A DNA stretch of 60,962 nucleotides, the filler included. It is 3 parts of 3 records of this genome, joined end to end, with 100 filler letters (N's around TTAATTAATTAA, not from the genome) between each part and the next. Parts side by side here need not be neighbours in the genome. Positions count along the whole stretch, not along the records: positions 32,148 to 60,962 come from SRR22947727_3291; 2 more parts are not named here. The stretch is one strand, 5' to 3'. A program made the position numbers and the translations under genes. This document shows, one piece after another, positions 1 through 60,962 of this stretch. Position 1 is the first letter of the stretch. Every line of letters begins with the position of its first letter. The notes beneath the pieces were generated by a model that worked only from the letters and a program-made list of their open reading frames with translations, ran no database searches and had not been told where the DNA came from.

Positions 1-309
1 CAAAGGGCAGGTGGCATCGACATAGATCATTTCACGCTTTGCAGCCTCTGCTGGTACTGCCTTTGGCACGCCATGGGCGGAAAAAATAACCGGTCGATCA
101 TCCGGGCACTCATCTAATTCTTCTACAAAAATGGCGCCTTTTTCGCGCAATCCATCGACCACAAATTTATTGTGCACGATTTCGTGGCGCACATAGACTG
201 GTGCCCCCCATTTTCCCAAAGCAAGCTCAACAATTTGAATTGCCCGATCCACGCCGGCACAAAACCCGCGCGGTGCCGCAAGATATAAAGTTAGATCCTT
301 TAACGGCAT
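1..309 (-). CDS. ispH: 4-hydroxy-3-methylbut-2-enyl diphosphate reductase, N-terminal part (runs off the window)
   Basis: Manual translation from ATG at 309: [24 protein letters not shown]...[10 protein letters not shown]...YVDATCPL, the IspH/LytB signature motifs. Confidence 0.95.
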
Positions 310-495
310 TATCGTTACACCCCTTTTCCAGAGAAAATTTTTTATTGTTAGGCATAGATTAATTAAGCCAAGGCGCAGGGTAAATATTTAATTTCATTGA
401 CTAGGTCGATGGCCGAAGATTTTGCATGTTTTTTCAACTGTGATATACGGGCTGATATTATTGTTAAAAGAATTTTTTGACTTTGAGTATTTAAA

Positions 496-2637
496 ATGGC
501 GCACGCCCTAGAAATTGATGTGAAGATAGAAGAATTAACCCAGGCAAGGCGGTTTGAAATTATTCGAATATCCGCTTGGGTCACCTTGGTGTTATCGATC
601 ATCTGGGCTGCAATGGGCTTTTTTTGCAGCAATTAAGTTTTTTTATTCCCGCGGCAATCACGATACTTGCATCGCTCATTGCCGTTGTTTTTTTTGAACA
701 CGCGCTTTCATCTCTTGGTGCGTTTGCTCTGGGTGGGGTTTACTTGGGTTGCGGTCACGATTGGGATTTTACTCATGAGTAAGAACAGTTGCGCTGCCAT
801 TCTCTACACAGGCTTTGCCGGTGGGGCATTCTTAGCTTTTTCGGTAAAGAAAGAACGCGCTTATATAATATTTTTTGTTCTGATCAGCATAATGGCTTGG
901 ATCACCCGCTGGGGGCTGGAAGATGCTCTTGTGAGCATAATGGTCGTGTCTGACCCTTTGGCCCTGCGCTATGTGGACCTATTGGCGGTGTTGTCCGTTT
1001 TTATTATTTTGATTATTCAATATTCTGCGGTCGGAACGATTAGTAAATCCTACAGCCGATATCTTTATCAGGCTAATAAGAAGGCTTCTGCCGCGAATAT
1101 TGCCAAAACGAGGTTTCTTGCAAATTTGAGCCATGAAATCCGCACCCCAATGAATGGGATCATGGGCGTCTTAGAGTTGTTTGAAGCGAAACAACTTGAT
1201 CATGAGCAAGCGCGGTTGATCAAAGTTATGCGTGATAGCTCTGCGGTGTTGTTGCGGCTAGTTGATGAAATTTTAGACAGTTCAAAAGTTGAGGCGGGCC
1301 GGGTTGCGTTACATCCTGAACCAACGGCTCTTTTAGAGCTCTTTGAAAATATTGTTGATGGAATACTGCCCTTTGCGCAATCTCGAAACGTTGAGTTTTC
1401 ATTGAGTTTTGATCCTCAATTGCCCCAGAGAATTGACGTTGATCCTGGCCGCTTACGGCAAATTATCCTGAATTTACTCACCAATGCGGTCAAATTTTCC
1501 ACAGCGAGCGTACCGGGCAAGACCGGGGCGGTTTCGTCATGTTTAACCCGGGATGAAAAGGATCGCTTATTAATTGCTGTATCGGATAATGGCATTGGGA
1601 TTGATGTGAAAAATCATCAAGATATTTTTGAGCCGTTTCTGCAACTGGAAAGCGGCGCAGGGTTGGATTTTGGCGGAACCGGGTTGGGGCTGTCTGTCGT
1701 CTACCAGCTGGTCAGTAAAATGAGCGGTACGATAAAAGTTGATAGCATGAAGGGCAGTGGAGCGACGTTTGAAATTTTGTTGCCGATGGTGAATCCGGAA
1801 GGGTTAGTAAATATTCCTTGCTTGAAGTCTGAACAGGTGCTTTGTTTGCACCAATCGGGGAAACCGCCAAGGGCATTCGAGCGCTATGTGCGGGCAACAG
1901 GCGCCATTTGGTACAGTTCTGACCAGCCGGGCGCGTTGCTCGAATTTCTTAAAACTAGCGCGTCACAGGCTTTTATTGTGATTGCAAATTCTGGGTTAGG
2001 GGATTTGCAAAAAGATCAGTTGTTTCGTGATATATCTATGCATGATCCAGATCTGCCTGTGGTAACGTTTGCCTCCCGCGCACATCCTGATTTTAAAAAG
2101 ATATTTTCAGGGCGTCGCGTTCTTGCGCGCCGTCCCATGTTGCCCTCAGAGGTTTGGCGCGCCTTATCTGAGATACATGCGGCGCAGCCGTCTCGCACCC
2201 AGGCAGGGTTACAGAGCATCAAACCTATCGGCCCAATTCAGGGGCCGGCACAAGCACATATTTTATTGATCGATCAAAATGAGGTGAGCAGACTGATTTT
2301 GAAAGATCAGCTTGAAAAATTGGGCTGCGTGGTTGCCGAAGCCTCACGTTTTCAAGATGCTTTGCTGGTATTGCGCGATAAAACCTTTGATCTGATCCTC
2401 ATTGACGCTGTGCTTATCGAGGCGAGTAGCCAGAGTGTGATCACTGAGATACGCGCGCTTCAAACGGCGGGTCACGGACCTCAAACAGCGTTGATTGCTG
2501 TAGACCGCAGCGCGTCAGCCACTGCGACGGTCTTGCAAGGGGTTGACGCGCAGTTGACAAAACCTGTGTCGACGTTGGAATTGGCGCAGGTGGTGGACCG
2601 CTGGCGCGGCCCGATTGATCCAAATGCCCAGAAATAA
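496..2637 (+). CDS. Membrane-bound hybrid sensor histidine kinase/response regulator; 5' part interrupted by two compensating homopolymer frameshifts (uninterrupted ORF 667-2637)
   Basis: H-box FLANLSHEIRTPMNG, N-box QIILNLLTNAVKF, DNGIG and GGTGLGL boxes, C-terminal receiver (FDLILID...LTKP), hydrophobic N-terminus. ATG 496 is in frame with the 667 ORF but stops at TAA 634-636. Confidence 0.85.
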
Positions 2638-2640
2638 GCG

Positions 2641-3207
2641 TTATTCGGGCGTATAAATTTCGTCTGTGCCATCGTCTTCGCGCACAGGCCGACCCACCAC
2701 ATCCCTGAGACCTTCCAGCTCGATAAAGTTATCCGCCTGGCGGCGAAGTTCATCGGCAATCATTGGAGGTTGGCTGCGAACCGTCGACACAACGGATACT
2801 CGTACCCCTTGGCGCTGTAGGCTTTCAACCAAGGGCCGAAAATCCCCATCCCCCGAGAACAAAACGATGTGATCGACATGCGGTGCAAGTTCCATCGCAT
2901 TCACGGTCAATTCGATATCCATATTGCCCTTGACCTTGCGCCTGCCTTGGCTATCGGTGAACTCTTTCGCGGCTTTTGTTATCATGGTAAAGCCGTTGTA
3001 ATTCAGCCAGTCGACCAACGGACGAATTGGCGAATATTCTTCATTATCAAGCAATGCCGTGTAATAAAATGCGCGCAGCAATTTGCCACGGCGCATAAAT
3101 TCTGTACGCAATAGTTTATAATCTATGTCAAAGCCAAGCGATTTGGCTGCCGCGTATAGATTGGATCCATCAATGAACAGCGCCAGCCGTTCGTCCTTGT
3201 AAAACAT
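2641..3207 (-). CDS. NYN-domain (LabA/DUF88) protein
   Basis: FIDGSNL, KGNMDIEL, FSGDGDF and LRRQADNF motifs; usual position beside folK-rpoZ. Confidence 0.92.
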   Translation of the reverse strand: MFYKDERLALFIDGSNLYAAAKSLGFDIDYKLLRTEFMRRGKLLRAFYYTALLDNEEYSPIRPLVDWLNYNGFTMITKAAKEFTDSQGRRKVKGNMDIELTVNAMELAPHVDHIVLFSGDGDFRPLVESLQRQGVRVSVVSTVRSQPPMIADELRRQADNFIELEGLRDVVGRPVREDDGTDEIYTPE

Positions 3208-3314
3208 TTAATTTCCTTTCAAATAAACAGCGGCTCTTATATCGGTGAGCCTTCGCATCAAAGTCGCCGTTTCGGTCGCACAATTTAATTATTTTCAACG
3301 GGCTCGCAAGTCAA

Positions 3315-3911
3315 ATGAACACGCCAAAGGATCGGTCAAACTACCTATCTGGAAGAAATAGCGCGATTGCGTTGGGAAGCAATGAAACTTGGCAAGGCCT
3401 GACCTCAGCTGAGCTATTAAATGCGGCGTTAAAGTCCCTTTCGCAACTGCCACAGATCGAGGTTGTGCGGGTGAGTCGATTTTACCAGACAGCAAGCTTT
3501 CCCGCAGGCAGCGGCCCCGATTTCGTAAACGCTGCAGCCCTGATTCGTTCACGCCTACCTGCGGAGGGTCTTCTAAGTGCCCTGCATCAAGTGGAGTCTG
3601 ATTTTGGGCGCCGCCGGATCAAACGTTGGGGCGCGCGCTGTTTGGATTTGGATCTGTTATTTTGCGCGGATGCTGTTGTGCCGGATACGGCTGAATTTCG
3701 ACGTTGGTATCACTTAGACGCCGCGCAACAACGAAATGAAGCGCCTGGTACTCTGATTTTACCGCATCCACGCCTGCATGAGCGGGCCTTCGTTCTGGGC
3801 CCGCTGATGGAGATTGCACCAGAGTGGTGTCATCCAGTGTTGGGATTGAGCGTGGCGCAGATGTTTGAGGCATTGCCAAAGGCTTTGCGCGCGGATTTGC
3901 GCGCTCTTTGA
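3315..3911 (+). CDS. folK: 2-amino-4-hydroxy-6-hydroxymethyldihydropteridine diphosphokinase
   Basis: IALGSN, RWGARCLDLDLL, LILPHPRLHERAFVL. Confidence 0.95.
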   Translation: MNTPKDRSNYLSGRNSAIALGSNETWQGLTSAELLNAALKSLSQLPQIEVVRVSRFYQTASFPAGSGPDFVNAAALIRSRLPAEGLLSALHQVESDFGRRRIKRWGARCLDLDLLFCADAVVPDTAEFRRWYHLDAAQQRNEAPGTLILPHPRLHERAFVLGPLMEIAPEWCHPVLGLSVAQMFEALPKALRADLRAL

Positions 3912-3981
3912 TTGGCTCTTGTAATTTGGGGCATCTGGGCGTAAGGAAGCGCTTTCTGATCAAAGTGAGGCGGAGTAGAGA

Positions 3982-4335
3982 ATGGCCCGGGTTACCGTAG
4001 AAGATTGCGTCGATAAAGTTCCTAATCGGTTTGACCTTGTGATGCTGGCAGCTCACCGGGCGCGCGAGATCTCTTCAGGATCACCGATTACGGTCGATCG
4101 CGATAACGATAAAAACCCCGTGGTGTCTTTGCGTGAGATTGCGGATGAAACGCAATCCTCCGGAGCGTTGCAGGAACGTCTGATCGAATCAAACCAAACG
4201 CAAATCGAAGTGGATGAGCCCGAAGAAGACGCGATGGCCCTGTTGATGGGCGGTGAAGCGGATCAGCCTGCGGATGATGATATGTCAGAAGAAAAACTGC
4301 TTCGTGCATTGATGGCCGCTCAAGGCCAAGGGTAA
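3982..4335 (+). CDS. rpoZ: RNA polymerase omega subunit
   Basis: [35 protein letters not shown]. Confidence 0.98.
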
Positions 4336-4359
4336 TCTGCCTTAAGGGTTTATGCGCAT

Positions 4360-6489
4360 ATGCTGTCTGCTGAAGGTCTTGCTGAACAGGTTGCTCAATA
4401 CAATCCGAAATCAAATTCAAAGCTGATCATGCAAGCTTATGCGTATGGGCGGATGAAGCATGAAGGGCAATTGCGTAAATCTGGCGAGTCGTATTTTACG
4501 CATCCCGTCGCCGTGGCGGAAATTTTGGCCGGCCAACGGTTGGATGATGCCTCGATTGTGACGGCCTTATTGCATGATACGGTTGAAGATACCGGCTCAA
4601 CGCTTCAGGATATTTCAGATCGCTTTACCCCAGAAGTCGCCAAATTGGTGGATGGGGTCACCAAGTTAACCAATATGCAGCTCAGTTCCACTGAAACCAA
4701 AGAAGCTGAGAATATCCGCAAGCTGTTGATGGCGATTGCGCAGGATATGCGGGTCATTTTGGTCAAGCTGGCGGACCGGCTTCACAATATGCGCACCATC
4801 CGCGCGATGCGCCCGGCAAAACAAGTTCAAAAAGCCCGTGAAACCATGGATATTTTTGCACCCCTTGCGGGCCGGATGGGCATGCAATCGATCCGCGAAG
4901 ATTTGGAAGACCTATCTTTTAAGGTGTTGAATGCCAAAGGGCGCTCGTCCATCATGCGCCGTTTTATCAAATTGCAAAAAGAAACGGGCGATGTGGTTCT
5001 GCGCATTACCGGCGATATGAACCATGAATTGGACAAGGCCAATATCTCGACGCAAGTGTTCGGGCGGGCCAAAAAGCCCTATTCGATCTGGCGTAAAATG
5101 CAGGAAAAGGATTTAGCTTTTTCGCGGCTATCAGATATTTATGGGTTCCGGATCCTCACCCAGAGTGAAGCCGATTGTTATCGCGTGCTGGGAGTTATCC
5201 ATCAACGCTGGCGGGCCGTGCCGGGTCGATTTAAAGATTATATTAGCCAACCAAAATCCAATGGGTATCGGTCGATTCATACCACCGTTTCCGGCCGAGA
5301 CGGTAAGCGCGTTGAAGTGCAAATCCGCACCCAGCAAATGCATGATGTTGCGGAAAGCGGCGTGGCGGCCCATTGGTCTTATCGGGATGGCGTGCGCAGT
5401 GAAAACCCATTCACTGTGGATCCCTTTCAATGGATTAACTCGCTGATCGCGCAGTTTGATTCCGATCATGACCATTTTGATTTTCTTGAGGCCGTGAAGC
5501 TCGAGATGTATTCGGATAAAGTGTTTTGCTTTTCGCCAAAGGGCGATGTGATCAAGCTTCCGAAAGGCGCAACGCCGATTGATTTTGCTTATGCCATTCA
5601 TACGCGGATCGGCAATGCTTGCGTGGGGGCGAAAGTCGACGGGCTGCGCGTGCCCCTATGGACCCGTCTGCGCAATGGCCAATCGATTGAGGTCATCACC
5701 GCGCAGGGTCAAAATCCGCAACCCACTTGGTTGCAAATGGCCGAGACTGGAAAGGCCAAAACCGCTATTCGGCGCGCCCTCAGAGAGGCAGATCGTAAAA
5801 AATTCATCGTGATGGGCCAGGAATTGGCGCGCGCGGCTTTTGAGCATGTGGGCAAACGCGCCACGGATAAAGTACTTGAAACAGCAGCCAAAAAAATGGG
5901 TGTCGGCGATCTTGGTGAGTTATTGGCACGCATGGGAAGTGCTGAATTTAGCGCCCGCGATGTGGTGCGCAGCGTTTATCCTAAGCTGGGTGGAAAAGAA
6001 GCTGTTGATGTTGATATGCGCCGCGCGGTGATCGGCCTATCGCCGGGGCAATCCTTCAACCGGTCGCCTTGTTGTCAGGCCTTGCCGGGTGAGCGGATTG
6101 TTGGGATTGCGGCGCATGGGCACGGGGTTGCAGTGCATTCAATTGATTGCCAAATGTTGGTGGATTACGAAGATTTGCCGGAATTATGGCTGGATTTGCA
6201 TTGGCATTCCGGGCAGCACGCGGCTGTTTACCCGGTGACACTGCAGATGACGCTGGGCAATGATGCGGGCGTTTTGGGGCGCGTCTGTACATTGATTGGT
6301 GAACAGAGGGCAAATATTTCGGATCTTGAGTTTATCGATCGAAACCCTGATTTTTATCGCCTGAATATTGATGTGGATCTGCGCGATATCGAACAGCTTC
6401 ATGCGGTCACCACGGTTTTGCAGGCAGAAGGTGAAGTGGCCTCAGTTCGTCGTTTACGCGCTGCGCATCGCGGCGTAAACGAAAGCTAA
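4360..6489 (+). CDS. spoT: Bifunctional (p)ppGpp synthetase/hydrolase (long RSH)
   Basis: HD motif ALLHDTVED, synthetase motifs RFKDYI/GYRSIH/EVQIRT, TGS domain (DFAYAIHT), C-terminal ACT domain. Confidence 0.95.
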   Translation: MLSAEGLAEQVAQYNPKSNSKLIMQAYAYGRMKHEGQLRKSGESYFTHPVAVAEILAGQRLDDASIVTALLHDTVEDTGSTLQDISDRFTPEVAKLVDGVTKLTNMQLSSTETKEAENIRKLLMAIAQDMRVILVKLADRLHNMRTIRAMRPAKQVQKARETMDIFAPLAGRMGMQSIREDLEDLSFKVLNAKGRSSIMRRFIKLQKETGDVVLRITGDMNHELDKANISTQVFGRAKKPYSIWRKMQEKDLAFSRLSDIYGFRILTQSEADCYRVLGVIHQRWRAVPGRFKDYISQPKSNGYRSIHTTVSGRDGKRVEVQIRTQQMHDVAESGVAAHWSYRDGVRSENPFTVDPFQWINSLIAQFDSDHDHFDFLEAVKLEMYSDKVFCFSPKGDVIKLPKGATPIDFAYAIHTRIGNACVGAKVDGLRVPLWTRLRNGQSIEVITAQGQNPQPTWLQMAETGKAKTAIRRALREADRKKFIVMGQELARAAFEHVGKRATDKVLETAAKKMGVGDLGELLARMGSAEFSARDVVRSVYPKLGGKEAVDVDMRRAVIGLSPGQSFNRSPCCQALPGERIVGIAAHGHGVAVHSIDCQMLVDYEDLPELWLDLHWHSGQHAAVYPVTLQMTLGNDAGVLGRVCTLIGEQRANISDLEFIDRNPDFYRLNIDVDLRDIEQLHAVTTVLQAEGEVASVRRLRAAHRGVNES

Positions 6490-6508
6490 GAAGAATCAGA
6501 GGTGCCCT

Positions 6509-7168
6509 GTGGTATTTAAACGACGTGACCGGCGAGCGGTGATAAACATCATGCGCGACTTGCTTTGGCCCAAAGGTGGCTGGTCGCGGGCGTTTCAATA
6601 CGTGAAACATCGGGTTCGGCGCTTGCCCGATACGCCCGAGCGCATTGCGCGCGGCATTTGGGTTGGCGTTTTTACAACATTCACTCCGTTTTACGGTTTG
6701 CATTTTGTTGCCGCCATTCTTCTGGCGCGCGTGTTTAATGGCAACGCTCTGGCTGCGTTGCTTGCGACGTTTTTCGGCAATCCGCTGACCTATATCCCGA
6801 TTGGGCTTGTGTCCTTGCAGACCGGTCATTTTATCTTGGGTCATAGAACGGAAAATGTGGAAAGCACCCGCTCATTTGGGGGTAAGTTTTTAGATGCCTG
6901 GCGCGATCTAAGAGATAATTTATTAGCAGGCTATTCTGGGGAAGAGGTTGATTGGACCAATCTCATGACCTTTTATAACGAAATTTTCTTTCCCTATATG
7001 GTGGGTGGTATTTTTCCGGGCGTTGTGACCGGGGCGGTTGGATATTATCTCAGTGTGCCGATCATTCGGGCCTATCAAAAGCGCCGAAAAGGTGCCTTGC
7101 GTGAAAAATTAATTGCGCTTCGAAAAAAAGCTTTGAAATCTGATGACGAAACGCATCGTCCGCACTAG
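6509..7168 (+). CDS. DUF2062 family membrane protein
   Basis: PERIARG...TPFYGLH...FFGNPLT motifs; conserved position between rsh and pdxJ. Confidence 0.85.
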   Translation: MVFKRRDRRAVINIMRDLLWPKGGWSRAFQYVKHRVRRLPDTPERIARGIWVGVFTTFTPFYGLHFVAAILLARVFNGNALAALLATFFGNPLTYIPIGLVSLQTGHFILGHRTENVESTRSFGGKFLDAWRDLRDNLLAGYSGEEVDWTNLMTFYNEIFFPYMVGGIFPGVVTGAVGYYLSVPIIRAYQKRRKGALREKLIALRKKALKSDDETHRPH

Positions 7169-7198
7169 TTTACCCTAGACAGAGCGAAGGAGAGCGGC

Positions 7199-7954
7199 AT
7201 GAAGCCTGTAGGACAGCTGCGGCTGGGTGTGAATATCGATCATGTTGCAACCGTGCGAAATGCGCGGGGCGGCGCCTATCCGGATCCGCTGAAGGCGGCG
7301 CAATTGGCGCAAGAGGCAGGGGCGGATGGTATTACGGCGCATCTTCGAGAGGATCGCCGGCATATCTCTGATGCGGATATTGATGGATTGATGGATATTC
7401 TGCGCGTGCCGCTAAATTTTGAAATGGCGGCAACCGCTGAAATGCAAGAAATTGCGCTGCGTCATAAGCCGCATGCTATTTGTTTGGTGCCCGAAAAGCG
7501 CGAGGAACGCACCACAGAAGGTGGCCTAGAGGTCGCGCGCGAAGAAAACCAACTTGCGCATTATATTGCGCCATTGCGCGAAGCCGGATGCCGTGTCTCT
7601 ATTTTTATTGCCGCGGACCAGCAGCAGATCGAAGCCGCAAACCGCATCGGGGCGCAAGTGATCGAATTGCATACGGGGGCGTATTGCGATTTGCACGCGG
7701 AGGGGCGCTTTGCGGAACGCGATTCAGAGTTAGAGCGGTTGGGCGAAATGGCCAGTTTTGCCCATAGTCTTGGTTTAGAAGTGCATGCGGGTCATGGTCT
7801 GACCTATGATACTGTACAACCTGTGGCAGCTTTTCCCGAAGTGATAGAGTTAAATATCGGCCATTTCCTGATCGGTGAGGCAATTTTTCGCGGGCTTGCA
7901 CCAGCAATTGAAGAAATGCGCCGCCTGATGGATGCGGCCCGTACGCCCGCATGA
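7199..7954 (+). CDS. pdxJ: Pyridoxine 5'-phosphate synthase
   Basis: [36 protein letters not shown]. Confidence 0.98.
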
Positions 7955-8352
7955 TTTTGGGGATCGGAACAGATCTTGCGAATATTGAGCGTATCGCAGG
8001 GGTTCTTGAACGCCACGGAGACCGTTTTCGCAACCGCGTCTTTACAGATAACGAACAGGCCAAGGCAAAGCGCCGCAAAGATGAAGCAGGCACCTATGCC
8101 AAGCGGTGGGCCGCAAAAGAAGCCTGCTCAAAAGCGCTGGGCACAGGCTTGCGTATGGGCATTAGCTGGAAGGATATGGCCGTCAGCAATTTGAAAACGG
8201 GCCAACCGGTGATGGCCTTATCTGGCTGGGCGCTAGAACGGTTAAACAGCCTCACTCCCGAGGGGCATCACGCCGTGGTGCATGTGACCCTGACCGATGA
8301 TCATCCTTGGGCACAAGCTTTCGTAGTCATTGAGGCCCGCCTCTTGCCTTGA
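7951..8352 (+). CDS. acpS: Holo-ACP synthase
   Basis: [23 protein letters not shown]. Confidence 0.97.
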
Positions 8353-8377
8353 CACGCATGCGGCAAAGGCCCATTTA
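8348..8377 (+). promoter_or_regulatory. Putative internal promoter for lepB-rnc-era
   Basis: CTTGACA at 8348-8354 followed 17 bp later by CATTTA (CCCATTTA is RpoH-like), about 30 bp before the lepB start. Confidence 0.4.
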
Positions 8378-8405
8378 AGCCCAAATCTGGATGCAGGAGA
8401 ACGTC

Positions 8406-9245
8406 ATGGCCACTGAAGCCCAATCACCGCTGGCTTCTATCTTTGAAACGATAAAAACAATTGTTTATGCTTTGCTGCTTGCAGGGGTGTTTCGGTCTTT
8501 ATTTTTTCAGCCATTTTGGATCCCATCAGGGTCGATGAAAGAAACGCTGTTGATCGGTGATTTTCTGTTTGTGAATAAAATGGCCTACGGCTATTCCTAC
8601 GCATCTTGTCCCAGCCTGATTATTCCGCGTTTGGGATTGAATGTCGATGCAAAGGATCTGTGCGGGTTCACCCGAAACGACAATAAGCGCTTGTTTGGAG
8701 GCACGCCCCAACAAGGCGATGTGGTGGTGTTTCGCCATCCGGTTTCGGGGCGCGATTACATCAAACGTTTGATCGGAATGCCCGGTGATAAAGTGCAGAT
8801 GAAAAACGGCCAATTGGTGATCAACGGGCAGGCTGTTGAGCAAAAGCCAGATGGTGTTTTTGAAGAAATTATGGAACCGCAAGGTGCGTTTGGAAACCGG
8901 CCGCGCTGCGCGAATGGGGCTGTTGGAATGGGGGGCATTTGTGAAAAGCAACGTTTTGCAGAAACGCTTCCCAATGGCGTAACCTATACCACGCTGAATA
9001 TCGGGAAACAGTCATTGGATAATACGGGTATTTTCACCGTGCCAGAAGGTGAATATTTCTTCATCGGTGACAATCGGGACAATTCAACGGATAGCCGAGT
9101 ACGCCAAGCAAGCAATGGCGTTGGATTTGTGAAATATGAGGATTTAATCGGGCGCGCCGATCGCATCATGTTCTCCTCGGCTGGGCGCTCAATGTTGTAT
9201 TTTTGGACCTGGCGTTCAGATCGGTTTTTTAAGGCGGTTCAGTGA
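8406..9245 (+). CDS. lepB: Signal peptidase I
   Basis: [34 protein letters not shown] before ATG 8406. Confidence 0.97.
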
Positions 9246-9931
9246 AAATCGCTAGTGATCTGGCGCTTTTTCAAACTCGGCTGGGCTATCGGTTTAAACA
9301 GCCGTCTGGTTTGATTGAAGCCGTCACGCATGCCTCAAAAGGCACAAGTACCCGCCGGGATTATCAGCGTTTAGAGTTTTTGGGTGATCGCGTGCTTGGG
9401 TTGGTGATCGCGCAAGCTTTGTTGGCGCAGGATCCAGAGGCGTCTGAGGGTATTTTGGCTTTGCGGTATAACGCGCTGGTGCGCAAAGAAACCTGCGCCG
9501 AAATCGCGCGCGATATTGATCTGGGAGCGGTGTTAAAACTGGGTCGATCAGAAATGATGACAGGGGGGCGTCGCAAGCAAACCTTACTGGGGGATGCGAT
9601 GGAAGCCGTGATTGCGGCGGCTTATCTTGATGGTGGCATGGAGGCGGCGCAGGCGCTTGTGTTGCGCCTCTGGCACCGCAGTTTGCAAACCGTTGATGGG
9701 CAGAATACTCGCGATGCCAAAACCGCGCTGCAGGAATGGGCACAGGCTCGCGGATTGCCACCTCCAACCTATCTCACCAAGCGGCGTGACGGACCGGATC
9801 ATGCGCCAGTCTTTGAAATCGAGGCCCAACTTTCCGATGGCCCGTCAGCGCGGGCCAAAGCCGGCACCAAACGCGCTGCAGAACAAGCGGCGGCGCAAGC
9901 TCTTTTAGACACAATGGAGGCGGACACATGA
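9242..9931 (+). CDS. rnc: Ribonuclease III
   Basis: QRLEFLGD signature, DAMEAVIAA, ds[14 protein letters not shown]. Confidence 0.97.
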
Positions 9932-10830
9932 CCCAGGCAGGCTTTATTGCGCTGATTGGCGAACCCAATGCTGGGAAATCGACGCTTTTGAACAGAATGG
10001 TTGGTGCGAAAGTATCGATTGTTACGCATAAAGTGCAAACAACACGCGCGCGTATTCGCGGGATTTGCATGGAAGGAGCCGCGCAATTGGTATTCGTGGA
10101 CACGCCGGGGCTTTTCAAACCACGGCGGCGTCTTGATCGGGCGATGGTGGCGGCGGCTTGGGGCGGCGCGATTGATGCAGATATTGTTGTGCTTCTGGTG
10201 GAAGCGCATCGCGGCATCAGCTCTGGTGTTCAGAGCATTATAGACCAGCTTAAAGAGCTAGAGGGTCGCCGTGTTATTCTGGCAATCAATAAAATTGATC
10301 GGGTTAAATCAGATGCGCTTCTGGCTTTGACGCAGCAGTTGAATGCGGCTTTTGCTTTTGAGAAAACCTTTATGATTTCTGCCGAGCGCGGGCATGGTGT
10401 GCCAGATTTGCGGGCTTGGCTGGGGCAAGAGCTGCCCGAAGGCCCATGGCTCTATCCGGAAGATCAGATCGCTGATTTGCCGCTGCGGATGATTGCGGCT
10501 GAAATGACGCGTGAGAAATTGACGCTGAGATTGCATCAGGAATTGCCCTATCAGCTGACGGTTGAAACAGAAAGCTGGGAAGAGCGCCCCGATGGCAGCG
10601 CCCGCGTAGATCAGGTGATTTATGTGGTGCGTGATGGGCATAAGGGTATTTTGCTCGGCAATAAGGGCGAAACAATCAAGGCCGTATCAAAAGCGGCGCG
10701 CGAAGAGCTGGAAGGCTTTTTAGAGCGTCGCGTCCATCTATTTTGCAAAGTGAAAGTGCGGCAGAAATGGCTGGAAGATGCGGCACGCTACAGTGAAATG
10801 GGCTTAGATTTTAGGGATGGAAATGGATGA
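9928..10830 (+). CDS. era: GTPase Era
   Basis: [25 protein letters not shown] domain. Confidence 0.97.
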
Positions 10831-11150
10831 CGAGGCTGACCGCTGCCTTTTGGGTGCAAGCCTATCTGCGGCGTCTGGCGCTTGAAAACATCCCAGCCTA
10901 TATATTGGCGCATGGGGATGATATCGCTGGCGCGGTGCTTGTCAAACTGGCAACATTAGACGGTCAGGCCCGCCTGTTTCAGCGCGGGTTCGACCTGCAA
11001 ACTGGCGATCGTACCTGGCAACAGCTTGAACAAGGCACAGAAGAACAAATTGATACAACGCTGCAGCGACAATTGGGATTTGATCCGGATCTTTGGGTGA
11101 TCGAACTTGAAGACCGTGCGGGCCGGCATTTTTTAGATGACTATGTGTAA
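10827..11150 (+). CDS. DUF1491 family protein
   Basis: HGDDIAGAVLVK and FDPDLWVIELED; conserved position between era and recO. Confidence 0.85.
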   Translation: MTRLTAAFWVQAYLRRLALENIPAYILAHGDDIAGAVLVKLATLDGQARLFQRGFDLQTGDRTWQQLEQGTEEQIDTTLQRQLGFDPDLWVIELEDRAGRHFLDDYV

Positions 11151-11208
11151 AACGCAGATCGCTATGGTAAGCTTTCGCCAAGGGGCGTTGGTGAGATAGG
11201 GTAACAAA

Positions 11209-11931
11209 ATGGAATGGCGCGATACGGGAATCGTTTTAAGCCGCCGTTTGCATGGTGAAACCTCTGTCATTGTAGATGTTCTAACGCCCAGCCAAGGGCG
11301 GCATCTGGGGGTTGTGCCGGGCGGGCGGGCGCGCAAAATGGCCGCGGTTTTGCAGCCCGGTTCGCAAGTTGATATTCATTGGCGAGCCAGGTTAGAGGCG
11401 CATTTGGGAAAGTTCACAATCGAGCCTGTACGCAGCCGCAGCGCCGCGGCGCTAAGCGATCGATTGGCTTTGGCGGGCTTGAATGCGGTTACAACACTGT
11501 TGTCGCGCTTGATGCCGGAGCGTGAAGCCATGCCAGAGCTTTATCAGCGCAGCGAGCAATTGCTAGATCTTTTAGGGCAGGGCAATGTTTGGCCGCTTGC
11601 TTATCTTCAGTGGGAAATGTTGTTATTGGACAGTCTTGGCTATGGGTTGGATCTTAGCCGCTGTGCGGCCACGGGTGCGCGCGACAATTTAATCTATGTT
11701 TCGCCAAAAACAGGGCGAGCAGTCTCTGCCGAAGGGGCTGGCGCTTGGGCGCAGCGCTTATTGCCCTTGCCGCCCGTCATGTTAGGCGCATCTGCTTTCG
11801 AGGATAAAGAGATTGTTTCGGGCTTGCGCGTGACCGAGTATTTTCTGGCGGGCCATGTATGCGCGAATTTGGGGATTGATCGCTTACCCTCGGCGCGGGG
11901 CCGTTTGATTGATTTGATCGGATTGCGGTAG
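11209..11931 (+). CDS. recO: DNA repair protein RecO
   Basis: [35 protein letters not shown]. Confidence 0.96.
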
Positions 11932-12027
11932 AAATTTGATCTAGAAACAAGAATTTATAGCAATAGCTCTGGACAGTTTGTGCTACAGGTCCTAAAACCG
12001 CCGCACTGAAGGCTCAGGCGCTTCAGT

Positions 12028-12056
12028 GCCCGGGTAGCTCAGGGGTAGAGCAGTGG
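12028..12056 (+). tRNA. tRNA 5' fragment, probably tRNA-Phe, cut by the contig end before the anticodon
   Basis: GCCCGGG-TA-GCTC-AGGGGTA-GAGC-A-GTGG gives the acceptor 5' strand and D-arm; isotype from recalled similarity only. Confidence 0.75.
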
Positions 12057-12156
12057 NNNNNNNNNNNNNNNNNNNNNNNNNNNNNNNNNNNNNNNNNNNN
12101 TTAATTAATTAANNNNNNNNNNNNNNNNNNNNNNNNNNNNNNNNNNNNNNNNNNNN
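12057..12156. other. Artificial contig spacer (N44-TTAATTAATTAA-N44)
   Basis: Exactly 100 bp with a six-frame stop linker; identical to the spacer at 32048. Confidence 0.99.
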
Positions 12157-12157
12157 G

Positions 12158-12226
12158 CGTCAGGCAAAAGAAGGACTCAGCCGTCAGCGTAAGCTCGCCC
12201 GTAAAAAAGCTGAAAAAGAGGGCTGA
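12158..12226 (+). CDS. rpsU: 3' end of a ribosomal protein bS21-like gene (5' part lost in the gap)
   Basis: Translates RQAKEGLSRQRKLARKKAEKEG*, resembling the alphaproteobacterial S21 C-terminus (...AIRRARKLARKKAQREG). Confidence 0.65.
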   Translation, partial: RQAKEGLSRQRKLARKKAEKEG

Positions 12227-12360
12227 TTATTCTGCATATTTACCGAATAATCTTTCTATAAAAACTAAAAGGTCACCACCTCAGGTTGGTTTCACATCTG
12301 AACCGGTGGAAGTGATCCAATCTTAATCCCTTCCCGTATGTCGGTTAGGAGGAGATTTAA

Positions 12361-12552
12361 ATGACTACTCATCAAGAGTTTTTAAAGTTTGAAGCGGTTC
12401 TCGCTCATTGCGAAACACGGGTATCAGACACTTCACTGACCGCTGCTATGGAATATGGGCGTGAAATGCAGTTCTTCGATAGAACCAACCGACTTTCGCA
12501 ATCAGGTCAGCTACTAGCCGAACTATTATTAACTACCATCGAAGGTAAATAG
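12361..12552 (+). CDS. Small hypothetical protein (63 aa)
   Basis: Strong RBS AGGAGGAG just upstream of the ATG; no family recognised. Confidence 0.6.
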   Translation: MTTHQEFLKFEAVLAHCETRVSDTSLTAAMEYGREMQFFDRTNRLSQSGQLLAELLLTTIEGK

Positions 12553-12590
12553 TCTTCTCACAGAAAACAGGTTGGCTTCGTTCAAAACCC

Positions 12591-12872
12591 TCATTTTGCA
12601 TCCTGTTGCTTGTAAAATGGTGATCTTTCGCCACTAACTTGTAGCTTGTCCTTGCCGTCTCGTTCTATCGTGAAAGCCGGAGAAATAGGTCGCCAGTCCA
12701 TTTCAATACAATACTGAACGAACTCTTTTTGCACCTCTTTGCCAATTTCTAATGCTTCGTCTGCTTTACAGATCAGGCAATCATGCAAAATGAATATTGG
12801 TCTGTTCAGGCGCTCCACTACCCGCATCAAGATTTCGGTCTCATGGTACGCCAGTGCTTCGCTATCAAGGAC
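12591..12872 (-). pseudogene. C-terminal fragment of a family-A DNA polymerase/T7-type polymerase superfamily-like protein
   Basis: DSEALAYHETEILMRVV...PIFILHDCLIC resembles the helix plus motif C (hhhHD) of the palm domain; no plausible start. Confidence 0.45.
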
Positions 12873-13328
12873 CGGGCTACCAGTGGCGAAGTAATAGACA
12901 GTTTTCTTACACAGCCAGAAATCGATCATCTAAATGATGTTGCTCGATTAATTGGTTATCTAAATAAAACACTATTATACCTAACGGCCTTTCTGTTTTG
13001 TCTTGTGACGTTTTGTTGGACATTAAAAGTCCGGAAAAACACAAATATATGGAGACCTTTCACTGTAGGAAAGTCATTCATAAGCATGTTGGCAGTGTTG
13101 TTAATTTGTTTTGCCATCGTAACAGCAGTTGGCCCGCAAAGAGTTTTTTATGCTCTTCACGAGTGGATTTTTGCCGGCATGGCTCCTTGGCACTTTTATT
13201 TCCAGGACTCATTGATGACCACCATGTTAACCGAGCCTCTATTTGGGAGCATATCAATTTTATTGGTGGGAACCGCATTTGTTTTCTGGCTTTTGCTATC
13301 AGCTCTGATCAAAAGAATTTTGGCTTAG
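12870..13328 (+). pseudogene. 5'-truncated DUF1461 (lipoprotein intramolecular transacylase Lit-like) membrane protein
   Basis: FLTQPEIDHLNDVA and GPQRVFYALHEWIF...WHFYFQDSLMTTM contain the two conserved His motifs; the N-terminal TM segment is missing. Confidence 0.65.
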
Positions 13329-13735
13329 ATGTTGCGTAACCCTGCAACTGCCCCGGGCAAATTCCCAAGCGCGGCAATGTTGACGTCCAACATCACCTGT
13401 CTTTGTATTTATCCCAATATTCGATCACCCACTTTGGTCTGTGCGACCCACAGCGTGGAAACCTAGCCCAGCGGCAGGTTTTATCCGCCAGGAAGTTTGG
13501 GCGTGGAAAGCCATGAAAGGCAAGCATTAAGGTTTGATGTGCGGGCTTCAAAGGGGGCACAAATATATCCATCAAATATTGACGCCGCAAATGGTACTTG
13601 AAACTCTGTACCCACTCTCATGGGTAATCGTCTTTCTTCCGAGCTTGATCGGCGACAAACCCTTGCTCAACCTAGAGGTTGAACGGGCTGAATGATCGCT
13701 GGGTCGCGATTGGTCATCTTAAATTTTTGGGGAAA

Positions 13736-13811
13736 TGGTGGACCCTAGCGGGATCGAACCGCTGACCTCCTGCATGCCATGCAGGCGCTCTCCCAGCTGA
13801 GCTAAGGGCCC
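13736..13811 (-). tRNA. tRNA-Ala(GGC)
   Basis: 76-nt cloverleaf GGGCCCTTAGCTCAGCTGGGAGAGCGCCTGCATGGCATGCAGGAGGTCAGCGGTTCGATCCCGCTAGGGTCCACCA; anticodon GGC, encoded CCA. Confidence 0.98.
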
Positions 13812-13882
13812 TTTGATGTCTTGCTGTCTAGGCAAGGCTTGGCGCGGGATCAAGAGGAAATCAGCGCGCCAAGCAAAGAAAT

Positions 13883-14206
13883 TTAGCTGTCGTCGTCGTC
13901 TGTGGCGACATCTGCGATTTCATCGAGTGAAACCGTATCATCGTCGTCGTCATCAAGCACATCATCGCCCAAATCTACATCGACGTCATCATCGTCCAAT
14001 ACCACTTCATCGGCATCTGTGTCGGCTTCATTCATCTTTGTTGTCTGTGCATCTTCCGCATCGGCCACCATTGTGCGACCTTTATTTGCGTCAAGCGTAA
14101 CAGTTTCGCCCGTGTAGGGGCTGATGATCGGATCTTTATTCAAGTCGTAAAAACGCTTGCCTGTGGTGGGGCAAATACGTTTGGTACCCCATTCTTCGTT
14201 CGGCAT
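13883..14206 (-). CDS. TIGR02300 / FYDLN acidic protein
   Basis: MPNEEWGTKRICPTTGKRFYDLN plus a very acidic tail; RBS GAGGGG; start reset to ATG 14206. Confidence 0.93.
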   Translation of the reverse strand: MPNEEWGTKRICPTTGKRFYDLNKDPIISPYTGETVTLDANKGRTMVADAEDAQTTKMNEADTDADEVVLDDDDVDVDLGDDVLDDDDDDTVSLDEIADVATDDDDS

Positions 14207-14303
14207 GGGTTTTCCCCTCTCGCAATCGGTGACAATCTGTGCCGAGTGCCATACACAAGAGGCGGTGTCAAAGGTGAAATCTATTAATTCGTGGATGTCG
14301 TGG

Positions 14304-15014
14304 ATGAATCTGCCCTCAAATACGGCTGATCGGCAGATTATACTGCCCGGCCGGCCTGAAATTACGGTGCTTTTGCGCCCATCGCGCCGGGCAAGCCGCC
14401 TGTCTCTGCGGATCTCGCGGCTCAAAGGGCAGGTGACACTCAGTCTGCCTTTGTCCTGTCCGATGGTGCAGGCGAAAAATTTTGTTCTGGAAAAAGAATC
14501 TTGGATCCGTGCGCATTTGGCCGATTTGCCCCGGGTGGCCCAGGCGGGTTTTGACCGTCAGCTGCCCTTTGCCGGTCGCCTATTAACCATAGCCCCGGGC
14601 GCGGGGCGGCAGGTTGAGCTGAGCGGGGATCGACTGTTGGTGCCTGGCCGCGAGTCTTTGGTGCCTGCGCGCGTGAAAGCCTTTTTAAAGCTGCAAGCGC
14701 GCTTGGCGCTGCAAGAGGCGGTTGATCACTATTCCGAACGTCTCGGGCGGCCCTATGGGCGCCTGACACTGCGGGACACGACCTCGAGATGGGGGTCTTG
14801 TTCAACGCAGGGAAATTTGAACTTCTCATGGCGCTTGATCATGGCCCCACCTGAGGTGTTGCGCTATGTGGCGGCCCATGAGGTGGCGCATTTGGAACAG
14901 ATGAATCACTCCGCCGCCTTTTGGGCGCTGGTTGAGCGCCTCTTTCCGGGCCATCAGGCGCAGCGTGACTGGCTTAAGCACCACGGTGAAGATCTGCATC
15001 GTTATCAGTTCTAA
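14304..15014 (+). CDS. YgjP/DUF45 M48-like zinc metalloprotein
   Basis: RDTTSRWGSCS, YVAAHEVAHL, NHSAAFW; start uncertain. Confidence 0.88.
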   Translation: MNLPSNTADRQIILPGRPEITVLLRPSRRASRLSLRISRLKGQVTLSLPLSCPMVQAKNFVLEKESWIRAHLADLPRVAQAGFDRQLPFAGRLLTIAPGAGRQVELSGDRLLVPGRESLVPARVKAFLKLQARLALQEAVDHYSERLGRPYGRLTLRDTTSRWGSCSTQGNLNFSWRLIMAPPEVLRYVAAHEVAHLEQMNHSAAFWALVERLFPGHQAQRDWLKHHGEDLHRYQF

Positions 15015-15058
15015 ATGGTGCTTATGGCGCGGCGCGGGCTGGCCATGCCCATTGGTGT

Positions 15059-15088
15059 TTGACAGGCGCGGCAAATGTGATCACAAAT
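15059..15088 (+). promoter_or_regulatory. Promoter of the GntR gene with palindromic operator TGTGATCACA
   Basis: TTGACA at 15059-15064; perfect palindrome at 15076-15085 over the expected -10 region. Confidence 0.65.
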
Positions 15089-15737
15089 GCATATGGCAGG
15101 AAAATTGCAAGACAGCTATCTGGCCGCACATGACCAGCTTTACCGCACATTGCGCATGCGGATCATGTACGGCGAAATGCGCCCGGGGCAGGCGATAACC
15201 CTGCGGGGCGTGGCCGAGGAATTCGGAGTCTCTGTGACCCCGGTGCGCGAGGCGTTGAAGCGGCTGGCGGCAGAGGGGGCTCTGAGCATTTCGGTGAGCG
15301 GGCGGTTCCAAACCCCGGCTCTGACCAATGACCGGATTGAGGAGCTTGCTGCTCTGCGGGCGTTGATCGAGGTGGAATTGGCCACACGGGCCTTGCCGCG
15401 GGCGCATATGGCGCTGGTTGAGCGGTTACAAACGATAAATAACGCCATTTCTGTGGCTGTGGCGAAGGCGGATGCTGTCACTTACATACGGACAAATCTC
15501 GAGTTTCACCGCACGCTCTACTTGCGGGCCCAGGCTCCGGCGATGCTGGCAACGGTCGAGACAGTGTGGCTGCAAATGGGCCCAACGATGCGGGCGCTCT
15601 ATGGCCGGTTGCAACGTAAGGATCCGCCAATGCATCACCGCCTGATTCTTGCGGCTTTGAAAGCTGGCGATGAACCGGGCCTTCGGGTGGCTGTGCGGGC
15701 GGATGTCACCCAGGGGCTGCGCATGTTGGCGCGCTGA
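15087..15737 (+). CDS. GntR-family transcriptional regulator (FCD domain)
   Basis: wHTH AEEFGVSVTPVREALKRLAAEG; FCD motifs NLEFH and HHRLILAAL; the start may be ATG 15093. Confidence 0.92.
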   Translation: MHMAGKLQDSYLAAHDQLYRTLRMRIMYGEMRPGQAITLRGVAEEFGVSVTPVREALKRLAAEGALSISVSGRFQTPALTNDRIEELAALRALIEVELATRALPRAHMALVERLQTINNAISVAVAKADAVTYIRTNLEFHRTLYLRAQAPAMLATVETVWLQMGPTMRALYGRLQRKDPPMHHRLILAALKAGDEPGLRVAVRADVTQGLRMLAR

Positions 15738-15830
15738 GACCTCTGCATAACTCAACTGCCAAGCTAAAACACTGTGCCCGCTGCCCTCATTTCATATTGC
15801 AAGGGGGTTATGCATAGGTCTTCGTTAAGA

Positions 15831-15850
15831 CCTGCACCCATGGGCGCAGG
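15831..15850 (-). terminator. Hairpin between the convergent GntR and lpdA genes
   Basis: CCTGCACCC-AT-GGGCGCAGG inverted repeat 40 bp after the lpdA stop. Confidence 0.5.
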
Positions 15851-15890
15851 CTTGAAAATACGATAGATTGCGTGACGGCGGCGGCCTGGC

Positions 15891-17279
15891 TTAGCTGTGA
15901 ATTGCCCCATCGCCACAGGCCAAAGCCGCCTCGCGCACGGCTTCGGAATAGGTGGGATGGGCGTGGCAGGTACGCGCCAAATCTTCAGCGGCGGCGCCAA
16001 ATTCCATTGCCACGCAGACCTCATGGATCAGATCTCCCGCCATTGGGCCGATGATATGCGCGCCAAGAATGCGATCGGTTGTTGCGTCTGCTAGGATTTT
16101 CACAAAGCCATCAGCCGCAAAATTTGCTTTTGCGCGGCCATTGCCCATGAAGGAAAACTTGCCGGCCTTGTAGGCTCGGCCTGCCTCTTTCAATTGCTCT
16201 TCGGTTTGGCCAACGGTGGCGACCTCTGGATGGGTGTAGATCACACCGGGGATTACATCATAGTTCACATGGCCTGCTTGCCCTGCCAAGATTTCCGCCA
16301 CGGCCATGCCTTCATCTTCGGCCTTATGGGCCAGCATGGGGCCCGTTATGGCGTCGCCAATGGCATAAATGCCGGGAACAGAGGTTGCATAATGGGCATC
16401 GGTTTCGATTTGACCGCGCGCGGTGAGGGTGACGCCAAGCGCGTCCAATCCGAGGCCGTCGACGTAGGGACGCCGGCCCGTGGCGACAAGCACCACATCC
16501 GCCTCCAGCTCATGCGTGGTGTCTTTTTTGCGTTTGACATAGCTCACAGTGGCTTTGCCTTTTTTCACTGCAACGGATTGCACGGCTGCGCCCATGGTGA
16601 ACTTGAGGCCTTGTTTTTTGAGAATCCTGAGGAAGGTTTTTTGCACCTCACCGTCCATACCGGGGGTGATGTCGTCCAGAAATTCTATCACCTCAACCTC
16701 GGTGCCCAGGCGCGCATAGACAGATCCCAATTCCAATCCAATAACACCAGCGCCGATCACCACCATTTTGCTCGGAATTTTGTCCAACGCCAGGGCACCT
16801 GTTGATGTCACGACGGTTTTCTCATCAATTTCAATTCCGGGCAGGCTGGAGGGTTCGGAGCCAGAAGCGATGATGATGTGTTTGGCCTGATGGATGTCAT
16901 CACCAACTTTGACCTGACCGGCCGCAGGAATGCTGCCCCAGCCTTTCAGCCAGTCAATTTTGTTTTTCTTGAATAGAAACTCAATGCCCTTGGTATTGCC
17001 GTCAATCACCTCGGTTTTATACCCCTGCATCTTCGCCCAATCGACCTTGGGATCTTCGGCAATCAAACCCATTTTGGCAAAATTATGTTGCGCTTCATGC
17101 AATTGGTGGCTGGCATGTAGCAGGGCTTTGGAGGGGATACAGCCGACATTCAGGCAGGTCCCCCCAAGCGTGTCACGCCCCTCGACACAGGCGGTTTTGA
17201 GACCGAGCTGGGCGCAGCGAATAGCGCTGACATAGCCACCGGGGCCGGAGCCAATCACAATTACATCATAAGAAGCCAT
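15891..17279 (-). CDS. lpdA: Dihydrolipoyl dehydrogenase (E3)
   Basis: [28 protein letters not shown]. Confidence 0.98.
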
Positions 17280-17433
17280 AAGAAAGGTCCTTTATTTTCA
17301 GGGCGGGCCCGGGAGCCCATGGTTGTATTTCTGTCCCAACCTCAACCTAAGTGAGGCCGGGCAAAGATCATAACGTACAAATGTCCAAAATGAACACTAT
17401 GGCCACCGCCGGTGACGTTGGATCTCTGCCGGA

Positions 17434-18930
17434 TTAGAGATCCATCAACAGGCGGCGCGGGTCTTCTAAGGCTTCTTTGACGCGCACGAGGAAGGTGACG
17501 GCGCCCTTGCCGTCCACGACCCGGTGATCATAGCTCAAAGCCAGATACATCATGGGGCGAATAACCACCTCACCGTTGATCGCCATCGGACGGTCTTGGA
17601 TCTTATGCATGCCCAATATGCCCGATTGCGGTGGGTTGAGGATAGGCGAAGACATCAGCGAGCCGTAGACACCTCCGTTGGAGATGGTGAAGGTGCCGCC
17701 CTGCATTTCCGCCATGGACAATTTACCATCACGCGCGCGGGCGCCTTTTTCTGCAATGGCTTTTTCGATCTCGGCAAAGGACAAGGAATCCGCATCACGG
17801 ATCACCGGAACCACCAATCCTGTTGGCGTGCCCGCGGCGATGCCCATGTGGACGAAATTTTTATACACGATATCTGTGCCATCAATTTCCGAGTTGACCT
17901 CTGGCACCTCGCGCAGCGCATGGCAGCAGGCCACTGTGAAAAAAGACATAAAGCCCAGTTTTACGCCATGTTTCTTTAAAAACAGATCTTTATATTCATT
18001 ACGCAGGGCCATGACCTCTGTCATGTCGACTTCATTGTAAGTGGTCAACATGGCCGCAGTGTTCTGGCTGTCCTTGAGACGCCGCGCAATGGTTTGGCGC
18101 AGGCGTGTCATCTTCACGCGCTCTTCGCGCGCGGCATCATCTGCAGGAACCGCCGCGCGAATGGGCGTGGCTGGCGGGATCGGAGCGGCCTGGGGCGCGG
18201 CTGCGGCGAGGGCTTTTTGAACGTCTTGTTTCATCACACGGTTATCTTTGCCTGTTGCGGTCACATCATTTCGGTTGAGCCCGGCCTCGGACATAAGCTT
18301 TTTCGCCGACGGGGCATCTTCGACATCATGGCTTTTTCCAGCGGCGGTGGCGGCGGCCTCAGCTGGGGCTGGATTGCTGGAGATGTCCCCGCCAATCACA
18401 GCCAATTGTCCGCCCGCTTGCACGGTGCTGCCTTCGGCGGCAAGGATTTGCCCCAAAACACCGGCGGCCGGTGCGGGCACTTCCACACTCACCTTATCGG
18501 TTTCCAATTCACAGAGCATTTCATCCTGCGCCACCGTATCGCCTGGTTTTTTGTACCAGGTCGAGACTGTGGCCTCCGTGACAGATTCGCCCAAGACCGG
18601 TACCATCACTGCGACGGTTTGTGCCGCCGGCGCAGGTGCACTCTTGGCGGCTGTCGCCGTGGCTGTGGCTGCGGCGGGTCCCGGGGCTGCGGCACCCTCG
18701 TTGATTTGTGCCAACAGCGCTTCGGTGCTGACGGTCGCGCCTTCCGCGGCAACGATTTCCGCCAATGTGCCCGCCACGGGGCTGGGCACCTCAACGGTGA
18801 CCTTGTCAGTTTCCAGCTCACAGAGCATATCGTCCACGGCAACTTGATCGCCAGGTTTTTTGAACCAGGTCGCGACAGTGGCCTCGGTCACAGATTCGCC
18901 CAAAGTGGGAACACGAACTTCGGTGGCCAT
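17434..18930 (-). CDS. sucB: 2-oxoglutarate dehydrogenase E2 with two lipoyl domains
   Basis: ELETDKV motif twice; catalytic YDHRVVDG. Confidence 0.98.
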
Positions 18931-18934
18931 GATT

Positions 18935-21892
18935 TTATCCTTTCAACGTAAGCGCTTCATCGACGAGCGCGGCTTGTTGTGATTTGTGTATAGAGGCAAG
19001 CCCGGTTGCAGGGGAGGCCGAGGTGGCCCGTCCGACATAGGCCGGGCGGCTGTATTTGGCACCAATGCGCGTGAGGACCCATTCAATATTTGGCTCAATA
19101 AAGGTCCAGGCACCCTGGTTTTTCGGCTCTTCCTGGCACCAGACGATTTCTGCCTGTTTGAAGCGTTCCAATTCGTTGACCATTGAGATCGCGGGGAAAG
19201 GGTAGAATTGCTCGACCCGCAGCAGATAGATATCCTCTATGCCACGCGAGTCGCGTTCTTCGAGCAGATCGTAATAGACTTTGCCCGAACAGATCACCAC
19301 ACGTTTGATCTTTTTATCCGCAACCAACTTTGTCTCGGAATTGCCATATTGTGCATCATCCCACAGCACCCGGTGAAAGCTGGATCCGGTGGTGAATTCT
19401 GCGCGCTTTGACACTGCCATCTTGTGACGCAACAGAGATTTTGGCGTCATGAGAACCAAGGGTTTTCGGAAGGTGCGGTGAATTTGCCGGCGCAAGATAT
19501 GGAAATAATTGGCCGGGGTGGTGCAATTGGCGACGATCCAATTGTCATGGCCGCACATTTGCAAAAAGCGCTCTAGGCGGGCGGAGCTGTGCTCTGGGCC
19601 TTGGCCTTCAAACCCATGGGGCAGCAGCATCGTGAGACCGGACATGCGCAGCCACTTGCTTTCCCCGCTGGAGATGAATTGATCAAACATGATCTGCGCG
19701 CCATTGGCAAAATCGCCAAATTGCGCTTCCCACATGACCAAAGCATTGGGCTCGGCCAAGCTGTAACCATATTCAAAGCCCAAGACCGCATATTCGGAAA
19801 GCATCGAATCGATGACCTCATACTGGCCCTGTCCTTCACGGATATTGTTGAGCGGGTAGTAGCGCTCCTCGGTATCCTGATTGACCAGGCCAGAATGGCG
19901 GTGGCTAAAGGTGCCGCGTGTACTGTCTTGCCCCGCGAGGCGCACCGGATGGCCCTCTGTCAGCAAGGAGCCAAAGGCCAAAGCCTCGCCTGTGGCCCAA
20001 TCGATCCCTTCGCCGCTGCTCAGCGCTTTGGATTTGGCATCCAGCATGCGCTGCACGGTTTTGTGGATTGGAAAGCCTTCGGGCACCTGGCAAAGAGTGC
20101 GGGACACGTCGTCAAAAGTCTCTTCGGACATGGCTGTGGCGCCGCGTTGGTATTCTTCACCGTGGCGGTTCATTTTCGACCAGCGCCCATCGAGCCAATC
20201 GGCCTTATTGGGCTTATAGTCCTTACCCGCTTCAAATTCCGCATTCAAAAATGATTGAAAGCTGGCCTTCATATCTTCGATTTCGCCCTCTGGGATCAAG
20301 CCATCACGCACAAGCCGCTCGGTGTAGAGGGTGAGGGTGGTTTTCTGCGTTTTGATCTTTTTGTACATCAGCGGATTGGTGAACATCGGCTCATCGCCTT
20401 CGTTATGACCAAAGCGGCGATAGCAAATAATATCGACAACCACGTCTTTTTTGAATTTTTGACGGAATTCCGTGGCGACGCGGGCGGCATGGACCACGGC
20501 CTCTGGATCATCGCCATTGACGTGGAAAATAGGGGCTTCGACCATCAGAGCAATGTCAGTGGGATAGGGCGAGGAGCGGCTGAAATGCGGCGCGGTGGTG
20601 AACCCGATTTGGTTGTTCACCACGATGTGCATGGTGCCGCCGGTTTTATGCCCTTTCAGGCCCGACAGTCCAAAGCCTTCGGCGACAACACCCTGACCGG
20701 CAAAGGCGGCATCCCCATGCAGCAGGATCGGTAGAACGCTGGTACGCTCTGTGTCGTGATTTTGATCTTGTTTCGCACGCGCTTTGCCCAAGACCACCGG
20801 ATTGACGGCCTCAAGGTGGCTGGGGTTGGCGGTGAGCGACAAATGCACAGAATTGCCATCAAATTCACGATCAGAGGAGGCGCCGAGGTGGTATTTTACA
20901 TCGCCCGATCCATCCACATCCTCAGGCTTGAACGAGCCGCCTTGGAATTCGTTAAAGATCGCCCGGTAGGGTTTGGCCATGACATTGGCCAGCACCGACA
21001 GGCGGCCCCGGTGGGGCATGCCAATGATGATGTCTCTTACGCCAAGGGCGCCGCCACGTTTGATGATTTGCTCCATCGCTGGAATGAGGCTTTCGCCGCC
21101 ATCAAGCCCAAAGCGTTTGGTGCCCATGTATTTGACATGGAGGAATTTTTCGAAGCCCTCCGCCTCCACCAATTTGTTGAGAATCGCCTTGCGACCCTCG
21201 CGGGTGAAGCTGATTTCTTTGCCATAACCTTCAATCCGCTCTTTGAGCCAGGACGATTCTTCGGGGTCAGAAATATGCATATATTGCAGGGCGAAAGTGC
21301 CACAATAGGTGCGGCGAACAATTTCCAAAATCTCGCGCATGGAGGCGAATTGCAGCCCCAAAACATTATCGAGAAAGATCGGCCGGTCCATATCGGCCTC
21401 GGTGAAACCATAGCTGGCTGGATCCAATTCGGGGCGGGGGTCATCTTCGCGCATGCCCAAAGGATCCAAATCCGCCGCCAAATGGCCGCGAATACGGTAG
21501 GCACGGATCAGCATCAGGGCGCGCAGACCGTCGAGCACTGCGCGTTTGAGTTGCTCCTCATTTAATGACACGCCCGTTTCAGCGGCCTTATTGCTGATTT
21601 TCTTGCCCGCATCGCGCGCCTCGGCTGCTGCTGGGTATTCGCCGGTAAAGGCGGATGTGAGATCATCCATTGGCATGGGCGGCCAATCGCTGCGTGCCCA
21701 AGAGGGGCCTGAGGCTTTGGCGCGCACATCCCTGTCTTCATCGCCCATTGCCGCAAAGAAATCAGCCCATTGCGCGTCAACTGACACCGGATCGGCGCTG
21801 TAGCGGGCGTGCATTTGCTCGAGATATTCCGCGTTATGGCCCTGCATGAAGCTTGAGGCATGGAATTGATCGTTTGCAGACTGATCGGTCAT
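18935..21892 (-). CDS. sucA: 2-oxoglutarate dehydrogenase E1
   Basis: [31 protein letters not shown]. Confidence 0.98.
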
Positions 21893-22048
21893 AGGATGAC
21901 ACCTTGGTAAGGAACAAAAAGAGGGTTTGAACGTGTCGCGGCAAGGAGGGCCCTGGGCCTTTCCTTGCCGCCGTGGGTGAGCTCAAGCGCGGGGCGTGAT
22001 CGTCTAACATCAAATTTGAGTTTAAGCGTCATACCCGCCGCTCCCATA

Positions 22049-22933
22049 TTACGCGTCGATCGCGGCCAAAACAGCTTCGCCAAGGCTGGCGGGGCTCTCT
22101 GCGACGACAATACCTGCCATTTTCATGGCTTCGATCTTATCTTCTGCGCCGCCTTTGCCGCCGGCGACAATCGCGCCCGCGTGGCCCATTCTGCGGCCTG
22201 CGGGAGCTGTACGGCCAGCGATGAAGCCTGCGACGGGTTTCCAGCGGCCTTTTTTCTTTTCATCAGCCAGGAATTGCGCGGCTTCCTCTTCAGCTGAGCC
22301 GCCAATTTCGCCGATCATGATGATGGATTGGGTTTCGTCATCTGCGAGGAACCACTCGAGCACATCGATATGCTCTGTGCCTTTGATGGGATCGCCGCCG
22401 ATGCCGACGCAGGTCGATTGGCCCAAACCGACATCCGTGGTTTGCTTCACAGCTTCATAGGTCAAAGTGCCTGAGCGGGAGACCACGCCGACAGAGCCGC
22501 GGCGGTGAATATGGCCGGGCATAATGCCGATCTTGCAGGCGTCGGGTGTGATCACCCCAGGGCAGTTGGGTCCGATTAACCGGCTTGAGGAGCCTTCAAG
22601 CGCCCGCTTAACGCGCATCATGTCCAAGACGGGAATGCCTTCTGTGATGCATACGATGACTTCCATTTGCGCGTCAATTGCTTCGAGAATGGAGTCGGCG
22701 GCAAAGGGGGGCGGGACATAGATGACAGAGGCATTGGCTTCAGTGACCGATTTGGCCTCATGCACAGAGTTAAAAACCGGCAGATTTAAATGGGTTTGCC
22801 CGCCCTTGCCGGGGGTGACCCCACCGACCATTTTCGTGCCATAGGCAATGGCTTGTTCTGAGTGAAATGTGCCCTGGCTGCCGGTGAATCCCTGGCAGAT
22901 GACTTTGGTGTTTTCGTCGATAAGTACGGCCAT
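22049..22933 (-). CDS. sucD: Succinyl-CoA synthetase alpha subunit
   Basis: [22 protein letters not shown]. Confidence 0.98.
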
Positions 22934-23012
22934 TCGGCGCTCCTCGTTCGTATGTTGGCAGCGGCACCTTGGGCCGGCTGCAAAATTCCAATTCAGCGGT
23001 AGCAGGGCCGCG

Positions 23013-24209
23013 TTACAGCGCCTTTACAGCAGCAACGATTTTCTCGGCGCCATCGCGAAGATTGTCGGCCGCGATCACATTGAGGCCACTTTCGGTGATG
23101 ATCCGCTTGCCTTCATCGACATTGGTGCCTTCCAAACGAACGACCAACGGCACGGAAAGCCCTACTTCTTTCACCGCAGATACCACCCCATCAGCGATCA
23201 CGTCACAGCGCATGATCCCGCCGAAGATATTGACCAAAATACCTTTGACCTGCGGATCGGAGGTGATGATCTTGAAGGCTTCGGTCACTTTTCCCTTTGT
23301 GGCGCCGCCGCCGACATCCAAGAAGTTCGCCGGTTCAGCACCATAGAGTTTGATAATGTCCATCGTGGCCATGGCCAGACCCGCACCGTTGACCATGCAA
23401 CCGATTTCGCCATCCAAGGCGATATAGTTCAGGTCATATTTCGACGCTTCCAGTTCACGGGCATCCTCCTCGGTGGTGTCGCGCAGCTCAGCGATATCTG
23501 CATGGCGGTACACCGCATTGCCATCGAAGCCAATTTTAGCATCCAAGACCTTCAAATCCCCACCGTCGGTGATGATCAAAGGGTTGATTTCCAGCATCTC
23601 CATATCTTTTTCGACAAAGGCTTTGTAGAGCTGGCCCATGAGTTTAACGCATTGCTTGATCTGCGCGCCTTTGAGGCCCAGAGAAAAGGCGATGCGTCGG
23701 CCATGAAAGCCTTGATAGCCAGTGGCGGGATCAACGGAGAAGGAGAGAATTTTTTCCGGTGTCGCCTCTGCCACCTCTTCAATGTCCATCCCGCCCTCGG
23801 TGGAGGCCACAAAGGAGATGCGGCTAGTCTGACGGTCCACCAGGATCGCGAGATAAAATTCTTTTTCAATGCCGGAGCCATCTTCGATATAAATTCGGTT
23901 GACCAATTTTCCCGCAGGGCCAGTTTGCTTGGTCACAAGTGTCCGGCCCAGCATGGCTTTGGCTTCTTTTTCCGCTTCATCGACCGACCGCGCAAGGCGC
24001 ACACCACCGGCAGCGCCGGCGTCAGCTTCGATAAAGCTGCCTTTTCCGCGCCCACCAGCGTGAATCTGAGCTTTCACAACCCACAAGGGCCCATCCATTT
24101 CGGACGCTGCCGCTTTGGCGGCATCGGCGCTGAGGACTATGCGCCCGTCGCTTACGGGTGCGCCGTAGCTGCGCAAAAGGGCTTTGGCTTGATATTCATG
24201 AATATTCAT
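23013..24209 (-). CDS. sucC: Succinyl-CoA synthetase beta subunit
   Basis: [31 protein letters not shown]. Confidence 0.98.
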
Positions 24210-24302
24210 AGAGCTGATCCTGCAATTTATTCCTTATCGCATGTAAAACACATAAGTCGTGGCGATATAGTAAATTTTTTCAGAAAAGCTGTTTTTCGTA
24301 CA

Positions 24303-24337
24303 TTTGTGATCACAGAAAAAAAATCTGTGATCACAAA
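24303..24337. promoter_or_regulatory. Tandem TGTGATCACA operators upstream of sucC
   Basis: Perfect palindromes at 24305-24314 and 24326-24335, 21 bp apart, separated by an A-tract. Confidence 0.65.
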
Positions 24338-24395
24338 AGGGAGGTCAAGCCCGGCTTATGCGCCAAATCAACGGGGTGGCGCAGCGCTTTGATGG

Positions 24396-25595
24396 CTAAA
24401 AGAAGGCCTGCAAGCCCGTTTGCGCCCGCCCAAGGATCAAAGCATGCACGTCATGCGTCCCCTCATATGTGTTGACCGTTTCAAGATTGGCCGCATGGCG
24501 CATGATCTGGAAACCCTCAGCAATGCCATTGCCCCCATGCATGTCTCGGCTAACCCGGGCGATGTCCAAAGCTTTGCCGCAATTGTTGCGTTTCATCAGG
24601 CTGATGAGCTCTGGGCTGGCCGTGCCGTCGTCCATCATCTGACCCAATCGGAAGGCCGATTGCAGACCCAGAGAAATTTCGGTTTGCATATCGGCCAGCT
24701 TTTTCTGGAACAGTTGGGTTTGCGCCAGAGGCTTGTTGAATTGCTTTCTGTCCAGACCATATTGCAATGCGGCGTGCCAACAAAACTCTGCTGCGCCCAT
24801 AACACCCCAGGCAATGCCATAGCGGGCTCGGTTGAGACAGCCAAAGGGTCCTTTGAGCCCTTCCACATTCGGCAAAAGCGCGTCTTCGCCCACCTCGACA
24901 CCATCCATAACGATTTCCCCAGTGACCGAGGCGCGCAGGGAGAGCTTGCCGCCAATTTTTGGCGCCGATAACCCGCTCATACCTTTTTCCAGTATGAACC
25001 CGCGGATTTTTCCACCATGTTCTTCTGATTTGGCCCAAACCACAAAGACATCCGCAATCGGCGCATTGGAAATCCACATCTTGGATCCGGTCAGCTTATA
25101 TCCCGTTGCGGTTTTCTCAGCGCGGGTTTTCATCCCGGCCGGATCTGATCCAGCATCCGGCTCGGTCAAACCAAAGCAGCCGATCAAAGCGCCAGAGCAT
25201 AGCCCAGGCAAGAACTTTTGCCGTTGCGCCTCACTGCCGTAGGCGTGGATGGGGTAGATGACCAAAGAGGATTGCACGGACATCATCGAGCGATAGCCGC
25301 TGTCGACCCGCTCGACCTCCCGCGCGATCAAACCATAGGCCGTATATGAGGCGCCAAGGCCGCCGTATTCCTCAGGAATAGTGGCCCCGAGCAGCCCGGC
25401 TTCGCCCATTTTGGGGAATAGGCCAGGATTGACTGTAGCCTCGCGGTAGGCATCAATAATCAAAGGTTGCAACTCATTTTGGGCAAACTGTGCCGCCGCA
25501 TCGCGCAGCATGCGATCATCTTCGGTCAGCTGAGTGTCCAGTAAAAACGGGTCGGGCCAATTAAAATCTGCCAATTGTGGTTTGAGGTCCGCCAT
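24396..25595 (-). CDS. gcdH: Acyl-CoA dehydrogenase, glutaryl-CoA dehydrogenase type
   Basis: [46 protein letters not shown]; start reset to ATG 25595 after GGAG. Confidence 0.88.
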
Positions 25596-25691
25596 GGTGA
25601 ATGCTCCTAATAGGTTTGCGCAAATTTGATCCAACGGCCGCGGGAGTACAACCCCTCATGAGGCAAAGGGCCTGCGGCAAATGGTAGACAC

Positions 25692-25722
25692 AAAAAAACC
25701 CGAAGCCTGCGCTGCGGGTTTT
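25692..25722 (-). terminator. Rho-independent terminator after infC
   Basis: On the minus strand AAAACCCGCAGC-GCAG-GCTTCGGG followed by T7. Confidence 0.75.
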
Positions 25723-25743
25723 CACTGCTCTAAATATTTGAGA

Positions 25744-26289
25744 CTATTTTGGCAGGGGGCCAACCAGCATGATCATCTGTCGACCTTCCATTTTTGGCAT
25801 ATTTTCAACCCGGCCGATTTCCTTGGTATCTTCAGCAACGCGCAGCAACAAATCGCGACCCAATTCTTGGTGTGCCATCTCGCGGCCCTTAAAGCGCAGG
25901 GTTATTTTAACCTTGTCGCCATTTTCCAAAAACTTAAACACATTGCGCATTTTGACTTCATAGTCATGCTTATCTGTGTTCGGTCGGAACTTGACCTCTT
26001 TAATTTCAATGATCTTTTGTTTTTTGCGCGCTTCGGCTTCTTTCTTTTGGGATTCATATTTGAATTTCCCAAAATCCATAATCTTGCAAACAGGTGGATT
26101 GGCATTTGGCGAAATTTCCACCAAGTCCAATCCGGCGTCTTCTGCCATGATTAAAGCGCGTTCTGGCGTGACCACGCCAATGTTTTCGCCATTTTCGTCA
26201 ATCAAGCGAAGTTCGCTCCCACGAATGCGTTCGTTGATGCGAGGGCCGGTTTCGCGCTGCGGAGGCGCGTTGTGAGGTCTGCGGGCTAT
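25744..26289 (-). CDS. infC: Translation initiation factor IF-3 (non-canonical ATA start)
   Basis: [26 protein letters not shown]; the frame extends to ATA-GCC-CGC-AGA ([19 protein letters not shown]) after RBS AAGGA. Confidence 0.95.
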
Positions 26290-26380
26290 AGCTATCGTCC
26301 TTTTGTGGATAAATTAACGTCGCCTATCTAGCCGCGTGGCCACATAGTTTCAAGGCGTATCTTCATGGGCGGGCGAGTGC

Positions 26381-27214
26381 TTATCCGACGAAGGCTTTCT
26401 CGATCACATAGTCGCCCGGATCGGAATTGGCCCCCTCGCGAAGGCCATAGGCCTCAAGAATGCGTTTCATATCCGTGTTCAACCCCATGGAGCCGCAGAC
26501 CATCGCGCGGTCATTTTCCGCGTTGAAATCTGCTATTTTCAGATCAGCGAAGAGCGTGCCATCTTCCAACAAGGTGGTGATACGGCCCATCTTGGCAGAG
26601 GGCTCGCGCGTGGTGGTGGGGTAATAGATCAGCTTGGATTGCGCCTCTTCGCCGACCAAAATATCGTTTTTCGTCTCCTCAACCAGCTCTTGCCCGAATT
26701 TGAGCTCCGCCAGATCTCGGCAGCTGTGGGTTAAAATCACCTGTTCAAAACGCTCATAGGTTTCCGGCTCGCGCAGGAGCGAGGCAAAGGGGGCGATTCC
26801 GGTGCCGGTCGAAAAGAACCAGATGCGTTTGGCCGGGGTGAGGGCGTCATGCACCAATGTGCCGACCGGTTTGGGCCGCAAGATCACTTGATCGCCTGGT
26901 TTGATGTGCTGCAACTTGCTGGTCAGAGGACCGTCTTTGACCTTGATGGAATAGAATTGCAAAGTGTCATCCCAGGCCGGTGAGGCAATGGAATAGGCGC
27001 GCAGCAGCGGCTTTTGCTTGCCCGTCACAGGATCAAGGTCGCTCATCAAACCAATCATCACGAACTCACCAGAGCGGAACCGCAATGAGGCGGGCCGGGT
27101 GACGCGGAAGCGAAACAGGCTGTCGGTGTAATGTTCAACCTCTGTGACGGTTTGGGCGTCAGGCAGGGTCACGGGTGTTGCTGTTGTCAGTGTCACGGTG
27201 CTTTGCTCGGTCAT
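26381..27214 (-). CDS. fpr: Ferredoxin--NADP+ reductase
   Basis: RAYSIAS, STGTGIAPF, MVCGS, EKAFVG. Confidence 0.94.
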   Translation of the reverse strand: MTEQSTVTLTTATPVTLPDAQTVTEVEHYTDSLFRFRVTRPASLRFRSGEFVMIGLMSDLDPVTGKQKPLLRAYSIASPAWDDTLQFYSIKVKDGPLTSKLQHIKPGDQVILRPKPVGTLVHDALTPAKRIWFFSTGTGIAPFASLLREPETYERFEQVILTHSCRDLAELKFGQELVEETKNDILVGEEAQSKLIYYPTTTREPSAKMGRITTLLEDGTLFADLKIADFNAENDRAMVCGSMGLNTDMKRILEAYGLREGANSDPGDYVIEKAFVG

Positions 27215-27231
27215 TTAGGATCCTTTTCGGT

Positions 27232-27666
27232 CTAGTCTTTCATAGGCAGAAGTTCAATTGCGGCTTTTGACATTAATGTTGCGATGCGCCCGTTTGGGCG
27301 GCGCAGGCGTGATTGGTAATCATGGGCGCGCCAGTCGGCGCGGGCCAGCCATTGGGAATCTGGCTGCCGCGCGGCCAAGTCTTGCGGAATTTCGACATCA
27401 TCAAACCCAGAACGCCGCGCCATAGTGTATTGATCGGCCAGCACATGGCCCGCGAGCCTGAGGTGCCCGCGATAGCCGTTTTGCCGCAACCTTGTCGCCA
27501 GGGTAAAGCCACGCCCATCGGCGAAGCTGTCTAAGGTGATGCGAATGGAGCGTTGCTTTAGCAGCTCAGCCGTGATTCCCTTCGGGTCAAAGTCTGATGG
27601 TAAATCCGCCGCGATTGCGCCGGTATCTTCGGGCGCAAAGCCATGGTCATTCACGATAACAGTCAT
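27232..27666 (-). CDS. DUF934 protein of the sulfite reductase operon
   Basis: FADGRGFTLATRLR..GYRGHLR..GHVLADQ..RRSGFD. Confidence 0.88.
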   Translation of the reverse strand: MTVIVNDHGFAPEDTGAIAADLPSDFDPKGITAELLKQRSIRITLDSFADGRGFTLATRLRQNGYRGHLRLAGHVLADQYTMARRSGFDDVEIPQDLAARQPDSQWLARADWRAHDYQSRLRRPNGRIATLMSKAAIELLPMKD

Positions 27667-27680
27667 GGGATCCTCATGCA

Positions 27681-27917
27681 TTATTCGGTTTTGGATTGCC
27701 CAGGCCAATGGCCCGCGCGAAGGGTTGGTTTGGACGCAATTTGCGCCGCCATATGAAGCAAGACCGCTGGCTCTGCGCCAAAAGAGCCGACCAAAGCAAT
27801 TTTTTGATCCAAAAGGGCAAGCGCAGGCTTTAAAATATCTTGGAGCTGCCTGTCTGCATCGCGGCGGTTGAGCATAGCGAGCCGGGCCTCTAGCGGAATG
27901 TCATTGAGGTAGGGCAT
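27681..27917 (-). pseudogene. cysH: PAPS/APS reductase remnant with a large internal deletion
   Basis: The N-terminal IALVGSFGAEPAVLLHM is fused directly to the C-terminal RAGHWPGQSKTE*; the ECG(I/L)H catalytic motif is lost; it occupies the cysH slot between cysI and DUF934. Confidence 0.88.
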
Positions 27918-27920
27918 GGC

Positions 27921-29585
27921 TCATGCGGCCTTTCTCGCTTGCGGGTAGAGAAGGGCTTTGAAGGGCGCCAATCCGAGCCGGCGATAGGCTGCCAGAAAGC
28001 TTTCACTCCGATCTATGCGCAGCTGCAGATACCCCAGCAGCAAGCGCTCAATTGCCGGGACTATCTCATCGGCGCCGAAACCGGGGCCCGCACGGGTGCC
28101 AATTTCAGCGTCAGCACCCGCATCGCCGCCAAGAGTGATTTGATAGCTTTCAACACCGGCTTTCTCGAGGCCCAAAATCCCGATGTGCCCAATATGGTGA
28201 TGGCCGCAAGCATTGATGCAGCCTGAGATCTTGAGTTTCAACGGCCCAATGTCATGTTCCAGCTTTAGCGCGTGAAAGCGGGTTGCGATCTGCTGGGCCA
28301 CCGGAATGGAGCGCGCGGTCGCCAAGGCGCAGTAATCCATGCCGGGGCAGGCGATGATATCCGAGATCAACCCAATATTGGCGGTCGACAAATCCGTCTG
28401 ACGCAGCGCGTGATAGACTTGGGGGAGATCCGCGCGATGCACATGGGGCAATATCACGTTTTGCTCGTGAGAAATGCGCAGTTCATCATGGCCGAAATCG
28501 CGCGCGATGTCCGCCAAAGCGCGCATTTGCGCCGCGCTGGCGTCCCCCGGCGTCGTACTGGGTTTTTTCAAACTCACAGAGACAATAGCATAGCCGGGCA
28601 CCTTATGAGGGGTGATGTTCGTGTCCAACCAAGCGCGAAACGCGGGGGTGTGTGACGTGGTGCTGAGTGCCTCAACTGGCGGGTTTGCCGGTTTGAAATT
28701 TGGGGGTTCGAAATGCCGCTCAATCTCTTTTAAAATATGCATATCCTCCCCCGTAAACAAAGGGTTGATCTTGGAAAACTGCGTTTCAACCTCCTGTTTT
28801 ATATCGTCTATTCCATGCTCATGGGTGGTGATCTTTATGCGCGCTTTATATTTATTATCGCGCCGACCAAGCAGGTTGTAGGTGCTGACAACGGCTTCCA
28901 AATAGGGCAAGATATCTTCCAAAGGGACAAAGGGCGACAGGGTCTTGCCAATCATGGGCGTGCGCCCCAAACCTCCACCGACGATCACTTCAAACCCGCG
29001 CTGCCCATCTTGCAAGGTCAGTCGCAGACCAATGTCATGCGCCTGAGTTACGGCGCGGTCATGGGGGCTGCCTGTTACAGCAATCTTGAATTTGCGAGGC
29101 AAAAATTGAAACTCTGGATGATCGGTTGACCATTGGCGGATCAGCTCAGCTATGGGGCGCGGATCGGCAATCTCATCGGCCGCGGCCCCTGCGAAATGAT
29201 CTGCTGTGACATTTCGGATGGTGTTGCCACTGGTTTGAATGGCATGCATCTCCACGTCCGCCAAAGCCTGCAAGATGTCGGGCACGTCCTCGAGTTTTGG
29301 CCAGTTAAATTGAATATTTTGCCGTGTGGTGAAATGGCCATAGCCTTTGTCCCAACGCTCCGCGATCATCGCAAGTTGGCGCATTTGGCGGCTGTTGAGG
29401 GTGCCATAAGGAATGGCGACCCGCAGCATATAAGCGTGCAGCTGCAAGTATAGCCCATTCATGAGGCGCAGGGGCTTGAACTCGTCTTCGCTGAGACTGC
29501 CATCTAAACGCCGGGCGACCTGGGCGCGAAATTGCGCCACGCGCTCGGCGACGAATTTGTGATCAAAATTTGAATAGTGATACAT
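27921..29585 (-). CDS. cysI: Sulfite reductase hemoprotein (nitrite/sulfite reductase family)
   Basis: HFTTRQN, FLPRKFK, CPGMDYC and SGCINACG siroheme/4Fe-4S cysteines. Confidence 0.93.
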   Translation of the reverse strand: MYHYSNFDHKFVAERVAQFRAQVARRLDGSLSEDEFKPLRLMNGLYLQLHAYMLRVAIPYGTLNSRQMRQLAMIAERWDKGYGHFTTRQNIQFNWPKLEDVPDILQALADVEMHAIQTSGNTIRNVTADHFAGAAADEIADPRPIAELIRQWSTDHPEFQFLPRKFKIAVTGSPHDRAVTQAHDIGLRLTLQDGQRGFEVIVGGGLGRTPMIGKTLSPFVPLEDILPYLEAVVSTYNLLGRRDNKYKARIKITTHEHGIDDIKQEVETQFSKINPLFTGEDMHILKEIERHFEPPNFKPANPPVEALSTTSHTPAFRAWLDTNITPHKVPGYAIVSVSLKKPSTTPGDASAAQMRALADIARDFGHDELRISHEQNVILPHVHRADLPQVYHALRQTDLSTANIGLISDIIACPGMDYCALATARSIPVAQQIATRFHALKLEHDIGPLKLKISGCINACGHHHIGHIGILGLEKAGVESYQITLGGDAGADAEIGTRAGPGFGADEIVPAIERLLLGYLQLRIDRSESFLAAYRRLGLAPFKALLYPQARKAA

Positions 29586-29586
29586 T

Positions 29587-29883
29587 CTAAATCTCCTGTT
29601 TGCCGTGGCGATAATTGGACGGGCCTGTGCTGCGGAACTTTTCGCGAAAATGGCTGGCCTTTGGGCCGTCAGCGTCTTTTATGACATCGCTCAGATAGGC
29701 GCCGACCACGACATTGGCTTGCCCTTGGGCAAAGACCAGGCTTGCCTTGGCCAAATCACGATCTGTGATCACGGAAGCCTTCGTTAAATCTGGGGTCCAG
29801 CTGTGTGGAAAGCGCAGGTAAATGACTTCTCCCGACTTCAAATCATTGGCGGTGACGACTTTTGAGATGGGTGTTACAGGCAT
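29587..29883 (-). CDS. DUF2849 protein
   Basis: KVVTANDL..GEVIYL, VVGAYL, HFREKFRSTGPS; position between cysG and cysI. Confidence 0.85.
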   Translation of the reverse strand: MPVTPISKVVTANDLKSGEVIYLRFPHSWTPDLTKASVITDRDLAKASLVFAQGQANVVVGAYLSDVIKDADGPKASHFREKFRSTGPSNYRHGKQEI

Positions 29884-31268
29884 AGATCAGCCTCCTGTGG
29901 TTGAAAGACATGGGCCGCAGCAGTCCGGGGCGAAATCCCGTACAGCAGCACCAGCGGTCCGGCCAAGTTGTGGAGCGCCTCCGTCAGCGCATTAAGTGGG
30001 GCCGACCGTATGACCTGGTCGGGGCGTGAGCAGTTTTCAATGATGCTCACAGGCGTGAGAGGATCGGCGCCATGCATCAGCAAGCGCCCTTGGATGAAGC
30101 GTGCGGCTGTCTTGCCCATATAAATCGCCGCGACCGCGTCCGGTTTGGCCAAGTCGCGCCAATCGTGCTCTGCGTATCCGGCCATGTCGTGGCCTGTGAT
30201 GACCCTAAGCTGAGTGTTGCGCCCACGTCGGGTCAAGCTGCGCCCCAATGCAGCGGCGGCCGCTGAGGCTGCGGTGATGCCCGGCACAATGCTGTAGGAG
30301 ATGTCCTGGGCGGCAATCGCCTCTAGTTCCTCATCTAACCGACCAAAAACTGTAGGATCGTCCGACTTTAGGCGCAGAACCTGCGCCCCCCGCGCCACAT
30401 GTTTGACAATCAAGTGATGAATATCGTCCTGCGCCATGGCCTGGCCAAATCCCGTTTTGCCGACCTCAATCATGGTGGCCTCACGGCGCGCCAGCTCTAG
30501 GATGCGCCGATCCACCAATCGATCATGAAGGATTACATCGGCTTCATGCAGCAAAACACGGGCCTTGTGGGTCAGAAGGGCGGGGTCACCCGGGCCCGCA
30601 CCGACAAAATTCACATGGCCTGGCTTGGGACTGGCGCTTTTAAACTCCGCAAGCAATTCATGCAAAACCCGCTTTGCGCCCGCAACACCTTCAGCGCCAT
30701 AGGCGGCGGGGCCTTTGGAAAAATAAAAGCGACTCCAAAAATCGCGGCGGATACGGCCAAAGGGCAGCGCCTCTGCCAATGATCGGAAGGTTTGGCCAAT
30801 GCTGGCCAAGGCGCCAAGGTTTTGCGGCAAACGCTCCTCAATGTCGCGTTTAATGGCTCGTGCAACCACCGGAGCGGTGCCTTCGGTGCCAATGGCCACG
30901 GTTACGGGGTCACGGTCAACAATCGCTGGGGTGATAAATTGCGACTGCTCTAAATTATCAACCCAGTTGAACCATGTTCCGGCGGATTGCGCGATCTTTT
31001 GGGTCCGCGCATCGCAGCTGTCATCTTCGCTGGCCGCATAGATCAGCTGCGCTTGGCGTGCCTGGTCAAGGGTGAGGGGAGCTTTTGAAATTTTCAACAG
31101 GTCCGCTTGTGCCCAAGCGCGTATTTGTGCCTCTGGAGCCGGGTCATAAACTGTAATGTCAGCTTCGGTTTTGAGCAAAAGTCGTAATTTGGCAACCGCC
31201 GCAGCGCCGCCCCCCACCAAGGCGATCGGCATTTGTGCCACATTCAGAAAAACGGGAAAATATTTCAT
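29874..31268 (-). CDS. cysG: Siroheme synthase
   Basis: LVGGGAAA, FITPAIVDR, FVGAGPGDPALLT, VPGITAA. Confidence 0.94.
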   Translation of the reverse strand: MKYFPVFLNVAQMPIALVGGGAAAVAKLRLLLKTEADITVYDPAPEAQIRAWAQADLLKISKAPLTLDQARQAQLIYAASEDDSCDARTQKIAQSAGTWFNWVDNLEQSQFITPAIVDRDPVTVAIGTEGTAPVVARAIKRDIEERLPQNLGALASIGQTFRSLAEALPFGRIRRDFWSRFYFSKGPAAYGAEGVAGAKRVLHELLAEFKSASPKPGHVNFVGAGPGDPALLTHKARVLLHEADVILHDRLVDRRILELARREATMIEVGKTGFGQAMAQDDIHHLIVKHVARGAQVLRLKSDDPTVFGRLDEELEAIAAQDISYSIVPGITAASAAAAALGRSLTRRGRNTQLRVITGHDMAGYAEHDWRDLAKPDAVAAIYMGKTAARFIQGRLLMHGADPLTPVSIIENCSRPDQVIRSAPLNALTEALHNLAGPLVLLYGISPRTAAAHVFQPQEADLCL

Positions 31269-31399
31269 AACTCTGCCTCCAGTGCGGCAATATTAGAAAA
31301 TTGTTCTGGTATTTGACCAGATACCTGCGGTAATAAGGATGAAATCTTCGCAGCGGCGCGGGATGTGCGCGCTTGTTCTCATTGGAAGGGGGAAATCGG

Positions 31400-31867
31400 A
31401 TGACTGTTCGTCTGGATACGGTGGATCGTAAAATTTTATCTGAGCTGCAAAAGGATGCCAGCCGGTCCTTGGATGACATTGCCAAGACAATTGGAGCATC
31501 CAAAACGCCGGTTTGGAACAGAATCAAAAAACTGCGCGAAGCGGGGGTGATCAAACGCACCACGGTTGAGCTGGATGCCGAGGCGCTTGGCTTTGAAGCC
31601 TGCTTTTTTGTGTTGATCCGCACCTCCGAACATGAGGCCGATTGGCAAGATCGTTTTCTGACCGCGTTGCAAAACCGCCCTGAAGTGCTCGAAGCGCATC
31701 GATTGGCGGGCGAGATTGACTATATTTTGAAAGTCATTGTGCCAAATGCGCGGGCATATGACAAATTTTACCAAGCACTTATCTCAGAGGTGCGGGTGTT
31801 CAACGTGACAGCGCTTTTGAGCATGGAGGAGTTGAAATCTGGCGGCGGATTGAGCCTTGATCCGTAG
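31400..31867 (+). CDS. Lrp/AsnC-family regulator (DecR-like), divergent from cysG
   Basis: LDTVDRKILSELQ, TPVWNRIKKL, HRLAGEIDYILKV. Confidence 0.92.
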   Translation: MTVRLDTVDRKILSELQKDASRSLDDIAKTIGASKTPVWNRIKKLREAGVIKRTTVELDAEALGFEACFFVLIRTSEHEADWQDRFLTALQNRPEVLEAHRLAGEIDYILKVIVPNARAYDKFYQALISEVRVFNVTALLSMEELKSGGGLSLDP

Positions 31868-32017
31868 GGATCGCGGCATTGAGGTGAGCGCGCGTATTTC
31901 GCCAAATACGGCGGCGGGGGAAAGAAATGCAAAATAATGACCAAAAGCTCTTCGTGCCGCTTGACGCTGCCGGGCGGCTTGCTTAGAGAACCTTCAGTCC
32001 TACAAGACACACAGTTG

Positions 32018-32047
32018 GCGGTTGTAGCTCAGTTGGTTAGAGTACCG
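32018..32047 (+). tRNA. tRNA 5' fragment, probably tRNA-Asp, cut by the contig end
   Basis: GCGGTTG-TA-GCTC-AGTTGGTTA-GAGT-A-CCG; upstream TTGACG promoter element at 31961; isotype from recalled similarity only. Confidence 0.75.
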
Positions 32048-32147
32048 NNNNNNNNNNNNNNNNNNNNNNNNNNNNNNNNNNNNNNNNNNNNTTAATTAAT
32101 TAANNNNNNNNNNNNNNNNNNNNNNNNNNNNNNNNNNNNNNNNNNNN
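32048..32147. other. Artificial contig spacer (N44-TTAATTAATTAA-N44)
   Basis: Same 100-bp linker as at 12057. Confidence 0.99.
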
Positions 32148-32208
32148 GAGACTAGTTCGCATTCGTCTGACAGCACCGAATGTTGTGTTGACCGATACGA
32201 TTAGAACT

Positions 32209-32379
32209 ATGCCCGATCCAGCAACGATTGGGGTAAAGACCAGATTGGAGGCAAAGCCTATAAAGCGCATACTGGACCGACAATCGCGGGAGGTGGTTGG
32301 ATGGCTTTATGAATGGGACACCGGAGAATTCGTGCCGATGTGGAAACGAGGACAGCATGAAGATGTCGTTTATGAGTAG
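32209..32379 (+). CDS. Small hypothetical protein (56 aa)
   Basis: Protein-like composition (VVGWLYEWDTGEFVPMWK); weak RBS; no family recognised. Confidence 0.5.
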   Translation: MPDPATIGVKTRLEAKPIKRILDRQSREVVGWLYEWDTGEFVPMWKRGQHEDVVYE

Positions 32380-32496
32380 CGCAGCGACAATGCATCGCTT
32401 GAGAGAAATCTGATTGGATAGCCTGTATTGGGGCAGGGGGATACGTCGATCACCAGTCCCCTGAGAAACAGCGGAAGGTTATCCATGTTGCGACCA

Positions 32497-32524
32497 ATTT
32501 CGCATAAGCGCGCATATGTGAAAT
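32497..32524 (+). other. dif/pdif-like XerC-XerD recombination site
   Basis: ATTTCGCATAA-GCGCGC-ATATGTGAAAT has 11-6-11 architecture; the right arm matches 9/11 of the XerD arm TTATGTTAAAT. Confidence 0.55.
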
Positions 32525-32615
32525 CTGACGTCGAAAATCTATTCAGCTAACGTCGGTTGTTCCTCTTAGACCGTATGGATGAGTGAGATCAATTTTTTAC
32601 GCTGCGTGTGCAGAG

Positions 32616-33302
32616 CTAAAGCGGGTGTCGCACTAACCACGCTGTCAGAGTCTCGACGAGACTATCGGCTTCGGAAAAGTCGGTAGTACGAGGGTCCGTT
32701 CCTATCACACCCCAGATTGGGCTTTTCTTGTCATGCCGATCGATTGCGTCCAGTGTTTTGTCAAGACTTGGAAGTTGTGACATGTCGACGGTTTCCGGCG
32801 CGATTGCATGCATTAAATTCGTCTCGAAGGCCCCTGCGTGATCCGGTTCAATATTCGCAGCCACACAGCGGTTTACTGCCGTGGCAATGATGTTGAGACG
32901 GTCGCTTTTGGCATTCCAATCCGCAGCGAAGCGGTCAATCATCACCAATTGTTCATCTGCAAAATGGCCGCTGAAAATGATCAACCGCTCAACTTGCATC
33001 GCGCAAAGGCGTTCGGCAGTTCGAGCTAACATGGCTTCAATTTCGGCGGAGTCTTCCATCATAATCGTCCATGGGTATGCACTATGTCCGCCACCTGTTC
33101 CGAAATAAAGTGGCGGCATGACAAGCCCGCCACCTTGGTCAGCAGCACGAAGGCACAGGCCGTGCGCCGTGAGGGCGTCCAGCCCGACGGGCAGATGTTC
33201 GCAATGCCATTCGATCGTGCCGAGTGGCATCCAGATAGTGGATTTTTCCGCCAAAGCGGTGCGAATTTGATGCGGGCGCAGGCGTTCAATTTGCCGTGTC
33301 AT
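32616..33302 (-). CDS. Creatininase-family amidohydrolase
   Basis: GTIEWHCEHLPVGLD, SGH and DHAGAFET metal-ligand motifs. Confidence 0.88.
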   Translation of the reverse strand: MTRQIERLRPHQIRTALAEKSTIWMPLGTIEWHCEHLPVGLDALTAHGLCLRAADQGGGLVMPPLYFGTGGGHSAYPWTIMMEDSAEIEAMLARTAERLCAMQVERLIIFSGHFADEQLVMIDRFAADWNAKSDRLNIIATAVNRCVAANIEPDHAGAFETNLMHAIAPETVDMSQLPSLDKTLDAIDRHDKKSPIWGVIGTDPRTTDFSEADSLVETLTAWLVRHPL

Positions 33303-34273
33303 GTGTAAAAATTCCTTGCCCAGGCGTGCTTTTCTAATCGTTCGAGCAGCGCATCCGGCAGGTGATTTCCGTCTGAATAGGCGATGTTCATATCGACCTC
33401 CTGCGGGGTTTTCATACCCGGAATCAAAACGCTAACGGCATCGTGCGACAAGACGTATCGCATTGCGGCTTCGGCGAGGGTCGGGAAGGCGTCGCCGAGT
33501 TCACCCTTAAGCGCATCAAGCCGCGTCAAGGTTTGCGCGAACCGATCTCCGCGAAACATTTCGTGTTGTTGTGATCCGGTTTCCCAAGTGGCGTAGCTGT
33601 CTTTAGTCCAGTGTCCAACCAGCGAACCGCTGTCCAAGGGCACCCGTGCGATGATCGCGGTGTCGCTGGCTTTGGCGGCTCCGAACAATGCGTCGCGGGG
33701 CTGCTGTTCGAACAGGTTAAAAATGACCTGTTGCGAGCTTACCAACCCAAGGTGCGCCAAGTCTACGCCTTCGCCAGGGCGATTGTCGCGCAGCGAAACG
33801 CCGATTTGGTCGATTTTGCCTTCCCGGCGCAAATCATTCAGGGTTTCAAGCCAGTCCAATTCCAGATGACCGTTTGGCGCCCAAGTGTGCAATTGAAACA
33901 GATCAAGTCGTTCCACGCCAAGGTGGCGCAGCGAGTTTTCGACGTTCTCGCGAAGATGCCAATCGGGGAAACGTCCGCGAAAAGCAGGTGCGTTGTCACT
34001 TGCGTTTGGCCAGACAGTTGGTTGGGCCTTAGTCGCGACATAAATCTTGTCGCCGTTCCATTCCCGCAGCGCCCGTCCAATTATTTTTTCGGAATGTCCC
34101 GCCCCATAGAGCTGCGCGGTATCCACGAAATTTATGCCACGTTCAAAGGCGTGTAGCAGTGTGTATACGGAGACGTCATCGTCAACCGGGCCCCAAGCGC
34201 CGCCAATTTGCCAGCCGCCGAAACCAATTTCCGACACCATCCAACCTGTGCGGCCAAAACCGCGATACTTCAT
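33299..34273 (-). CDS. Aldo/keto reductase
   Basis: GINFVDTAQLYG, VATK, LDLFQLH, LIPGMK; start reset to MKYRGFG. Confidence 0.92.
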   Translation of the reverse strand: MKYRGFGRTGWMVSEIGFGGWQIGGAWGPVDDDVSVYTLLHAFERGINFVDTAQLYGAGHSEKIIGRALREWNGDKIYVATKAQPTVWPNASDNAPAFRGRFPDWHLRENVENSLRHLGVERLDLFQLHTWAPNGHLELDWLETLNDLRREGKIDQIGVSLRDNRPGEGVDLAHLGLVSSQQVIFNLFEQQPRDALFGAAKASDTAIIARVPLDSGSLVGHWTKDSYATWETGSQQHEMFRGDRFAQTLTRLDALKGELGDAFPTLAEAAMRYVLSHDAVSVLIPGMKTPQEVDMNIAYSDGNHLPDALLERLEKHAWARNFYT

Positions 34274-34397
34274 GTGGGCAAGTTCGCTTTGATTTTGTTC
34301 ATCAGCGCCTCCTTGGGTGTGGCCGCCGCAGGTGTGCGGCACTAATTGCTTTTGGGCAAACCTATCGGTGCGGTCATGCTTTGTGCAGACACGAAGC

Positions 34398-34413
34398 TGA
34401 TGTGAAACAATCA
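34398..34413. promoter_or_regulatory. Putative LacI operator TGATGTGAAACAATCA upstream of the AKR-creatininase pair
   Basis: Imperfect 16-bp palindrome; related copies at 35497 and 55854. Confidence 0.6.
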
Positions 34414-35448
34414 GGGCGCTGGCGGGATGTTCTCTGGTCCATAAAGCACAATGGGGACGTTTGAGACATAAGGGCGCGCGACTGGTCTGCCTTCGTAACC
34501 AAAGTGATCCATTAGGACATCCAGAGAGAATTGGGCTTGGAGGCGCGGGTTTTGGTCTAGCGTGAGGGTCATTATCCCATCGCGAAGCATCTGGGTCGTA
34601 TATTGGGTAAGTTCATGGCCGACGAACAACGGGCGCTTATGGAGTACGTCGGCTTCGATTGCTGCCCGGACACCAAGATTGGCGCCTCCGACATTATATA
34701 TCGCGGCGATATCTGGACGCTCGCGGAATGCCGCAATGAGCTTTTCCCTTGACCGGTCACGTTCGTCCAAACCCTCAACGACACCAACAATCGTCAACTT
34801 TGGGGCATGTTCCGTCAGGTACTCCTTGAATCCGGCGATACGATCTGCGTGGGATTGGAAACCGAGGTGACTGCATAAAACCATGACAGGGCCACCAAGC
34901 GGCACCATGCGCGAGACGAAGTAGCCTGCGGTTCGTCCAGCGGTATGATGATTGGTTCCAGCATAGGCGAGTTGTTTAGAACCCGACAGGTCTGAGATAA
35001 TCGAGATCACAGGAATGTTTCGTTTGCCGACATCATCTATCGCATCGTGGATCACGGAATCGTTCTGGCCATAAGCAATCACCGCATCGCAATCCGTCGC
35101 CCTTATGGCTGCGGCGAGGGACTCAGGGGTTTCATGGGGCAGAGTGGTGATGTGAAGGCTTATGCGCCTGTCGATAGTTTTAGCAAGGTTCCGAAACTCC
35201 AACGCAATGCGGGCGAGAAGGGGTAGATCGGGACGTGCAAGGATCAGATTGAGTCGGATAAGTGGCTTGTAGGATGGCGGCAATTGACGGCGAAGTCCAA
35301 GCGCGCGGGCCGCGTCAATGACCTTGCGGCGGACGTCTTCGCTCACGTTGCCACGTTCATTTAACACGCGATCAACAGTGGCCGTGCCGACACCGGCACT
35401 ACGCGCAACGTCTTGTAATCTTGGTCGTGAGTCGCCCTTTTTGGCCAT
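34411..35448 (-). CDS. LacI-family regulator 1
   Basis: HTH LQDVARSAGVGTATVDRVLN plus a PBP-like effector domain. Confidence 0.93.
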   Translation of the reverse strand: MAKKGDSRPRLQDVARSAGVGTATVDRVLNERGNVSEDVRRKVIDAARALGLRRQLPPSYKPLIRLNLILARPDLPLLARIALEFRNLAKTIDRRISLHITTLPHETPESLAAAIRATDCDAVIAYGQNDSVIHDAIDDVGKRNIPVISIISDLSGSKQLAYAGTNHHTAGRTAGYFVSRMVPLGGPVMVLCSHLGFQSHADRIAGFKEYLTEHAPKLTIVGVVEGLDERDRSREKLIAAFRERPDIAAIYNVGGANLGVRAAIEADVLHKRPLFVGHELTQYTTQMLRDGIMTLTLDQNPRLQAQFSLDVLMDHFGYEGRPVARPYVSNVPIVLYGPENIPPAP

Positions 35449-35496
35449 TTCGCCCCCTAAACTTACGTTGCAAGGGAGCATAGAATTTTTTGCAGT

Positions 35497-35512
35497 TGAT
35501 GTAAATCAATCA
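35497..35512. promoter_or_regulatory. Putative LacI operator TGATGTAAATCAATCA in the divergent lacI-1/desaturase region
   Basis: Same motif as at 34398 and 55854. Confidence 0.6.
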
Positions 35513-35626
35513 GTTTCCGACATGCAACAAATTGGTCCAGCAGGCATGATGGCTCTAATCAACCGAATCGAGTTTCGATCTCTGGATCGGCACAAATTCA
35601 ATGTTCAGACTGTCAAGGGGATAGCG

Positions 35627-36640
35627 ATGGACGACTTAAAGAGCGGAACGCGGGACAAGCGCGGCAATTGGCGCCCCAATGACGCCATTGAAAACGCGCC
35701 GGTCTTTATCTGGCCCATTCGCCCGATGAAATTCCTGCGCTGGTTGCCAAGCTATTTCCTGCCGTGGAACCTGACTTTTTTTGCTATCAGCGTGGTGTTC
35801 TGGTTTCTGTTGACACCGTCCCGTGAGACACTCGAATCGGTTGAGTGGGGATGGGTGATTTACTTGTTTGTACGCAACTCCGCGATCGTGATCCTGTTTT
35901 ACGGGGCGCTAGAACTGCGATTGTATGTGAAGCGGCGTCAAGGGACACATTTCAAATACAACGGCAAGTTTCCGTCGGAACATCCGTCCGATGTATTCAT
36001 GTTCAAAAGCCAAAACGTGGACAACATCATCCGCACATTTGGCACCGGATTGCCGATTTGGACCGCCTATGAGGTCGGAATGCTGTGGGCCTGGGCCAAC
36101 GGCTGGGGGCCTTGGGCCACCTTTTCTGAACATCCGATTTGGTTGATTTGCTTTGGTCTGGTTCTTCCCATCCTGCACGAATTCCATTTCTATTGCATTC
36201 ATCGGCTGATCCATATTCCGGTGCTGTATAAGTGGATCCATTCGGTACACCACAATTCGGTAAACCCGTCGCCGTGGTCATCGTTATCAATGCACCCCGT
36301 TGAACATCTGCTGTACTGGTCTGGCAGCCTGATCCATCTGGTTTTACCATCGCACCCACTGCTCATGATCTATCACCTCAATATTGCGGGAACGGGAGCT
36401 GTGGTCGGGCATGTCGGCTTCGACATGATTGAGACAGGTGAGGATGGCGCGTTCGATACACATGCCTATGCCCACTACCTGCACCACAAGTACTTCGAAG
36501 TGAACTACGCCGATGGGATGATGCCATTGGATCGTTGGATGGGCACTTGGCATGACGGTTCGAAAACCGGTGACAAAATCATGCAAGATCGTTTTCGCAA
36601 GAAGAAAGAAAAAGCAAACGCGCGCAAAGGGGAGGCCTAA
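35627..36640 (+). CDS. Sterol desaturase / fatty-acid hydroxylase family di-iron membrane oxygenase
   Basis: His boxes HFYCIHRLIH, IHSVHH, MHPVE, GHVG, HYLHH, NY; start reset to ATG 35627 after AAGGGG. Confidence 0.9.
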   Translation: MDDLKSGTRDKRGNWRPNDAIENAPVFIWPIRPMKFLRWLPSYFLPWNLTFFAISVVFWFLLTPSRETLESVEWGWVIYLFVRNSAIVILFYGALELRLYVKRRQGTHFKYNGKFPSEHPSDVFMFKSQNVDNIIRTFGTGLPIWTAYEVGMLWAWANGWGPWATFSEHPIWLICFGLVLPILHEFHFYCIHRLIHIPVLYKWIHSVHHNSVNPSPWSSLSMHPVEHLLYWSGSLIHLVLPSHPLLMIYHLNIAGTGAVVGHVGFDMIETGEDGAFDTHAYAHYLHHKYFEVNYADGMMPLDRWMGTWHDGSKTGDKIMQDRFRKKKEKANARKGEA

Positions 36641-36756
36641 TGACCGTTGCTTACAAGTCTAGGTCGTACGCAGGTCGGACGTTCTAGCAAATGCCGGGTC
36701 CGATTGACCCACAACGAATGTCGTCAATTGTGACGGCGCAAAGGGAGGAAACTACA

Positions 36757-37734
36757 ATGAGTATCTTTAAGAATGTAATGGGGGCACTGCTGGCGACAGC
36801 TACGTTAGGCGTTGCACCGGTAATGGCTCAAGAAGGCGCAACCATCGCGATTATCGGTGGTCGTGCGGATGATGCGTTTTTCGCGAAAATTGGTCGTGGC
36901 ATTGATGATGCAACGCTTGTTGTCGAAGCCCATGGAGGCACCGTCAATTATTTGCAGTTGCAAACCTATGATAACATTGGTGGTGACGCTGCAAACCTTG
37001 TCCGAACAGCGATCAGCCAAGGTGTCGACATCATTGCGGTTCCAAATTGGGTTCCGGACGCGCAGGACGAGGCGATCGAGGCAGCTATGGCTGCGGGCAT
37101 TCCCGTTATGCTTTATAATGCTGGTGGCGGGGATAAGGCGGCAGAACTCGGCGCGATCAACTATATTGGCAACGAAGAATACCCTGCTGGCCTTGCTGGT
37201 GGTAAATACTTTGCCGAACATGGCGCGACGAACGTAATTTGTGTAAATACGGTGCCCGGTGCAGGTAACCTCGAAGCGCGCTGCGATGGCATCCGTGATG
37301 GGATGGCCGAGTCTGGTGGCGTTTCGGAACAGCTTCCGCTGCCAGCAAGCGCATTTGGAGATCCAACAGCGGTTGCCGAAGCGATCAAAGCGACATTGCT
37401 TGGCGATGAAACTATCGATGGTATCTTTACGATTTCCTCTGCGGATGCAGACAGTGCGTACATCGGGATGCAGCAGGCGGGACGGGTGGAAACCGTCGCC
37501 CTTGGTTCATTCGACATGAACGTGGCTGGCCTTGAGCGTATCCGTGACGGTGAACAGCTTTTTGCGATTGACCAGCAGCCCTGGTTGCAGGGCTTTCTGG
37601 CGGTGACGCTAGCCGATGGTTACGTGAACTATGGTCTAGCGATGGCGACGTCGCCGTTGCTGACAGGGCCGGGCATCGTGGATGCATCCAACATCGAAGC
37701 CACACTTAAGGGCGGAGAACTTGGCTATCGCTAA
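36757..37734 (+). CDS. Sugar/cyclitol ABC transporter substrate-binding protein 1
   Basis: Signal peptide; PBP type-1 motifs DDAFF, NLEARC, FAIDQQPWLQG; RBS GGAGG. Confidence 0.9.
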   Translation: MSIFKNVMGALLATATLGVAPVMAQEGATIAIIGGRADDAFFAKIGRGIDDATLVVEAHGGTVNYLQLQTYDNIGGDAANLVRTAISQGVDIIAVPNWVPDAQDEAIEAAMAAGIPVMLYNAGGGDKAAELGAINYIGNEEYPAGLAGGKYFAEHGATNVICVNTVPGAGNLEARCDGIRDGMAESGGVSEQLPLPASAFGDPTAVAEAIKATLLGDETIDGIFTISSADADSAYIGMQQAGRVETVALGSFDMNVAGLERIRDGEQLFAIDQQPWLQGFLAVTLADGYVNYGLAMATSPLLTGPGIVDASNIEATLKGGELGYR

Positions 37735-37747
37735 GACTGAATTTGTT

Positions 37748-37773
37748 CGGCCCGTAGACGTTTCTGCGGGCCG
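37748..37773 (+). terminator. Intercistronic hairpin after SBP gene 1 (attenuating or mRNA-stabilising)
   Basis: CGGCCCGTAGA-CGTT-TCTGCGGGCCG. Confidence 0.55.
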
Positions 37774-37838
37774 TTACATCGGCATGACCTAACGATATGG
37801 TTGCCACCAGCCACCGAACAAACACGGGGACATTTCCA

Positions 37839-38834
37839 ATGAGTCGTTTATCAATCGGCAGTCTATTTCGCCGACCAGAGGCCGGAGCCTTTCTGGGAAT
37901 GGTCGCAGTCATTGCCTTCTTTCTAATTTTCGGCGGCATAAATTTTTTGAAACCGTCCGGTATCGCGAGTTGGCTAAACGTTGCCGCCAACATTGGGATT
38001 ATTGCAATACCGGTCGGGTTGTTGATGATCGCAGGTGAATTAGACATTTCCATCGGGTCAATGATCCCCGCGGGGTCGATGATCGTGGCAATCATGTCCG
38101 GCCACTATGACTTCCCGATTTGGATGTCGATCATTGTGGTGCTCGGGTTTGGTGTAGTTGTCGGGTTTATCAACGGCTTTTTGGTCGTTCACACAGCCGT
38201 CCCGTCGTTGATTGTAACGCTTGGTACTTTGTTCGCAGTAGCGGGTCTCGTGCTTGGCCTATCGGTGCTGATCACAGGAACGACCAGCGTATCGATCAAG
38301 GCACCGGACTTTTACAAAGCCGTTTTCGGGCAATTTATTGGTGGTACCTATCAAGTTATCATCTTGTGGTGGTTTGCTGTGACAGTCGTTTATATTTTCT
38401 ACATCCACTATACAAAGTACGGCAATTGGATCTTCGCCATGGGAGGCGACCGTGAAAGCGCACGCAATGCCGGTATTCCGACCACGAAACTGACAATCAT
38501 CTTGTTCATCCTGTCGGCGTGTAGCGCGGCGTTCGTGGGCATGTGTCAGGCGCTGCTGTTCAACTCGGCGCAAGTGTCTGCGGGGATGTCTTATATCTTT
38601 AACGTGATCATTTCGGTGGTCGTCGGGGGCGTTGTCCTAACGGGTGGATTTGGGTCCGTCGTCGGGATCGTCTTTGGCACCATTACTTTTGCGGTGGTCA
38701 ATCAAGGCATCTATTTCACAAGTTTTGATCGAAACTGGTCAAGTTTGATTATCGGCGTGATGCTGTTGGCCGCCGTCCTGATGAACAACACCTTCCGCTC
38801 CATGGCGCTGTCTTATGCGCCAAAGAAGAAATGA
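37839..38834 (+). CDS. Sugar ABC transporter permease 1 (RbsC-like)
   Basis: [46 protein letters not shown]. Confidence 0.92.
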
Positions 38835-38844
38835 GGGCCAACCG

Positions 38845-39633
38845 ATGACTTCTCCAGTTCTGGAACTCCGTAGTGTTGATAAATCCTTTGGGCCGATCGA
38901 CGTGCTGCATGATATTTCCCTCAAGATGAATGAAGGCGAGGTGCTTTGCCTGCTCGGGGATAACGGTGCGGGTAAATCAACGCTTATCAAGACGCTATGT
39001 GGTGTCCACAAGCCGACACGGGGTTCCATCCTTATGGATGGCGCGGAGGTGACATTCTCCACCCCGCGAGAGGCCCAAGATAAAGGCATCGCCACCGTGC
39101 ACCAATTTGGCGGCACATTTCCGTTGATGAGCATTGGGCGCAGTTTCTTCGTGGGTGTGGAGCCCACCAAAGGATGGGGTCCGTTCAAGATCTACGATCG
39201 CAAGAAAGCCAATAAGATCGCGGTCGAGGCTGTGCAGAACTTCGGCATCACGCGCGTCGATGACGGTGATCGTCTGATAGGCGGCTTGTCAGGTGGTGAA
39301 CGTCAGTCGCTGGCCATTGCCCGCGCGGTCCATTTCGGCGCGCGTGTTCTTATCCTTGATGAACCAACAGCCGCGCTCGGGGTCAAACAGGCCGCACACG
39401 TTCTTCGCATCGTGAACGAGGCAAAACGCCGGGGATTGGCCGTGATTTTCATCACTCACCAGGTCATGCATGCCATGGCAGTGGGCGATCATTTCGCAGT
39501 GTTGATCCGTGGCGCTATCGCTGCCGATTTCCGCAAAGGCGAACGGTCCCGCGAAGAGATCACCGACTTGATGGCGGGCGGCGAAACGATGGCAGATCTC
39601 GAAAGGCAAATCGAAGGCTATGCCGATGCTTAA
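38845..39633 (+). CDS. Sugar ABC transporter ATP-binding protein 1 (single NBD)
   Basis: [25 protein letters not shown]. Confidence 0.94.
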
Positions 39634-39755
39634 GCTAACAACACGACGCGTCGAGCTCCCAAGGTGTCGGTCGGGGAGCGCAGTCCAGTCCGGAGGTTGT
39701 CTCCCGGCCTCCCACTCTGAAAGGCGCTCCCCTCTTTATGATCTGGCAAACCTAA

Positions 39756-40760
39756 ATGATCGTTAGAATTGCAGTCATCGGCGCAGGATTGATGGGCGCG
39801 GACCACGCCAAGATCATTGCGGAGGATTTGCCGGGCGCGCAGTTGCAAATTGTGTGCGATATGGACGTCACCCGCGCACAAGGCTTGGCGGATCGCTATG
39901 GGGCGGTCGATGTTGCCATCGACCCGGACATCGTGATTGCCCGCGATGACGTGGATGCGGTAATCTTGGCCAGCCCGGATTTTACCCATGCGCCGCTGTC
40001 ATTGGCCTGCATCAAAGCGGGTAAGCGGGTGCTATGTGAAAAACCTTTGTCGCAGCTGCCGGGTGAATGTCTTGCTGTCATGGCCGCTGAACAGGCCTCA
40101 GGTGCGAAACATGTGATGTTAGGTTTCATGCGCCGTTATGATCAATCTTATATCGAGATGAAGCAGGCGCTTGACGGTGGCACTTTGGGTCGCGCTTTGA
40201 TGATGCACAATTTCCACCGCAACGTGGAAACGCCTGCCGCTGATTTCACGGGCGCCATGGCGATCACAAACTCTGCGCCGCACGAATTTGACGTGGTTCG
40301 CCATGTGCTGGGAACAGAATATGCGTCGATCACGGCCTTTCAGCCAAAGCGCTCTGACGCGCTGGTGGCCCCTGTCGTCATGGTTCTGGAAACCACAGAT
40401 GGCCAGCTGGTGACAATCGAGATCAACAACAATGCCGCCTACGGATACGACGTACGCGGCGAATTGGTGGGCGAGGCAGGCGCGATTGCAATGAACAGCG
40501 TGGCCTACACCCGCACTGACATGAAACTGTCAAGTTCCACCCGCTATGAATCCGATTGGCGAGGCCGTTATCATGCGGCTTATGTTCGCCAAAACCGCGA
40601 CTTTCTGGCCTATGTCGAAACGGGAAAATTCCCTGACATTGCATCGGATTGCTGGGATGGATACTGCGCCGCGATTGTAGCCCAAGCTGGCATTGAAGCC
40701 TTGGTTTCGGGTACGAAAACACAGGTCGTGATGGCCCCCAAACCGGAGTTTTACGCATGA
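39756..40760 (+). CDS. Gfo/Idh/MocA inositol dehydrogenase-like oxidoreductase
   Basis: VIGAGLMG, LCEKPL, GFMRRYD, YGYDVR. Confidence 0.9.
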   Translation: MIVRIAVIGAGLMGADHAKIIAEDLPGAQLQIVCDMDVTRAQGLADRYGAVDVAIDPDIVIARDDVDAVILASPDFTHAPLSLACIKAGKRVLCEKPLSQLPGECLAVMAAEQASGAKHVMLGFMRRYDQSYIEMKQALDGGTLGRALMMHNFHRNVETPAADFTGAMAITNSAPHEFDVVRHVLGTEYASITAFQPKRSDALVAPVVMVLETTDGQLVTIEINNNAAYGYDVRGELVGEAGAIAMNSVAYTRTDMKLSSSTRYESDWRGRYHAAYVRQNRDFLAYVETGKFPDIASDCWDGYCAAIVAQAGIEALVSGTKTQVVMAPKPEFYA

Positions 40761-41716
40761 AACTGGGCTTTGTGTCTGACAGCCTTGGTGGAATGTCTTT
40801 CACCGACATGCTCGATCATGCGCAGCGCGTGGGCGTTTCGGGGGTTGAGGTAAACACCTGCGGGTGGTCAACGGCGCCACATTTCGATCTAAAAGGACTG
40901 CTGGGCAACAAGACGGCCCAAGCCGCCTTTCAGAAAGAGTTTTCTGATCGCAACCTTGAGATCATCAGCCTGAATGCTAACGGAAATCCGCTGCATCCGA
41001 CTGACCCGACACATGGACAGGGGCTGCGCGACACCATCTGCGTCGCGGGTGAAATGGGCATCAAGACCGTTTGCACCATGTCGGGCCTACCAGCAGGGTC
41101 CGCCAATGATGCTATGCCCAACTGGATCGTTTCCTCTTGGCCACCTGAAACGCAAGATATTCTGCGCTTTCAATGGAACGAGAAACTGATCCCGTTTTGG
41201 ATCGAAATTGTTGCGCTGGCACAGGAAAACGGGGTCGAGAAGATTGCATTGGAAATGCATGGCAACCAATGCGTCTACAACGTGCCGTCGCTGTTGAAAC
41301 TGCGCGAAGCTGTAGGTCCGATTGTCGGCGCTAACCTTGATCCAAGCCACCTATTTTGGATGGGGGCTGATCCGTTGATTGCAGCGCAGGCATTAGGGCA
41401 TGCAATTTATCACGTGCATGCAAAAGACACGATGCTTAATGCACCTGTGCAGGCAACCACCAGCTTACTGGAGAATGGCTCTCTTATGGATGTTCCGGCC
41501 CGCAGCTGGTCTTATATCACGCTCGGGTTTGGCCACGGTGAAGAATGGTGGCGACAGTTCTGCTACCGACTCAAAATGGCAAATTACGATGGTTGGCTTT
41601 CGATCGAGCATGAAGACGTTTTGCTGAACTCGTTAGAAGGATTGGAGAAGTCCGTGACGCTTCTTCAAGGTGTTATGCCTGATCGCCCGGCAGATTATAG
41701 GCCACAGGACATTTGA
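40757..41716 (+). CDS. Sugar-phosphate isomerase/epimerase TIM-barrel protein (inosose isomerase/epimerase-like)
   Basis: LEMH, NLDPSH, HVHAKD and SIEHED metal motifs. Confidence 0.88.
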   Translation: MKLGFVSDSLGGMSFTDMLDHAQRVGVSGVEVNTCGWSTAPHFDLKGLLGNKTAQAAFQKEFSDRNLEIISLNANGNPLHPTDPTHGQGLRDTICVAGEMGIKTVCTMSGLPAGSANDAMPNWIVSSWPPETQDILRFQWNEKLIPFWIEIVALAQENGVEKIALEMHGNQCVYNVPSLLKLREAVGPIVGANLDPSHLFWMGADPLIAAQALGHAIYHVHAKDTMLNAPVQATTSLLENGSLMDVPARSWSYITLGFGHGEEWWRQFCYRLKMANYDGWLSIEHEDVLLNSLEGLEKSVTLLQGVMPDRPADYRPQDI

Positions 41717-41785
41717 GGCCCGGGCGTGCGCCTGAGTGAATTGCCCAAACAGGGCGGTTGTTAAACAAAAGAAAAGGAGCGAGTG

Positions 41786-42097
41786 ATGGCCCAATGGATC
41801 AATGCCTGCGCACAAAATGAAATCGACCAAGAAGACGTGATCCGTTTCGATCACGGGGAGCGCACGTTCATCATCGTTCGCGATCACGAGGATAATTATT
41901 ATTGCTCTGATGGGTTGTGTACCCATGAGGAAGTCCACCTGAGTGATGGCTTGGTCATTGAAGCCACCATTGAATGTCCCAAGCATTCGTCAATTTTTGA
42001 TTGCACTAACGGTGAGGTGGAAACGCCGCCCGCCTGCGAAAACTTGCATACCTATCCGACCAAGCTTGAGAACGGACGGGTCTTTGTCGAGATTTAA
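41786..42097 (+). CDS. MocE-family Rieske 2Fe-2S ferredoxin (copy 1)
   Basis: DGLCTHE and IECPKH; EDVIRFDH shared with the copy at 57089. Confidence 0.92.
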   Translation: MAQWINACAQNEIDQEDVIRFDHGERTFIIVRDHEDNYYCSDGLCTHEEVHLSDGLVIEATIECPKHSSIFDCTNGEVETPPACENLHTYPTKLENGRVFVEI

Positions 42098-42178
42098 GGC
42101 GGGGCTTTTGCGGCCTAGGGCCCCCCAAAAGACACATAATCTCGCTGGACTCGGTGTCGGCGCGCTTGTTAGAAAACT

Positions 42179-42196
42179 ATGACGTAAAAACGTCAT
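42179..42196. promoter_or_regulatory. Operator ATGACGTAAAAACGTCAT upstream of lacI-2
   Basis: 7-bp inverted arms; exact copy at 43237. Confidence 0.75.
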
Positions 42197-42205
42197 GGAG
42201 GCCAA

Positions 42206-43237
42206 ATGGCAAACAGACCGACGATCAAAGATGTGGCGCGAGAGGCAGGTGTCAGTCCGACAACCGTTGACCGAGCGCTGAGCGGGCGGTCGGTCGTACG
42301 CGAAGAAACGATGCGAAAAATTGCTGATGCGGCGCACAAAGTTGGCTACCACAGCAAGGGTATCTTTTTGAGCCGATTGGACAAGCCGTTGCCGGAATTA
42401 CGGCTTGGCTTTGTCCTACTTAAGAAGAGCCAGCAATTTTACAGTGATTTCGCCACCCACATCGAAGCGGCCATTTCAGAACGACATGATTACCGGATTA
42501 CCTCTGATATTAGGTTTTCGTCGTCCCAGTCACCGGATGAGTTTACCGATCTGTTGAAAACTCTGGGCCGCCGCTGCGATGCGCTCGCGTGCACTGCCGT
42601 GAACGACCCTCGGCTAAACCGCGTTGTGCAAGACTTGAAGGACAAGAATGTACCGGTCGTGTCCCTCCTCAATGATTTCGCGCAAGGGATCCGGAAGAAC
42701 TACATTGGCCTCAACAATATGAAAATCGGGCGGCTTGCTGGCTGGATGATAACGAAAACGGTGCATCAACCCGGGAAGCTTGCTATCTTTGTTGGCGGCA
42801 ACCGTTGGCATGGACACGATTTGCGTGAAGTAGGGTACCGCTCATTTGTAAGAGAAAGCGATCTCGGATTTACAGTCCTTGATACCCTCGTGAACCTCGA
42901 AACGAGGCAAGTTACATATGAAGCTATGCTGGACCTTTTGCAGCGTCATCCGGACCTGCGCGGCATCTATATAGCGGGCGGTGGCATGGAGGGTGCGATT
43001 GCTGCGGTGCGAGAGGTGCATTCCACCCCGAAGGTCGCGTTGATAGTCAACGAACTTACCGCCGAAAGTCGGGCTGGACTGATTGACGGCTATGTCACTA
43101 TGGTGATTTCTACGCCACTCAAAGAGCTTTGTAGGACTTTAATTGACCAAATGATTCAAGCCACTACCGAGGCGGACGATGGTGTGTCGGGGCAGATGTT
43201 TCTTGAACCCCGGATCGTGTTGCCGGAGTCATTTTAA
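42206..43237 (+). CDS. LacI-family regulator 2
   Basis: HTH IKDVAREAGVSPTTVDRAL; RBS GGAGG. Confidence 0.93.
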   Translation: MANRPTIKDVAREAGVSPTTVDRALSGRSVVREETMRKIADAAHKVGYHSKGIFLSRLDKPLPELRLGFVLLKKSQQFYSDFATHIEAAISERHDYRITSDIRFSSSQSPDEFTDLLKTLGRRCDALACTAVNDPRLNRVVQDLKDKNVPVVSLLNDFAQGIRKNYIGLNNMKIGRLAGWMITKTVHQPGKLAIFVGGNRWHGHDLREVGYRSFVRESDLGFTVLDTLVNLETRQVTYEAMLDLLQRHPDLRGIYIAGGGMEGAIAAVREVHSTPKVALIVNELTAESRAGLIDGYVTMVISTPLKELCRTLIDQMIQATTEADDGVSGQMFLEPRIVLPESF

Positions 43238-43254
43238 TGACGTAAAAACGTCAT
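43237..43254. promoter_or_regulatory. Operator ATGACGTAAAAACGTCAT upstream of the iol operon
   Basis: Exact copy of 42179-42196, followed by extra half-sites ACGTCAT (43271-43277) and ATGACG (43280-43285). Confidence 0.75.
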
Positions 43255-43395
43255 TTTTACCTCCATTAGAACGTCATGAATGACGCATTAATCACCTTGA
43301 TGCATTGACCGAATCCCAAGAATGACACTCAGTGTTCTGCAACGCTGCGATCGGCCCGTCCGAAAAGACGTCCGTGTCGTGATGAGGGGGATACA

Positions 43396-44211
43396 ATGAA
43401 CTTTGCACTTAATCATATGACAGTTCCAAACCTGAGCTACGTCGATTTCCTTGATTTGGCGGCCAAGCTTGAGTGTGTCGGGGTTGAAGTCCGCAACGAT
43501 ATCGATCGTGAACTGTTTGATGGAGTGGACCCCGTTGAAGCAGGTGAGATGGCAAAGGATAGAAGTCTGCGCCTCGTGGGTTTGAGCCAAGTCTATCCGT
43601 TCAACACATGGGACGCAGAACGTGAAGTTGCGGTGCGGGATCTGATTGCAGTCGCAGAGGCCGTAGGCGCCGAAACTATCAGTCTGATCCCGCGTAATGA
43701 CGGAACGGGGTTGGGCAACGGCGAACGCCAAGCCAACCTGCGCGTCGCAATGAAGGCGATTCTGCCGATGCTGATTGACGCAGGTATCGTCGCTTTGGTC
43801 GAGCCGCTTGGCTTTTTGCGGTCGTCGCTGCGCTCAAAATCGGAACTCGTCGATACCATCAACGCAATCCATGGAGACGATCACTTTAAACTGGTGCACG
43901 ATACGTTCCACCACACGCTTGCTGGTGAGAATGCTATTTTCACTCAAGCCACTGGAATTATTCATATCTCAGCAGTTGTCGATCCAGACTTGAAGATCAC
44001 CGAGATGGAAGACGAGCATCGGGTCTTGGTCGATGAGCAAGATCGTCTTGGCAATATCGAACAGATCCGTGCCCTGATTGCGGACGGATACGACGGACCA
44101 ATTTCGTATGAGTGCTTCTCTCCGAGAACCCATGCGATGCCGGATCCCTACTCGGAAATCAAAGCATCATTCGAATTCATTACCTCGCGACTGCGGCAGG
44201 AGGCCGCCTGA
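43396..44211 (+). CDS. TIM-barrel isomerase, 2-keto-myo-inositol isomerase (IolI)-like
   Basis: FALNHM, VEVRND, EPLGF, VHDTFHH, HISAV, SYECFS. Confidence 0.8.
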   Translation: MNFALNHMTVPNLSYVDFLDLAAKLECVGVEVRNDIDRELFDGVDPVEAGEMAKDRSLRLVGLSQVYPFNTWDAEREVAVRDLIAVAEAVGAETISLIPRNDGTGLGNGERQANLRVAMKAILPMLIDAGIVALVEPLGFLRSSLRSKSELVDTINAIHGDDHFKLVHDTFHHTLAGENAIFTQATGIIHISAVVDPDLKITEMEDEHRVLVDEQDRLGNIEQIRALIADGYDGPISYECFSPRTHAMPDPYSEIKASFEFITSRLRQEAA

Positions 44212-44291
44212 GCAAGGGTTTGAATACCCCGAAGATTAAGGGGTTCCGGCAAAAGAAATGGTGTGCCGGACACCACAACGGGAGGAACCCA

Positions 44292-45236
44292 ATGAAAAAG
44301 ACTATTATAGCCGCAGGCCTAGCCTCGCTCTTGTCCACAACGGCCATTGCCGAAAATATCGGCGTTTCCATGGCGCTTTTTGACGACAACTTTCTGACAG
44401 TTCTGCGCAATGGCATCGAAGAGGAAGCCAACGGTATGGACGGTATCGACGTCCAGATCGAGGACGCACAAAATGACGTCGCGCGCCAACTTGATCAGAT
44501 CAACAACTTTATTGCGTCTGGTGTAGACGCGATCATCGTAAACCCTGTTGATACGTCTGCAACACAGGCGATGACCGATGCGGCATCTTCTGCGGGTGTC
44601 CCGCTGGTATTTGTGAACCGTCAGCCGGTAAACGTTGATACGCTACCGGACAACCAGGCTTTCGTAGCTTCCAACGAAATCGAATCCGGCACACTGGAAA
44701 CATTCGAAATCTGTAAGATGCTTCGCGCGCAGGGTCTTGGCGGCGGCGCTCGTGCCTATGTCATGATGGGTGAGCTTTCGAACCAAGCGGCGGTTCAACG
44801 CACCAAAGATATCGAAGACGTTCTTGGCATGGACATGTGTAACTTCATTGAAGTTATCGATCAGCAGACCGCCAACTGGTCGCGCGAGCAGGCAAACTCC
44901 TTGATGACCAACTGGTTGGCATCCAGTGAAGATTTCCACGCCGTTATCACCAACAACGACGAAATGGCACTTGGTGCGATTCAGGCAATGAAAGCCGCAG
45001 GCATTGATATGGCTGACGTTGTTGTCGGCGGAGTTGACGCCACACAAGACGCTCTGGCTGCAATGCAGGCCGGTGACCTTGATGTCACTGTGTTCCAGAA
45101 CGCAGGCGGACAAGGTTCTGGCGCGTTGAACGCAGCGATTGCGCTCGCCAATGGCGAAGAAGTGGATCAAAAAGTTTACATCCCATTCGAGCTCGTGACA
45201 CCAGCCAACATTGGCGACTACCTTTCACAAAACTAG
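44292..45236 (+). CDS. Rhizopine/inositol-binding periplasmic protein (MocB-like)
   Basis: IGVSMALFDDNF, QAFVASNE, MGELSNQAA, NNDEMA, YIPFELVT as in rhizobial MocB-type proteins; RBS GGAGG. Confidence 0.88.
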   Translation: MKKTIIAAGLASLLSTTAIAENIGVSMALFDDNFLTVLRNGIEEEANGMDGIDVQIEDAQNDVARQLDQINNFIASGVDAIIVNPVDTSATQAMTDAASSAGVPLVFVNRQPVNVDTLPDNQAFVASNEIESGTLETFEICKMLRAQGLGGGARAYVMMGELSNQAAVQRTKDIEDVLGMDMCNFIEVIDQQTANWSREQANSLMTNWLASSEDFHAVITNNDEMALGAIQAMKAAGIDMADVVVGGVDATQDALAAMQAGDLDVTVFQNAGGQGSGALNAAIALANGEEVDQKVYIPFELVTPANIGDYLSQN

Positions 45237-45256
45237 GCCAACCGGCTTAGCAAATT

Positions 45257-45285
45257 GGAGCGGCGCACAAAATGCGCGCCGCTCC
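45257..45285 (+). terminator. Intercistronic hairpin after SBP gene 2
   Basis: GGAGCGGCGC...GCGCCGCTCC inverted repeat. Confidence 0.55.
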
Positions 45286-45331
45286 GGCAATTCGGCGTAT
45301 CATCGGGCGGGAGCGGCTTGAGGGGGAAAAC

Positions 45332-46417
45332 ATGGCAGATCAAACATCACACGGCATAGGAGGACTGACTTACGATAAGTCCAAGCGCGCATGGCCGAAC
45401 GAGGCCAACGTATTTATCGCGCTCGTTCTAATTATTTTGGCGTTTGAAGCCTTGGGGCAAATTCTGCCCTATATGGACAACACGAGCATGTTGTTTGACT
45501 TCAACACTAACCGCGACGGCACAATATTGAACGTCGCGAGGATCAAGATTGTGATCTTGCAGGTGTCGATCATCGGGATCATTTCGCTTGGAGTAACGCA
45601 GGTCATTATCTCCGGTGGTATTGATCTATCATCCGGCCCATTGGTCGGTGCGGCGGCTATGATCGTGATGTCGTTTGGTCAAACGGAACTTGTAAACGGT
45701 CAAATCAACCCCAAAGCGGTTTTCGGGCCTTGGGCTTTTGATCGCCCTGTTATCGTGCCGATACTTGCCGGCCTGGCGTTTGGCGCGCTGATAGGGTGTG
45801 TCAATGGCAGTCTGATCGCGTTCACGCGCATCCCACCTTTTATTGCGACGCTTGGCATGTTCCTGATTTGCCGCGGCATTTCGCAATGGTGGACCAAGGG
45901 GCAGCCAGTGTCTTTCCCTACCGAGCAATTCGCTGCGATCGGGTCGGGTATGATGCCCGTTGTGTGGTTTGCTCTACTTGCGATCCTTTTGTTCTTCATA
46001 ATGAAATTCACCGTCTACGGAAAACATACCTATGCGATTGGATCTAACGAAGACGCGGCACGCATGTCAGGTATAAACGTCAAGCGCCACAAAGTCCTCG
46101 TCTATATGATCGCCTCAATGCTGGCAGCTTTTGCAGCGGTTGTGTTGAGTTCAAAGAACCTGACGGCACAGGCGGGCATGGGGCAATTTTACGAACTTTA
46201 TGCGATTGCCATGGCGGTTATCGGCGGGGTCAGCCTGACAGGAGGTCGTGGATCTATTGTCGGCACAGTTCTTGGGGCCATGGTGTTCGGAGTCATCCAG
46301 TCCGGTTTCACGTTCATCAAGCTCGACGCGTTCTACCAACTTATGGCGATGGGTACGATTATCATCGGTGCGGTGGTGTTGGATCAGTATCGCCAGCAAC
46401 GGTCTATGGCCGGTTAA
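45332..46417 (+). CDS. Sugar ABC transporter permease 2
   Basis: GGIDLSSG, IPPFIATLG, AIGSNEDAARMSGI, VIGGVSLTGGRG. Confidence 0.92.
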   Translation: MADQTSHGIGGLTYDKSKRAWPNEANVFIALVLIILAFEALGQILPYMDNTSMLFDFNTNRDGTILNVARIKIVILQVSIIGIISLGVTQVIISGGIDLSSGPLVGAAAMIVMSFGQTELVNGQINPKAVFGPWAFDRPVIVPILAGLAFGALIGCVNGSLIAFTRIPPFIATLGMFLICRGISQWWTKGQPVSFPTEQFAAIGSGMMPVVWFALLAILLFFIMKFTVYGKHTYAIGSNEDAARMSGINVKRHKVLVYMIASMLAAFAAVVLSSKNLTAQAGMGQFYELYAIAMAVIGGVSLTGGRGSIVGTVLGAMVFGVIQSGFTFIKLDAFYQLMAMGTIIIGAVVLDQYRQQRSMAG

Positions 46418-46430
46418 AAGGAAATTTCAT

Positions 46431-47213
46431 ATGAGCAATAATATCATCCTAGAAACGCGCGATCTAACGAAACACTATGGTGGCGTGCATGCCCTCGAAG
46501 GCGCTAATTTCAAACTGCGCGACGGGGAACACATTGCGATCATGGGCGACAACGGGGCCGGAAAATCGACTTTCGTGCGCCAGATCACAGGTGTCGAGCA
46601 GCGTACCCGAGGCGACATTATTTTCGGCGGCAAACCTGTGCAATTCTCGGGCCCACTAGACGCACGAGAGGCCGGTATTGAAACCGTGTTCCAGACTTTG
46701 GCGCTGGCCGATGATCTGGACGTGCCGGATAATCTTTTTCTTGGGCGGGAAATCACGAAATGGAATTTTCTTGGTCCGTTCCGGCGACTTGATTACCGTG
46801 CGATGCGCGAGGCTACCCTTGCCGGGCTTGAGAAAACGGCGGTGAAAATTCCCAACATCCGCAATTCAATCCGCAACATGTCGGGGGGGCAGCGACAGTG
46901 CGTGGCAATCGCCCGTACAGCGACGTTCCACTCCAAGCTAACGATTATGGATGAGCCCACGGCGGCATTGGGCGTGCAGGAAACCGCGCAGGTAGAGAAC
47001 ATCATCCGAACTCTCAAAGAAGCGGGTGAACCCCTTATTCTGGTCAGCCACAATATGCGTCAGGTGTTTGAGCTTGTGGACCGTGTCGTTGTGTTCCGGC
47101 GCGGACGGATTTGCGCTGACCTGGACATTACCAAGGGCGACATCACAGGCGAGGATGTTGTCGCTTATATCACCGGAGCCAAGACACAAGAGGGCTATGA
47201 AGACGCGGCCTAG
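46431..47213 (+). CDS. Sugar ABC transporter ATP-binding protein 2 (single NBD)
   Basis: [24 protein letters not shown]; start reset to MSNNII. Confidence 0.94.
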   Translation: MSNNIILETRDLTKHYGGVHALEGANFKLRDGEHIAIMGDNGAGKSTFVRQITGVEQRTRGDIIFGGKPVQFSGPLDAREAGIETVFQTLALADDLDVPDNLFLGREITKWNFLGPFRRLDYRAMREATLAGLEKTAVKIPNIRNSIRNMSGGQRQCVAIARTATFHSKLTIMDEPTAALGVQETAQVENIIRTLKEAGEPLILVSHNMRQVFELVDRVVVFRRGRICADLDITKGDITGEDVVAYITGAKTQEGYEDAA

Positions 47214-47272
47214 CGACTTTGCCTTTTGGCACTAGAGGCGGGCCGTCTAAACCATTTAGATTTGAGGCATCC

Positions 47273-48343
47273 ATGAAACTTGGACTTGTAGGCTACGGTT
47301 TCGGTGGCCGGATTTTTCACGCGCCGTTCATTCAGGCCGCTGACGGCGTCGAGATCGGCGGCGTGGTGGCGCGGTCGGCCGACAAGATCGCGCAGATAGC
47401 CGTCGATCTCCCCGGTGTTCCGGTCTTTGCGAGTCTGTCCGATCTGATCGCAGATGGCAGCTTCGACGTGGTGACAATCACAACCCCGCCCGCGACACAT
47501 ACGCCTTTGACGCTTGAGGCTATTGAAGCCGGATTGCACGTGGTCTGCGACAAACCGTTCTCGATGAATCTTCGGGATGCCGCCCAAATGGCTGGGGCAG
47601 CGAAGCAGAAGGGCGTTTTGCTGAATGTGTTTCAGAACCGTCGGCGCGACACCGATTTGGTTACACTGGCTTCCTTGATTGATGCAGGAGAATTGGGGGA
47701 TATCCAGCGCGTCCACAATCGGATGGACTTCGATCAGATAGAAACGCTAGAGCGAGGGCCAGATGGAGGTTTGTTGCGCGATCTGGGAAGTCATCTCGTG
47801 GATCAAATGCTCTGGCTGTTAGGGCCAGTTGAGTTTGTTGATGCGCAAATCAACCATCTCGAATTTTCTGAAGGCCGCACGGACGCAGATTTCGTGATCC
47901 ACCTGCGCCACGTTAGCGGCGCTCACAGCTATGTTTCCGCGAGCAGAGCCAATCATTTCGATGCCCGTGAACTTCGGGTTTACGGGACAAAGGGCGCTTA
48001 CGTTGTCAATGGCACCGACGTGCAGGCCCGCGCGGCCATTGATGGCAAACGACCCGCTACCTCCGACAATTGGGGCGAGGAACCGCAATCGGCTTGGGGA
48101 ACGCTTTATTATGAAAGCGGCCCGCGCAGCATTCCGTCCCTTCGATCCGATTACAGCGATTACTACACCGAATTTGCCAAAGCAGTTCGGGATGGCACAG
48201 ATGGGCCAGTCCCTGCGCGCCAATCTTTACGAACTGTCGAAGTGCTGGACGCGGCGCGCATCGCCGCTGCATCAGGGCAGATTGTTCAACTTGATTCAAC
48301 ACTACAACAAACCGACACACCGGTAGACTGGAGACTATTATGA
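47273..48343 (+). CDS. Gfo/Idh/MocA oxidoreductase, IolW/YdgJ (scyllo-inositol dehydrogenase)-like
   Basis: GLVGYGFGGRIFHAP, VVCDKPF, FQNRR, DLGSHLVDQ. Confidence 0.85.
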   Translation: MKLGLVGYGFGGRIFHAPFIQAADGVEIGGVVARSADKIAQIAVDLPGVPVFASLSDLIADGSFDVVTITTPPATHTPLTLEAIEAGLHVVCDKPFSMNLRDAAQMAGAAKQKGVLLNVFQNRRRDTDLVTLASLIDAGELGDIQRVHNRMDFDQIETLERGPDGGLLRDLGSHLVDQMLWLLGPVEFVDAQINHLEFSEGRTDADFVIHLRHVSGAHSYVSASRANHFDARELRVYGTKGAYVVNGTDVQARAAIDGKRPATSDNWGEEPQSAWGTLYYESGPRSIPSLRSDYSDYYTEFAKAVRDGTDGPVPARQSLRTVEVLDAARIAAASGQIVQLDSTLQQTDTPVDWRLL

Positions 48344-49350
48344 CCGTTCGTTTTGCAATTCTGGGTGCTGGTCGGATCGGCCAGGTTCATGCCCGCGCTG
48401 TCGCTTCAACCGAGGGCGCGTCCCTTGTCGCAATCGCCGATCCTATGGCGGCTGCGGCGCAAAAAGTGGCTGACAATTACGGTTGCGACATCCGCTCTAT
48501 TGACGCGATTGCCGCAAGCGATGATGTCGATGCCGTGGCTATTTGTACGCCGACAGACACTCACGCCGACTTGATTGAGCAATTTGCCGGCGCCGGAAAG
48601 GCAGTGTTCTGCGAAAAGCCGATCGATCTTGATCTGGAGCGGGTCAAGGATTGCCTCAAGACCGTCAGCGAAGAAAACGCGACCTTGATGGTTGGCTTCA
48701 ATCGTCGGTTCGACCCTGATTTTATGACGTTGAAGAAGGCTATTGACGACGGCAAGATCGGTGACGTCGAGATGGTCACGATTTCCAGCCGCGATCCCGG
48801 CGCACCACCTGCGGAATACATCAAGGTGTCGGGCGGTATTTTCCGCGACATGACAATTCATGATTTTGACGTGGCGAGATGGTTGCTGGGTGAAGAAATC
48901 GCAACCGTGCAAGCGGCGGCATCTGTCCTGACCGACCCCGAGATCGGTAAGCTGGGCGACTACGACAGCGTCAACGTCATCCTGACGACGGAAAGCGGAA
49001 AACAATGCACCATCACCAATTCGCGTCGTGCAACCTATGGCTACGACCAGCGGATTGAGGTTTTGGGATCCAAGGGGTCAGTCGCGGCCGAAAACATGCG
49101 CGAAGCCAACATCGTGTTGGCGGACGAGAGCGGGTTCCACCAGCCGCCGTTGCTCGACTTCTTCATGACGCGCTATATCGCTGCTTATGCCAACGAGATA
49201 GCCGGATTTGTTGCAGCCGTTTCGGGCAAGACCGCAACGCCAACCACCGGCCACGACGGAATGGTGGCGCTGGCACTGGCGGATGCGGCTTTGTTGTCAG
49301 TGGCGGAGCAGCGCGTGGTGAAATTGTCGGAACTAAAGGTTTCGACATGA
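48340..49350 (+). CDS. iolG: myo-Inositol 2-dehydrogenase
   Basis: GAGRIG, FCEKP, GFNRRFDP, SGGIFRDMTIHDFD, YGYDQRIE. Confidence 0.93.
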   Translation: MTVRFAILGAGRIGQVHARAVASTEGASLVAIADPMAAAAQKVADNYGCDIRSIDAIAASDDVDAVAICTPTDTHADLIEQFAGAGKAVFCEKPIDLDLERVKDCLKTVSEENATLMVGFNRRFDPDFMTLKKAIDDGKIGDVEMVTISSRDPGAPPAEYIKVSGGIFRDMTIHDFDVARWLLGEEIATVQAAASVLTDPEIGKLGDYDSVNVILTTESGKQCTITNSRRATYGYDQRIEVLGSKGSVAAENMREANIVLADESGFHQPPLLDFFMTRYIAAYANEIAGFVAAVSGKTATPTTGHDGMVALALADAALLSVAEQRVVKLSELKVST

Positions 49351-51272
49351 CCAAGACCCTTGATTTAATCACGATTGGTCGAAGTTCGGTTGATCTCTAT
49401 GGCGTGCAGATTGGTGGACGCCTAGAGGACATGGGGGCGTTTGATAAATATATCGGTGGCTCACCAACGAATATCGCCTGTGGGACTGCGCGGTTGGGGT
49501 TGAAGTCTGGGGTTGTCACGGCGGTTGGTGATGAACACATGGGCCGCTTCATTAAGGAACAACTGGCGCGGGAAGGTGTGAGCACGAAGGGGGTGAAAGT
49601 TGACCCTGACCGCCTGACGGCACTGGTGTTGTTGGGTATCCGCGACAGCGAACAATTCCCGTTGATATTCTATCGCGAGAACTGCGCCGATATGGGACTG
49701 ACGGTGGATGATGTCGACGAGGAGTTTATTATGTCGGCCCGTGCAGTGGTGGCGACAGGCACACACCTGAGCCATCCGCAGGTCGAGGCGGCGACGCTGA
49801 AGGCATTAGAAATCGCGCGGACTAATGACATGCAGACCGCGCTTGATATTGATTACCGTCCAAACTTGTGGGGCGTTGCGGGCCACGGTGATGGCGAAAG
49901 CCGTTTTGTTGAAAGCGCGGAAGTTACGTCCAAGCTTCAGACCACTTTGCATTTGTTTGATTTGATCGTGGGCACCGAAGAGGAGTTCCACATAGCTGGG
50001 GGCACCACCGACACCATCGCGGCGCTACGGGCCGTCCGCGCCGTGTCAGGTGCAACTTTGGTGTGTAAGCGCGGCGCGGATGGTGCGGTGGCGTTTACGG
50101 GTGACATTCCGGAGATCCTTGACGATGGCCAATCCGGTCCGGGCTTTCCGATTGAGGTCTTTAATGTCTTGGGCGCGGGCGACGGCTTTATGTCCGGCCT
50201 TCTCAAGGGGTGGCTGGACGGTGAGGATTGGGCAAACACGTTGAAATATGCCAATGCCTGTGGCGCCTTTGCCGTTTCGCGACACGGTTGCACTCCAGCT
50301 TATCCATCTTGGGACGAACTCCAGTTTTTCTTTGAGCGCGGCATCAAGCAACCCGATCTGCGCAACGATGTCGAACTGGAACAGGTCCACTGGGCTACGA
50401 ACCGTCGGGGCACTTGGTCTTCGGTCAAAACTTTCGCGTTTGATCACCGTTTGCAGCTTGAAGAGATGGACGGGTACAGCCTGAAGAAAGCCGGTGCCTT
50501 TAAACGACTCTGCCTTGATGCGGCTCTGCAAGTGCAGAACGGGCAGCCGGGTTTCGGAATTCTATGTGACAACCGGATCGGGCGTCGCGCGCTTCATGCC
50601 GCCAGCGGATCAGGACTGTGGATTGGCAGACCGACAGAATTGCCAGGATCACGCCCGATCGAGTTTGAGCCGGAGTTGGGCGAGGATTTTGGCCAATTGC
50701 GAGAATGGCCGAGAGAGAATGTCGTGAAACTGTTGGTCTTTTGTCATCCAGATGATGACGTCGATACAAAGAAGACTCAGGAGGAGCGGGTTAAGCGCCT
50801 ATTTACGGCGGCGCGGCGCAACGATTTGGAATTCCTGCTTGAGGTGATCCCATCCAAGGTTGGCCCCGTCGATGATATGACGACGCCAAAACTGATCCAG
50901 CAATTTTACGATGTCGGCGTCTATCCCGATTGGTGGAAGCTTGAACCGTTCAAGACTGACGCCGCATGGTCCAACGCGGTAGAGGCAATCGAGCGCAACG
51001 ATTCGCGCACGCGCGGGATTGTGGTTCTGGGTCTTGATGCCCCCCAGAGCGAGCTTGCAGCGTCTTTTGCGCTCGCGGCGAGACAGCCGTTGGTCAAAGG
51101 GTTTGCTGTTGGCCGCACCATCTTTGGTGATGCGGCGCGTGCATGGATGCAAAATGAAATGTCGGACGCTGACGCGGTTGATCATATGGCGGCTCGCTTC
51201 GCAGGGCTTTGCGACGTCTGGGATGCGGCGCGTGTTGATGCCCGATTGAATAGGGAAAAAGCTAATGGTTAA
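49347..51272 (+). CDS. iolC: 5-dehydro-2-deoxygluconokinase with C-terminal DUF2090 aldolase domain
   Basis: GRSSVDLYG, DIDYRP, NVLGAGDGF, FAFDHR, PDWWKLEP, GFAVGRTIF. Confidence 0.95.
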   Translation: MTKTLDLITIGRSSVDLYGVQIGGRLEDMGAFDKYIGGSPTNIACGTARLGLKSGVVTAVGDEHMGRFIKEQLAREGVSTKGVKVDPDRLTALVLLGIRDSEQFPLIFYRENCADMGLTVDDVDEEFIMSARAVVATGTHLSHPQVEAATLKALEIARTNDMQTALDIDYRPNLWGVAGHGDGESRFVESAEVTSKLQTTLHLFDLIVGTEEEFHIAGGTTDTIAALRAVRAVSGATLVCKRGADGAVAFTGDIPEILDDGQSGPGFPIEVFNVLGAGDGFMSGLLKGWLDGEDWANTLKYANACGAFAVSRHGCTPAYPSWDELQFFFERGIKQPDLRNDVELEQVHWATNRRGTWSSVKTFAFDHRLQLEEMDGYSLKKAGAFKRLCLDAALQVQNGQPGFGILCDNRIGRRALHAASGSGLWIGRPTELPGSRPIEFEPELGEDFGQLREWPRENVVKLLVFCHPDDDVDTKKTQEERVKRLFTAARRNDLEFLLEVIPSKVGPVDDMTTPKLIQQFYDVGVYPDWWKLEPFKTDAAWSNAVEAIERNDSRTRGIVVLGLDAPQSELAASFALAARQPLVKGFAVGRTIFGDAARAWMQNEMSDADAVDHMAARFAGLCDVWDAARVDARLNREKANG

Positions 51273-53094
51273 TACAATTCGACTGACAGCGGCGCAGGCC
51301 ATGGTGAAATTTGTTGCGGCCCAGAAAACCGAAACCGGAGAGCCGTTTATCGCCGGATGTTGGGCTATTTTTGGTCACGGGAATGTCGCGGGGGTGGGTG
51401 AGGCGCTGTACCAAGCGCAAGACGACCTGCCGACGTGGCGCGGGCACAATGAACAGACAATGGCACACGCAGCGATCGCCTATGCCAAACAATTAGGCCG
51501 CAAGCGGGCAATGATGGTCAGCTCTTCCATCGGGCCGGGAGCCACCAATATGGTCACCGCCGCCGCTTTGGCCCACGTGAATCGCCTACCAGTTCTTTTG
51601 GTGCCGGGAGATGTGTTTGCCAATCGCGGTCCTGATCCGGTTCTGCAACAAGTCGAGGATTTCAACGACGGCACGGTAAGCGCAAACGACGTGTTCAAAC
51701 CTGTCAGTCGTTATTTTGACCGCATCACACGGCCCGAACAATTGTTGACGGCATTGCCGCGTGCCTTTCGCACAATGACCGATCCTGCGGATTGTGGTCC
51801 AGTGACATTGGCATTCTGTCAGGATGTGCAGGCAGAGGCCTTCGACTATCCCGAAAGCTTTTTTGCGCCCAAGGTCTGGGTCGCGCGCCGGATGCGTCCG
51901 GACGTTGATGAATTGGCCGCGATGGCGGATGCAATCAGGGCCGCCAAGCGTCCGATCATCGTTGCGGGTGGCGGGGTGCACTATTCGGGCGCAACGGAGG
52001 CCTTGCGCAGCTTTGCCGAGGCACACAATATTCCCATTGCTGAAACGCAGGCGGGGAAATCCGCGCTTCCATGGGACCATCCTCTCAATCTGGGGCCGAT
52101 CGGGGTGACGGGGGGTGCGCCAGCGAATACGGTGTGCGCCGAGGCTGATTTGGTGTTCGGCGTCGGCACACGGTTTCAGGATTTCACCACTGGGTCATGG
52201 GGATTGTTCGCCAATCCCGTTCGTCGGATCGCCTGTCTGAACGTGGCGGCCTATGATGCGGCCAAGCATGACGCTTTGCCGCTTTTGGCGGACGCAAGGG
52301 CGGGGCTTGGCGAATTGTCTGCCGCTCTGGGAAAACATCAATCGACGGCTGGGATTGACGGCCTGACATCCGACTGGTTTGACAAGGTTGATCCCTTGAC
52401 CACCGCGCCGGATGGCAATGCGCTTCCTACCGACATGCAGGTCGTGGGTGCGGTGCAACGCGCGGCAACTGACGACACGGTTGTGATGTGCGCAGCGGGC
52501 ACGATGCCCGGTGAGCTCCATAAGTTGTGGAAATCCAGCCGCCCGATGTCTTATCACATGGAATACGGTTTCAGCTGTATGGGCTATGAGATTGCGGGCG
52601 CTATGGGCATCAAGATGGCGCAACCAGACCGCGATGTGATCTGCTTCACTGGCGACGGCACCTATATGATGGCGAATTCAGAAATGGCGACAGCGGCGAT
52701 GATGGGCATTTCGTTTACTGTCTTGGTGACGGACAATCGCGGCTATGGTTGTATCAACAGGCTGCAAATAGGCACAGGTGGGGCAGAGTTTAACAACCTG
52801 CTAGACCATTCAGTGCACTCACAGCCCTCTGCCATCGACTTTGCGGCCCATGCGGCCTCAATGGGGGCGACGAGCGTTAAGGTTACCTCCATTGCCGATC
52901 TGGAACTGGCTTTGTCAAAGCGGGGCGATGTGGCGGGACCATATGTTGTGGTGATTGACACCGATCCGTATCCCTCGACCGAACACGGCGGCACATGGTG
53001 GGACGTTGCTGTGCCACAGGTATCCAAGCGCGATAAAATAAACGCAGCACGATCCGCATATGAAATTAATAAAACAAAGCAAAGGACAGACTGA
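51265..53094 (+). CDS. iolD: 3D-(3,5/4)-trihydroxycyclohexane-1,2-dione acylhydrolase
   Basis: AIFGHGNVAG, PDPVLQQ, YHMEYGFSCMGYEI, WWDVAVP. Confidence 0.96.
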   Translation: MVNTIRLTAAQAMVKFVAAQKTETGEPFIAGCWAIFGHGNVAGVGEALYQAQDDLPTWRGHNEQTMAHAAIAYAKQLGRKRAMMVSSSIGPGATNMVTAAALAHVNRLPVLLVPGDVFANRGPDPVLQQVEDFNDGTVSANDVFKPVSRYFDRITRPEQLLTALPRAFRTMTDPADCGPVTLAFCQDVQAEAFDYPESFFAPKVWVARRMRPDVDELAAMADAIRAAKRPIIVAGGGVHYSGATEALRSFAEAHNIPIAETQAGKSALPWDHPLNLGPIGVTGGAPANTVCAEADLVFGVGTRFQDFTTGSWGLFANPVRRIACLNVAAYDAAKHDALPLLADARAGLGELSAALGKHQSTAGIDGLTSDWFDKVDPLTTAPDGNALPTDMQVVGAVQRAATDDTVVMCAAGTMPGELHKLWKSSRPMSYHMEYGFSCMGYEIAGAMGIKMAQPDRDVICFTGDGTYMMANSEMATAAMMGISFTVLVTDNRGYGCINRLQIGTGGAEFNNLLDHSVHSQPSAIDFAAHAASMGATSVKVTSIADLELALSKRGDVAGPYVVVIDTDPYPSTEHGGTWWDVAVPQVSKRDKINAARSAYEINKTKQRTD

Positions 53095-53999
53095 TGGCTG
53101 TCAAAATTGGCATTTCCCTAATCGCTTGGCAGAACGATGACCTGCCGGACTTGACCGCCGGATTCACGACCGAGGGCGCAATGGAGGACGCAGGGCGCAT
53201 CGGCTATCAGGGTGTCGAACGCGGCCGCCGGATGCCAGCCGATACGGATGGGCTGCGCAGCTATCTCGACCGTTACGGCGTGTCGCTGTGTGGGGGGTGG
53301 TGTTCAGGCAGCCTGATGACCGCCTCGCTCGAGGATGAGAAAGCCGCCGTGCTTCAACAAGTAGAACAATTCGTGGCACTTGATGCGCCTTGCATCGTTT
53401 ACGCTGAATGTTCGAACAGCGTGCAGGGCGACCTTTCTATGCCCGTTCGTAACCGCCCGAAGTTAAGCCGTGACGACGTGAAATCCTACGCATTAAAGCT
53501 GACGGAACTAGCCAAATGGATGTCGGACAAGGGGATGAGGCTGTCATATCACCACCATATGGGCAGCATGATTGAAGACTCCGAAGACATAGATTGGCTC
53601 ATGGAGGGGTCGGGCCCCGAAGTGACGCTGCTATATGATACAGGCCATTTGCTATTTGCGGGGGCCGACCCGCTGGAGGTACTCGATCGATGGGGTGACC
53701 GCGTGCACCATGTTCATTTCAAAGACGTGCGTCCCGACAAGATGGCATGGGTTCGCACAGAAAATCGCAGCTTTCTGGATGGCGTGCGGGCAGGGGTTTA
53801 CTCAGTACCAGGCGATCCCGAAGGCTGCATTGATTTTCAGGCAATAACAGATCGGCTTAAGGCGATGGATTATGGCGGCTGGATTGTGGTCGAGGCTGAG
53901 CAAGATCCGGCGCTGGCTCCGCCGTATGAATATTCAAAGTTGGGCTATGATCATATCGTCGACATTTGTGGCCGCTCTGGCCTGACACTCAAAAACTGA
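53094..53999 (+). CDS. iolE: Inosose dehydratase
   Basis: AWQNDD, YHHHMG, DTGH, HVHFKD, WIVVEAEQDP. Confidence 0.95.
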   Translation: MAVKIGISLIAWQNDDLPDLTAGFTTEGAMEDAGRIGYQGVERGRRMPADTDGLRSYLDRYGVSLCGGWCSGSLMTASLEDEKAAVLQQVEQFVALDAPCIVYAECSNSVQGDLSMPVRNRPKLSRDDVKSYALKLTELAKWMSDKGMRLSYHHHMGSMIEDSEDIDWLMEGSGPEVTLLYDTGHLLFAGADPLEVLDRWGDRVHHVHFKDVRPDKMAWVRTENRSFLDGVRAGVYSVPGDPEGCIDFQAITDRLKAMDYGGWIVVEAEQDPALAPPYEYSKLGYDHIVDICGRSGLTLKN

Positions 54000-54009
54000 A
54001 GGGAACGTC

Positions 54010-54816
54010 ATGGCTGATTTGCTGAAAAAACCGTTTGGAACCCGCGGCAAGGTGCATCAAATCACACGCGAAAGCGCAGGCTGGCGATATGTCGGTTTCT
54101 CGCTTTATCGCCTGAAAGCCGGGGACGAAGCGGCAGAAGTGACCGGCGACCTTGAAGTCATCCTTGTTATGGTCGAAGGCAAGGCGGCCATCACCGGTGG
54201 TGGTCAGGATTGGGGCGTTTTGGGCGACCGCATGAACGTGTTCGAAAAGACGCCGCCGCATTGCCTATATCTGCCGAATGGCACGGATTGGGCGGCCAAG
54301 GCTGAAACCGATTGTGTCATTGGCGTCTGCACGGCACCGGGCATTGGCGGGCATAAAGCACGGCGCATCGGGCCCGACGGCATCACCTTGACAGAGCGCG
54401 GCACAGGAACCAACACACGCCACATCAACAATATAGCGATGGAAAACGAGGATTACTGTGACAGTTTGTTGGTGACCGAGGTGTTCACACCGGCGGGCCA
54501 TTGGTCGTCCTATCCAAGCCACCGACACGATGAAGACGATTACCCCCACATCACATACCTTGAGGAAACCTATTACCACCGCCTAAACCCTGCGTCAGGC
54601 TTTGGTATCCAAAGGGTCTATACCGACGACGGGCAGTTGGACGAAACAATGGCGGTGTCTGATGGCGACGTCGTTTGCGTGCCGCGCGGTCATCATCCCT
54701 GTGGCACCCCCTACGGGTTCGAGATGTATTACCTCAATGTCATGGCTGGGCCGCTCCGAAAGTGGCGTTTCGTTGCGGCTCCCGAGGTTGAATGGATCAT
54801 GGAACGCGACGCCTAG
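54010..54816 (+). CDS. iolB: 5-deoxy-glucuronate isomerase
   Basis: AGWRYVGF, WSSYPSHRHD, LEETYYH, YYLNVMAG. Confidence 0.96.
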   Translation: MADLLKKPFGTRGKVHQITRESAGWRYVGFSLYRLKAGDEAAEVTGDLEVILVMVEGKAAITGGGQDWGVLGDRMNVFEKTPPHCLYLPNGTDWAAKAETDCVIGVCTAPGIGGHKARRIGPDGITLTERGTGTNTRHINNIAMENEDYCDSLLVTEVFTPAGHWSSYPSHRHDEDDYPHITYLEETYYHRLNPASGFGIQRVYTDDGQLDETMAVSDGDVVCVPRGHHPCGTPYGFEMYYLNVMAGPLRKWRFVAAPEVEWIMERDA

Positions 54817-55844
54817 AAGGATTCCGGCACATACAACTGAGGTGTCAGGAAGTGCTGGCCCGGGCTGGAAGTTTGTCCGCTAAGCTGCGACTCAATCATC
54901 AACTGAACCACATTTTCGCACAGTTCTTGCAGCGGTGTGGCAATAACCATTGTGGCATAGCGATCTACAAGGGCTTTTCGGCTGTCATCTGTCAGCTCAT
55001 TTACGACGAGCGCCACCTTACCGGGCGGCCGCTTTTCGCGCAAAGCGGCGATCGCGCCTTCCATCCCGCCGCCGGCTACATAGATGCCACGCAGATCTGG
55101 TTGGCGGTCCAGGAGATCTAGCGTTGCTTCATAGGTGACCTGGCGGGTTTCGAGATTGACCACCGTGTCGATCATTGAGAAATCCGGCGCGTATTCGCGG
55201 ATGTAACTTTGGAATCCCGTCTCGCGCATCAGATGTCCGTGCCACCGGTTGCCGCCCACAAATACAGCCAACTTACCGGGAGTGCGTGCGTGCGTTGTTA
55301 GCATCCATGCCGCAGTGCGTCCGACTTTGACGTTGTCCAGCCCAAGGTAGTTCTGTCGGATGTTTTGGGCAAAGTCGTTCAACAGCGCAAAGACAGGCGT
55401 GCCTGTGCGGGCAAGGTCGCTTACCAGTTCGGATAGGGACGGGTGGTTGATTGCCGATGTCGCAATCGCATCCGTCTGCTGCGCAACGACTTCTATTTCT
55501 TTTGCGAAGTCGTCTGGCGCTTGCGACGCTGCGAAGCGAATGACTGCCCGGCCACGGATGTCGGTCCGGCTATTGACAACATCTTGCAGGGCTGCTGCGA
55601 AATTACGGTAAAACTCTTGCGATCCTTTATGAAGTACGAATCCAAAACGGATCAGAGGGCGACTGGCCTCGTCGCGTCGTGCGGATAACACGCGGGTCGG
55701 GTAGCCGATACGCTCGGCCTCGTCCAAAACACGATCGAGTGTTTCCTGGCGCACGTTGGAGCGCCCGTTAAGCGCACGATCCACCGTCGCAACGCCGACG
55801 CCTGCGGCATACGCAAGATCTTTAAGGGTCGGGCGCTTCGTCAT
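54813..55844 (-). CDS. LacI-family regulator 3, divergent from mocD (paralogue of regulator 2)
   Basis: HTH LKDLAYAAGVGVATVDRAL; shares FVGGNRWHGH and NLETRQVTYEA with LacI-2; start reset to MTKRPT. Confidence 0.93.
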   Translation of the reverse strand: MTKRPTLKDLAYAAGVGVATVDRALNGRSNVRQETLDRVLDEAERIGYPTRVLSARRDEASRPLIRFGFVLHKGSQEFYRNFAAALQDVVNSRTDIRGRAVIRFAASQAPDDFAKEIEVVAQQTDAIATSAINHPSLSELVSDLARTGTPVFALLNDFAQNIRQNYLGLDNVKVGRTAAWMLTTHARTPGKLAVFVGGNRWHGHLMRETGFQSYIREYAPDFSMIDTVVNLETRQVTYEATLDLLDRQPDLRGIYVAGGGMEGAIAALREKRPPGKVALVVNELTDDSRKALVDRYATMVIATPLQELCENVVQLMIESQLSGQTSSPGQHFLTPQLYVPESF

Positions 55845-55853
55845 TGGTGTCCT

Positions 55854-55910
55854 TGATTGAATCACATCACTTGTTGGCGTTCTGATGATGTATTTTGATG
55901 TATAATCATG
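55854..55910. promoter_or_regulatory. Operator region between lacI-3 and mocD
   Basis: TGATTGAATCACATCA (55854-55869, reverse complement TGATGTGATTCAATCA) plus TGATGT half-sites at 55886 and 55896. Confidence 0.6.
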
Positions 55911-55973
55911 CTCACCACAAGACGAGAAATGCCGCAGTCTGATACTCATAGGTTAGATTGCTGATAACGAGAT

Positions 55974-57077
55974 ATGACGATGCAAAAACGTGATTATTCG
56001 CTGCTGGGACCGGATGCGCAGCGCGCAGTTGAGACAGGATTGGCAGCTGCCAACTGGTATCATACGGACATCGCGCGCAAAGACATGAAGGCGCTGATGA
56101 AGCGCGAGGATCAGCCTGCGATCCGAGACACGGTGATCTTGTTCAGCGCCATGACGATCTTTGTTGTTTTGGGTGTAGCGCTTTGGCCATCTTGGTGGTC
56201 GGCGCCGTTCTGGCTCGCCTATGGTGTTCTATATGGATCAGCGATGGACAGTCGCTGGCACGAATGCGGGCATGGTACACCATTCCGCACTGCGAAATAT
56301 AATGACTGGGTCTACCAAATCGCGTCATTCTGCATGGTTCGCAATCCGGTGACGTGGCGTTGGGGTCATGCGCGCCACCATACCGATACCGTAATCGTCG
56401 GTCGCGACCCCGAGATCGTCGCGATGCGGCCACCTGCGCTGTTTCGCATTCTTCTGAACTTCTTTGGTATTCTGGATGCGTTCCAAGGCTGGAAAACGAT
56501 GGTCCAGAATGCATTTGGCCACCTTGATCCCGAAGCCGCAAGTTACATCCCCCAAAGCGAGCAGCCCAAGGTGTTTCGCACAGCGCGGATCTGGGTTGCG
56601 ATCTATGCGGTTGTCCTGCTTCTTGCGGTGGCGACGCAATCTATTCTACCGCTCATGATCATCGGATTGCCGCGCCTTTACGGGGCCTGGCATCACGTTA
56701 TGACCGGCATTTTGCAGCACGCCGGTCTTGCAGATAACGTCATCGACCACCGCCTGAACAGCCGCACGGTCTACATGAACCCGATCAGCCGGTTCATCTA
56801 CTGGAACATGAACTACCACGTGGAACACCATATGTTTCCAATGGTTCCCTATCATCGGCTGCCCGAATTGCATGCGGCGATCAAACATGACCTGCCGGCG
56901 CCGAATCCGTCAATTTGGCAAGCCTACAAAGAGGTTTGGCCAATCCTGAAGCGGCAACTGACTTATCATGATGAATTTCTGATGCGCAGCCTCCCCGGGG
57001 GAGCGCAGCCATACCGCAACGATTTGCATCAAAGCGCACTTGGAGAAACGACTCCAACAGCGACTCCGGCAGAATAA
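55974..57077 (+). CDS. mocD: MocD-like fatty-acid-desaturase-family hydrocarbon oxygenase
   Basis: His boxes WHECGH, GHARHH, QHAGL, NYHVEHH; followed by a Rieske ferredoxin and a reductase as in rhizobial mocDEF. Confidence 0.85.
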   Translation: MTMQKRDYSLLGPDAQRAVETGLAAANWYHTDIARKDMKALMKREDQPAIRDTVILFSAMTIFVVLGVALWPSWWSAPFWLAYGVLYGSAMDSRWHECGHGTPFRTAKYNDWVYQIASFCMVRNPVTWRWGHARHHTDTVIVGRDPEIVAMRPPALFRILLNFFGILDAFQGWKTMVQNAFGHLDPEAASYIPQSEQPKVFRTARIWVAIYAVVLLLAVATQSILPLMIIGLPRLYGAWHHVMTGILQHAGLADNVIDHRLNSRTVYMNPISRFIYWNMNYHVEHHMFPMVPYHRLPELHAAIKHDLPAPNPSIWQAYKEVWPILKRQLTYHDEFLMRSLPGGAQPYRNDLHQSALGETTPTATPAE

Positions 57078-57088
57078 GGAATAGATAA

Positions 57089-57400
57089 ATGGCAAACTGG
57101 ATTGACGCCTGCGCGGCAGACGACATCGACGAAGAAGACGTGATCCGTTTTGATCACGATGGGCGCACCTTTGCGGTTTATCGCTCGCCCGATGACAATT
57201 ATTTCTGCACCGACGGACTTTGCACTCATGAACAGGTGCATCTGGCAGATGGTCTTGTGATGGATCACACCATTGAATGCCCTAAACACAACGGTCAGTT
57301 TGACTATCGTACGGGCGAGGCAACACGCACACCTGTCTGTGTGAACCTTGGGGTGTATCCGGTCAAGGTTGAGGGCGGTCGCGTCCTGATCGACATTTGA
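57089..57400 (+). CDS. mocE: MocE-family Rieske 2Fe-2S ferredoxin (copy 2)
   Basis: DGLCTHE, IECPKHNG. Confidence 0.9.
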   Translation: MANWIDACAADDIDEEDVIRFDHDGRTFAVYRSPDDNYFCTDGLCTHEQVHLADGLVMDHTIECPKHNGQFDYRTGEATRTPVCVNLGVYPVKVEGGRVLIDI

Positions 57401-58609
57401 ATGTCGGGCATTGTCATCATCGGGGCAGGGGAGTGCGGTGTGCGTGCGGCCTTTGCTGCCCGTGCCGAAGGCTTTGACGGTGAAGTTACGCTGGTTGGCG
57501 ACGAATGCGGCATGCCCTACGAACGCCCGCCGCTTTCCAAACCCGACGCGAATGGTGCAACCCTTAAACCGATATGCACCGCAGAGATGTTGGCTGCGAA
57601 AAACATTATGCTGTTAGATGGAGTTGCGGCAAAGCATATTAATAGGGAAGCCTCATGTGTACGCCTGTCCACCGGTGAGGATTTGACGTATTCGCGGCTG
57701 CTTTTGGCGACAGGTGCTAGCCCGCGCAGGTTGACATGCGAAGGCGGCGAACACGCGGTGACGCTGCGGACCATTGAAGACGCGAACCGGATTTACAGTG
57801 CAGCTGTGAAAAGGACACGCACGGTAATAATCGGGGCTGGTCTTATAGGGCTGGAACTCGCCGCCGAACTGGTTGGACGTGGTAGCAAAATTACGGTTCT
57901 AGAAGCCGGGCCAGTGCCGCTTGGCCGCAATGTTCCGCAACCCCTCGCACAACGTATAGTCGAGCGCCACCTAGCCGAGGGCGTGGATATCGTCTGTAAC
58001 GTCGAGGTCGCGCGCATTTCCAGTCGTGCTGTCGAATTGGTGGGCGGTCAGTTGATTGCCGCAGATCTGGTTGTTGCGGCCATTGGTGTTGTTCCAAATA
58101 CGGATCTCGCACAGGCCGCTGGTTTGTATATCGGTAACGGGATCGCCGTTGATGAGGCATTGCGCACCATTGACACCAACATTTTTGCCGCTGGAGATTG
58201 CGCAAGTGTGAACTTCTCGGGGCTTGGGCTTCAAAGATTTGAAACTTGGCAGAATGCTCAGTTCCAAGGTGAGATCGCGGGTCGGAACTTGGCAGGTGCG
58301 TCCGGTGTTTTCCAACCTCCAGTCTGGTTTTGGTCCGATCAATACGACCTTGGCTTGCAGGGTGTCGGTCAAACCATTGGAAAAGCTACTGCGCAACGCA
58401 CGCTTTCGGATGATGCAAAGATCCTGTTTTACCTGAATGATGCCGGACAATTGGTTGGCGCGGCTGGCTTGGGTGTCGGTAACGCGGTCGCCAAAGACAT
58501 CAAGCTGGCGCAGAAACTGATTGAGGCCAAAGTGGCGGTCGCGGCTGCAAGCCTTGAAGATCCAACAACAAATTTAAAGAAATTGCTCAAACCCGCTCCG
58601 GCGAACTGA
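57401..58609 (+). CDS. mocF: FAD-dependent ferredoxin reductase (MocF-like)
   Basis: IIGAGECG, YERPPLSK, IIGAGLIGLE, FAAGDC, WFWSDQYD. Confidence 0.88.
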   Translation: MSGIVIIGAGECGVRAAFAARAEGFDGEVTLVGDECGMPYERPPLSKPDANGATLKPICTAEMLAAKNIMLLDGVAAKHINREASCVRLSTGEDLTYSRLLLATGASPRRLTCEGGEHAVTLRTIEDANRIYSAAVKRTRTVIIGAGLIGLELAAELVGRGSKITVLEAGPVPLGRNVPQPLAQRIVERHLAEGVDIVCNVEVARISSRAVELVGGQLIAADLVVAAIGVVPNTDLAQAAGLYIGNGIAVDEALRTIDTNIFAAGDCASVNFSGLGLQRFETWQNAQFQGEIAGRNLAGASGVFQPPVWFWSDQYDLGLQGVGQTIGKATAQRTLSDDAKILFYLNDAGQLVGAAGLGVGNAVAKDIKLAQKLIEAKVAVAAASLEDPTTNLKKLLKPAPAN

Positions 58610-58625
58610 GCTTAAGGAGAACGAC

Positions 58626-59435
58626 ATGGATCTTTATCACAAGCGGCCAACAGTGGCGGATATTCGAGCGCTTAAGGGCAAGCGTCAACTGACGATGTTA
58701 TACGTAGAAACGCCCGATGAGGCCGCGGCGGCGGCGGCGGCGGGGATTGATATGTTGTCGATTATTGATCCCGCTTGGACCGAAGAAATGCGCAAGGCGG
58801 CGGGAAATTGTTTTGTGCAGGTCGGGCTGCTTTACGGTCAACTCGTAACGCTTGAAGATTACCAACGTGCCGCGCACCGCGCGATGCAAGTGGGCGGCGA
58901 TTGCGTCTATTGTGCATCGTCCATGGGCACGATCAAAGCGCTCGCTGATGATGGAATTCCGGTTGTAAGCCATGTTGGTCTGATCCCGTCCAAGTCAACA
59001 TGGACCGGCGGCTTTAAAGCCGTGGGAAAAACCGCTGAGAGCGCAATGCAGGTTTTGGACCACGTCAGACAACTCGAAGACATCGGCTGTTTCGGCGTGG
59101 AACTGGAAGTCGTTCCTGATCGCGTCGCGATTGAAATATCGAAACGAACAAACCTTGTTTTACTCGGCATGGGGGCTGGCCCGCATGCTGACGCGCAATA
59201 CCTATTCGCCGAAGACGTATTGGGGTGCACTACGGGCCATAAGCCGCGCCACGCAAAGACGTACCGCAATTTTGCCAGCGAATTCGACCGCCTGCAGCAA
59301 GAACGCATTGCCGCGTTCCGCGAGTTCAAGGCCGATGTCGATGGGGCTGCCTATCCAGCAGCAGACCATTCCGTAAAAATCAGCGATGACGAGCTAGAAA
59401 AATTCATCGCCCGATTGAATGATACCGCGACCTGA
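58626..59435 (+). CDS. PanB-like hydroxymethyltransferase paralogue lacking the canonical Mg2+ ligands
   Basis: Keeps SHVGLIP, GGFKAVGK, LEVVP, GMGAG and DAQYL; lacks GDS, D(M/L)PF and VKxEG. Confidence 0.82.
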   Translation: MDLYHKRPTVADIRALKGKRQLTMLYVETPDEAAAAAAAGIDMLSIIDPAWTEEMRKAAGNCFVQVGLLYGQLVTLEDYQRAAHRAMQVGGDCVYCASSMGTIKALADDGIPVVSHVGLIPSKSTWTGGFKAVGKTAESAMQVLDHVRQLEDIGCFGVELEVVPDRVAIEISKRTNLVLLGMGAGPHADAQYLFAEDVLGCTTGHKPRHAKTYRNFASEFDRLQQERIAAFREFKADVDGAAYPAADHSVKISDDELEKFIARLNDTAT

Positions 59436-59475
59436 ATTTGGGCCCTTCCGCCGCACTCCATTTTGAAAGCCAATA

Positions 59476-60360
59476 ATGCCCAATCTTGCCCTTACAGTGT
59501 CATGCGTTTCTACCATTGGTATCGTCGCAGCAATCTCGACCTTCCTTGCAAAGCATGAGTGTAACATCACCGACAGTGCCCAATTTGACGACCCAATCAC
59601 TGGCGCGTTTTTCACGCGCGTTAGTTTCAAGGCGCCCGACGCCATGGATATGGATGACCTGCGCGGTCATTTTAACGAAACTGCCGCGCAATTTAAGATG
59701 GACTGGGCCATCCACGACCAAGCCACGAAAATGAAAGTTGCGATCATGGTGTCGCGTTTCGGGCATTGTTTGAACGATCTGCTTTATCGCTGGCGCATCG
59801 GTGCCCTGCAGATTGATATTGTCGCAGTAATTTCAAACCACACCGATTATCAAAAGCTGGTCGTCAATCATGACATCCCGTTTCATCACATCAAAGTCAC
59901 GAAGGAGAATAAGCCGGACGCCGAGGCGCGGATCATGCAAGTGATTGAGGAGTCCGATGCTGAGCTCGTTGTCTTAGCGCGGTATATGCAGATCCTAAGC
60001 GACCAGATGTGCCAAAAAATGTCAGGCCGCATTATCAATATCCATCACTCATTTCTGCCGAGTTTCAAAGGTGCAAACCCCTATAAGCAGGCCTTTGAAC
60101 GCGGTGTGAAACTGATTGGTGCAACGGCGCACTATGTAACGGCCGACCTTGATGAGGGGCCGATCATTGAACAAGACACAATCCGCGTAACGCATGCGCA
60201 AAGCGCAGGCGATTACGTCACACTTGGTCGTGACGTCGAAGCGCAGGTATTCGCCAGGGCGATCCATGCCCATATTCACCACCGCGTATTTCAAAATGGC
60301 GACAAAACCGTGGTCTTTCCGGCCAGCCCTGGGGGCTATGCTTCGGAAAGACTGGGTTAA
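59476..60360 (+). CDS. purU: Formyltetrahydrofolate deformylase
   Basis: N-terminal ACT domain, [41 protein letters not shown]. Confidence 0.96.
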
Positions 60361-60818
60361 ACATAATCGGTCGTCGCATGTGAAATTTGGCTGTACGCGG
60401 CCGTAATCGCGGCCACGTATCCGTGGACTCCAAGTCCGGCAATGACGCCCGTTGCAATCCCGGACACATATGAGTGGTGCCTGAACTCTTCGCGCTTGTG
60501 AACGTTTGAAATGTGGACCTCAAAAATCGGGCAATCACACGCAGCCAAGGCATCGCGGATTGCAACAGATGTATGCGTATAGCCAGCAGGATTAATGACG
60601 ACTGCGGCAGCCACTGTACGGGCTTTATGGATCAGTTCGACCAATTCTCCTTCGTGATTGCTTTGATGAAAAGATATCAGCATTCCAAGGCTCAAGGCGG
60701 TGTCCATGCAGAGCCTTTCCACATCCCTTAATGTTTCATGGCCATAGATCTCAGGTTGGCGTGTGCCGAGGAGGTTCAAGTTGGGTCCATTAAGGACGTA
60801 AATTGTAGGTTTGCTCAT
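60357..60818 (-). CDS. aroQ: Type II 3-dehydroquinate dehydratase
   Basis: [33 protein letters not shown]. Confidence 0.95.
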
Positions 60819-60962
60819 TGGTGTGTCGCTGCTCCGATATGATTAACTTGGGCGCAAACGTCACAGAGGGCAGACAGGCTGCGTGCGGTCGCTCGAGCCA
60901 TAGCCGGCAAGATCATCCATTCAAGCGTCCATGCGGTACTGTCAGATTAAACTCGGTTGAAG

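Follow-up and report, generated by a model that had tools for sequence, protein, structure and literature searches.

A block of 27 genes at positions 32616-60360 (27,745 bp, about 28 kb) of the window, the whole analysed stretch of 60,962 nucleotides, is probably a mobile module under LacI control that supports growth on inositols as well as on methyl ethers of these. ORF mapping, translation and family scans recovered every gene of the three LacI units in the order described in an initial annotation of this DNA. The block opens on the minus strand with genes for a creatininase-like protein, an aldo-keto reductase (AKR) and LacI1. Unit a follows on the plus strand with FAH, ABC1, a Gfo dehydrogenase, a TIM-barrel isomerase and a MocE-family ferredoxin; unit b comprises LacI2, a TIM-barrel isomerase, ABC2, two Gfo dehydrogenases (the second being IolG), iolC, iolD, iolE and iolB; and unit c comprises LacI3 on the minus strand, divergent from mocD, followed by mocE, a mocF-like reductase gene, a panB-like gene and purU.

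32616..33302, minus: creatininase-family metallohydrolase (PF02633), optional partner of unit a
33299..34273, minus: AKR (PF00248), optional partner of unit a, beside FAH in 10/62 loci
34398: second candidate operator with one mismatch, upstream of the AKR gene
34411..35448, minus: LacI1, the unit a regulator, divergent from FAH (PF00356 and PF13407)
35497..35512: candidate operator upstream of FAH, one mismatch to TGAYG-N6-CRTCA
35627..36640, plus: FAH, membrane di-iron oxygenase of the sterol-desaturase/fatty-acid-hydroxylase family (PF04116)
36757..39633, plus: ABC1 importer (SBP1, permease, ATPase), cyclitol-type
39756..40760, plus: Gfo/Idh/MocA dehydrogenase 1, inositol/chiro-inositol dehydrogenase-like (NF052679, 255 against 540 bits, below cut-off)
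40757..41716, plus: TIM-barrel isomerase/epimerase 1 (PF01261), putatively inosose isomerase-like
41786..42097, plus: MocE-family Rieske ferredoxin of unit a (TIGR02377, 145 bits, cut-off 136)
42179..42196: predicted palindromic operator upstream of lacI2; the 18-mer recurs identically upstream of the unit b operon, at 43237-43254
42206..43237, plus: LacI2, regulator of unit b (family scan)
43396..44211, plus: TIM-barrel isomerase 2 (PF01261), counterpart of SMb20711, a putative inosose isomerase
44292..47213, plus: ABC2 importer (SBP2, permease, ATPase), IbpA/MocB-type by sequence comparison
47273..48343, plus: Gfo/Idh/MocA dehydrogenase 2 (NF008607, below cut-off)
48340..54816, plus: iolG, iolC (kinase-aldolase fusion), iolD, iolE and iolB, overlapping or abutting ORFs, all over NCBIfam cut-offs
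54813..55844, minus: LacI3, divergent from mocD (family scan)
55854..55869: candidate operator in the lacI3-mocD spacer, one mismatch to TGAYG-N6-CRTCA
55974..58609, plus: mocD (PF00487 membrane di-iron oxygenase), mocE (Rieske ferredoxin) and mocF (FAD reductase), by family scans
58626..59435, plus: PanB-like protein with the KPHMT fold but no Mg/keto-acid site (TIGR00222, 99 against 208 bits, below cut-off)
59476..60360, plus: purU, formyltetrahydrofolate deformylase (TIGR00655, 336 bits, cut-off 286)

The block starts directly 3' of an artificial contig linker (N44-12 nt-N44, 32048-32147), so that its adjacency to a tRNA-Asp fragment and its left-hand attachment to the host are putative. 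Integration at tRNA-Asp found no support: two tRNA-Asp genes stand in tandem in the nearest genome (G001) without an insert between or beside them, and the linker interrupts the window. Metagenome sequences branch at 32176-32179, and no link across was found among them. Contigs of two seawater metagenome runs not flagged as possible sources tile 32176-52100 with few differences, so this part is not an assembly artefact. RNA contigs from two marine metatranscriptome runs fall on lacI1, SBP1, permease 1, isomerase 1, ferredoxin 1, SBP2 and iolD, a weak hint of expression given contigs that come without a silent control and with DNA carry-over possible.

The block is 96% identical in Litoreibacter and 94% identical in Flavimaricola, whereas their core genes are 71-77% alike, so the block was transferred recently between marine bacteria. 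The cassette was absent from 23/23 genomes of the window's own host genus (some incomplete), where only distant homologues of ABC2 and iolG were found (66-72%), and unit a was also found without the rest of the block on a repABC plasmid. The GC content of the block equals that of its flank (0.544 and 0.545), and its earlier designation as an island therefore stands on cross-genus identity and not on composition.

The iolGCDEB genes of unit b constitute the standard myo-inositol ring-cleavage set, and all five defining genes, with the aldolase in IolC, were found: IolG scored 419 bits (cut-off 355), IolC 695 (600), IolD 891 (715), IolE 373 (290) and IolB 335 (205). A family scan of 32616-60360 found no iolA/mmsA; TIGR01722 (IolA/MmsA) scored over its cut-off elsewhere in the genome in 4/4 genomes checked, and Flavimaricola has an additional copy 1.1 kb from purU. 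SBP2 is 67% identical to a binding protein of S. meliloti pSymB, where the operon reads isomerase-SBP-ATPase-permease, and isomerase 2 is 45% identical to the gene preceding that protein; SBP2 is also 61% identical to MocB of the rhizopine locus (L174), and its top PDB match was 4YO7. The pSymB protein is, by gene order, presumably SMb20712. SMb20712 binds myo-inositol with a Kd of 0.47 uM (PMC3454389) and is required for growth on this compound (PMC2597717). Unit b resembles the alphaproteobacterial module of ibpA-iatA-iatP with iolG/C/D/E/B/A (PMC2597717, PMC3454389) in its SBP2, its upstream isomerase and its complete iolGCDEB, but the block has a LacI with a TGAYG-N6-CRTCA operator where that module has an RpiR-type IolR, lacks iolA and adds two oxygenase units.

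LacI2 and LacI3 are 53% identical to each other, LacI1 is 27% identical to either, and LacI3 is 49% identical to the LacI preceding mocDEF on S. meliloti pSymB. The 18-mer operator has two exact sites in the block against 0.2 expected, and the unit b motif was found upstream of 16/20 isomerase 2 homologues (0.95 in shuffles). It also precedes 16/23 mocD genes at least 64% identical, as against 2/24 more distant ones (shuffles below 1). Eight of 30 FAH genes at least 66% identical carry the upstream motif (0.8 in shuffles); the candidate operator before FAH is nevertheless weak taken alone, as chance would give 4.3 sites with one mismatch across the block. A sigma-70 promoter scan of 41600-44400 found none.

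In unit c, the MocD, MocE and MocF proteins are 64, 74 and 43% identical to their counterparts in the rhizopine locus and 67, 73 and 48% identical to those of S. meliloti pSymB. The MocD histidine boxes (H96/H100, H132/H135/H136 and H282/H285/H286) were present in 50/50 sequences, a PDB sequence search with MocD gave no match, and MocE scored 184 bits for TIGR02377 (cut-off 136). The initial annotation had proposed one connected cyclitol pathway with methyl removal, and had named a lack of association of the oxygenases with iol genes in other genomes as grounds for refutation. The association was in fact present among 301 Rhodobacteraceae-type genomes, nearly one per genus; as these are related, p-values overstate it. 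iolE occurred in 41/48 genomes with MocD of at least 62% identity, compared with 70/253 otherwise, and lay within 30 kb of 14/48 such mocD genes as against 0/55 of the 52-61% tier; it also occurred in 11/12 genomes with FAH of at least 59%. MocD, FAH, PanB-like and iolE were found together in 16/301 genomes. A set of 20 close-MocD loci favoured long contigs and was in part biased to places where iolE was already known, and the linkage counts therefore rest on the 301-genome survey. The co-occurrence of close MocD with iolE, together with the LacI-type operator common to both units, indicates that units b and c belong together, and they likely form one methyl-inositol pathway. With MocD of 52-61%, iolE occurred in 13/37 genomes, close to the background without mocD (52/209), yet 25/55 such genes had a PanB-like gene within 12 kb, which suggests that the module is not specific to inositol. 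In a quick MocD tree, the iol-linked proteins did not firmly form one clade.

FAH is proposed as the second methyl-cyclitol oxygenase of the block. Its sequence has the features of the di-iron family, namely the eight-histidine motif, three hydrophobic segments by hydropathy and PF04116, and the boxes H193/H197, H206/H209/H210 and H284/H287/H288 with H224 were kept in 84-85/85 sequences; a PDB sequence search gave no relative. SBP1 is 62-65% identical to binding proteins of iolC/iolD operons in Rhizobium ruizarguesonis and Paracoccus pantotrophus, and its sole PDB match was 4RU1, which has myo-inositol as ligand. As its transporter is found in iolC/iolD operons elsewhere, unit a can be linked to cyclitols with considerable confidence, although FAH itself seldom adjoins iol genes (within 30 kb in 3/40; iolC in 2/62 FAH loci). 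Homologues of dehydrogenase 1 and isomerase 1 lie beside FAH in 28/62 and 22/62 loci, respectively, the creatininase-like gene in 10/62, and the ferredoxin is 60% identical to MocE of unit c. FAH shares its eight-histidine (fatty acid hydroxylase) motif with alkylglycerol monooxygenase (AGMO) and with sterol C4-methyl oxidase, of which the latter acts on a lipid with electrons delivered via cytochrome b5. AGMO splits ethers via a hemiacetal and is a precedent for such cleavage by FAH (PMC3617469); it differs in acting on lipids with tetrahydrobiopterin, whereas FAH, encoded together with a Rieske ferredoxin in an operon for a sugar ABC importer, would act on a soluble cyclitol. The removal of a methyl group as C1 by FAH is given an even chance.

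The PanB-like protein has the predicted fold of ketopantoate hydroxymethyltransferase (PanB/KPHMT, EC 2.1.2.11; PDB 1M3U, 3VAV), with an AF2 pLDDT of 93 and KPHMT as top Foldseek matches (TM about 0.68). Six conserved residues line the KPHMT pocket: Asp at 45/46, D84, K112, E114, H136 and E181 (PMC13488298). Four of these were lost in 56/56 sequences, through a 20-residue deletion over E. coli G44-A63 and the changes D84 to G, K112 to Y and E114 to A/S, while equivalents of H136, E181 and D217 were kept. The pocket is still conserved, with new invariant residues Y95, W126, E159, H209 and R227, and a canonical panB was found elsewhere in 4/4 genomes checked. Within 12 kb of mocD or FAH lay 75/96 PanB-like genes (59 near mocD, 22 near FAH), and this position beside two dissimilar oxygenase families suggests a common product rather than a common interface. 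Transfer of the C1 of formaldehyde to folate is the favoured role for the protein, at about even odds. The spontaneous condensation between formaldehyde and THF is slow in vivo, and a folate counterpart of Fae is mentioned only as a possibility (PMC7073904). The folD, fhs and gfa families were not seen among the 45 most frequent neighbour clusters, judged by N-terminal sequence with four scanned. Dehydrogenase 2 accompanies PanB-like in 6/62 FAH loci. Built-in C1 disposal, as inferred in the initial annotation, is not general where PurU is concerned: a close purU occurred in 12/74 PanB-like genomes against 59/227 others and was not enriched; a general partnership was rejected and PurU is an occasional add-on.

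In the proposed pathway, ABC2 would, by orthology, import inositol, and IolG, E, D, B and C would open and split the ring to DHAP and malonate semialdehyde, with IolA having to be supplied from elsewhere in the genome. MocF would pass electrons from NADH to MocE and on to the membrane di-iron MocD, which, following the rhizopine model, would hydroxylate the O-methyl group, the hemiacetal collapsing to free cyclitol and formaldehyde. Unit a may broaden the substrate range: ABC1 would take up another methyl-cyclitol isomer, FAH, with electrons from a dedicated MocE-type ferredoxin and from the MocF that would also serve MocD, would O-demethylate it by AGMO-like ether cleavage, and dehydrogenase 1 and isomerase 1 would convert the isomer to scyllo-inosose for IolE. 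The PanB-like protein would capture formaldehyde on tetrahydrofolate as methylene-THF, from which host FolD and cassette PurU would yield formate and free THF. Two activities would then be undescribed, a Rieske-ferredoxin-driven demethylase of the sterol-desaturase family for a soluble cyclitol with an O- or C-methyl group (laminitol or mytilitol from algae being possible examples) and a PanB-derived formaldehyde-THF condensing enzyme; this pairing is put forward tentatively. Root exudate with pinitol as its top component co-induced mocDEF and iol genes (PMC5789663). Pinitol use by Erwinia required iolT/iolG/iolE and neither of two vanB demethylases tested (PMC9788770), so that a demethylase is not always required.

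Other roles for FAH were weighed. Laminitol and mytilitol are C-methyl inositols of algae and shellfish, and ERG25 is a PF04116 family member. With units b and c acting as proposed, FAH could instead be a C-methyl oxidase of the sterol C4-methyl oxidase type acting on these compounds; once the neighbouring hydroxyl was oxidised, the methyl would leave either as CO2 or in a retro-aldol transfer through the PanB-like protein. The family of FAH, its dehydrogenase and isomerase companions, the presence of the block in seawater metagenomes and the likeness of retro-aldol loss of a hydroxymethyl beside a ketone to reversed PanB chemistry agree with this. It is nonetheless unlikely: the PanB-like protein is without the enolate-stabilising metal site, plasmids of soil rhizobia, bacteria for which algal C-methyl inositols are not expected food, commonly carry FAH homologues of about 60% identity, and a literature search on laminitol, mytilitol and bacteria listed no report of catabolism.

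Slightly less probable still is that FAH removes no methyl at all but acts, by hydroxylation or desaturation, on a ring carbon in a quercitol-type deoxy-cyclitol or other modified cyclitol, with the AKR and creatininase-like proteins opening the ring of a diketone as IolN does. PanB-like occurs in just 17/62 FAH loci, although many contigs are short, and unit a has no PanB-like gene of its own in the block or on a Fuscovulum plasmid; yet one lies within 12 kb of about 21-22/40 FAH genes at least 51% identical (5/12 and 17/28). IolN belongs to the creatininase family, and the creatininase-like protein has E31/H33/D42/H113 and others invariant in 14/14 sequences. Its identity with the diketo-inositol hydrolase IolN was rejected at only 37 bits for NF041098 (cut-off 245), and AKR and creatininase accompany FAH in few loci. 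It is improbable that the substrates of the oxygenase units are methylated sugars with no relation to inositol, the units having just come to rest on mobile DNA next to an iol operon. Non-iol sugar operons do contain distant MocD homologues together with PanB-like genes, and unit a does travel alone, but the MocD of the block falls in the identity tier that is strongly linked to iol and has the shared operator, and ABC1 is iol-linked even without FAH.

The methyl-ether reading preferred here is supported by the rhizopine locus, whose substrate is an O-methyl ether and in which panB-like and purU (71% identical to that of the block) likewise follow mocF, in the same order mocDEF-panB-like-purU. 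The MocDEF model of Bahar 1998, as cited in PMC10107442, PMC13434037 and PMC5789663, is reported for mocCABRDEF, the locus known from S. meliloti L5-30 and R. leguminosarum, and the demethylation is itself a genetic model. Likeness to this locus extends to the MocD/E/F triad, the MocB-type binding protein and dependence on the iol pathway, whereas the block has three LacI regulators in place of MocR, an iol operon within it and an extra PF04116 oxygenase with its own ferredoxin and transporter. IolE and IolG (39% to the iolE-like gene and 26-27% to the dehydrogenases of that locus) look like ordinary iol genes. The description as rhizopine-like is apt for MocDEF and SBP2 only; family scans of the 27 genes found no MocR (GntR/PLP-type) regulator and no aminotransferase, and a rhizopine catabolic locus proper was rejected as very improbable despite its shared genes, MocD being nearer (67-70%) to a LacI-controlled locus of many rhizobia and rhizopines being described as rare in nature (PMC6668481).

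That locus, lacI-mocDEF-panB-like in non-rhizopine rhizobia (SMb20817-20 of pSymB; R. johnstonii pRL11), has the same order and a divergent LacI, which is FixV-like (PMC3538637), and on pRL11 also adjoins a TIM-barrel isomerase. Unlike the block, it is not joined to iolGCDEB, ABC1 or FAH. The combination is not confined to marine bacteria, and the block is less new than the initial annotation made it, mocDEF-panB-like being common in rhizobia. No tested substrate for the rhizobial locus was found in the literature searched, which did not cover Kohler 2010/2011; these studies of S. meliloti inositol catabolism reportedly tested methyl-inositols, so earlier genetic data that bear on mocDEF and pinitol may exist.

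Methyl-inositols are major plant solutes, and cyclitols occur in mangroves, seagrasses and algae; the source in algae or coastal plants that the initial annotation proposed for the substrates of the block is putative, as are the specific substrates. Pinitol is the top component of one root exudate (PMC5789663), and no characterised bacterial enzyme demethylating methyl-inositols was found in the literature searched. Two type strains that can be cultured, Litoreibacter meonggei DSM 29466 and Flavimaricola marinus CECT 8899, carry the pair of candidate oxygenases, two transporters and all of the pathway downstream, which opens the long-standing MocDEF model to direct testing. Rhizobia already provide examples of most parts; the chemistry of the second oxygenase and of the PanB look-alike is possibly new. 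A formaldehyde-THF condensing enzyme, if true, would be of importance to synthetic methylotrophy and would set right the annotation of a large family labelled panB (5,515 matches at E<=1e-30 among 8,000 scored candidates, in which a share of true PanB may be included). Both activities, if true, would make up a route for the carbon of methyl-cyclitols that is widespread in the sea and the rhizosphere and is at present spreading among roseobacter genera.

The feature is real: the ORF map, translations and family scans recovered 27 genes at 32616-60360, with the inventory and order listed in the initial annotation. Curated NCBIfam cut-offs were passed by IolG, IolC (a kinase-aldolase fusion), IolD, IolE, IolB, PurU and both Rieske ferredoxins, and the PanB-like protein scored below its own (99 vs 208 bits); neither iolA nor MocR nor an aminotransferase was found among the 27 genes by family scans of the same interval. 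FAH of unit a and MocD of unit c are membrane oxygenases of different di-iron families (PF04116 and PF00487), and their pairwise alignment was not useful; 84-85 of 85 FAH homologues and 50 of 50 MocD homologues retain their His boxes.

An artificial contig linker (32048-32147) immediately precedes the block, and a second lies at 12057-12156. To the left of the former, the window is 98-99% identical to its nearest genome, G001; the block was not found there, nor in any of 23 genomes searched from that genus. This left part (1-32047) holds ordinary housekeeping genes (spoT, pdxJ, lepB-rnc-era-recO, tRNA-Ala, lpd-sucBA-sucDC, infC, a cysG/cysI cluster and an Lrp regulator) and ends in the 5' part of a tRNA-Asp gene, at which point G001 has two in tandem; bases 32148-32179 behaved like a repeat in metagenome contigs. 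The 23 listed sequencing runs include 13 of seawater DNA in which 96% or more of the sampled words were present; six of these were flagged as possible sources, and contigs from two unflagged runs tiled 32176-52100. After purU (60357-60962) come aroQ and the terminal portion of a pcaB-like gene, and in Litoreibacter (L172:1440-13945) the same DNA runs on into a quinate/shikimate-protocatechuate cluster with pcaB, QuiC-like, shikimate dehydrogenase and transporter genes; quinate/pca genes also lie downstream of iolB on a Marivivens plasmid. The cassette may be one section of a larger cyclitol-use region.

The block was matched in Litoreibacter meonggei (95.8% identity across 28,444 bp) and Flavimaricola marinus (94.0% across 27,749 bp). 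Because these two copies are 92.3% identical to each other across 27,752 bp, while the core suc and cys regions of the two isolates are only 77% and 71% alike (70-74% to the window), the comparison shows recent transfer between them, whatever the host of the window. In Flavimaricola the GC content of the block is below that of the core genes, and an IS3 transposase flanks it on one side. Unit a was found by itself in Fuscovulum ytuae, on a repABC plasmid that is mobilisable. The Marivivens plasmid carries units b and c, and Puniceibacterium has a rearranged version of the set (70-78% identity) from which the AKR and creatininase genes are missing. The ABC2 transporter genes (44292-47213) share only 77-79% DNA identity with Litoreibacter (L081), where flanking genes reach 96-99%, and 91-95% with Flavimaricola; mocE, mocF, iolD and iolB show the reverse pattern, at 88-89% to Flavimaricola. 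The cassette is thus a mosaic shaped by recombination. In Flavimaricola (L083:2731-5205), the DNA directly past purU holds a LysR gene along with a second mmsA/iolA, which makes the predicted pathway locally complete.

For co-occurrence, MocD, IolE, FAH, PanB-like and PurU were each searched against one set of 301 family genomes, with MocD tiers defined by identity to the query. Of the 48 genomes whose MocD reached at least 62% identity, 41 had iolE, vs 70 of the remaining 253; the figures were 13/37 for genomes having only 52-61% homologues and 52/209 for those without MocD. Likewise, iolE lay within 30 kb of 14 of 48 close MocD genes vs none of 55 distant ones. In a quick tree, the non-iol MocDs fell on long branches and the iol-linked ones were not firmly one clade. 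Two copies of an 18-bp palindrome are present, one upstream of lacI2 and one upstream of the unit b operon, and TGAYG-N6-CRTCA (at most one mismatch) was found upstream of 16/20 isomerase-2 homologues, 16/23 close mocD genes and 2/24 distant ones, with fewer than one expected from shuffles; LacI2 and LacI3 are 53% identical. SBP2, the binding protein of ABC2, is 67% identical to a protein encoded on S. meliloti pSymB in an isomerase-SBP-ATPase-permease operon, which we take from gene order and locus tags to be SMb20711-14. The SMb20711-14 binding protein binds myo-inositol at 0.47 uM (PMC3454389), and growth on that compound depends on it (PMC2597717). Units b and c very probably constitute one methyl-inositol pathway. 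Elsewhere (L144-L163), MocD homologues at 55-61% identity, accompanied by PanB-like genes, belong to operons for sugars other than inositol, beside SDR, fuconolactonase-like and kinase genes; these homologues are possible methyl-sugar demethylases, and G001 has one MocD of this kind.

The rhizobial mocDEF genes are described as encoding the oxygenase that demethylates rhizopine (PMC13434037, PMC10107442, both citing Bahar 1998). A genuine rhizopine locus, in R. leguminosarum RCAM2802, has mocDEF together with genes resembling mocC, mocA, mocB and mocR and an aminotransferase gene resembling mosB; directly 3' of mocF (L174:12753-14388) are a panB-like gene, split in the record, and purU, both unannotated there. 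The label "rhizopine-like" in the initial annotation fits MocDEF and SBP2 only. The block probably operates in the manner of the rhizobial MocDEF and iol genes, yet it is not a rhizopine locus, being without MocR and aminotransferase. MocD matches were found in 272 plasmid records, mostly rhizobial. In published work, mocDEF homologues beside LacI and outside rhizopine loci were tied to an inositol derivative (PMC3538637), homologues that a pinitol-rich exudate induced along with the iol genes were interpreted as rhizopine catabolism (PMC5789663), those of woody-host Pseudomonas were termed unexplained (PMC5132102), and Erwinia pinitol use was independent of vanB demethylases (PMC9788770). A literature search, with most subscription papers outside its reach, found no description of the FAH unit, of the PanB-like proteins as a family or of the cluster as a whole.

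Seventy-seven FAH loci were fetched, many on short contigs, and the 62 with at least 47% identity contained homologues of SBP1 (32), dehydrogenase 1 (28), isomerase 1 (22), the MocE-type ferredoxin (20), PanB-like (17), AKR and creatininase (10 each), MocF (6), MocD (5) and iolC (2); none of these partners was found at the 15 distant loci (<47%). Among the 301 family genomes, iolE was present in 11 of the 12 with FAH of at least 59%, and in 24 of the 31 with at least 51% vs 87 of the 270 others, though few FAH genes are physically linked to iolE (within 30 kb for 3 of 40). Both oxygenases, close MocD as well as FAH, accompany iolE in other genomes, contrary to the lack of association with iol genes that the initial annotation named as a refutation. 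Homologues of ABC1 (62-65%) share operons with iolC and iolD, without FAH, in Rhizobium ruizarguesonis and Paracoccus pantotrophus, and on pSymA of S. meliloti the gene after FAH encodes a MocE-type ferredoxin, with remnants of SBP2-like and MocF-like genes beyond it. Given these partner genes, the iolE co-occurrence, the iol-linked ABC1 and the pSymA arrangement, FAH is wired like MocD, and we hold with good confidence that unit a is cyclitol-linked. The main rival to O-demethylation would make FAH a C-methyl oxidase, a reaction that occurs in sterol demethylation; we regard this as unlikely. For O-demethylation, AGMO provides a precedent, as its motif family, shared with FAH, can cleave an ether via a hemiacetal (PMC3617469). 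Of 121 oxygenase loci, 20 had a recurring hydroxypyruvate-isomerase-like gene. A single cluster holds two FAH paralogues (about 68% and 52% to that of the window) in L011, L012, L014, L018, L044, L045, L046 and L110, some with duplicated SBP1/permease genes, which suggests several related substrates. Tandem distant homologues (33-39%) in Acidimicrobiales MAGs (L062-L076) are without any cassette partner gene. The pSymA lacI-FAH-mocE genes lie at L100:10742-13400 and L164:8823-13000, the SBP2-like/mocF-like remnants being unannotated (strain ml56); strain 1021 gives a genetic handle on FAH.

Compared with E. coli PanB, the PanB-like homologues uniformly (56/56) miss segment G44-A63 and have D84 replaced by G, K112 by Y and E114 by A or S, so that four of the six pocket residues set out in PMC13488298 are gone; H136, E181 and D217 are retained. 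Conservation within the family is nevertheless strong: it has invariant residues of its own and a predicted KPHMT barrel (pLDDT 93). A canonical panB was found at a separate site in 4/4 genomes checked, and mocD or FAH lay within 12 kb of 75 of 96 PanB-like genes. Because rhizopine is an O-methyl ether whose locus also has a panB-like gene, the simplest role would be capture of formaldehyde, or the hemiacetal carbon, on THF, to which we give about an even chance. Without a catalyst, formaldehyde and THF react slowly in vivo, and a counterpart of Fae that uses THF has been raised only as a possibility (PMC7073904). The built-in C1 disposal of the initial annotation is weakened as a fixed module: purU follows the panB-like gene here, and close purU homologues were present in 12/74 PanB-like genomes vs 59/227 others, and near PanB-like in only three of the former (G203, G041 and G224).

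MocD, FAH, PanB-like and iolE occurred together in 16 of the 301 family genomes, and the block, which moved recently, brings together an unusually complete set of individually common modules. Its value lies in two putative enzymes, FAH and the PanB-like protein, and in the presence of the whole set in two type strains.

Follow-up and report, generated by a model that had tools for sequence, protein, structure and literature searches.

The window (the whole stretch of DNA analyzed here, 60,962 nucleotides) carries on its plus strand, from 35627 to 42097, a tightly packed row of genes that runs from a membrane oxygenase through a binding protein, a permease, an ATPase, an IolG-like dehydrogenase, and a TIM barrel to a MocE-family Rieske protein. 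The row stands directly upstream of a complete iol set, and a mocDEF-like set lies 15 kb downstream of it in the same window. The features are as follows.

32616 to 33302, minus strand: creatininase-family hydrolase (PF02633, 108.8 bits), divergent from the putative operon and a probable part of the module
33299 to 34342, minus strand: aldo-keto reductase (PF00248, 167 bits), a probable part of the module
34411 to 35481, minus strand: LacI-family regulator (LacI and Peripla_BP_4 domains), divergent from the oxygenase gene
35627 to 36640, plus strand: membrane di-iron oxygenase of the FA_hydroxylase superfamily, 337 amino acids, predicted catalytic subunit (PF04116, 68.1 bits against a cutoff of 31)
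36691 to 37734, plus strand: periplasmic substrate-binding protein, CUT2 type (PF13407)
37797 to 38834, plus strand: ABC permease (PF02653, 153 bits)
38815 to 39633, plus strand: ABC ATPase with a single nucleotide-binding domain, 272 amino acids (PF00005)
39756 to 40760, plus strand: IolG-like inositol/D-chiro-inositol dehydrogenase paralog (GFO_IDH_MocA domains)
40757 to 41716, plus strand: xylose-isomerase-like TIM barrel, putatively of the inosose isomerase, dehydratase, or epimerase type (PF01261, 85.9 bits)
41786 to 42097, plus strand: Rieske-2, MocE-family Rieske [2Fe-2S] ferredoxin, predicted electron donor to the oxygenase (TIGR02377, 145.4 bits against 136.15)
48340 to 54816, plus strand: complete iolG, iolC(+J), iolD, iolE, and iolB, the downstream pathway (all above NCBIfam equivalog cutoffs)
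55974 to 57400, plus strand: MocD-like FA_desaturase oxygenase (PF00487, 124 bits) and MocE-1, the first oxygenase system of the window
57401 to 58609, plus strand: MocF-type NAD(P)H:ferredoxin reductase (Pyr_redox_2 and Reductase_C domains)
58626 to 60360, plus strand: PanB-like paralog and PurU (formyl-tetrahydrofolate deformylase), C1-linked, following mocDEF

These assignments confirmed the preliminary description of the row, in which a His-box membrane enzyme comes first and a MocE paralog last: all genes named there were found in place, and Pfam identified those in between as sugar transport genes (CUT2 ABC type) and inositol-type enzymes (a GFO/IDH/MocA dehydrogenase and an AP_endonuc_2 TIM barrel). 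Neighboring genes are spaced by -20 to 122 bases. The row has no more promoter-like or terminator-like sites than shuffled sequence would lead one to expect, and we therefore infer an operon from the packing and conserved synteny of its genes. Metatranscriptome contigs (four libraries, four studies) at least 99% identical to the row cover all six genes from the binding protein to the Rieske protein, and one contig spans the junction of the TIM barrel and Rieske genes (41592 to 41827); this is weak evidence of expression, as DNA can be present in such libraries.

The substrate-binding protein has the rhizopine binding protein as its best NCBIfam match (156.6 bits, below the cutoff of 420), and 4ru1 is its only PDB relative at an E value of ≤1e-10. 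The dehydrogenase scored 254.6 bits against NF052679 (cutoff, 540) and 192 bits against TIGR04380 (cutoff, 355); its top PDB match is an unnamed dehydrogenase (3ec7; E value, 1.5e-60), and the nearest named solved structure is Bacillus subtilis IolG, an inositol/D-chiro-inositol dehydrogenase (3mz0; E value, 2.3e-59). The TIM barrel shares 30% identity over 125 residues with the IolE of the window and has no significant similarity to the neighboring TIM barrel at 43396 to 44211. A Pfam search of the window's module found no aminotransferase or deaminase.

The oxygenase and its predicted electron supply

The oxygenase gene starts at an ATG (35627) preceded by the ribosome-binding site AAGGGGA; a longer open reading frame, opening at 35318, runs into the divergent LacI gene and can be dismissed. 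The histidine domain, with three to four hydrophobic segments before it, carries the eight-histidine motif H192x3H196, H205x2H208H209, and H283x2H286H287. Among 34 relatives, seven of these histidines are invariant and H283 is conserved in at least 90%. We found 3,003 relatives, the best 120 of which are 65 to 99% identical and all belong to PF04116. No NCBIfam model matched at an E value of ≤1e-5, and neither the NCBIfam nor the PDB sequence searches returned a match tying the protein to sterol enzymes or other lipid hydroxylases of its family. The label "sterol desaturase/methyl-oxidase" is generic annotation only.

Rieske-2 shares 62 of 103 residues (60%) with MocE-1 (57089 to 57400; TIGR02377, 183.5 bits), and its C46-x-H48 and C65-x-x-H68 show no variation across 20 sequences. 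Its start is more likely the ATG at 41786, with GGAG before it, than the GTG at 41783. As the preliminary description had claimed, the row holds no reductase of its own, and the only close MocF in the window is that at 57401 to 58609, which probably serves both oxygenase systems. A near-identical genome (G002) likewise has two MocE-family genes and one close MocF (99% identity); its second MocF match is 38% identical and contains a TGA.

The oxygenase and Rieske genes adjoin, or have only MocF between them, in L008, L013, L023, L040, L078, L079, L082, L083, and L088. A MocD homolog was undetected in eight of these nine neighbor stretches, and none is annotated in the ninth (L082). On pSymA of Sinorhizobium meliloti 1021 the unit consists of LacI, oxygenase, and MocE genes and nothing more. 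A MocF homolog directly follows the Rieske gene in L003, L006, L008, and L088 and stands one gene further in L079, and an annotated FAD-dependent oxidoreductase follows it in L082 and L083. Two natural fusions, P0132 (677 amino acids, 42% identity) and P0165, join the oxygenase to FAD_binding_6, NAD_binding_1, and Fer2 domains. By gene arrangement, the Rieske protein is the predicted partner of the oxygenase, and comparative genomics supports the earlier proposal of an oxygenase with a dedicated MocE-type ferredoxin and a reductase encoded elsewhere. Our literature searches turned up no paper that describes such a pairing of an FA_hydroxylase oxygenase with a MocE Rieske protein.

Conservation of the module

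We searched 62 proteobacterial loci with close oxygenases (48 to 98% identical) by tblastn with the window's proteins; since many contigs end early, all module counts are lower bounds. The ATPase was present at ≥70% identity in 33 of the 62 loci, the permease at ≥50% in 32, the dehydrogenase at ≥50% in 26, the MocE-like Rieske protein at ≥55% in 20, and the TIM barrel at ≥55% in 18. In 43 of 62, the oxygenase was accompanied by one or more of the ATPase, dehydrogenase, TIM barrel, and Rieske protein, which supports its placement in a conserved sugar/cyclitol module rather than among lipid genes. A LacI gene is near the oxygenase in 39/62 loci, directly adjoining in L078, L079, and L080. The creatininase-family gene and the aldo-keto reductase gene each occur with the oxygenase in 10/62 and are both present in the isolated plasmid module L080; in L011, the aldo-keto reductase gene lies downstream of the TIM barrel in the same direction. 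Two oxygenase paralogs stand together in 10/62. On a Fuscovulum plasmid, ten module genes (creatininase, AKR, LacI, oxygenase, binding protein, permease, ATPase, MocE, GFO, and TIM) stand alone among plasmid housekeeping genes. The arrangement of the row is thus no accident.

Links to inositol genes recur: iolB precedes the oxygenase in L047, the oxygenase and a MocD-like gene lie beside iolE and iolD in L081, and a 35% relative follows an inositol-oxygenase-family gene in L084. In L004, L045, and L081, the oxygenase shares an operon and a single Rieske gene with a MocD-type enzyme. The remaining 19 of the 62 loci had no module genes at the thresholds used (one of them, L037, is shorter than 3 kb); settings here include sulfatase and PhyH genes (L053), SDR and FAD oxidoreductase genes (L041), and enolase-superfamily, CUT1 ABC, and lactonase genes (L057).

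In an even sample of 301 alphaproteobacterial genomes, 19 had an oxygenase profile match at an E value of ≤1e-40. A MocE-family match at ≤1e-20 occurred in only 8 of these 19, above the cutoff in only 4, and within 10 kb of the oxygenase in only 3 (G082, G153, and G212); the Rieske partnership therefore belongs to the close clade and some relatives, not to the whole wider family. Neighbors at 32 even-sample loci were of sugar type in 12 and of betaine, methylamine, or C1 type (OpuAC, MTTB, GCV_T, DMFA2_C, and DAO) in 7, with L098 in both groups, and the substrates of the wider family are therefore not all cyclitols. The even-sample matches are mostly 31 to 44% identical to the window's protein; relatives at this distance often have other contexts and no MocE gene. 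Fatty acid, sterol, hopanoid, and carotenoid genes were absent from the scanned neighborhoods, apart from L100 and L106, where the oxygenase neighbors an enoyl coenzyme A (enoyl-CoA) hydratase or CoA-transferase gene.

C1 genes are also linked to the oxygenase. An S-(hydroxymethyl)glutathione dehydrogenase (glutathione-dependent formaldehyde dehydrogenase) lies inside the cluster in only three loci (L079, L083, and L056). Of 77 loci, 18 have a PanB-like paralog in the vicinity of the oxygenase: the paralog directly adjoins the oxygenase in L009, L020, L031, and L038 and immediately follows the TIM barrel or the Rieske gene in L010 and L013. It is also present in L082, L084, L088, L107, and L113. 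In the window, the PanB-like protein scored 118 bits against a cutoff of 272 and 98.6 against 207.55 and is therefore not a genuine PanB, whereas PurU is genuine (425.9 bits against 223).

Proposed function and rival readings

The chemistry that needs the fewest assumptions is oxidation of a methyl group on a soluble cyclitol taken up from outside; this cyclitol may, as the preliminary description suggested, differ from the substrate of MocD. We propose, with a probability of about one-half, that the enzyme is an O-demethylase of three components that acts on a methylated cyclitol and supplies the neighboring iol pathway. In this scenario, an inositol methyl ether, for example, pinitol or a relative, would be taken in by the binding protein and ABC transporter, and its O-methyl carbon would be hydroxylated by the membrane di-iron enzyme at the cytoplasmic membrane face. 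Electrons would pass from NAD(P)H to MocF, encoded 15 kb downstream, then to the operon's Rieske ferredoxin, and finally to the di-iron center. The resulting hemiacetal would break up into formaldehyde and a free inositol isomer, which the IolG-like dehydrogenase and the TIM barrel would convert to an inosose, perhaps helped by the divergent aldo-keto reductase and creatininase-family hydrolase (the latter a distant match to the IolN diketo-inositol hydrolase model, at 37 bits against a cutoff of 245). The inosose would then enter the adjacent iolG/C/D/E/B pathway. If this is true, plant or algal methyl-inositols are imported, stripped of their methyl group, and burned as ordinary inositol. 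Erwinia and Serratia degrade pinitol via iol genes, and according to the mutant results given for them, vanB-type demethylase mutants were unaffected (PMC9788770), so that demethylation is not a universal requirement.

The same three-component enzyme could instead act on a methylated sugar or glycoside, such as an O-methyl hexose of algal or plant polysaccharides, with the freed sugar then processed by the dehydrogenase and TIM barrel. The transporter is of the generic CUT2 monosaccharide type, its binding protein falls far below the rhizopine equivalog score, and relatives occur near ribokinase and GH88 genes (L082) as well as in the enolase-lactonase and sulfatase settings of L057 and L053. 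We nevertheless consider a sugar substrate unlikely, given that the row dehydrogenase is closest to inositol dehydrogenases, that iol, MocD-like, and inositol-oxygenase-family genes recur near the oxygenase, and that the operon sits immediately upstream of a complete iol set. The analogy with sterol C4-methyl oxidases drawn in the preliminary description implies a C-methyl as the attacked group. Characterized members of the superfamily mostly hydroxylate C-H bonds, and hydroxylation of an unactivated C-H or C-methyl of a deoxy- or C-methyl-cyclitol would be typical of them; any hydroxymethyl formed might be removed by the PanB-like paralog once the neighboring carbinol was oxidized. Run backward, the PanB reaction, which places a hydroxymethyl group beside a keto group, would suit this idea, as would the tight linkage of PanB-like genes, and the paired oxygenases of 10/62 loci would suit sequential hydroxylations. 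The linked formaldehyde and C1 genes, however, fit O-demethylation better: free formaldehyde, released by O- or N-demethylation, is the simpler explanation for the glutathione-dependent formaldehyde dehydrogenase of three clusters. Together with the operon and Rieske sharing with MocD-type enzymes, whose published role is in rhizopine use, and with our finding no literature data on C-methyl-inositol catabolism, this makes attack on a C-H or C-methyl group quite improbable.

The substrate might also be an amino-cyclitol or some other nitrogenous osmolyte, imported by the transporter, whose N-demethylation or different oxidative dealkylation would likewise yield formaldehyde. Distant relatives lie near OpuAC-type betaine transporters and MTTB, GCV_T, DMFA2-like, and DAO genes, and L083 adjoins ectoine transporter genes. 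A nitrogenous substrate is very doubtful for the close clade, whose neighbors are sugar-type binding proteins, the IolG-like dehydrogenase, and the TIM barrel, and for the window, whose module lacks the aminotransferase or deaminase sought. There is a slim chance that the enzyme is an ordinary hydroxylase or desaturase of a membrane lipid, hopanoid, or carotenoid, cotranscribed with sugar genes by accident; its Pfam family, its generic annotation as a "sterol desaturase family protein" carrying lipid terms from GO, and its predicted integral membrane nature would all allow this. Against it stand the persistence of sugar/inositol synteny through many gene orders and taxa, the dedicated soluble Rieske ferredoxin and the reductase fusions, the LacI-type regulators that would control the oxygenase, and neighborhoods free of lipid genes but for L100 and L106.

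Comparison with known systems

Sterol C4-methyl oxidases and C5-desaturases of the ERG25/ERG3 type and the other PF04116 lipid hydroxylases depend on cytochrome b5 for electrons and have sterols or other lipids as substrates. The row oxygenase shares their Pfam family, histidine boxes, and integral membrane nature but has no b5 or sterol genes nearby; instead, it has a predicted Rieske/FNR-type supply and a sugar context. In AlkB-rubredoxin and XylM-XylA, an NAD(P)H reductase and a small soluble iron-sulfur protein deliver electrons to a His-box di-iron hydroxylase in the membrane. Our system resembles these in its proposed working scheme, with components sometimes fused, as in P0132, yet its oxygenase is of a different protein family, its carrier is of the Rieske type, and its predicted substrate is polar rather than a hydrocarbon. 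B. subtilis brings D-chiro-inositol, which demethylation of pinitol yields, into the iol pathway by a known pair of enzymes, first an IolG-like dehydrogenase and then a TIM barrel of the xylose-isomerase-like type (IolI). The row has the same succession of enzyme types, although a PDB search with its TIM barrel gave no match to IolI at an E value of ≤1e-3.

Alkylglycerol monooxygenase (AGMO/TMEM195) cleaves ether bonds and carries the eight-histidine fatty acid hydroxylase motif (PMC3617469, PMC3304488). By that published motif description, the row oxygenase has the same di-iron motif, and ether cleavage by AGMO, hydroxylation of the carbon beside the ether oxygen, is the chemistry that we propose for O-demethylation. 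AGMO is a eukaryotic, tetrahydrobiopterin-dependent enzyme of lipids, whereas the row has a predicted Rieske donor and a bacterial sugar operon.

The closest framework is the published model of rhizopine (3-O-methyl-scyllo-inosamine) catabolism by mocDEF and inositol genes, in which MocD, MocE, and MocF are described as a "ferredoxin oxygenase complex" of S. meliloti L5-30 and Rhizobium leguminosarum (PMC10107442, citing Bahar et al. 1998). Unlike MocDEF, the row has a PF04116 FA_hydroxylase as its catalytic subunit in place of the PF00487 FA_desaturase MocD, would be governed by LacI-type regulators rather than MocR, has a binding protein that scores below the rhizopine equivalog, and keeps its reductase outside the operon. 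As far as that account describes the complex, the two nevertheless share a membrane His-box di-iron oxygenase, a MocE-family Rieske ferredoxin, and a MocF-type reductase, set among a MocB-like binding protein, a MocA-like GFO dehydrogenase, and a TIM barrel, with dependence on the inositol pathway.

Gene layout and expression of the inositol super-locus

The window comes from a Rhodobacterales bacterium and carries an inositol "super-locus" at 32.6-60.4 kb, within which a row of plus-strand genes (35627-42097) opens with a 337-aa membrane oxygenase and closes with its own Rieske ferredoxin, here called Rieske-2.

Features of the super-locus, in order along the window
start of super-locus, minus strand: creatininase-family gene, aldo-keto reductase and LacI regulator (34411-35481)
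35627-36640, +: FA_hydroxylase-family membrane protein (the oxygenase)
36691-39633, +: CUT2 binding protein (36691-37734), permease and single-domain ATPase
39756-40760, +: IolG-like GFO dehydrogenase
40757-41716, +: xylose-isomerase-like TIM barrel
41786-42097, +: MocE-family Rieske ferredoxin (Rieske-2)
3' of Rieske-2: second LacI, second TIM barrel, second ABC system and another GFO gene
3' of the second ABC/GFO group: complete iolG-iolC(J)-iolD-iolE-iolB, all above NCBIfam equivalog cut-offs
end of super-locus: third LacI, then MocD-like FA_desaturase (55974-57077), MocE and MocF (57401-58609)
58626-60360, directly after mocDEF: PanB-like paralogue and genuine PurU

A long ORF starting at 35318 was rejected as the oxygenase gene because it overlaps the LacI gene. 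No operator-like inverted repeat was found in the LacI/oxygenase intergenic region, and promoter and terminator scans of the row gave nothing above shuffled expectation. Elsewhere in the window, G+C falls to 0.44 at 12001-14000, against 0.51-0.58 nearby, and a Lit-like lipoprotein transacylase gene lies there.

Metatranscriptome contigs from four marine libraries of four studies match parts of the binding-protein, permease, ATPase, dehydrogenase, TIM-barrel and Rieske genes at 99% identity or more; one bridges the end of the oxygenase gene, the binding-protein gene and the start of the permease gene (36629-37843), and another bridges the TIM-barrel and Rieske genes (41592-41827). Such libraries may hold DNA and contigs cannot show single transcripts, so they lend weak support to expression of the row in the sea, and the thin or patchy cover of the oxygenase gene itself says nothing about its own expression. 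PMC5789663 describes a fatty acid hydroxylase gene on B. phymatum pSym that is induced by root exudates and is less than 40% identical to other bacterial orthologues; because the plasmid match H53 sits on a different replicon, this induction was not counted as evidence for the oxygenase.

The oxygenase and its family

The oxygenase matches Pfam PF04116 at 68.1 bits (curated cut-off, 31) and has all eight histidines (H192, H196, H205, H208, H209, H283, H286 and H287) of the HX3-4H, HX2-3HH and HX2-3HH boxes that PMC3304488 gives as the FA_hydroxylase motif. Seven of them never vary across 34 sequences, and H283 is kept in at least 90%. A hydropathy scan places hydrophobic segments before the His domain at 42-65, 72-97 and 170-192 and a weaker one around 141-163; these segments contain conserved polar residues, among them N84 and a TAYE motif. 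By these predicted helices the oxygenase is an integral membrane protein, and it is a predicted di-iron hydroxylase of the FA_hydroxylase superfamily. The preliminary description had rested on the same His boxes, and its account of the genes held wherever we checked it.

The name "sterol desaturase" rests on generic annotation only. Matches in the ESM Atlas were confined to "sterol desaturase" clusters, no NCBIfam model matched at E<=1e-5, and PDB searches with the sequence alone and with a profile returned nothing meaningful. A word-indexed search found 3003 relatives, and among the best 120 of these (65-99% identity, all PF04116) the most specific name was "sterol desaturase family protein." Where sterol enzymes are marked by a lipid or sterol context and a cytochrome b5-type donor, we found sugar-transport and inositol-type neighbours and a Rieske ferredoxin, and natural fusions within the oxygenase clade carry an FNR-type reductase and Fer2, not b5. 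At the protein level the oxygenase is 98% identical to a locus in Litoreibacter meonggei and 96% identical to one in Flavimaricola marinus. An exhaustive search of 50%-identity representatives returned 3180 proteins at E<=1e-3 and only 127 at E<=1e-30, which indicates that the oxygenase group is a narrow clade in a large superfamily. One representative, P0222, in which the oxygenase is fused to a restriction-enzyme C-terminal domain, was set aside as uninformative.

Conservation of the gene neighbourhood

On a 120-kb Fuscovulum plasmid, ten genes, with the creatininase-family gene at one end and the TIM barrel at the other, stand as an island amid genes for replication and repair, and this island defines the module, which we take to comprise the creatininase-family, aldo-keto reductase, LacI and oxygenase genes, the CUT2 ABC transporter, and the GFO dehydrogenase, TIM-barrel and Rieske genes. 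We fetched 77 loci and searched them with the window's own proteins; 62 are proteobacterial (48-98% identity) and 15 come from Acidimicrobiia (35-39%). In the proteobacterial set the ATPase (at least 70% identity) is present in 33 of 62 loci. For the rest of the transporter the tally is 32 loci (permease) and 31 (binding protein); dehydrogenase and TIM-barrel genes accompany the oxygenase in 26 and 18 loci, MocE-like Rieske genes in 20 and LacI genes in 39, and ten loci hold a second oxygenase paralogue. All these counts are lower bounds because several contigs stop within a few kb of the oxygenase gene. At least one of the ATPase, dehydrogenase, TIM-barrel and Rieske genes accompanies the oxygenase in 43 of the 62, which bears out the earlier placing of a His-box enzyme and a MocE paralogue among sugar and inositol genes. 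Gene order differs: the oxygenase may open the cluster, close it or lie inside it, and the Rieske gene may stand 5' or 3' of the dehydrogenase. This variation suggests that selection has favoured their co-occurrence, as opposed to descent from a single ancestral arrangement. The association of oxygenase and module is real and non-random. An oxygenase homologue is carried by 112 plasmid records, including S. meliloti 1021 pSymA.

Several variants of the module recur. In ten loci (L010, L012, L014, L018, L044, L045, L046, L049, L050 and L061) two oxygenase paralogues, ~52% identical, flank a LacI gene, and the second stands first in an expanded ABC operon that has two binding-protein genes, as many as three permease genes and, at its end, dehydrogenase, TIM-barrel and Rieske genes. 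A second, unrelated "sugar phosphate isomerase/epimerase" TIM-barrel type recurs in rhizobial clusters (L079, 13655-14500; also L008, L056, L082 and L083); it has no Pfam match at E<=1e-6 and travels with MocF and, in three loci, with formaldehyde dehydrogenase. The ATPase (38815-39633), the best conserved module gene at 70-90% identity across loci, has a single nucleotide-binding domain (272 aa) where the CUT2 type usually has a fused double domain of ~500 aa.

At the thresholds used, 19 of the 62 close loci showed none of the module genes. A context scan took in 124 ORFs, drawn from 8 of these loci and from 4 of the 15 in Acidimicrobiia. In L028, L031 and L042 a LacI regulator still adjoins the oxygenase, joined in L031 by a PanB-like gene; other module-less contexts include sulfatase/PhyH (L053), SDR/FAD (L041) and enolase/lactonase (L057) genes. 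The 15 Acidimicrobiia loci have none of the window's module neighbours. In a quick tree, from which nine rows with stops or X were left out, they branch apart as a long-branched clade of their own, and their copies appear to be a separate subfamily. Two or three tandem paralogues at 35-39% identity stand in 10 of the 15 loci (L062-L076), beside Lyase_1/ADSL-like, luciferase-like monooxygenase and NmrA/DUF2867 genes and no sugar genes.

The wider family looks different from this close clade. In an even sample of 301 alphaproteobacterial genomes, the oxygenase profile (E<=1e-40) matched at 37 places in 19 genomes; of these 19, only 8 show any MocE-family match at E<=1e-20, in only 4 does one exceed the cut-off, and in only 3 does one lie no more than 10 kb from the oxygenase. 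For most of the oxygenase matches, identity to the window's protein is 31-44%, and close-clade members occur only in G153 and G250. From these places we fetched 32 loci and scanned 110 of 153 flanking ORFs, leaving out the oxygenase ORFs themselves and those at the outer edges of the stretches. Sugar-type neighbours stand in 12 of the 32 loci and betaine-, methylamine- or C1-type neighbours (OpuAC, MTTB, GCV_T, DMFA2_C, DAO) in 7, L098 falling in both groups, while L100 and L106 have enoyl-CoA hydratase or CoA-transferase neighbours. The scanned flanks of the 32 loci held no fatty-acid-synthesis, sterol, hopanoid or carotenoid genes. The location of some relatives beside betaine-type ABC, MTTB, GCV_T, DMFA2-like and DAO genes hints at other polar methylated substrates. 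These 31-44% relatives (L085-L116, from G036, G056, G095, G139, G212, G269 and others) occur in one to three copies in alphaproteobacterial genomes of 1.4-2.8 Mb, and G158 has seven.

Electron chain

Rieske-2 matches TIGR02377 (MocE family) at 145.4 bits, above the cut-off of 136.15, and is 60% identical to the other MocE of the window; the proposal that a MocE paralogue closes the operon is thereby upheld. Its CxH...CxxH ligands (C46, H48, C65 and H68) do not vary among 20 sequences. As had been noted earlier, no reductase gene lies in the row itself. For comparison we used two genomes, G002 and G003, reached via loci L001 and L002: the near-identical G002 has a single close MocF, 15.6 kb from Rieske-2, the same as in the window. 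Use of the downstream MocF is inferred because it is the only close copy there, and electrons would pass from MocF to Rieske-2 and on to the oxygenase. Genome G001 lacks the module; it has one MocE-like match, which falls short of the cut-off and lies a long way from the genome's FA_hydroxylase genes.

Pairing of oxygenase and ferredoxin is tightest in nine loci, where oxygenase and MocE-family genes are adjacent or have only MocF between them: L008 (Rhizobium lusitanum), L013, L023, L040, L088, L078 (S. meliloti 1021 pSymA), L079 (Ensifer canadensis), L082 (Bradyrhizobium) and L083 (Mesorhizobium). A search of eight of these nine stretches revealed no MocD homologue, and the annotation of L082 lists none; the S. 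meliloti unit is pared down to LacI, oxygenase and MocE. Behind the Rieske gene lies a MocF-type reductase in L003, L006, L008, L079 and L088 and, in L082 and L083, a gene annotated as an FAD-dependent oxidoreductase. Among the representatives, P0132 (677 aa, 42% identical) and the truncated P0165 (544 aa; the range for the two is 42-50%), are natural fusions of the oxygenase with FAD_binding_6, NAD_binding_1 and Fer2 domains. Judged by these domains, they would be a self-sufficient form of the enzyme, with an FNR-type reductase and a plant-type [2Fe-2S] ferredoxin, and they are good evidence that the oxygenase is fed by a soluble NAD(P)H-ferredoxin chain. A complex prediction for oxygenase and Rieske-2, run without alignments, scored 0.09 against a mark of 0.34, a value that bears on binding in neither direction. 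The gene set is that of a multi-component membrane di-iron monooxygenase, namely, a His-box oxygenase genetically coupled to an iron-sulfur carrier and an NAD(P)H reductase, and we put the probability that oxygenase, Rieske-2 and reductase form a three-component oxygenase at about 0.75.

Other genomes hold further combinations of these parts. A 1.6-Mb genome (L113, G212:C1:466000-485999) has a MocD-like gene, MocF, MocE, a PanB-like gene, a second MocD-like gene and an FA_hydroxylase-family gene, that is, three membrane oxygenases to one ferredoxin and one reductase. Besides its window-type module, Flavimaricola marinus (G003, contig C44, ~63950-65266) has a further FA_hydroxylase gene adjoining a third MocE-family gene, with four MocE-family genes above the cut-off in total.

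Reaction and substrate

Genes of one-carbon metabolism accompany the oxygenase. The clusters of Ensifer canadensis, Mesorhizobium and a Rhizobacter MAG each contain an S-(hydroxymethyl)glutathione dehydrogenase gene, and a PanB-like paralogue is near the oxygenase in 18 of the 77 loci, directly adjoining it in L009, L020, L031 and L038, following the TIM-barrel or Rieske gene in L010 and L013, and found further in L082, L084, L088, L107 and L113. This paralogue reaches neither of the two PanB cut-offs, and its match leaves out the first ~65 positions of the model; a C1 hand-off and an aldol-type step on a keto-cyclitol are candidate reactions. Together with the PanB-like and PurU genes after mocDEF, the formaldehyde-type dehydrogenase and PanB-like genes point to release of a one-carbon unit. 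In L004, L045 and L081 the two oxygenase types, PF04116 and MocD-type, are encoded in shared operons that have one Rieske gene for both. According to PMC10107442, which cites Bahar 1998, mocDEF is part of a catabolic model for rhizopine (3-O-methyl-scyllo-inosamine), and PMC3617469 and PMC3304488 describe ether cleavage by alkylglycerol monooxygenase, another member of the FA_hydroxylase superfamily, through hydroxylation beside the ether oxygen. With the C1-linked genes, these precedents make O-demethylation the most economical reading, to which we give about even odds.

As to what is demethylated, the nearest named solved structure to the IolG-like dehydrogenase is the B. subtilis inositol/D-chiro-inositol dehydrogenase (E 2.3e-59), and iol, MocD-like and inositol-oxygenase-family genes recur as oxygenase neighbours. 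The sole PDB relative of the binding protein is 4ru1, presumably solved with myo-inositol bound, which offers a lead. Another comes from B. subtilis, where D-chiro-inositol, which demethylation of pinitol yields, enters the pathway through IolG and the TIM-barrel isomerase IolI. The dehydrogenase, the TIM barrel, the adjoining iol pathway and the recurrent iol-type neighbours suggest a methylated cyclitol. The substrate is probably soluble and imported; that it is a methyl-inositol we propose tentatively, at somewhat less than even odds. A point against the demethylase reading is that, according to PMC9788770, Erwinia and Serratia degrade pinitol without need of the demethylases tested there.

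A broader, unlikely reading is that the FA_hydroxylase superfamily holds a sizeable bacterial branch acting on water-soluble osmolytes. The close clade would then be ferredoxin-driven oxidases of the methyl-ether (or C-methyl) groups of cyclitols, and the 31-44% relatives found near betaine, methylamine and C1 genes would demethylate other polar compounds. In its boldest form, the oxygenase would act on algal C-methyl-inositols (mytilitol, laminitol) and hydroxylate their C-methyl group, the IolG-like dehydrogenase would form the neighbouring ketone, and the PanB-like paralogue would run the PanB reaction in reverse, passing the hydroxymethyl group to tetrahydrofolate. Our main reading is the narrower one, a three-component O-demethylase of a methylated cyclitol that would feed the adjacent iol pathway.

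In legumes, conifers, mangroves and many algae, methylated inositols (pinitol, ononitol and quebrachitol, for example) rank with the most plentiful soluble carbon compounds. PMC5789663 lists pinitol, at 145 uM, as the leading constituent of the root exudate of Mimosa. The literature that we searched, which excluded most subscription journals, yielded no gene for a bacterial methyl-inositol demethylase, an absence that is not proof, and no paper pairing an FA_hydroxylase-family enzyme with a Rieske ferredoxin. If true, the main reading would name the missing first enzyme of bacterial methyl-inositol use, extend a "lipid" enzyme superfamily to soluble substrates, and explain the generic "sterol desaturase family protein" labels in rhizobial symbiosis plasmids and marine Rhodobacterales. 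It would also supply a compact, LacI-controlled, ferredoxin-driven demethylase for rhizosphere engineering and a handle for tracing consumers of plant and algal cyclitols.

Comparison with known systems

The window's system resembles the AlkB, XylM and MocD class in being a membrane di-iron monooxygenase fed by a small iron-sulfur carrier, but it differs from these in its FA_hydroxylase-superfamily catalytic subunit, its Rieske carrier and its cyclitol module. For the MocA-type GFO dehydrogenase, TIM-barrel protein, MocE and MocF of the rhizopine locus, mocCABRDEF, the window has candidate counterparts that match at the family level; MocF lies outside the operon. Unlike that locus, the row has a PF04116 oxygenase, the PF00487 MocD-like gene standing in a separate unit (55974-57077); its binding protein scores 156.6 bits against the NF052284 equivalog cut-off of 420; and its flanking regulators belong to the LacI family, whereas the rhizopine regulator is of the MocR type.

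Follow-up and report, generated by a model that had tools for sequence, protein, structure and literature searches.

A PanB-like protein encoded with mocDEF is a candidate one-carbon partner of methyl-group monooxygenases

A PanB-fold paralogue (PanBL) encoded directly behind a mocDEF-type gene set is best explained as a protein that handles C1 units for methyl-group monooxygenases of the MocDEF type, and not as a pantothenate enzyme. The gene is located in a stretch of 60,962 nucleotides (the window), in which three parts of three records of one genome are joined with filler. Our preferred reading, to which we assign a probability of roughly 0.55, is that PanBL moves the oxidised methyl carbon of MocDEF O-demethylation, either as a hemiacetal or as free formaldehyde, to tetrahydrofolate (THF), from which FolD and PurU would then produce formate. 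The features of the window that bear on this reading are listed in Table 1.

Table 1. Features of the window, with coordinates counted from its first nucleotide.
Feature	Position	Strand	Basis
iolC(+aldolase)-iolD-iolE-iolB, myo-inositol degradation	49347-54816	+	NF047869 695, TIGR04377 891, TIGR04379 373, TIGR04378 335 bits, all above cut-offs
LacI-family regulator, divergent from mocD	54813-55949	-	PF00356 and PF13407
MocD-like membrane di-iron oxygenase, 367 aa	55974-57077	+	PF00487 FA_desaturase, 124.3 bits
MocE Rieske 2Fe-2S ferredoxin, 103 aa	57089-57400	+	TIGR02377 MocE_fam_FeS, 183.5 bits (cut-off 136.15)
MocF-like ferredoxin-NAD(P)+ reductase, 402 aa	57401-58609	+	PF07992, 217 bits; Reductase_C, 59 bits
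Shine-Dalgarno-like AAGGAG, 6 nt ahead of the PanBL ATG	58614-58619	+	Read from sequence
PanBL, PanB-fold paralogue, 269 aa	58626-59435	+	Motifs, AF2 model, fold match, gene context
PurU, formyl-THF deformylase, 294 aa	59476-60360	+	TIGR00655 335.6 (cut-off 285.95); NF004684 425.9 (cut-off 223)
Second membrane di-iron oxygenase, FA_hydroxylase family	35621-36640	+	PF04116, 68.1 bits

The features of a MocDEF-type system, a MocE-family Rieske ferredoxin, a three-His-box oxygenase of the FA_desaturase type and a ferredoxin reductase, are complete in this one operon. Three His boxes (HECGH, HARHH, HVEHH) and two hydrophobic segments are present in the MocD-like protein. The nearest NCBIfam models for the MocF-like protein are ferredoxin reductases, each scoring below its cut-off. 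PanBL follows mocF after 16 bp and is itself followed by purU after 40 bp, with iolCDEB close by. The position between mocF and purU is the one that the original prediction had described, as is the lack of a nearby panC: a tblastn search found no match to panC, canonical panB or folD within the window. In many related loci, too, a LacI-type gene precedes MocD in divergent orientation.

No terminator-like site is present in the intergenic gaps of mocDEF-PanBL-purU (6 sites were found, against 6.8 expected by chance, and the four on the plus strand are all intragenic). A metatranscriptome contig (58493-58643) spans the end of mocF and 18 nt of PanBL, which is weak evidence from one short fragment. 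RNA libraries contain short contigs at least 99% alike to window sequence, although such fragments are not proof of transcription or of one continuous transcript, and parts without a contig carry no information. PanBL is probably co-transcribed with mocDEF. The stretch is present in seawater metagenomes, which indicates a marine habitat. PanBL has 5538 database relatives, many of them 80-100% identical, and the open reading frame is therefore not due to chance.

The second oxygenase of the window is at the head of a cluster with an ABC transporter, an IolG-like protein and an AP_endonuc_2 protein. It has 56% identity (tblastn) to an oxygenase of Mesorhizobium that is found together with MocE and PanBL, and is possibly a second client of MocE/F and PanBL.

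The overall fold of PanBL is that of PanB, a TIM barrel of the ICL/PEPM type. The top PDB folds for its AF2 model (pLDDT 94.9) are PanB structures, with a Foldseek E value of about 1e-17 and a TM score of about 0.7. Canonical PanB (EC 2.1.2.11; PDB 1M3U, 3VAV, 1O68, 1OY0) also has its Pfam family, PF02548 (Pantoate_transf), in common with PanBL. This is the sole Pfam domain of PanBL, found with 131.9 bits against a gathering score of 28.7 and covering only profile positions 67-258; a GCV_T folate-binding domain is absent. Both NCBIfam cut-offs for panB are missed, with 98.6 against 207.55 for TIGR00222 and 118.4 against 272 for PRK00311. For comparison, the canonical PanB of G001, the nearest genome compared, scores 302 and 354 with these models.

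There are large differences from canonical PanB in the active site. Residues were mapped with phmmer against E. coli PanB (1m3u) and with a profile-profile alignment (probability 100%, E value 2.5e-57). Asp84, Lys112 and Glu114 of E. coli PanB, which together with Asp45 we take to be the Mg2+/keto-acid residues, are replaced by Gly67, Tyr95 and Ala97 in PanBL. The GDS motif is replaced by IDP, and PanBL has no counterpart of E. coli residues 50-69. The predicted loss of PanB motifs is thus borne out for the GDS motif and for the equivalents of D84, K112 and E114. It is less clear-cut for D45, as the profile alignment sets Asp48 of PanBL against this residue, although an Asp here is not conserved in the family (4/29 in alignment A2 and 9/22 in alignment A5). 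On the other hand, His136 and Glu181 are kept, as had been predicted, and correspond to His116 (in SHVGLIPS) and Glu161 (in ELEVVP).

The same pattern extends to the family. D45, D84, K112, E114, H136 and E181 are each found in 17/17 canonical PanBs. Among 29 diverse PanBLs, the Asp of the D84 site is found in one, and neither the Lys of the K112 site nor the Glu of the E114 site is found in any (0/29 each), the K112 position being Tyr in 23/29. In comparison, the His and Glu equivalent to H136 and E181 are present in all 29. Canonical PanB and PanBL also both have the GxGxG...D stretch and the D..G motif, while PanBL has an extra C-terminal helix and a new, family-specific PRHAK motif with an invariant His209. 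PanBL is separated from the canonical PanB clade by a long branch (length 1.31) with full support (100/100), and belongs to a large family that is sister to canonical PanB. A 542-aa tandem form (P0124) and intermediate forms that retain the long loop also exist.

The public name of PanBL is 3-methyl-2-oxobutanoate hydroxymethyltransferase. Together with the passed Pfam threshold, this name would suggest a divergent but genuine ketopantoate hydroxymethyltransferase that supplies pantothenate. The missed NCBIfam cut-offs and the replacement of three residues that are invariant in canonical PanB make such a role very improbable, and the genomic evidence points in the same direction. PanBL genes are located in catabolic oxygenase operons, in the window a LacI-regulated one, and not with panC as for canonical PanB. 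G001 has a canonical panB beside panC in addition to its PanBL. Moreover, panC was not found in 9 of the 10 checked genomes that have PanBL as their only PanB-like gene, and four of these genomes are 98-100% complete. One genome, G294, does have panC with a PanBL-like gene as its entire PanB-like complement, which leaves room for ketopantoate synthesis by that gene.

The association of PanBL with MocD-type oxygenases is conserved. Related loci were collected with a 9-sequence alignment of near relatives, and the best 80 of 574 confirmed relatives were compared (61-83% identity, and hence the close subfamily only), with crude gene calls in which open reading frames were chosen with conservation weighting. 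An oxygenase of the MocD or FA_hydroxylase type and/or MocE is located within 8 kb of PanBL in 56 of these 80 loci, and within 1.5 kb in 52. The other 24 loci have neither an oxygenase nor MocE within 8 kb, and in 9 of them the flanking sequence is shorter than 5 kb on one or both sides. For unlinked copies of PanBL, all five genomes that were checked encode a MocD orthologue elsewhere (54-60% identity). The functional tie between PanBL and mocDEF that had been proposed therefore holds up, and homologues without a link to MocD-like oxygenases, named at the time as evidence against it, are largely not what is observed.

The gene order varies among the loci. In the rhizopine-type moc locus of Rhizobium indicum it is mocD-mocE-mocF-PanBL-purU, the same as in the window. 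G215 has the order MocD-MocF-MocE-PanBL-MocD-FA_hydroxylase. A divergent block in G045 has MocD-MocE-MocF-PanBL followed by an OpuAC (betaine-type) binding protein. In G001, a PanBL with 34% identity is placed between mocD-like and mocE-like genes. The block is also present in Marinovum algicola FF3 (L010), and S. meliloti has a PanBL orthologue on pSymB. The PanBL module is therefore found with two oxygenase families and varied neighbors. PurU is within 8 kb of PanBL in 6 of the best 80 of 574 loci; purU directly follows PanBL in the window and in L004, the L043 cluster contains folD-purU, and folD adjoins PanBL in L070.

A similar association is seen among whole genomes. In a sample of 401 genomes of the class, in which related genomes are not independent and for which the PanBL thresholds were set once the scores were seen, a MocD-family match is present in 18 of the 23 PanBL-positive genomes and in 45 of the 378 others. 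In 16 genomes the MocD match reaches 200 bits or more, and 12 of these have PanBL. The remaining four (G069, G081, G256, G367) do not have PanBL, and thus the oxygenase can work without it. Five of the 23 PanBL-positive genomes (G125, G167, G281, G310, G397) have no MocD-family match at E<=1e-20. Among these copies, the one in G281 adjoins a GCV_T/CAF17-type folate-binding protein, and the one in G310 adjoins a GST.

The tight linkage, which includes a gap of only 1 bp between the mocD-like gene and PanBL in G001, would also be consistent with a role tied to the oxygenase and independent of THF. PanBL might be a TIM-barrel enzyme acting on a cyclitol or inosose (an isomerase, a lyase or an aldolase joining free formaldehyde to a carbonyl compound), or a non-catalytic subunit of MocD. 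The PRHAK motif with its invariant His209 and the Tyr at the K112 position suggest a rebuilt site, and purU and folD are missing from most of the 80 loci. We nevertheless consider such a role unlikely. The best-conserved portion of PanBL is the portion in common with the methylene-THF enzyme, and the clustering with purU or folD recurs across distant lineages. Moreover, the occurrence in both inositol-type and betaine-type transporter contexts argues against an enzyme specific for one skeleton.

A mechanism can be proposed for the preferred reading, transfer of the oxidised methyl carbon to THF. By analogy with the rhizopine model, and from the iol gene context, MocDEF probably catalyzes O-demethylation of a methyl-cyclitol. 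MocD, fed by the MocE ferredoxin and the MocF reductase, would hydroxylate the O-methyl group of a methyl-inositol (pinitol or ononitol) to a hemiacetal, R-O-CH2OH. PanBL would then transfer the hydroxymethyl group, or formaldehyde released from the hemiacetal, to THF, giving 5,10-methylene-THF and free inositol. The Mg2+/2-keto-acid half of the PanB active site appears to be lost in PanBL, and the half-site in common with the methylene-THF-using enzyme (His116, Glu159/Glu161, Asp189, Asp197 and Arg208-His209) appears to be retained; by homology, PanBL is predicted to bind and use THF. FolD, whose gene is presumably elsewhere in this genome although some relatives have it in the cluster, and PurU would take the THF-bound carbon to formate by oxidation and hydrolysis, with regeneration of THF. 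The demethylated inositol would enter the adjacent iolCDEB pathway.

Both the proposed C1 donor and the proposed use of a methyl-inositol as substrate are inferences. The regulator in the window is of the LacI type and there is no aminotransferase, whereas the rhizopine moc system has a MocR-type regulator, which favors a methyl-inositol over an inosamine as the substrate. Hemiacetals decompose spontaneously, so that an enzyme is not chemically required, and the presence of purU beside a demethylase could equally reflect spontaneous chemistry between formaldehyde and THF. In the available portion of one report, spontaneous formaldehyde-THF condensation is described as slow in vivo, too slow for much flux, and no THF-specific formaldehyde-activating enzyme is reported (PMC7073904). 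Homologues of mocDEF and iol genes are described as induced by root exudate, with pinitol as the largest measured exudate component, in the part of the source consulted (PMC5789663).

The role around a C1 unit and THF that had been predicted for PanBL is probably right, but the route favored at the time is not supported. That route would start with hydroxylation by MocD at the C-methyl of laminitol or mytilitol; once a dehydrogenase had generated the neighboring ketone, PanBL would move the C-bound CH2OH to THF by a retro-aldol reaction. Such chemistry would mirror the reverse reaction of PanB, for which the H136 and E181 equivalents are kept, and the window encodes several IolG-type dehydrogenases. 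Algae are reported to contain C-methyl inositols, and the habitat is marine. However, the same five-gene block is found in the rhizopine-type moc locus, and rhizopine, the known substrate of the moc system, is an O-methyl ether. In addition, the divergent MocDEF-PanBL block adjoins a betaine-type binding protein, and the Mg2+ ligands that would stabilize an enolate, as well as K112, are missing family-wide. Two oxygenase families and varied neighbors also fit a generic C1 role better than a single carbon skeleton. C-demethylation is not needed to explain the data and is quite improbable, and the alternative offered at the time, in which PanBL captures the C1 unit that O-demethylation yields, is better supported.

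A broader proposal, which we hold tentatively and at somewhat less than even odds, is that PanBL is the first dedicated, THF-specific and Mg2+-independent hydroxymethyl/formaldehyde-activating enzyme. It would convert hemiacetals and hemiaminals from demethylating oxygenases of the membrane di-iron class, and perhaps of other classes, directly to 5,10-methylene-THF and serve both O-methyl cyclitols and N-methyl osmolytes. It would be widespread among Alphaproteobacteria from the sea and from soil, also in streamlined genomes of 1.4-1.6 Mb, and mis-annotated everywhere as a vitamin-B5 enzyme. Our literature search, with subscription journals and supplementary files outside its scope, found no paper that ties a PanB paralogue to mocDEF or to demethylation.

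If the proposed function is correct, thousands of genes named for 3-methyl-2-oxobutanoate hydroxymethyltransferase are mis-named, and pantothenate prototrophy is over-predicted for genomes that have only the paralogue. Near-full-length PanBL matches are also found in 281 plasmid records. A natural THF-specific formaldehyde-activating enzyme would fill a biochemical gap, with relevance for one-carbon metabolism and synthetic methylotrophy. Such an enzyme would account for growth of marine Rhodobacteraceae and rhizobia on methylated cyclitols (pinitol, ononitol, rhizopine) with no release of toxic formaldehyde. The classical mocDEF operon would gain two unrecognised genes, PanBL and purU.

One close known system is the rhizopine mocDEF of Sinorhizobium meliloti L5-30 and Rhizobium leguminosarum. 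MocD, MocE and MocF of the window are homologues of its proteins and are encoded in the same order. The rhizopine-type locus has PanBL-purU straight after mocF, but the accessible portions of two reports give the operon as mocDEF only and do not mention PanBL or purU (PMC10107442, PMC5789663). A purU-mabO-folD operon with a gamma-N-methylaminobutyrate oxidase has been described, according to the part of the source consulted (PMC3891541).

The GcvT-like THF domains of oxidative demethylases follow a logic like the one proposed here, in which the oxidised methyl group is carried to 5,10-methylene-THF and then processed by FolD and PurU. Demethylases with a GcvT-like domain include dimethylglycine dehydrogenase, heterotetrameric sarcosine oxidase, TMAO demethylase and gamma-N-methylaminobutyrate oxidase. 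Their GcvT-like domains have a fold unrelated to that of PanBL, which is a separate polypeptide without GCV_T, and the partner is a flavoprotein, compared to a membrane di-iron oxygenase for PanBL. Finally, Fae condenses formaldehyde with tetrahydromethanopterin, the role that is proposed here for PanBL with THF, but it uses this other cofactor and belongs to an unrelated family.

The window comes from the chromosome of a marine bacterium of the Rhodobacteraceae type. It encodes relA/spoT, lepB, era, sucAB-lpd, sucCD and sulfite reductase genes, close relatives of its proteins carry names such as Loktanella, Marivivens and Marinovum, and the stretch is contained in seawater metagenomes. A single tRNA gene lies inside a low-GC stretch at 12–14 kb (GC 0.44, compared to about 0.53–0.58 in the adjoining bins). 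From 36 kb on, the window is an inositol-utilisation region, with two sugar-type ABC transporters, three IolG-type dehydrogenases, xylose-isomerase-like barrels and LacI-type regulators, followed by iolC (with an aldolase), iolD, iolE and iolB, each exceeding its NCBIfam cut-off. The five genes mocD-mocE-mocF-PanBL-purU are separated by successive gaps of 11, 0, 16 and 40 bp, and a convergent type II dehydroquinase gene closes the block.

Features of the window discussed in the text (coordinates along the whole stretch)
Feature	Coordinates	Strand	Remarks
tRNA gene	13739-13811	-	Rfam RF00005, 60.8 bits
Second membrane di-iron oxygenase	35318-36640	+	homology from 35621; FA_hydroxylase family PF04116, 68 bits
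Divergent LacI gene	54813-55949	-	precedes the mocD block
MocD-like	55974-57077	+	FA_desaturase-family oxygenase; three His boxes and two hydrophobic segments, as in a membrane di-iron enzyme
MocE-family Rieske ferredoxin	57089-57400	+	TIGR02377, 183.5 bits (cut-off 136.15)
Ferredoxin reductase (MocF)	57401-58609	+	third gene of the block
PanB-like protein P0001 (PanBL)	58626-59435	+	fourth gene of the block
PurU	59476-60360	+	fifth gene of the block; TIGR00655, 335.6 bits (cut-off 285.95)

Each of the five genes is partly covered (PanBL at 58757-58907, 59083-59229 and 59073-59366) by contigs at least 99% identical to the window, which come from three metatranscriptome libraries of marine or estuarine origin and one library of uncertain kind. 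One contig crosses the mocF stop codon and reaches 18 nt into PanBL, and one bridges the mocE-mocF junction. They are weak evidence for transcription or for a single transcript, and prove neither.

The confident AlphaFold model of P0001 (pLDDT 94.9) has PanB structures as its top PDB matches. In a profile-profile alignment, 29 diverse PanBLs match 17 canonical PanBs (E. coli first) with a probability of 100% and an E value of 2.5e-57. P0001 passes Pfam PF02548 (131.9 bits) over profile positions 67-258 only, and is far short of both NCBIfam panB cut-offs. Active-site residues were mapped with this alignment and with phmmer against E. coli PanB, and the two concur (E. coli to P0001: D84 to G67, K112 to Y95, E114 to A97, with H136 and E181 kept as H116 and E161). 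D45, D84, K112, E114, H136 and E181 are each present in 17/17 canonical PanBs. Among the 29 PanBLs, H136 and E181 are found in all, D84 in one, and K112 and E114 in none, with Tyr at the position of K112 in 23; an Asp aligns with D45 in four. Residues 50-69 of the E. coli enzyme are deleted. The original prediction, that the GDS, D(M/L)PF and KxE motifs are lost and the equivalents of H136 and E181 kept, is correct with one amendment: although GDS is replaced by IDP, Asp48 of P0001 still aligns with D45, an Asp that is not conserved even in close orthologues (9 of 22). Other residues are conserved among the PanBLs (P0001 numbering), namely Glu159 (28/29), Asp189 and Asp197 (29/29 each), and Arg208 (26/29), His209 (29/29) and Lys211 (20/29) of a PRHAK motif. 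The metal-binding residues of PanB are taken to be those of the E. coli enzyme structure. A divalent metal is required by PanB for enolisation, according to excerpts of PMC7770189.

PanBL is a family rather than a single oddity. Among 1.84 billion representative proteins searched, 122 match at E≤1e-30. In every named source, PanBLs are labelled 3-methyl-2-oxobutanoate hydroxymethyltransferase. The 17 canonical PanBs group as a single clade in a maximum-likelihood tree (100/96), and together with the near-canonical protein P0189 they are split from the PanBLs by a long branch (1.31; 100/100). The PanBL side takes in long-loop forms that also lack the metal residues. A 542-residue protein, P0124, has two PF02548 stretches, as a tandem or fused PanB-type protein.

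PanBL very probably has no role in the pantothenate pathway. In the genome G001, panC adjoins a canonical panB (302 bits) that is present besides the PanBL. In ten genomes PanBL is the sole PanB-like gene (the MAGs G002-G006, and G088, G156, G253, G294 and G303), and none of the ten has a panB above the cut-off (G002-G006 by Pfam only, with best matches of 117–128 bits confined to the C-terminal part of the profile). G294 has panC; it was not found in the other nine, some of them incomplete genomes where absence is no proof, while G088, G156, G253 and G303 are 98–100% complete. Automatic annotation of PanBL as PanB in these nine would falsely imply part of the pathway.

The association of PanBL with the oxygenase genes, expected in the original prediction, is found well beyond the window. 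Of 574 relatives confirmed in species-representative genomes, the best 80 (61–83% identity) were taken with flanks of up to 8 kb, and their neighbours were scored by tblastn with the window proteins and two further oxygenase queries. In 56 of the 80, MocE and/or an oxygenase of the MocD or FA_hydroxylase type lies within 8 kb of PanBL, and in 52 within 1.5 kb. MocF is present in 12 and PurU in 6 of these 80 loci. No oxygenase or MocE is found in 24, nine of which have a flank shorter than 5 kb on one or both sides. Mesorhizobium-type loci carry an oxygenase of a different di-iron family (PF04116), accompanied by genes for an ABC transporter, MocE, a barrel of the AP_endonuc_2 family and PanBL. 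Distant PanBLs show the link as well: that of G001, 34% identical to P0001, is sandwiched by mocD-like and mocE-like genes, G215 (1.6 Mb) has the order MocD-MocF-MocE-PanBL-MocD-FA_hydroxylase, and MocD-PanBL pairs are found in G036 and G345 (1.4 Mb).

The G001 locus (L003, G001:C1:2859000-2878000, 7985-10960) represents a distant subfamily in a different operon: a divergent LysR gene, a class II aldolase-like gene (NF005689, 412 bits), then MocD-like, PanBL and MocE-like genes, with no inositol genes. In locus L038 (7860-12546), PanBL-PurU-MocE-MocF is followed by a PhyH-family Fe(II)/2-oxoglutarate-type dioxygenase (PF05721) in place of MocD, a third oxygenase class adjoining PanBL.

Across 401 genomes drawn evenly from the class (unpublished G246 and G046 counted in denominators only), 23 have a full-length PanBL match of at least 130 bits, a threshold picked after the scores were seen. 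A MocD-family match (E≤1e-20) is present in 18 of these 23 and in 45 of the other 378, counts that are descriptive only because related genomes are not independent. Sixteen genomes have a MocD match of at least 200 bits; PanBL is present in 12 of them and missing in G069, G081, G256 and G367. The two genes are within 2 kb in 8 of the 23, and in 5/5 checked genomes whose PanBL stands away from oxygenases, a MocD orthologue (54–60% identity) is located elsewhere. Five PanBL-positive genomes (G125, G167, G281, G310 and G397) have no MocD-family match at the E≤1e-20 threshold, which counts against the link; the genes flanking their PanBLs offer little information. In G281 (L091, G281:C1, 9927-10850), the neighbour of PanBL is of the YgfZ/CAF17 type and has a GCV_T folate-binding domain, a faint further hint of a folate connection.

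The second oxygenase of the window is 56% identical to a Mesorhizobium oxygenase that accompanies MocE and PanBL. Its gene is the first of a LacI-divergent cluster with an ABC transporter, an IolG-like dehydrogenase and an AP_endonuc_2 barrel (36691-41716). No ferredoxin, reductase or PanBL is found in this cluster, and the oxygenase may therefore share those at 57–59 kb.

Gene contexts bear on the kind of methyl group removed. The Rhizobium indicum plasmid pPR12A203 has a rhizopine-type moc locus holding the five-gene order of the window: genes for a Gfo/Idh/MocA oxidoreductase, a sugar-binding protein and a MocR-type PLP regulator are followed by a fatty-acid-desaturase-family gene, a MocE-family ferredoxin, an FAD oxidoreductase, a "3-methyl-2-oxobutanoate hydroxymethyltransferase" (54.5% identical to P0001 by tblastn) and purU. 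In the model of Bahar et al. (1998), the methyl group is said to be removed by MocDE(F). Rhizopine is described in excerpts of PMC6668481 as 3-O-methyl-scyllo-inosamine, an O-methyl ether, and its catabolic genes are given as mocCABRDEF in parts of PMC10107442, PMC5789663 and PMC6668481. Sinorhizobium pSymB replicons have LacI-MocD-MocE-MocF-PanBL. Root exudate of Mimosa induced iol genes and homologues of mocDEF in R. mesoamericanum, and of the compounds measured in this exudate pinitol had the highest concentration (both from passages of PMC5789663). In G045 (L095, G045:C1:1110000-1126000, about 6084-10685, minus strand), MocD-MocE-MocF-PanBL is followed by an OpuAC-type substrate-binding protein of the glycine-betaine class, which suggests that the module also serves N-methylated osmolytes. 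The rhizopine-type locus, the exudate induction and the OpuAC context point to heteroatom-bound methyl groups as the target, instead of the C-methyl inositols favored in the original prediction.

Genes for folate one-carbon oxidation accompany PanBL. FolD and PurU form the route from methylene-THF to formate. The purU gene follows PanBL in the window and in locus L004, FolD follows it in locus L070, and a Cypionkella cluster (L043) has the order MocD-MocE-PanBL-IolG-like-(110 aa)-FolD-PurU. Besides the observed anatomy, conservation and linkage of PanBL, we infer its use of THF and its one-carbon donor. MocDEF would hydroxylate the methyl group. PanBL, which keeps residues common with a methylene-THF enzyme and lacks the keto-acid and metal half, would move the resulting hydroxymethyl group (as an enzyme-bound hemiacetal), or freed formaldehyde, onto THF. 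FolD and PurU would then release formate and free THF, and the demethylated inositol would enter the IolG and IolCDEB pathway. The proposal matters because, according to excerpts of PMC7073904, formaldehyde condenses spontaneously with THF at a slow rate in vivo, and an activating enzyme specific to THF has not been described.

The main texts of the openly searchable literature yielded no paper that connects a PanB paralogue to mocDEF or to demethylation. The purU-mabO-folD operon, as presented in parts of PMC3891541, is a known precedent for a demethylase coupled to THF. Oxidative demethylases that work with a THF one-carbon acceptor are of a kind already known; what is new is that the candidate acceptor has the PanB fold and is paired with membrane di-iron oxygenases.
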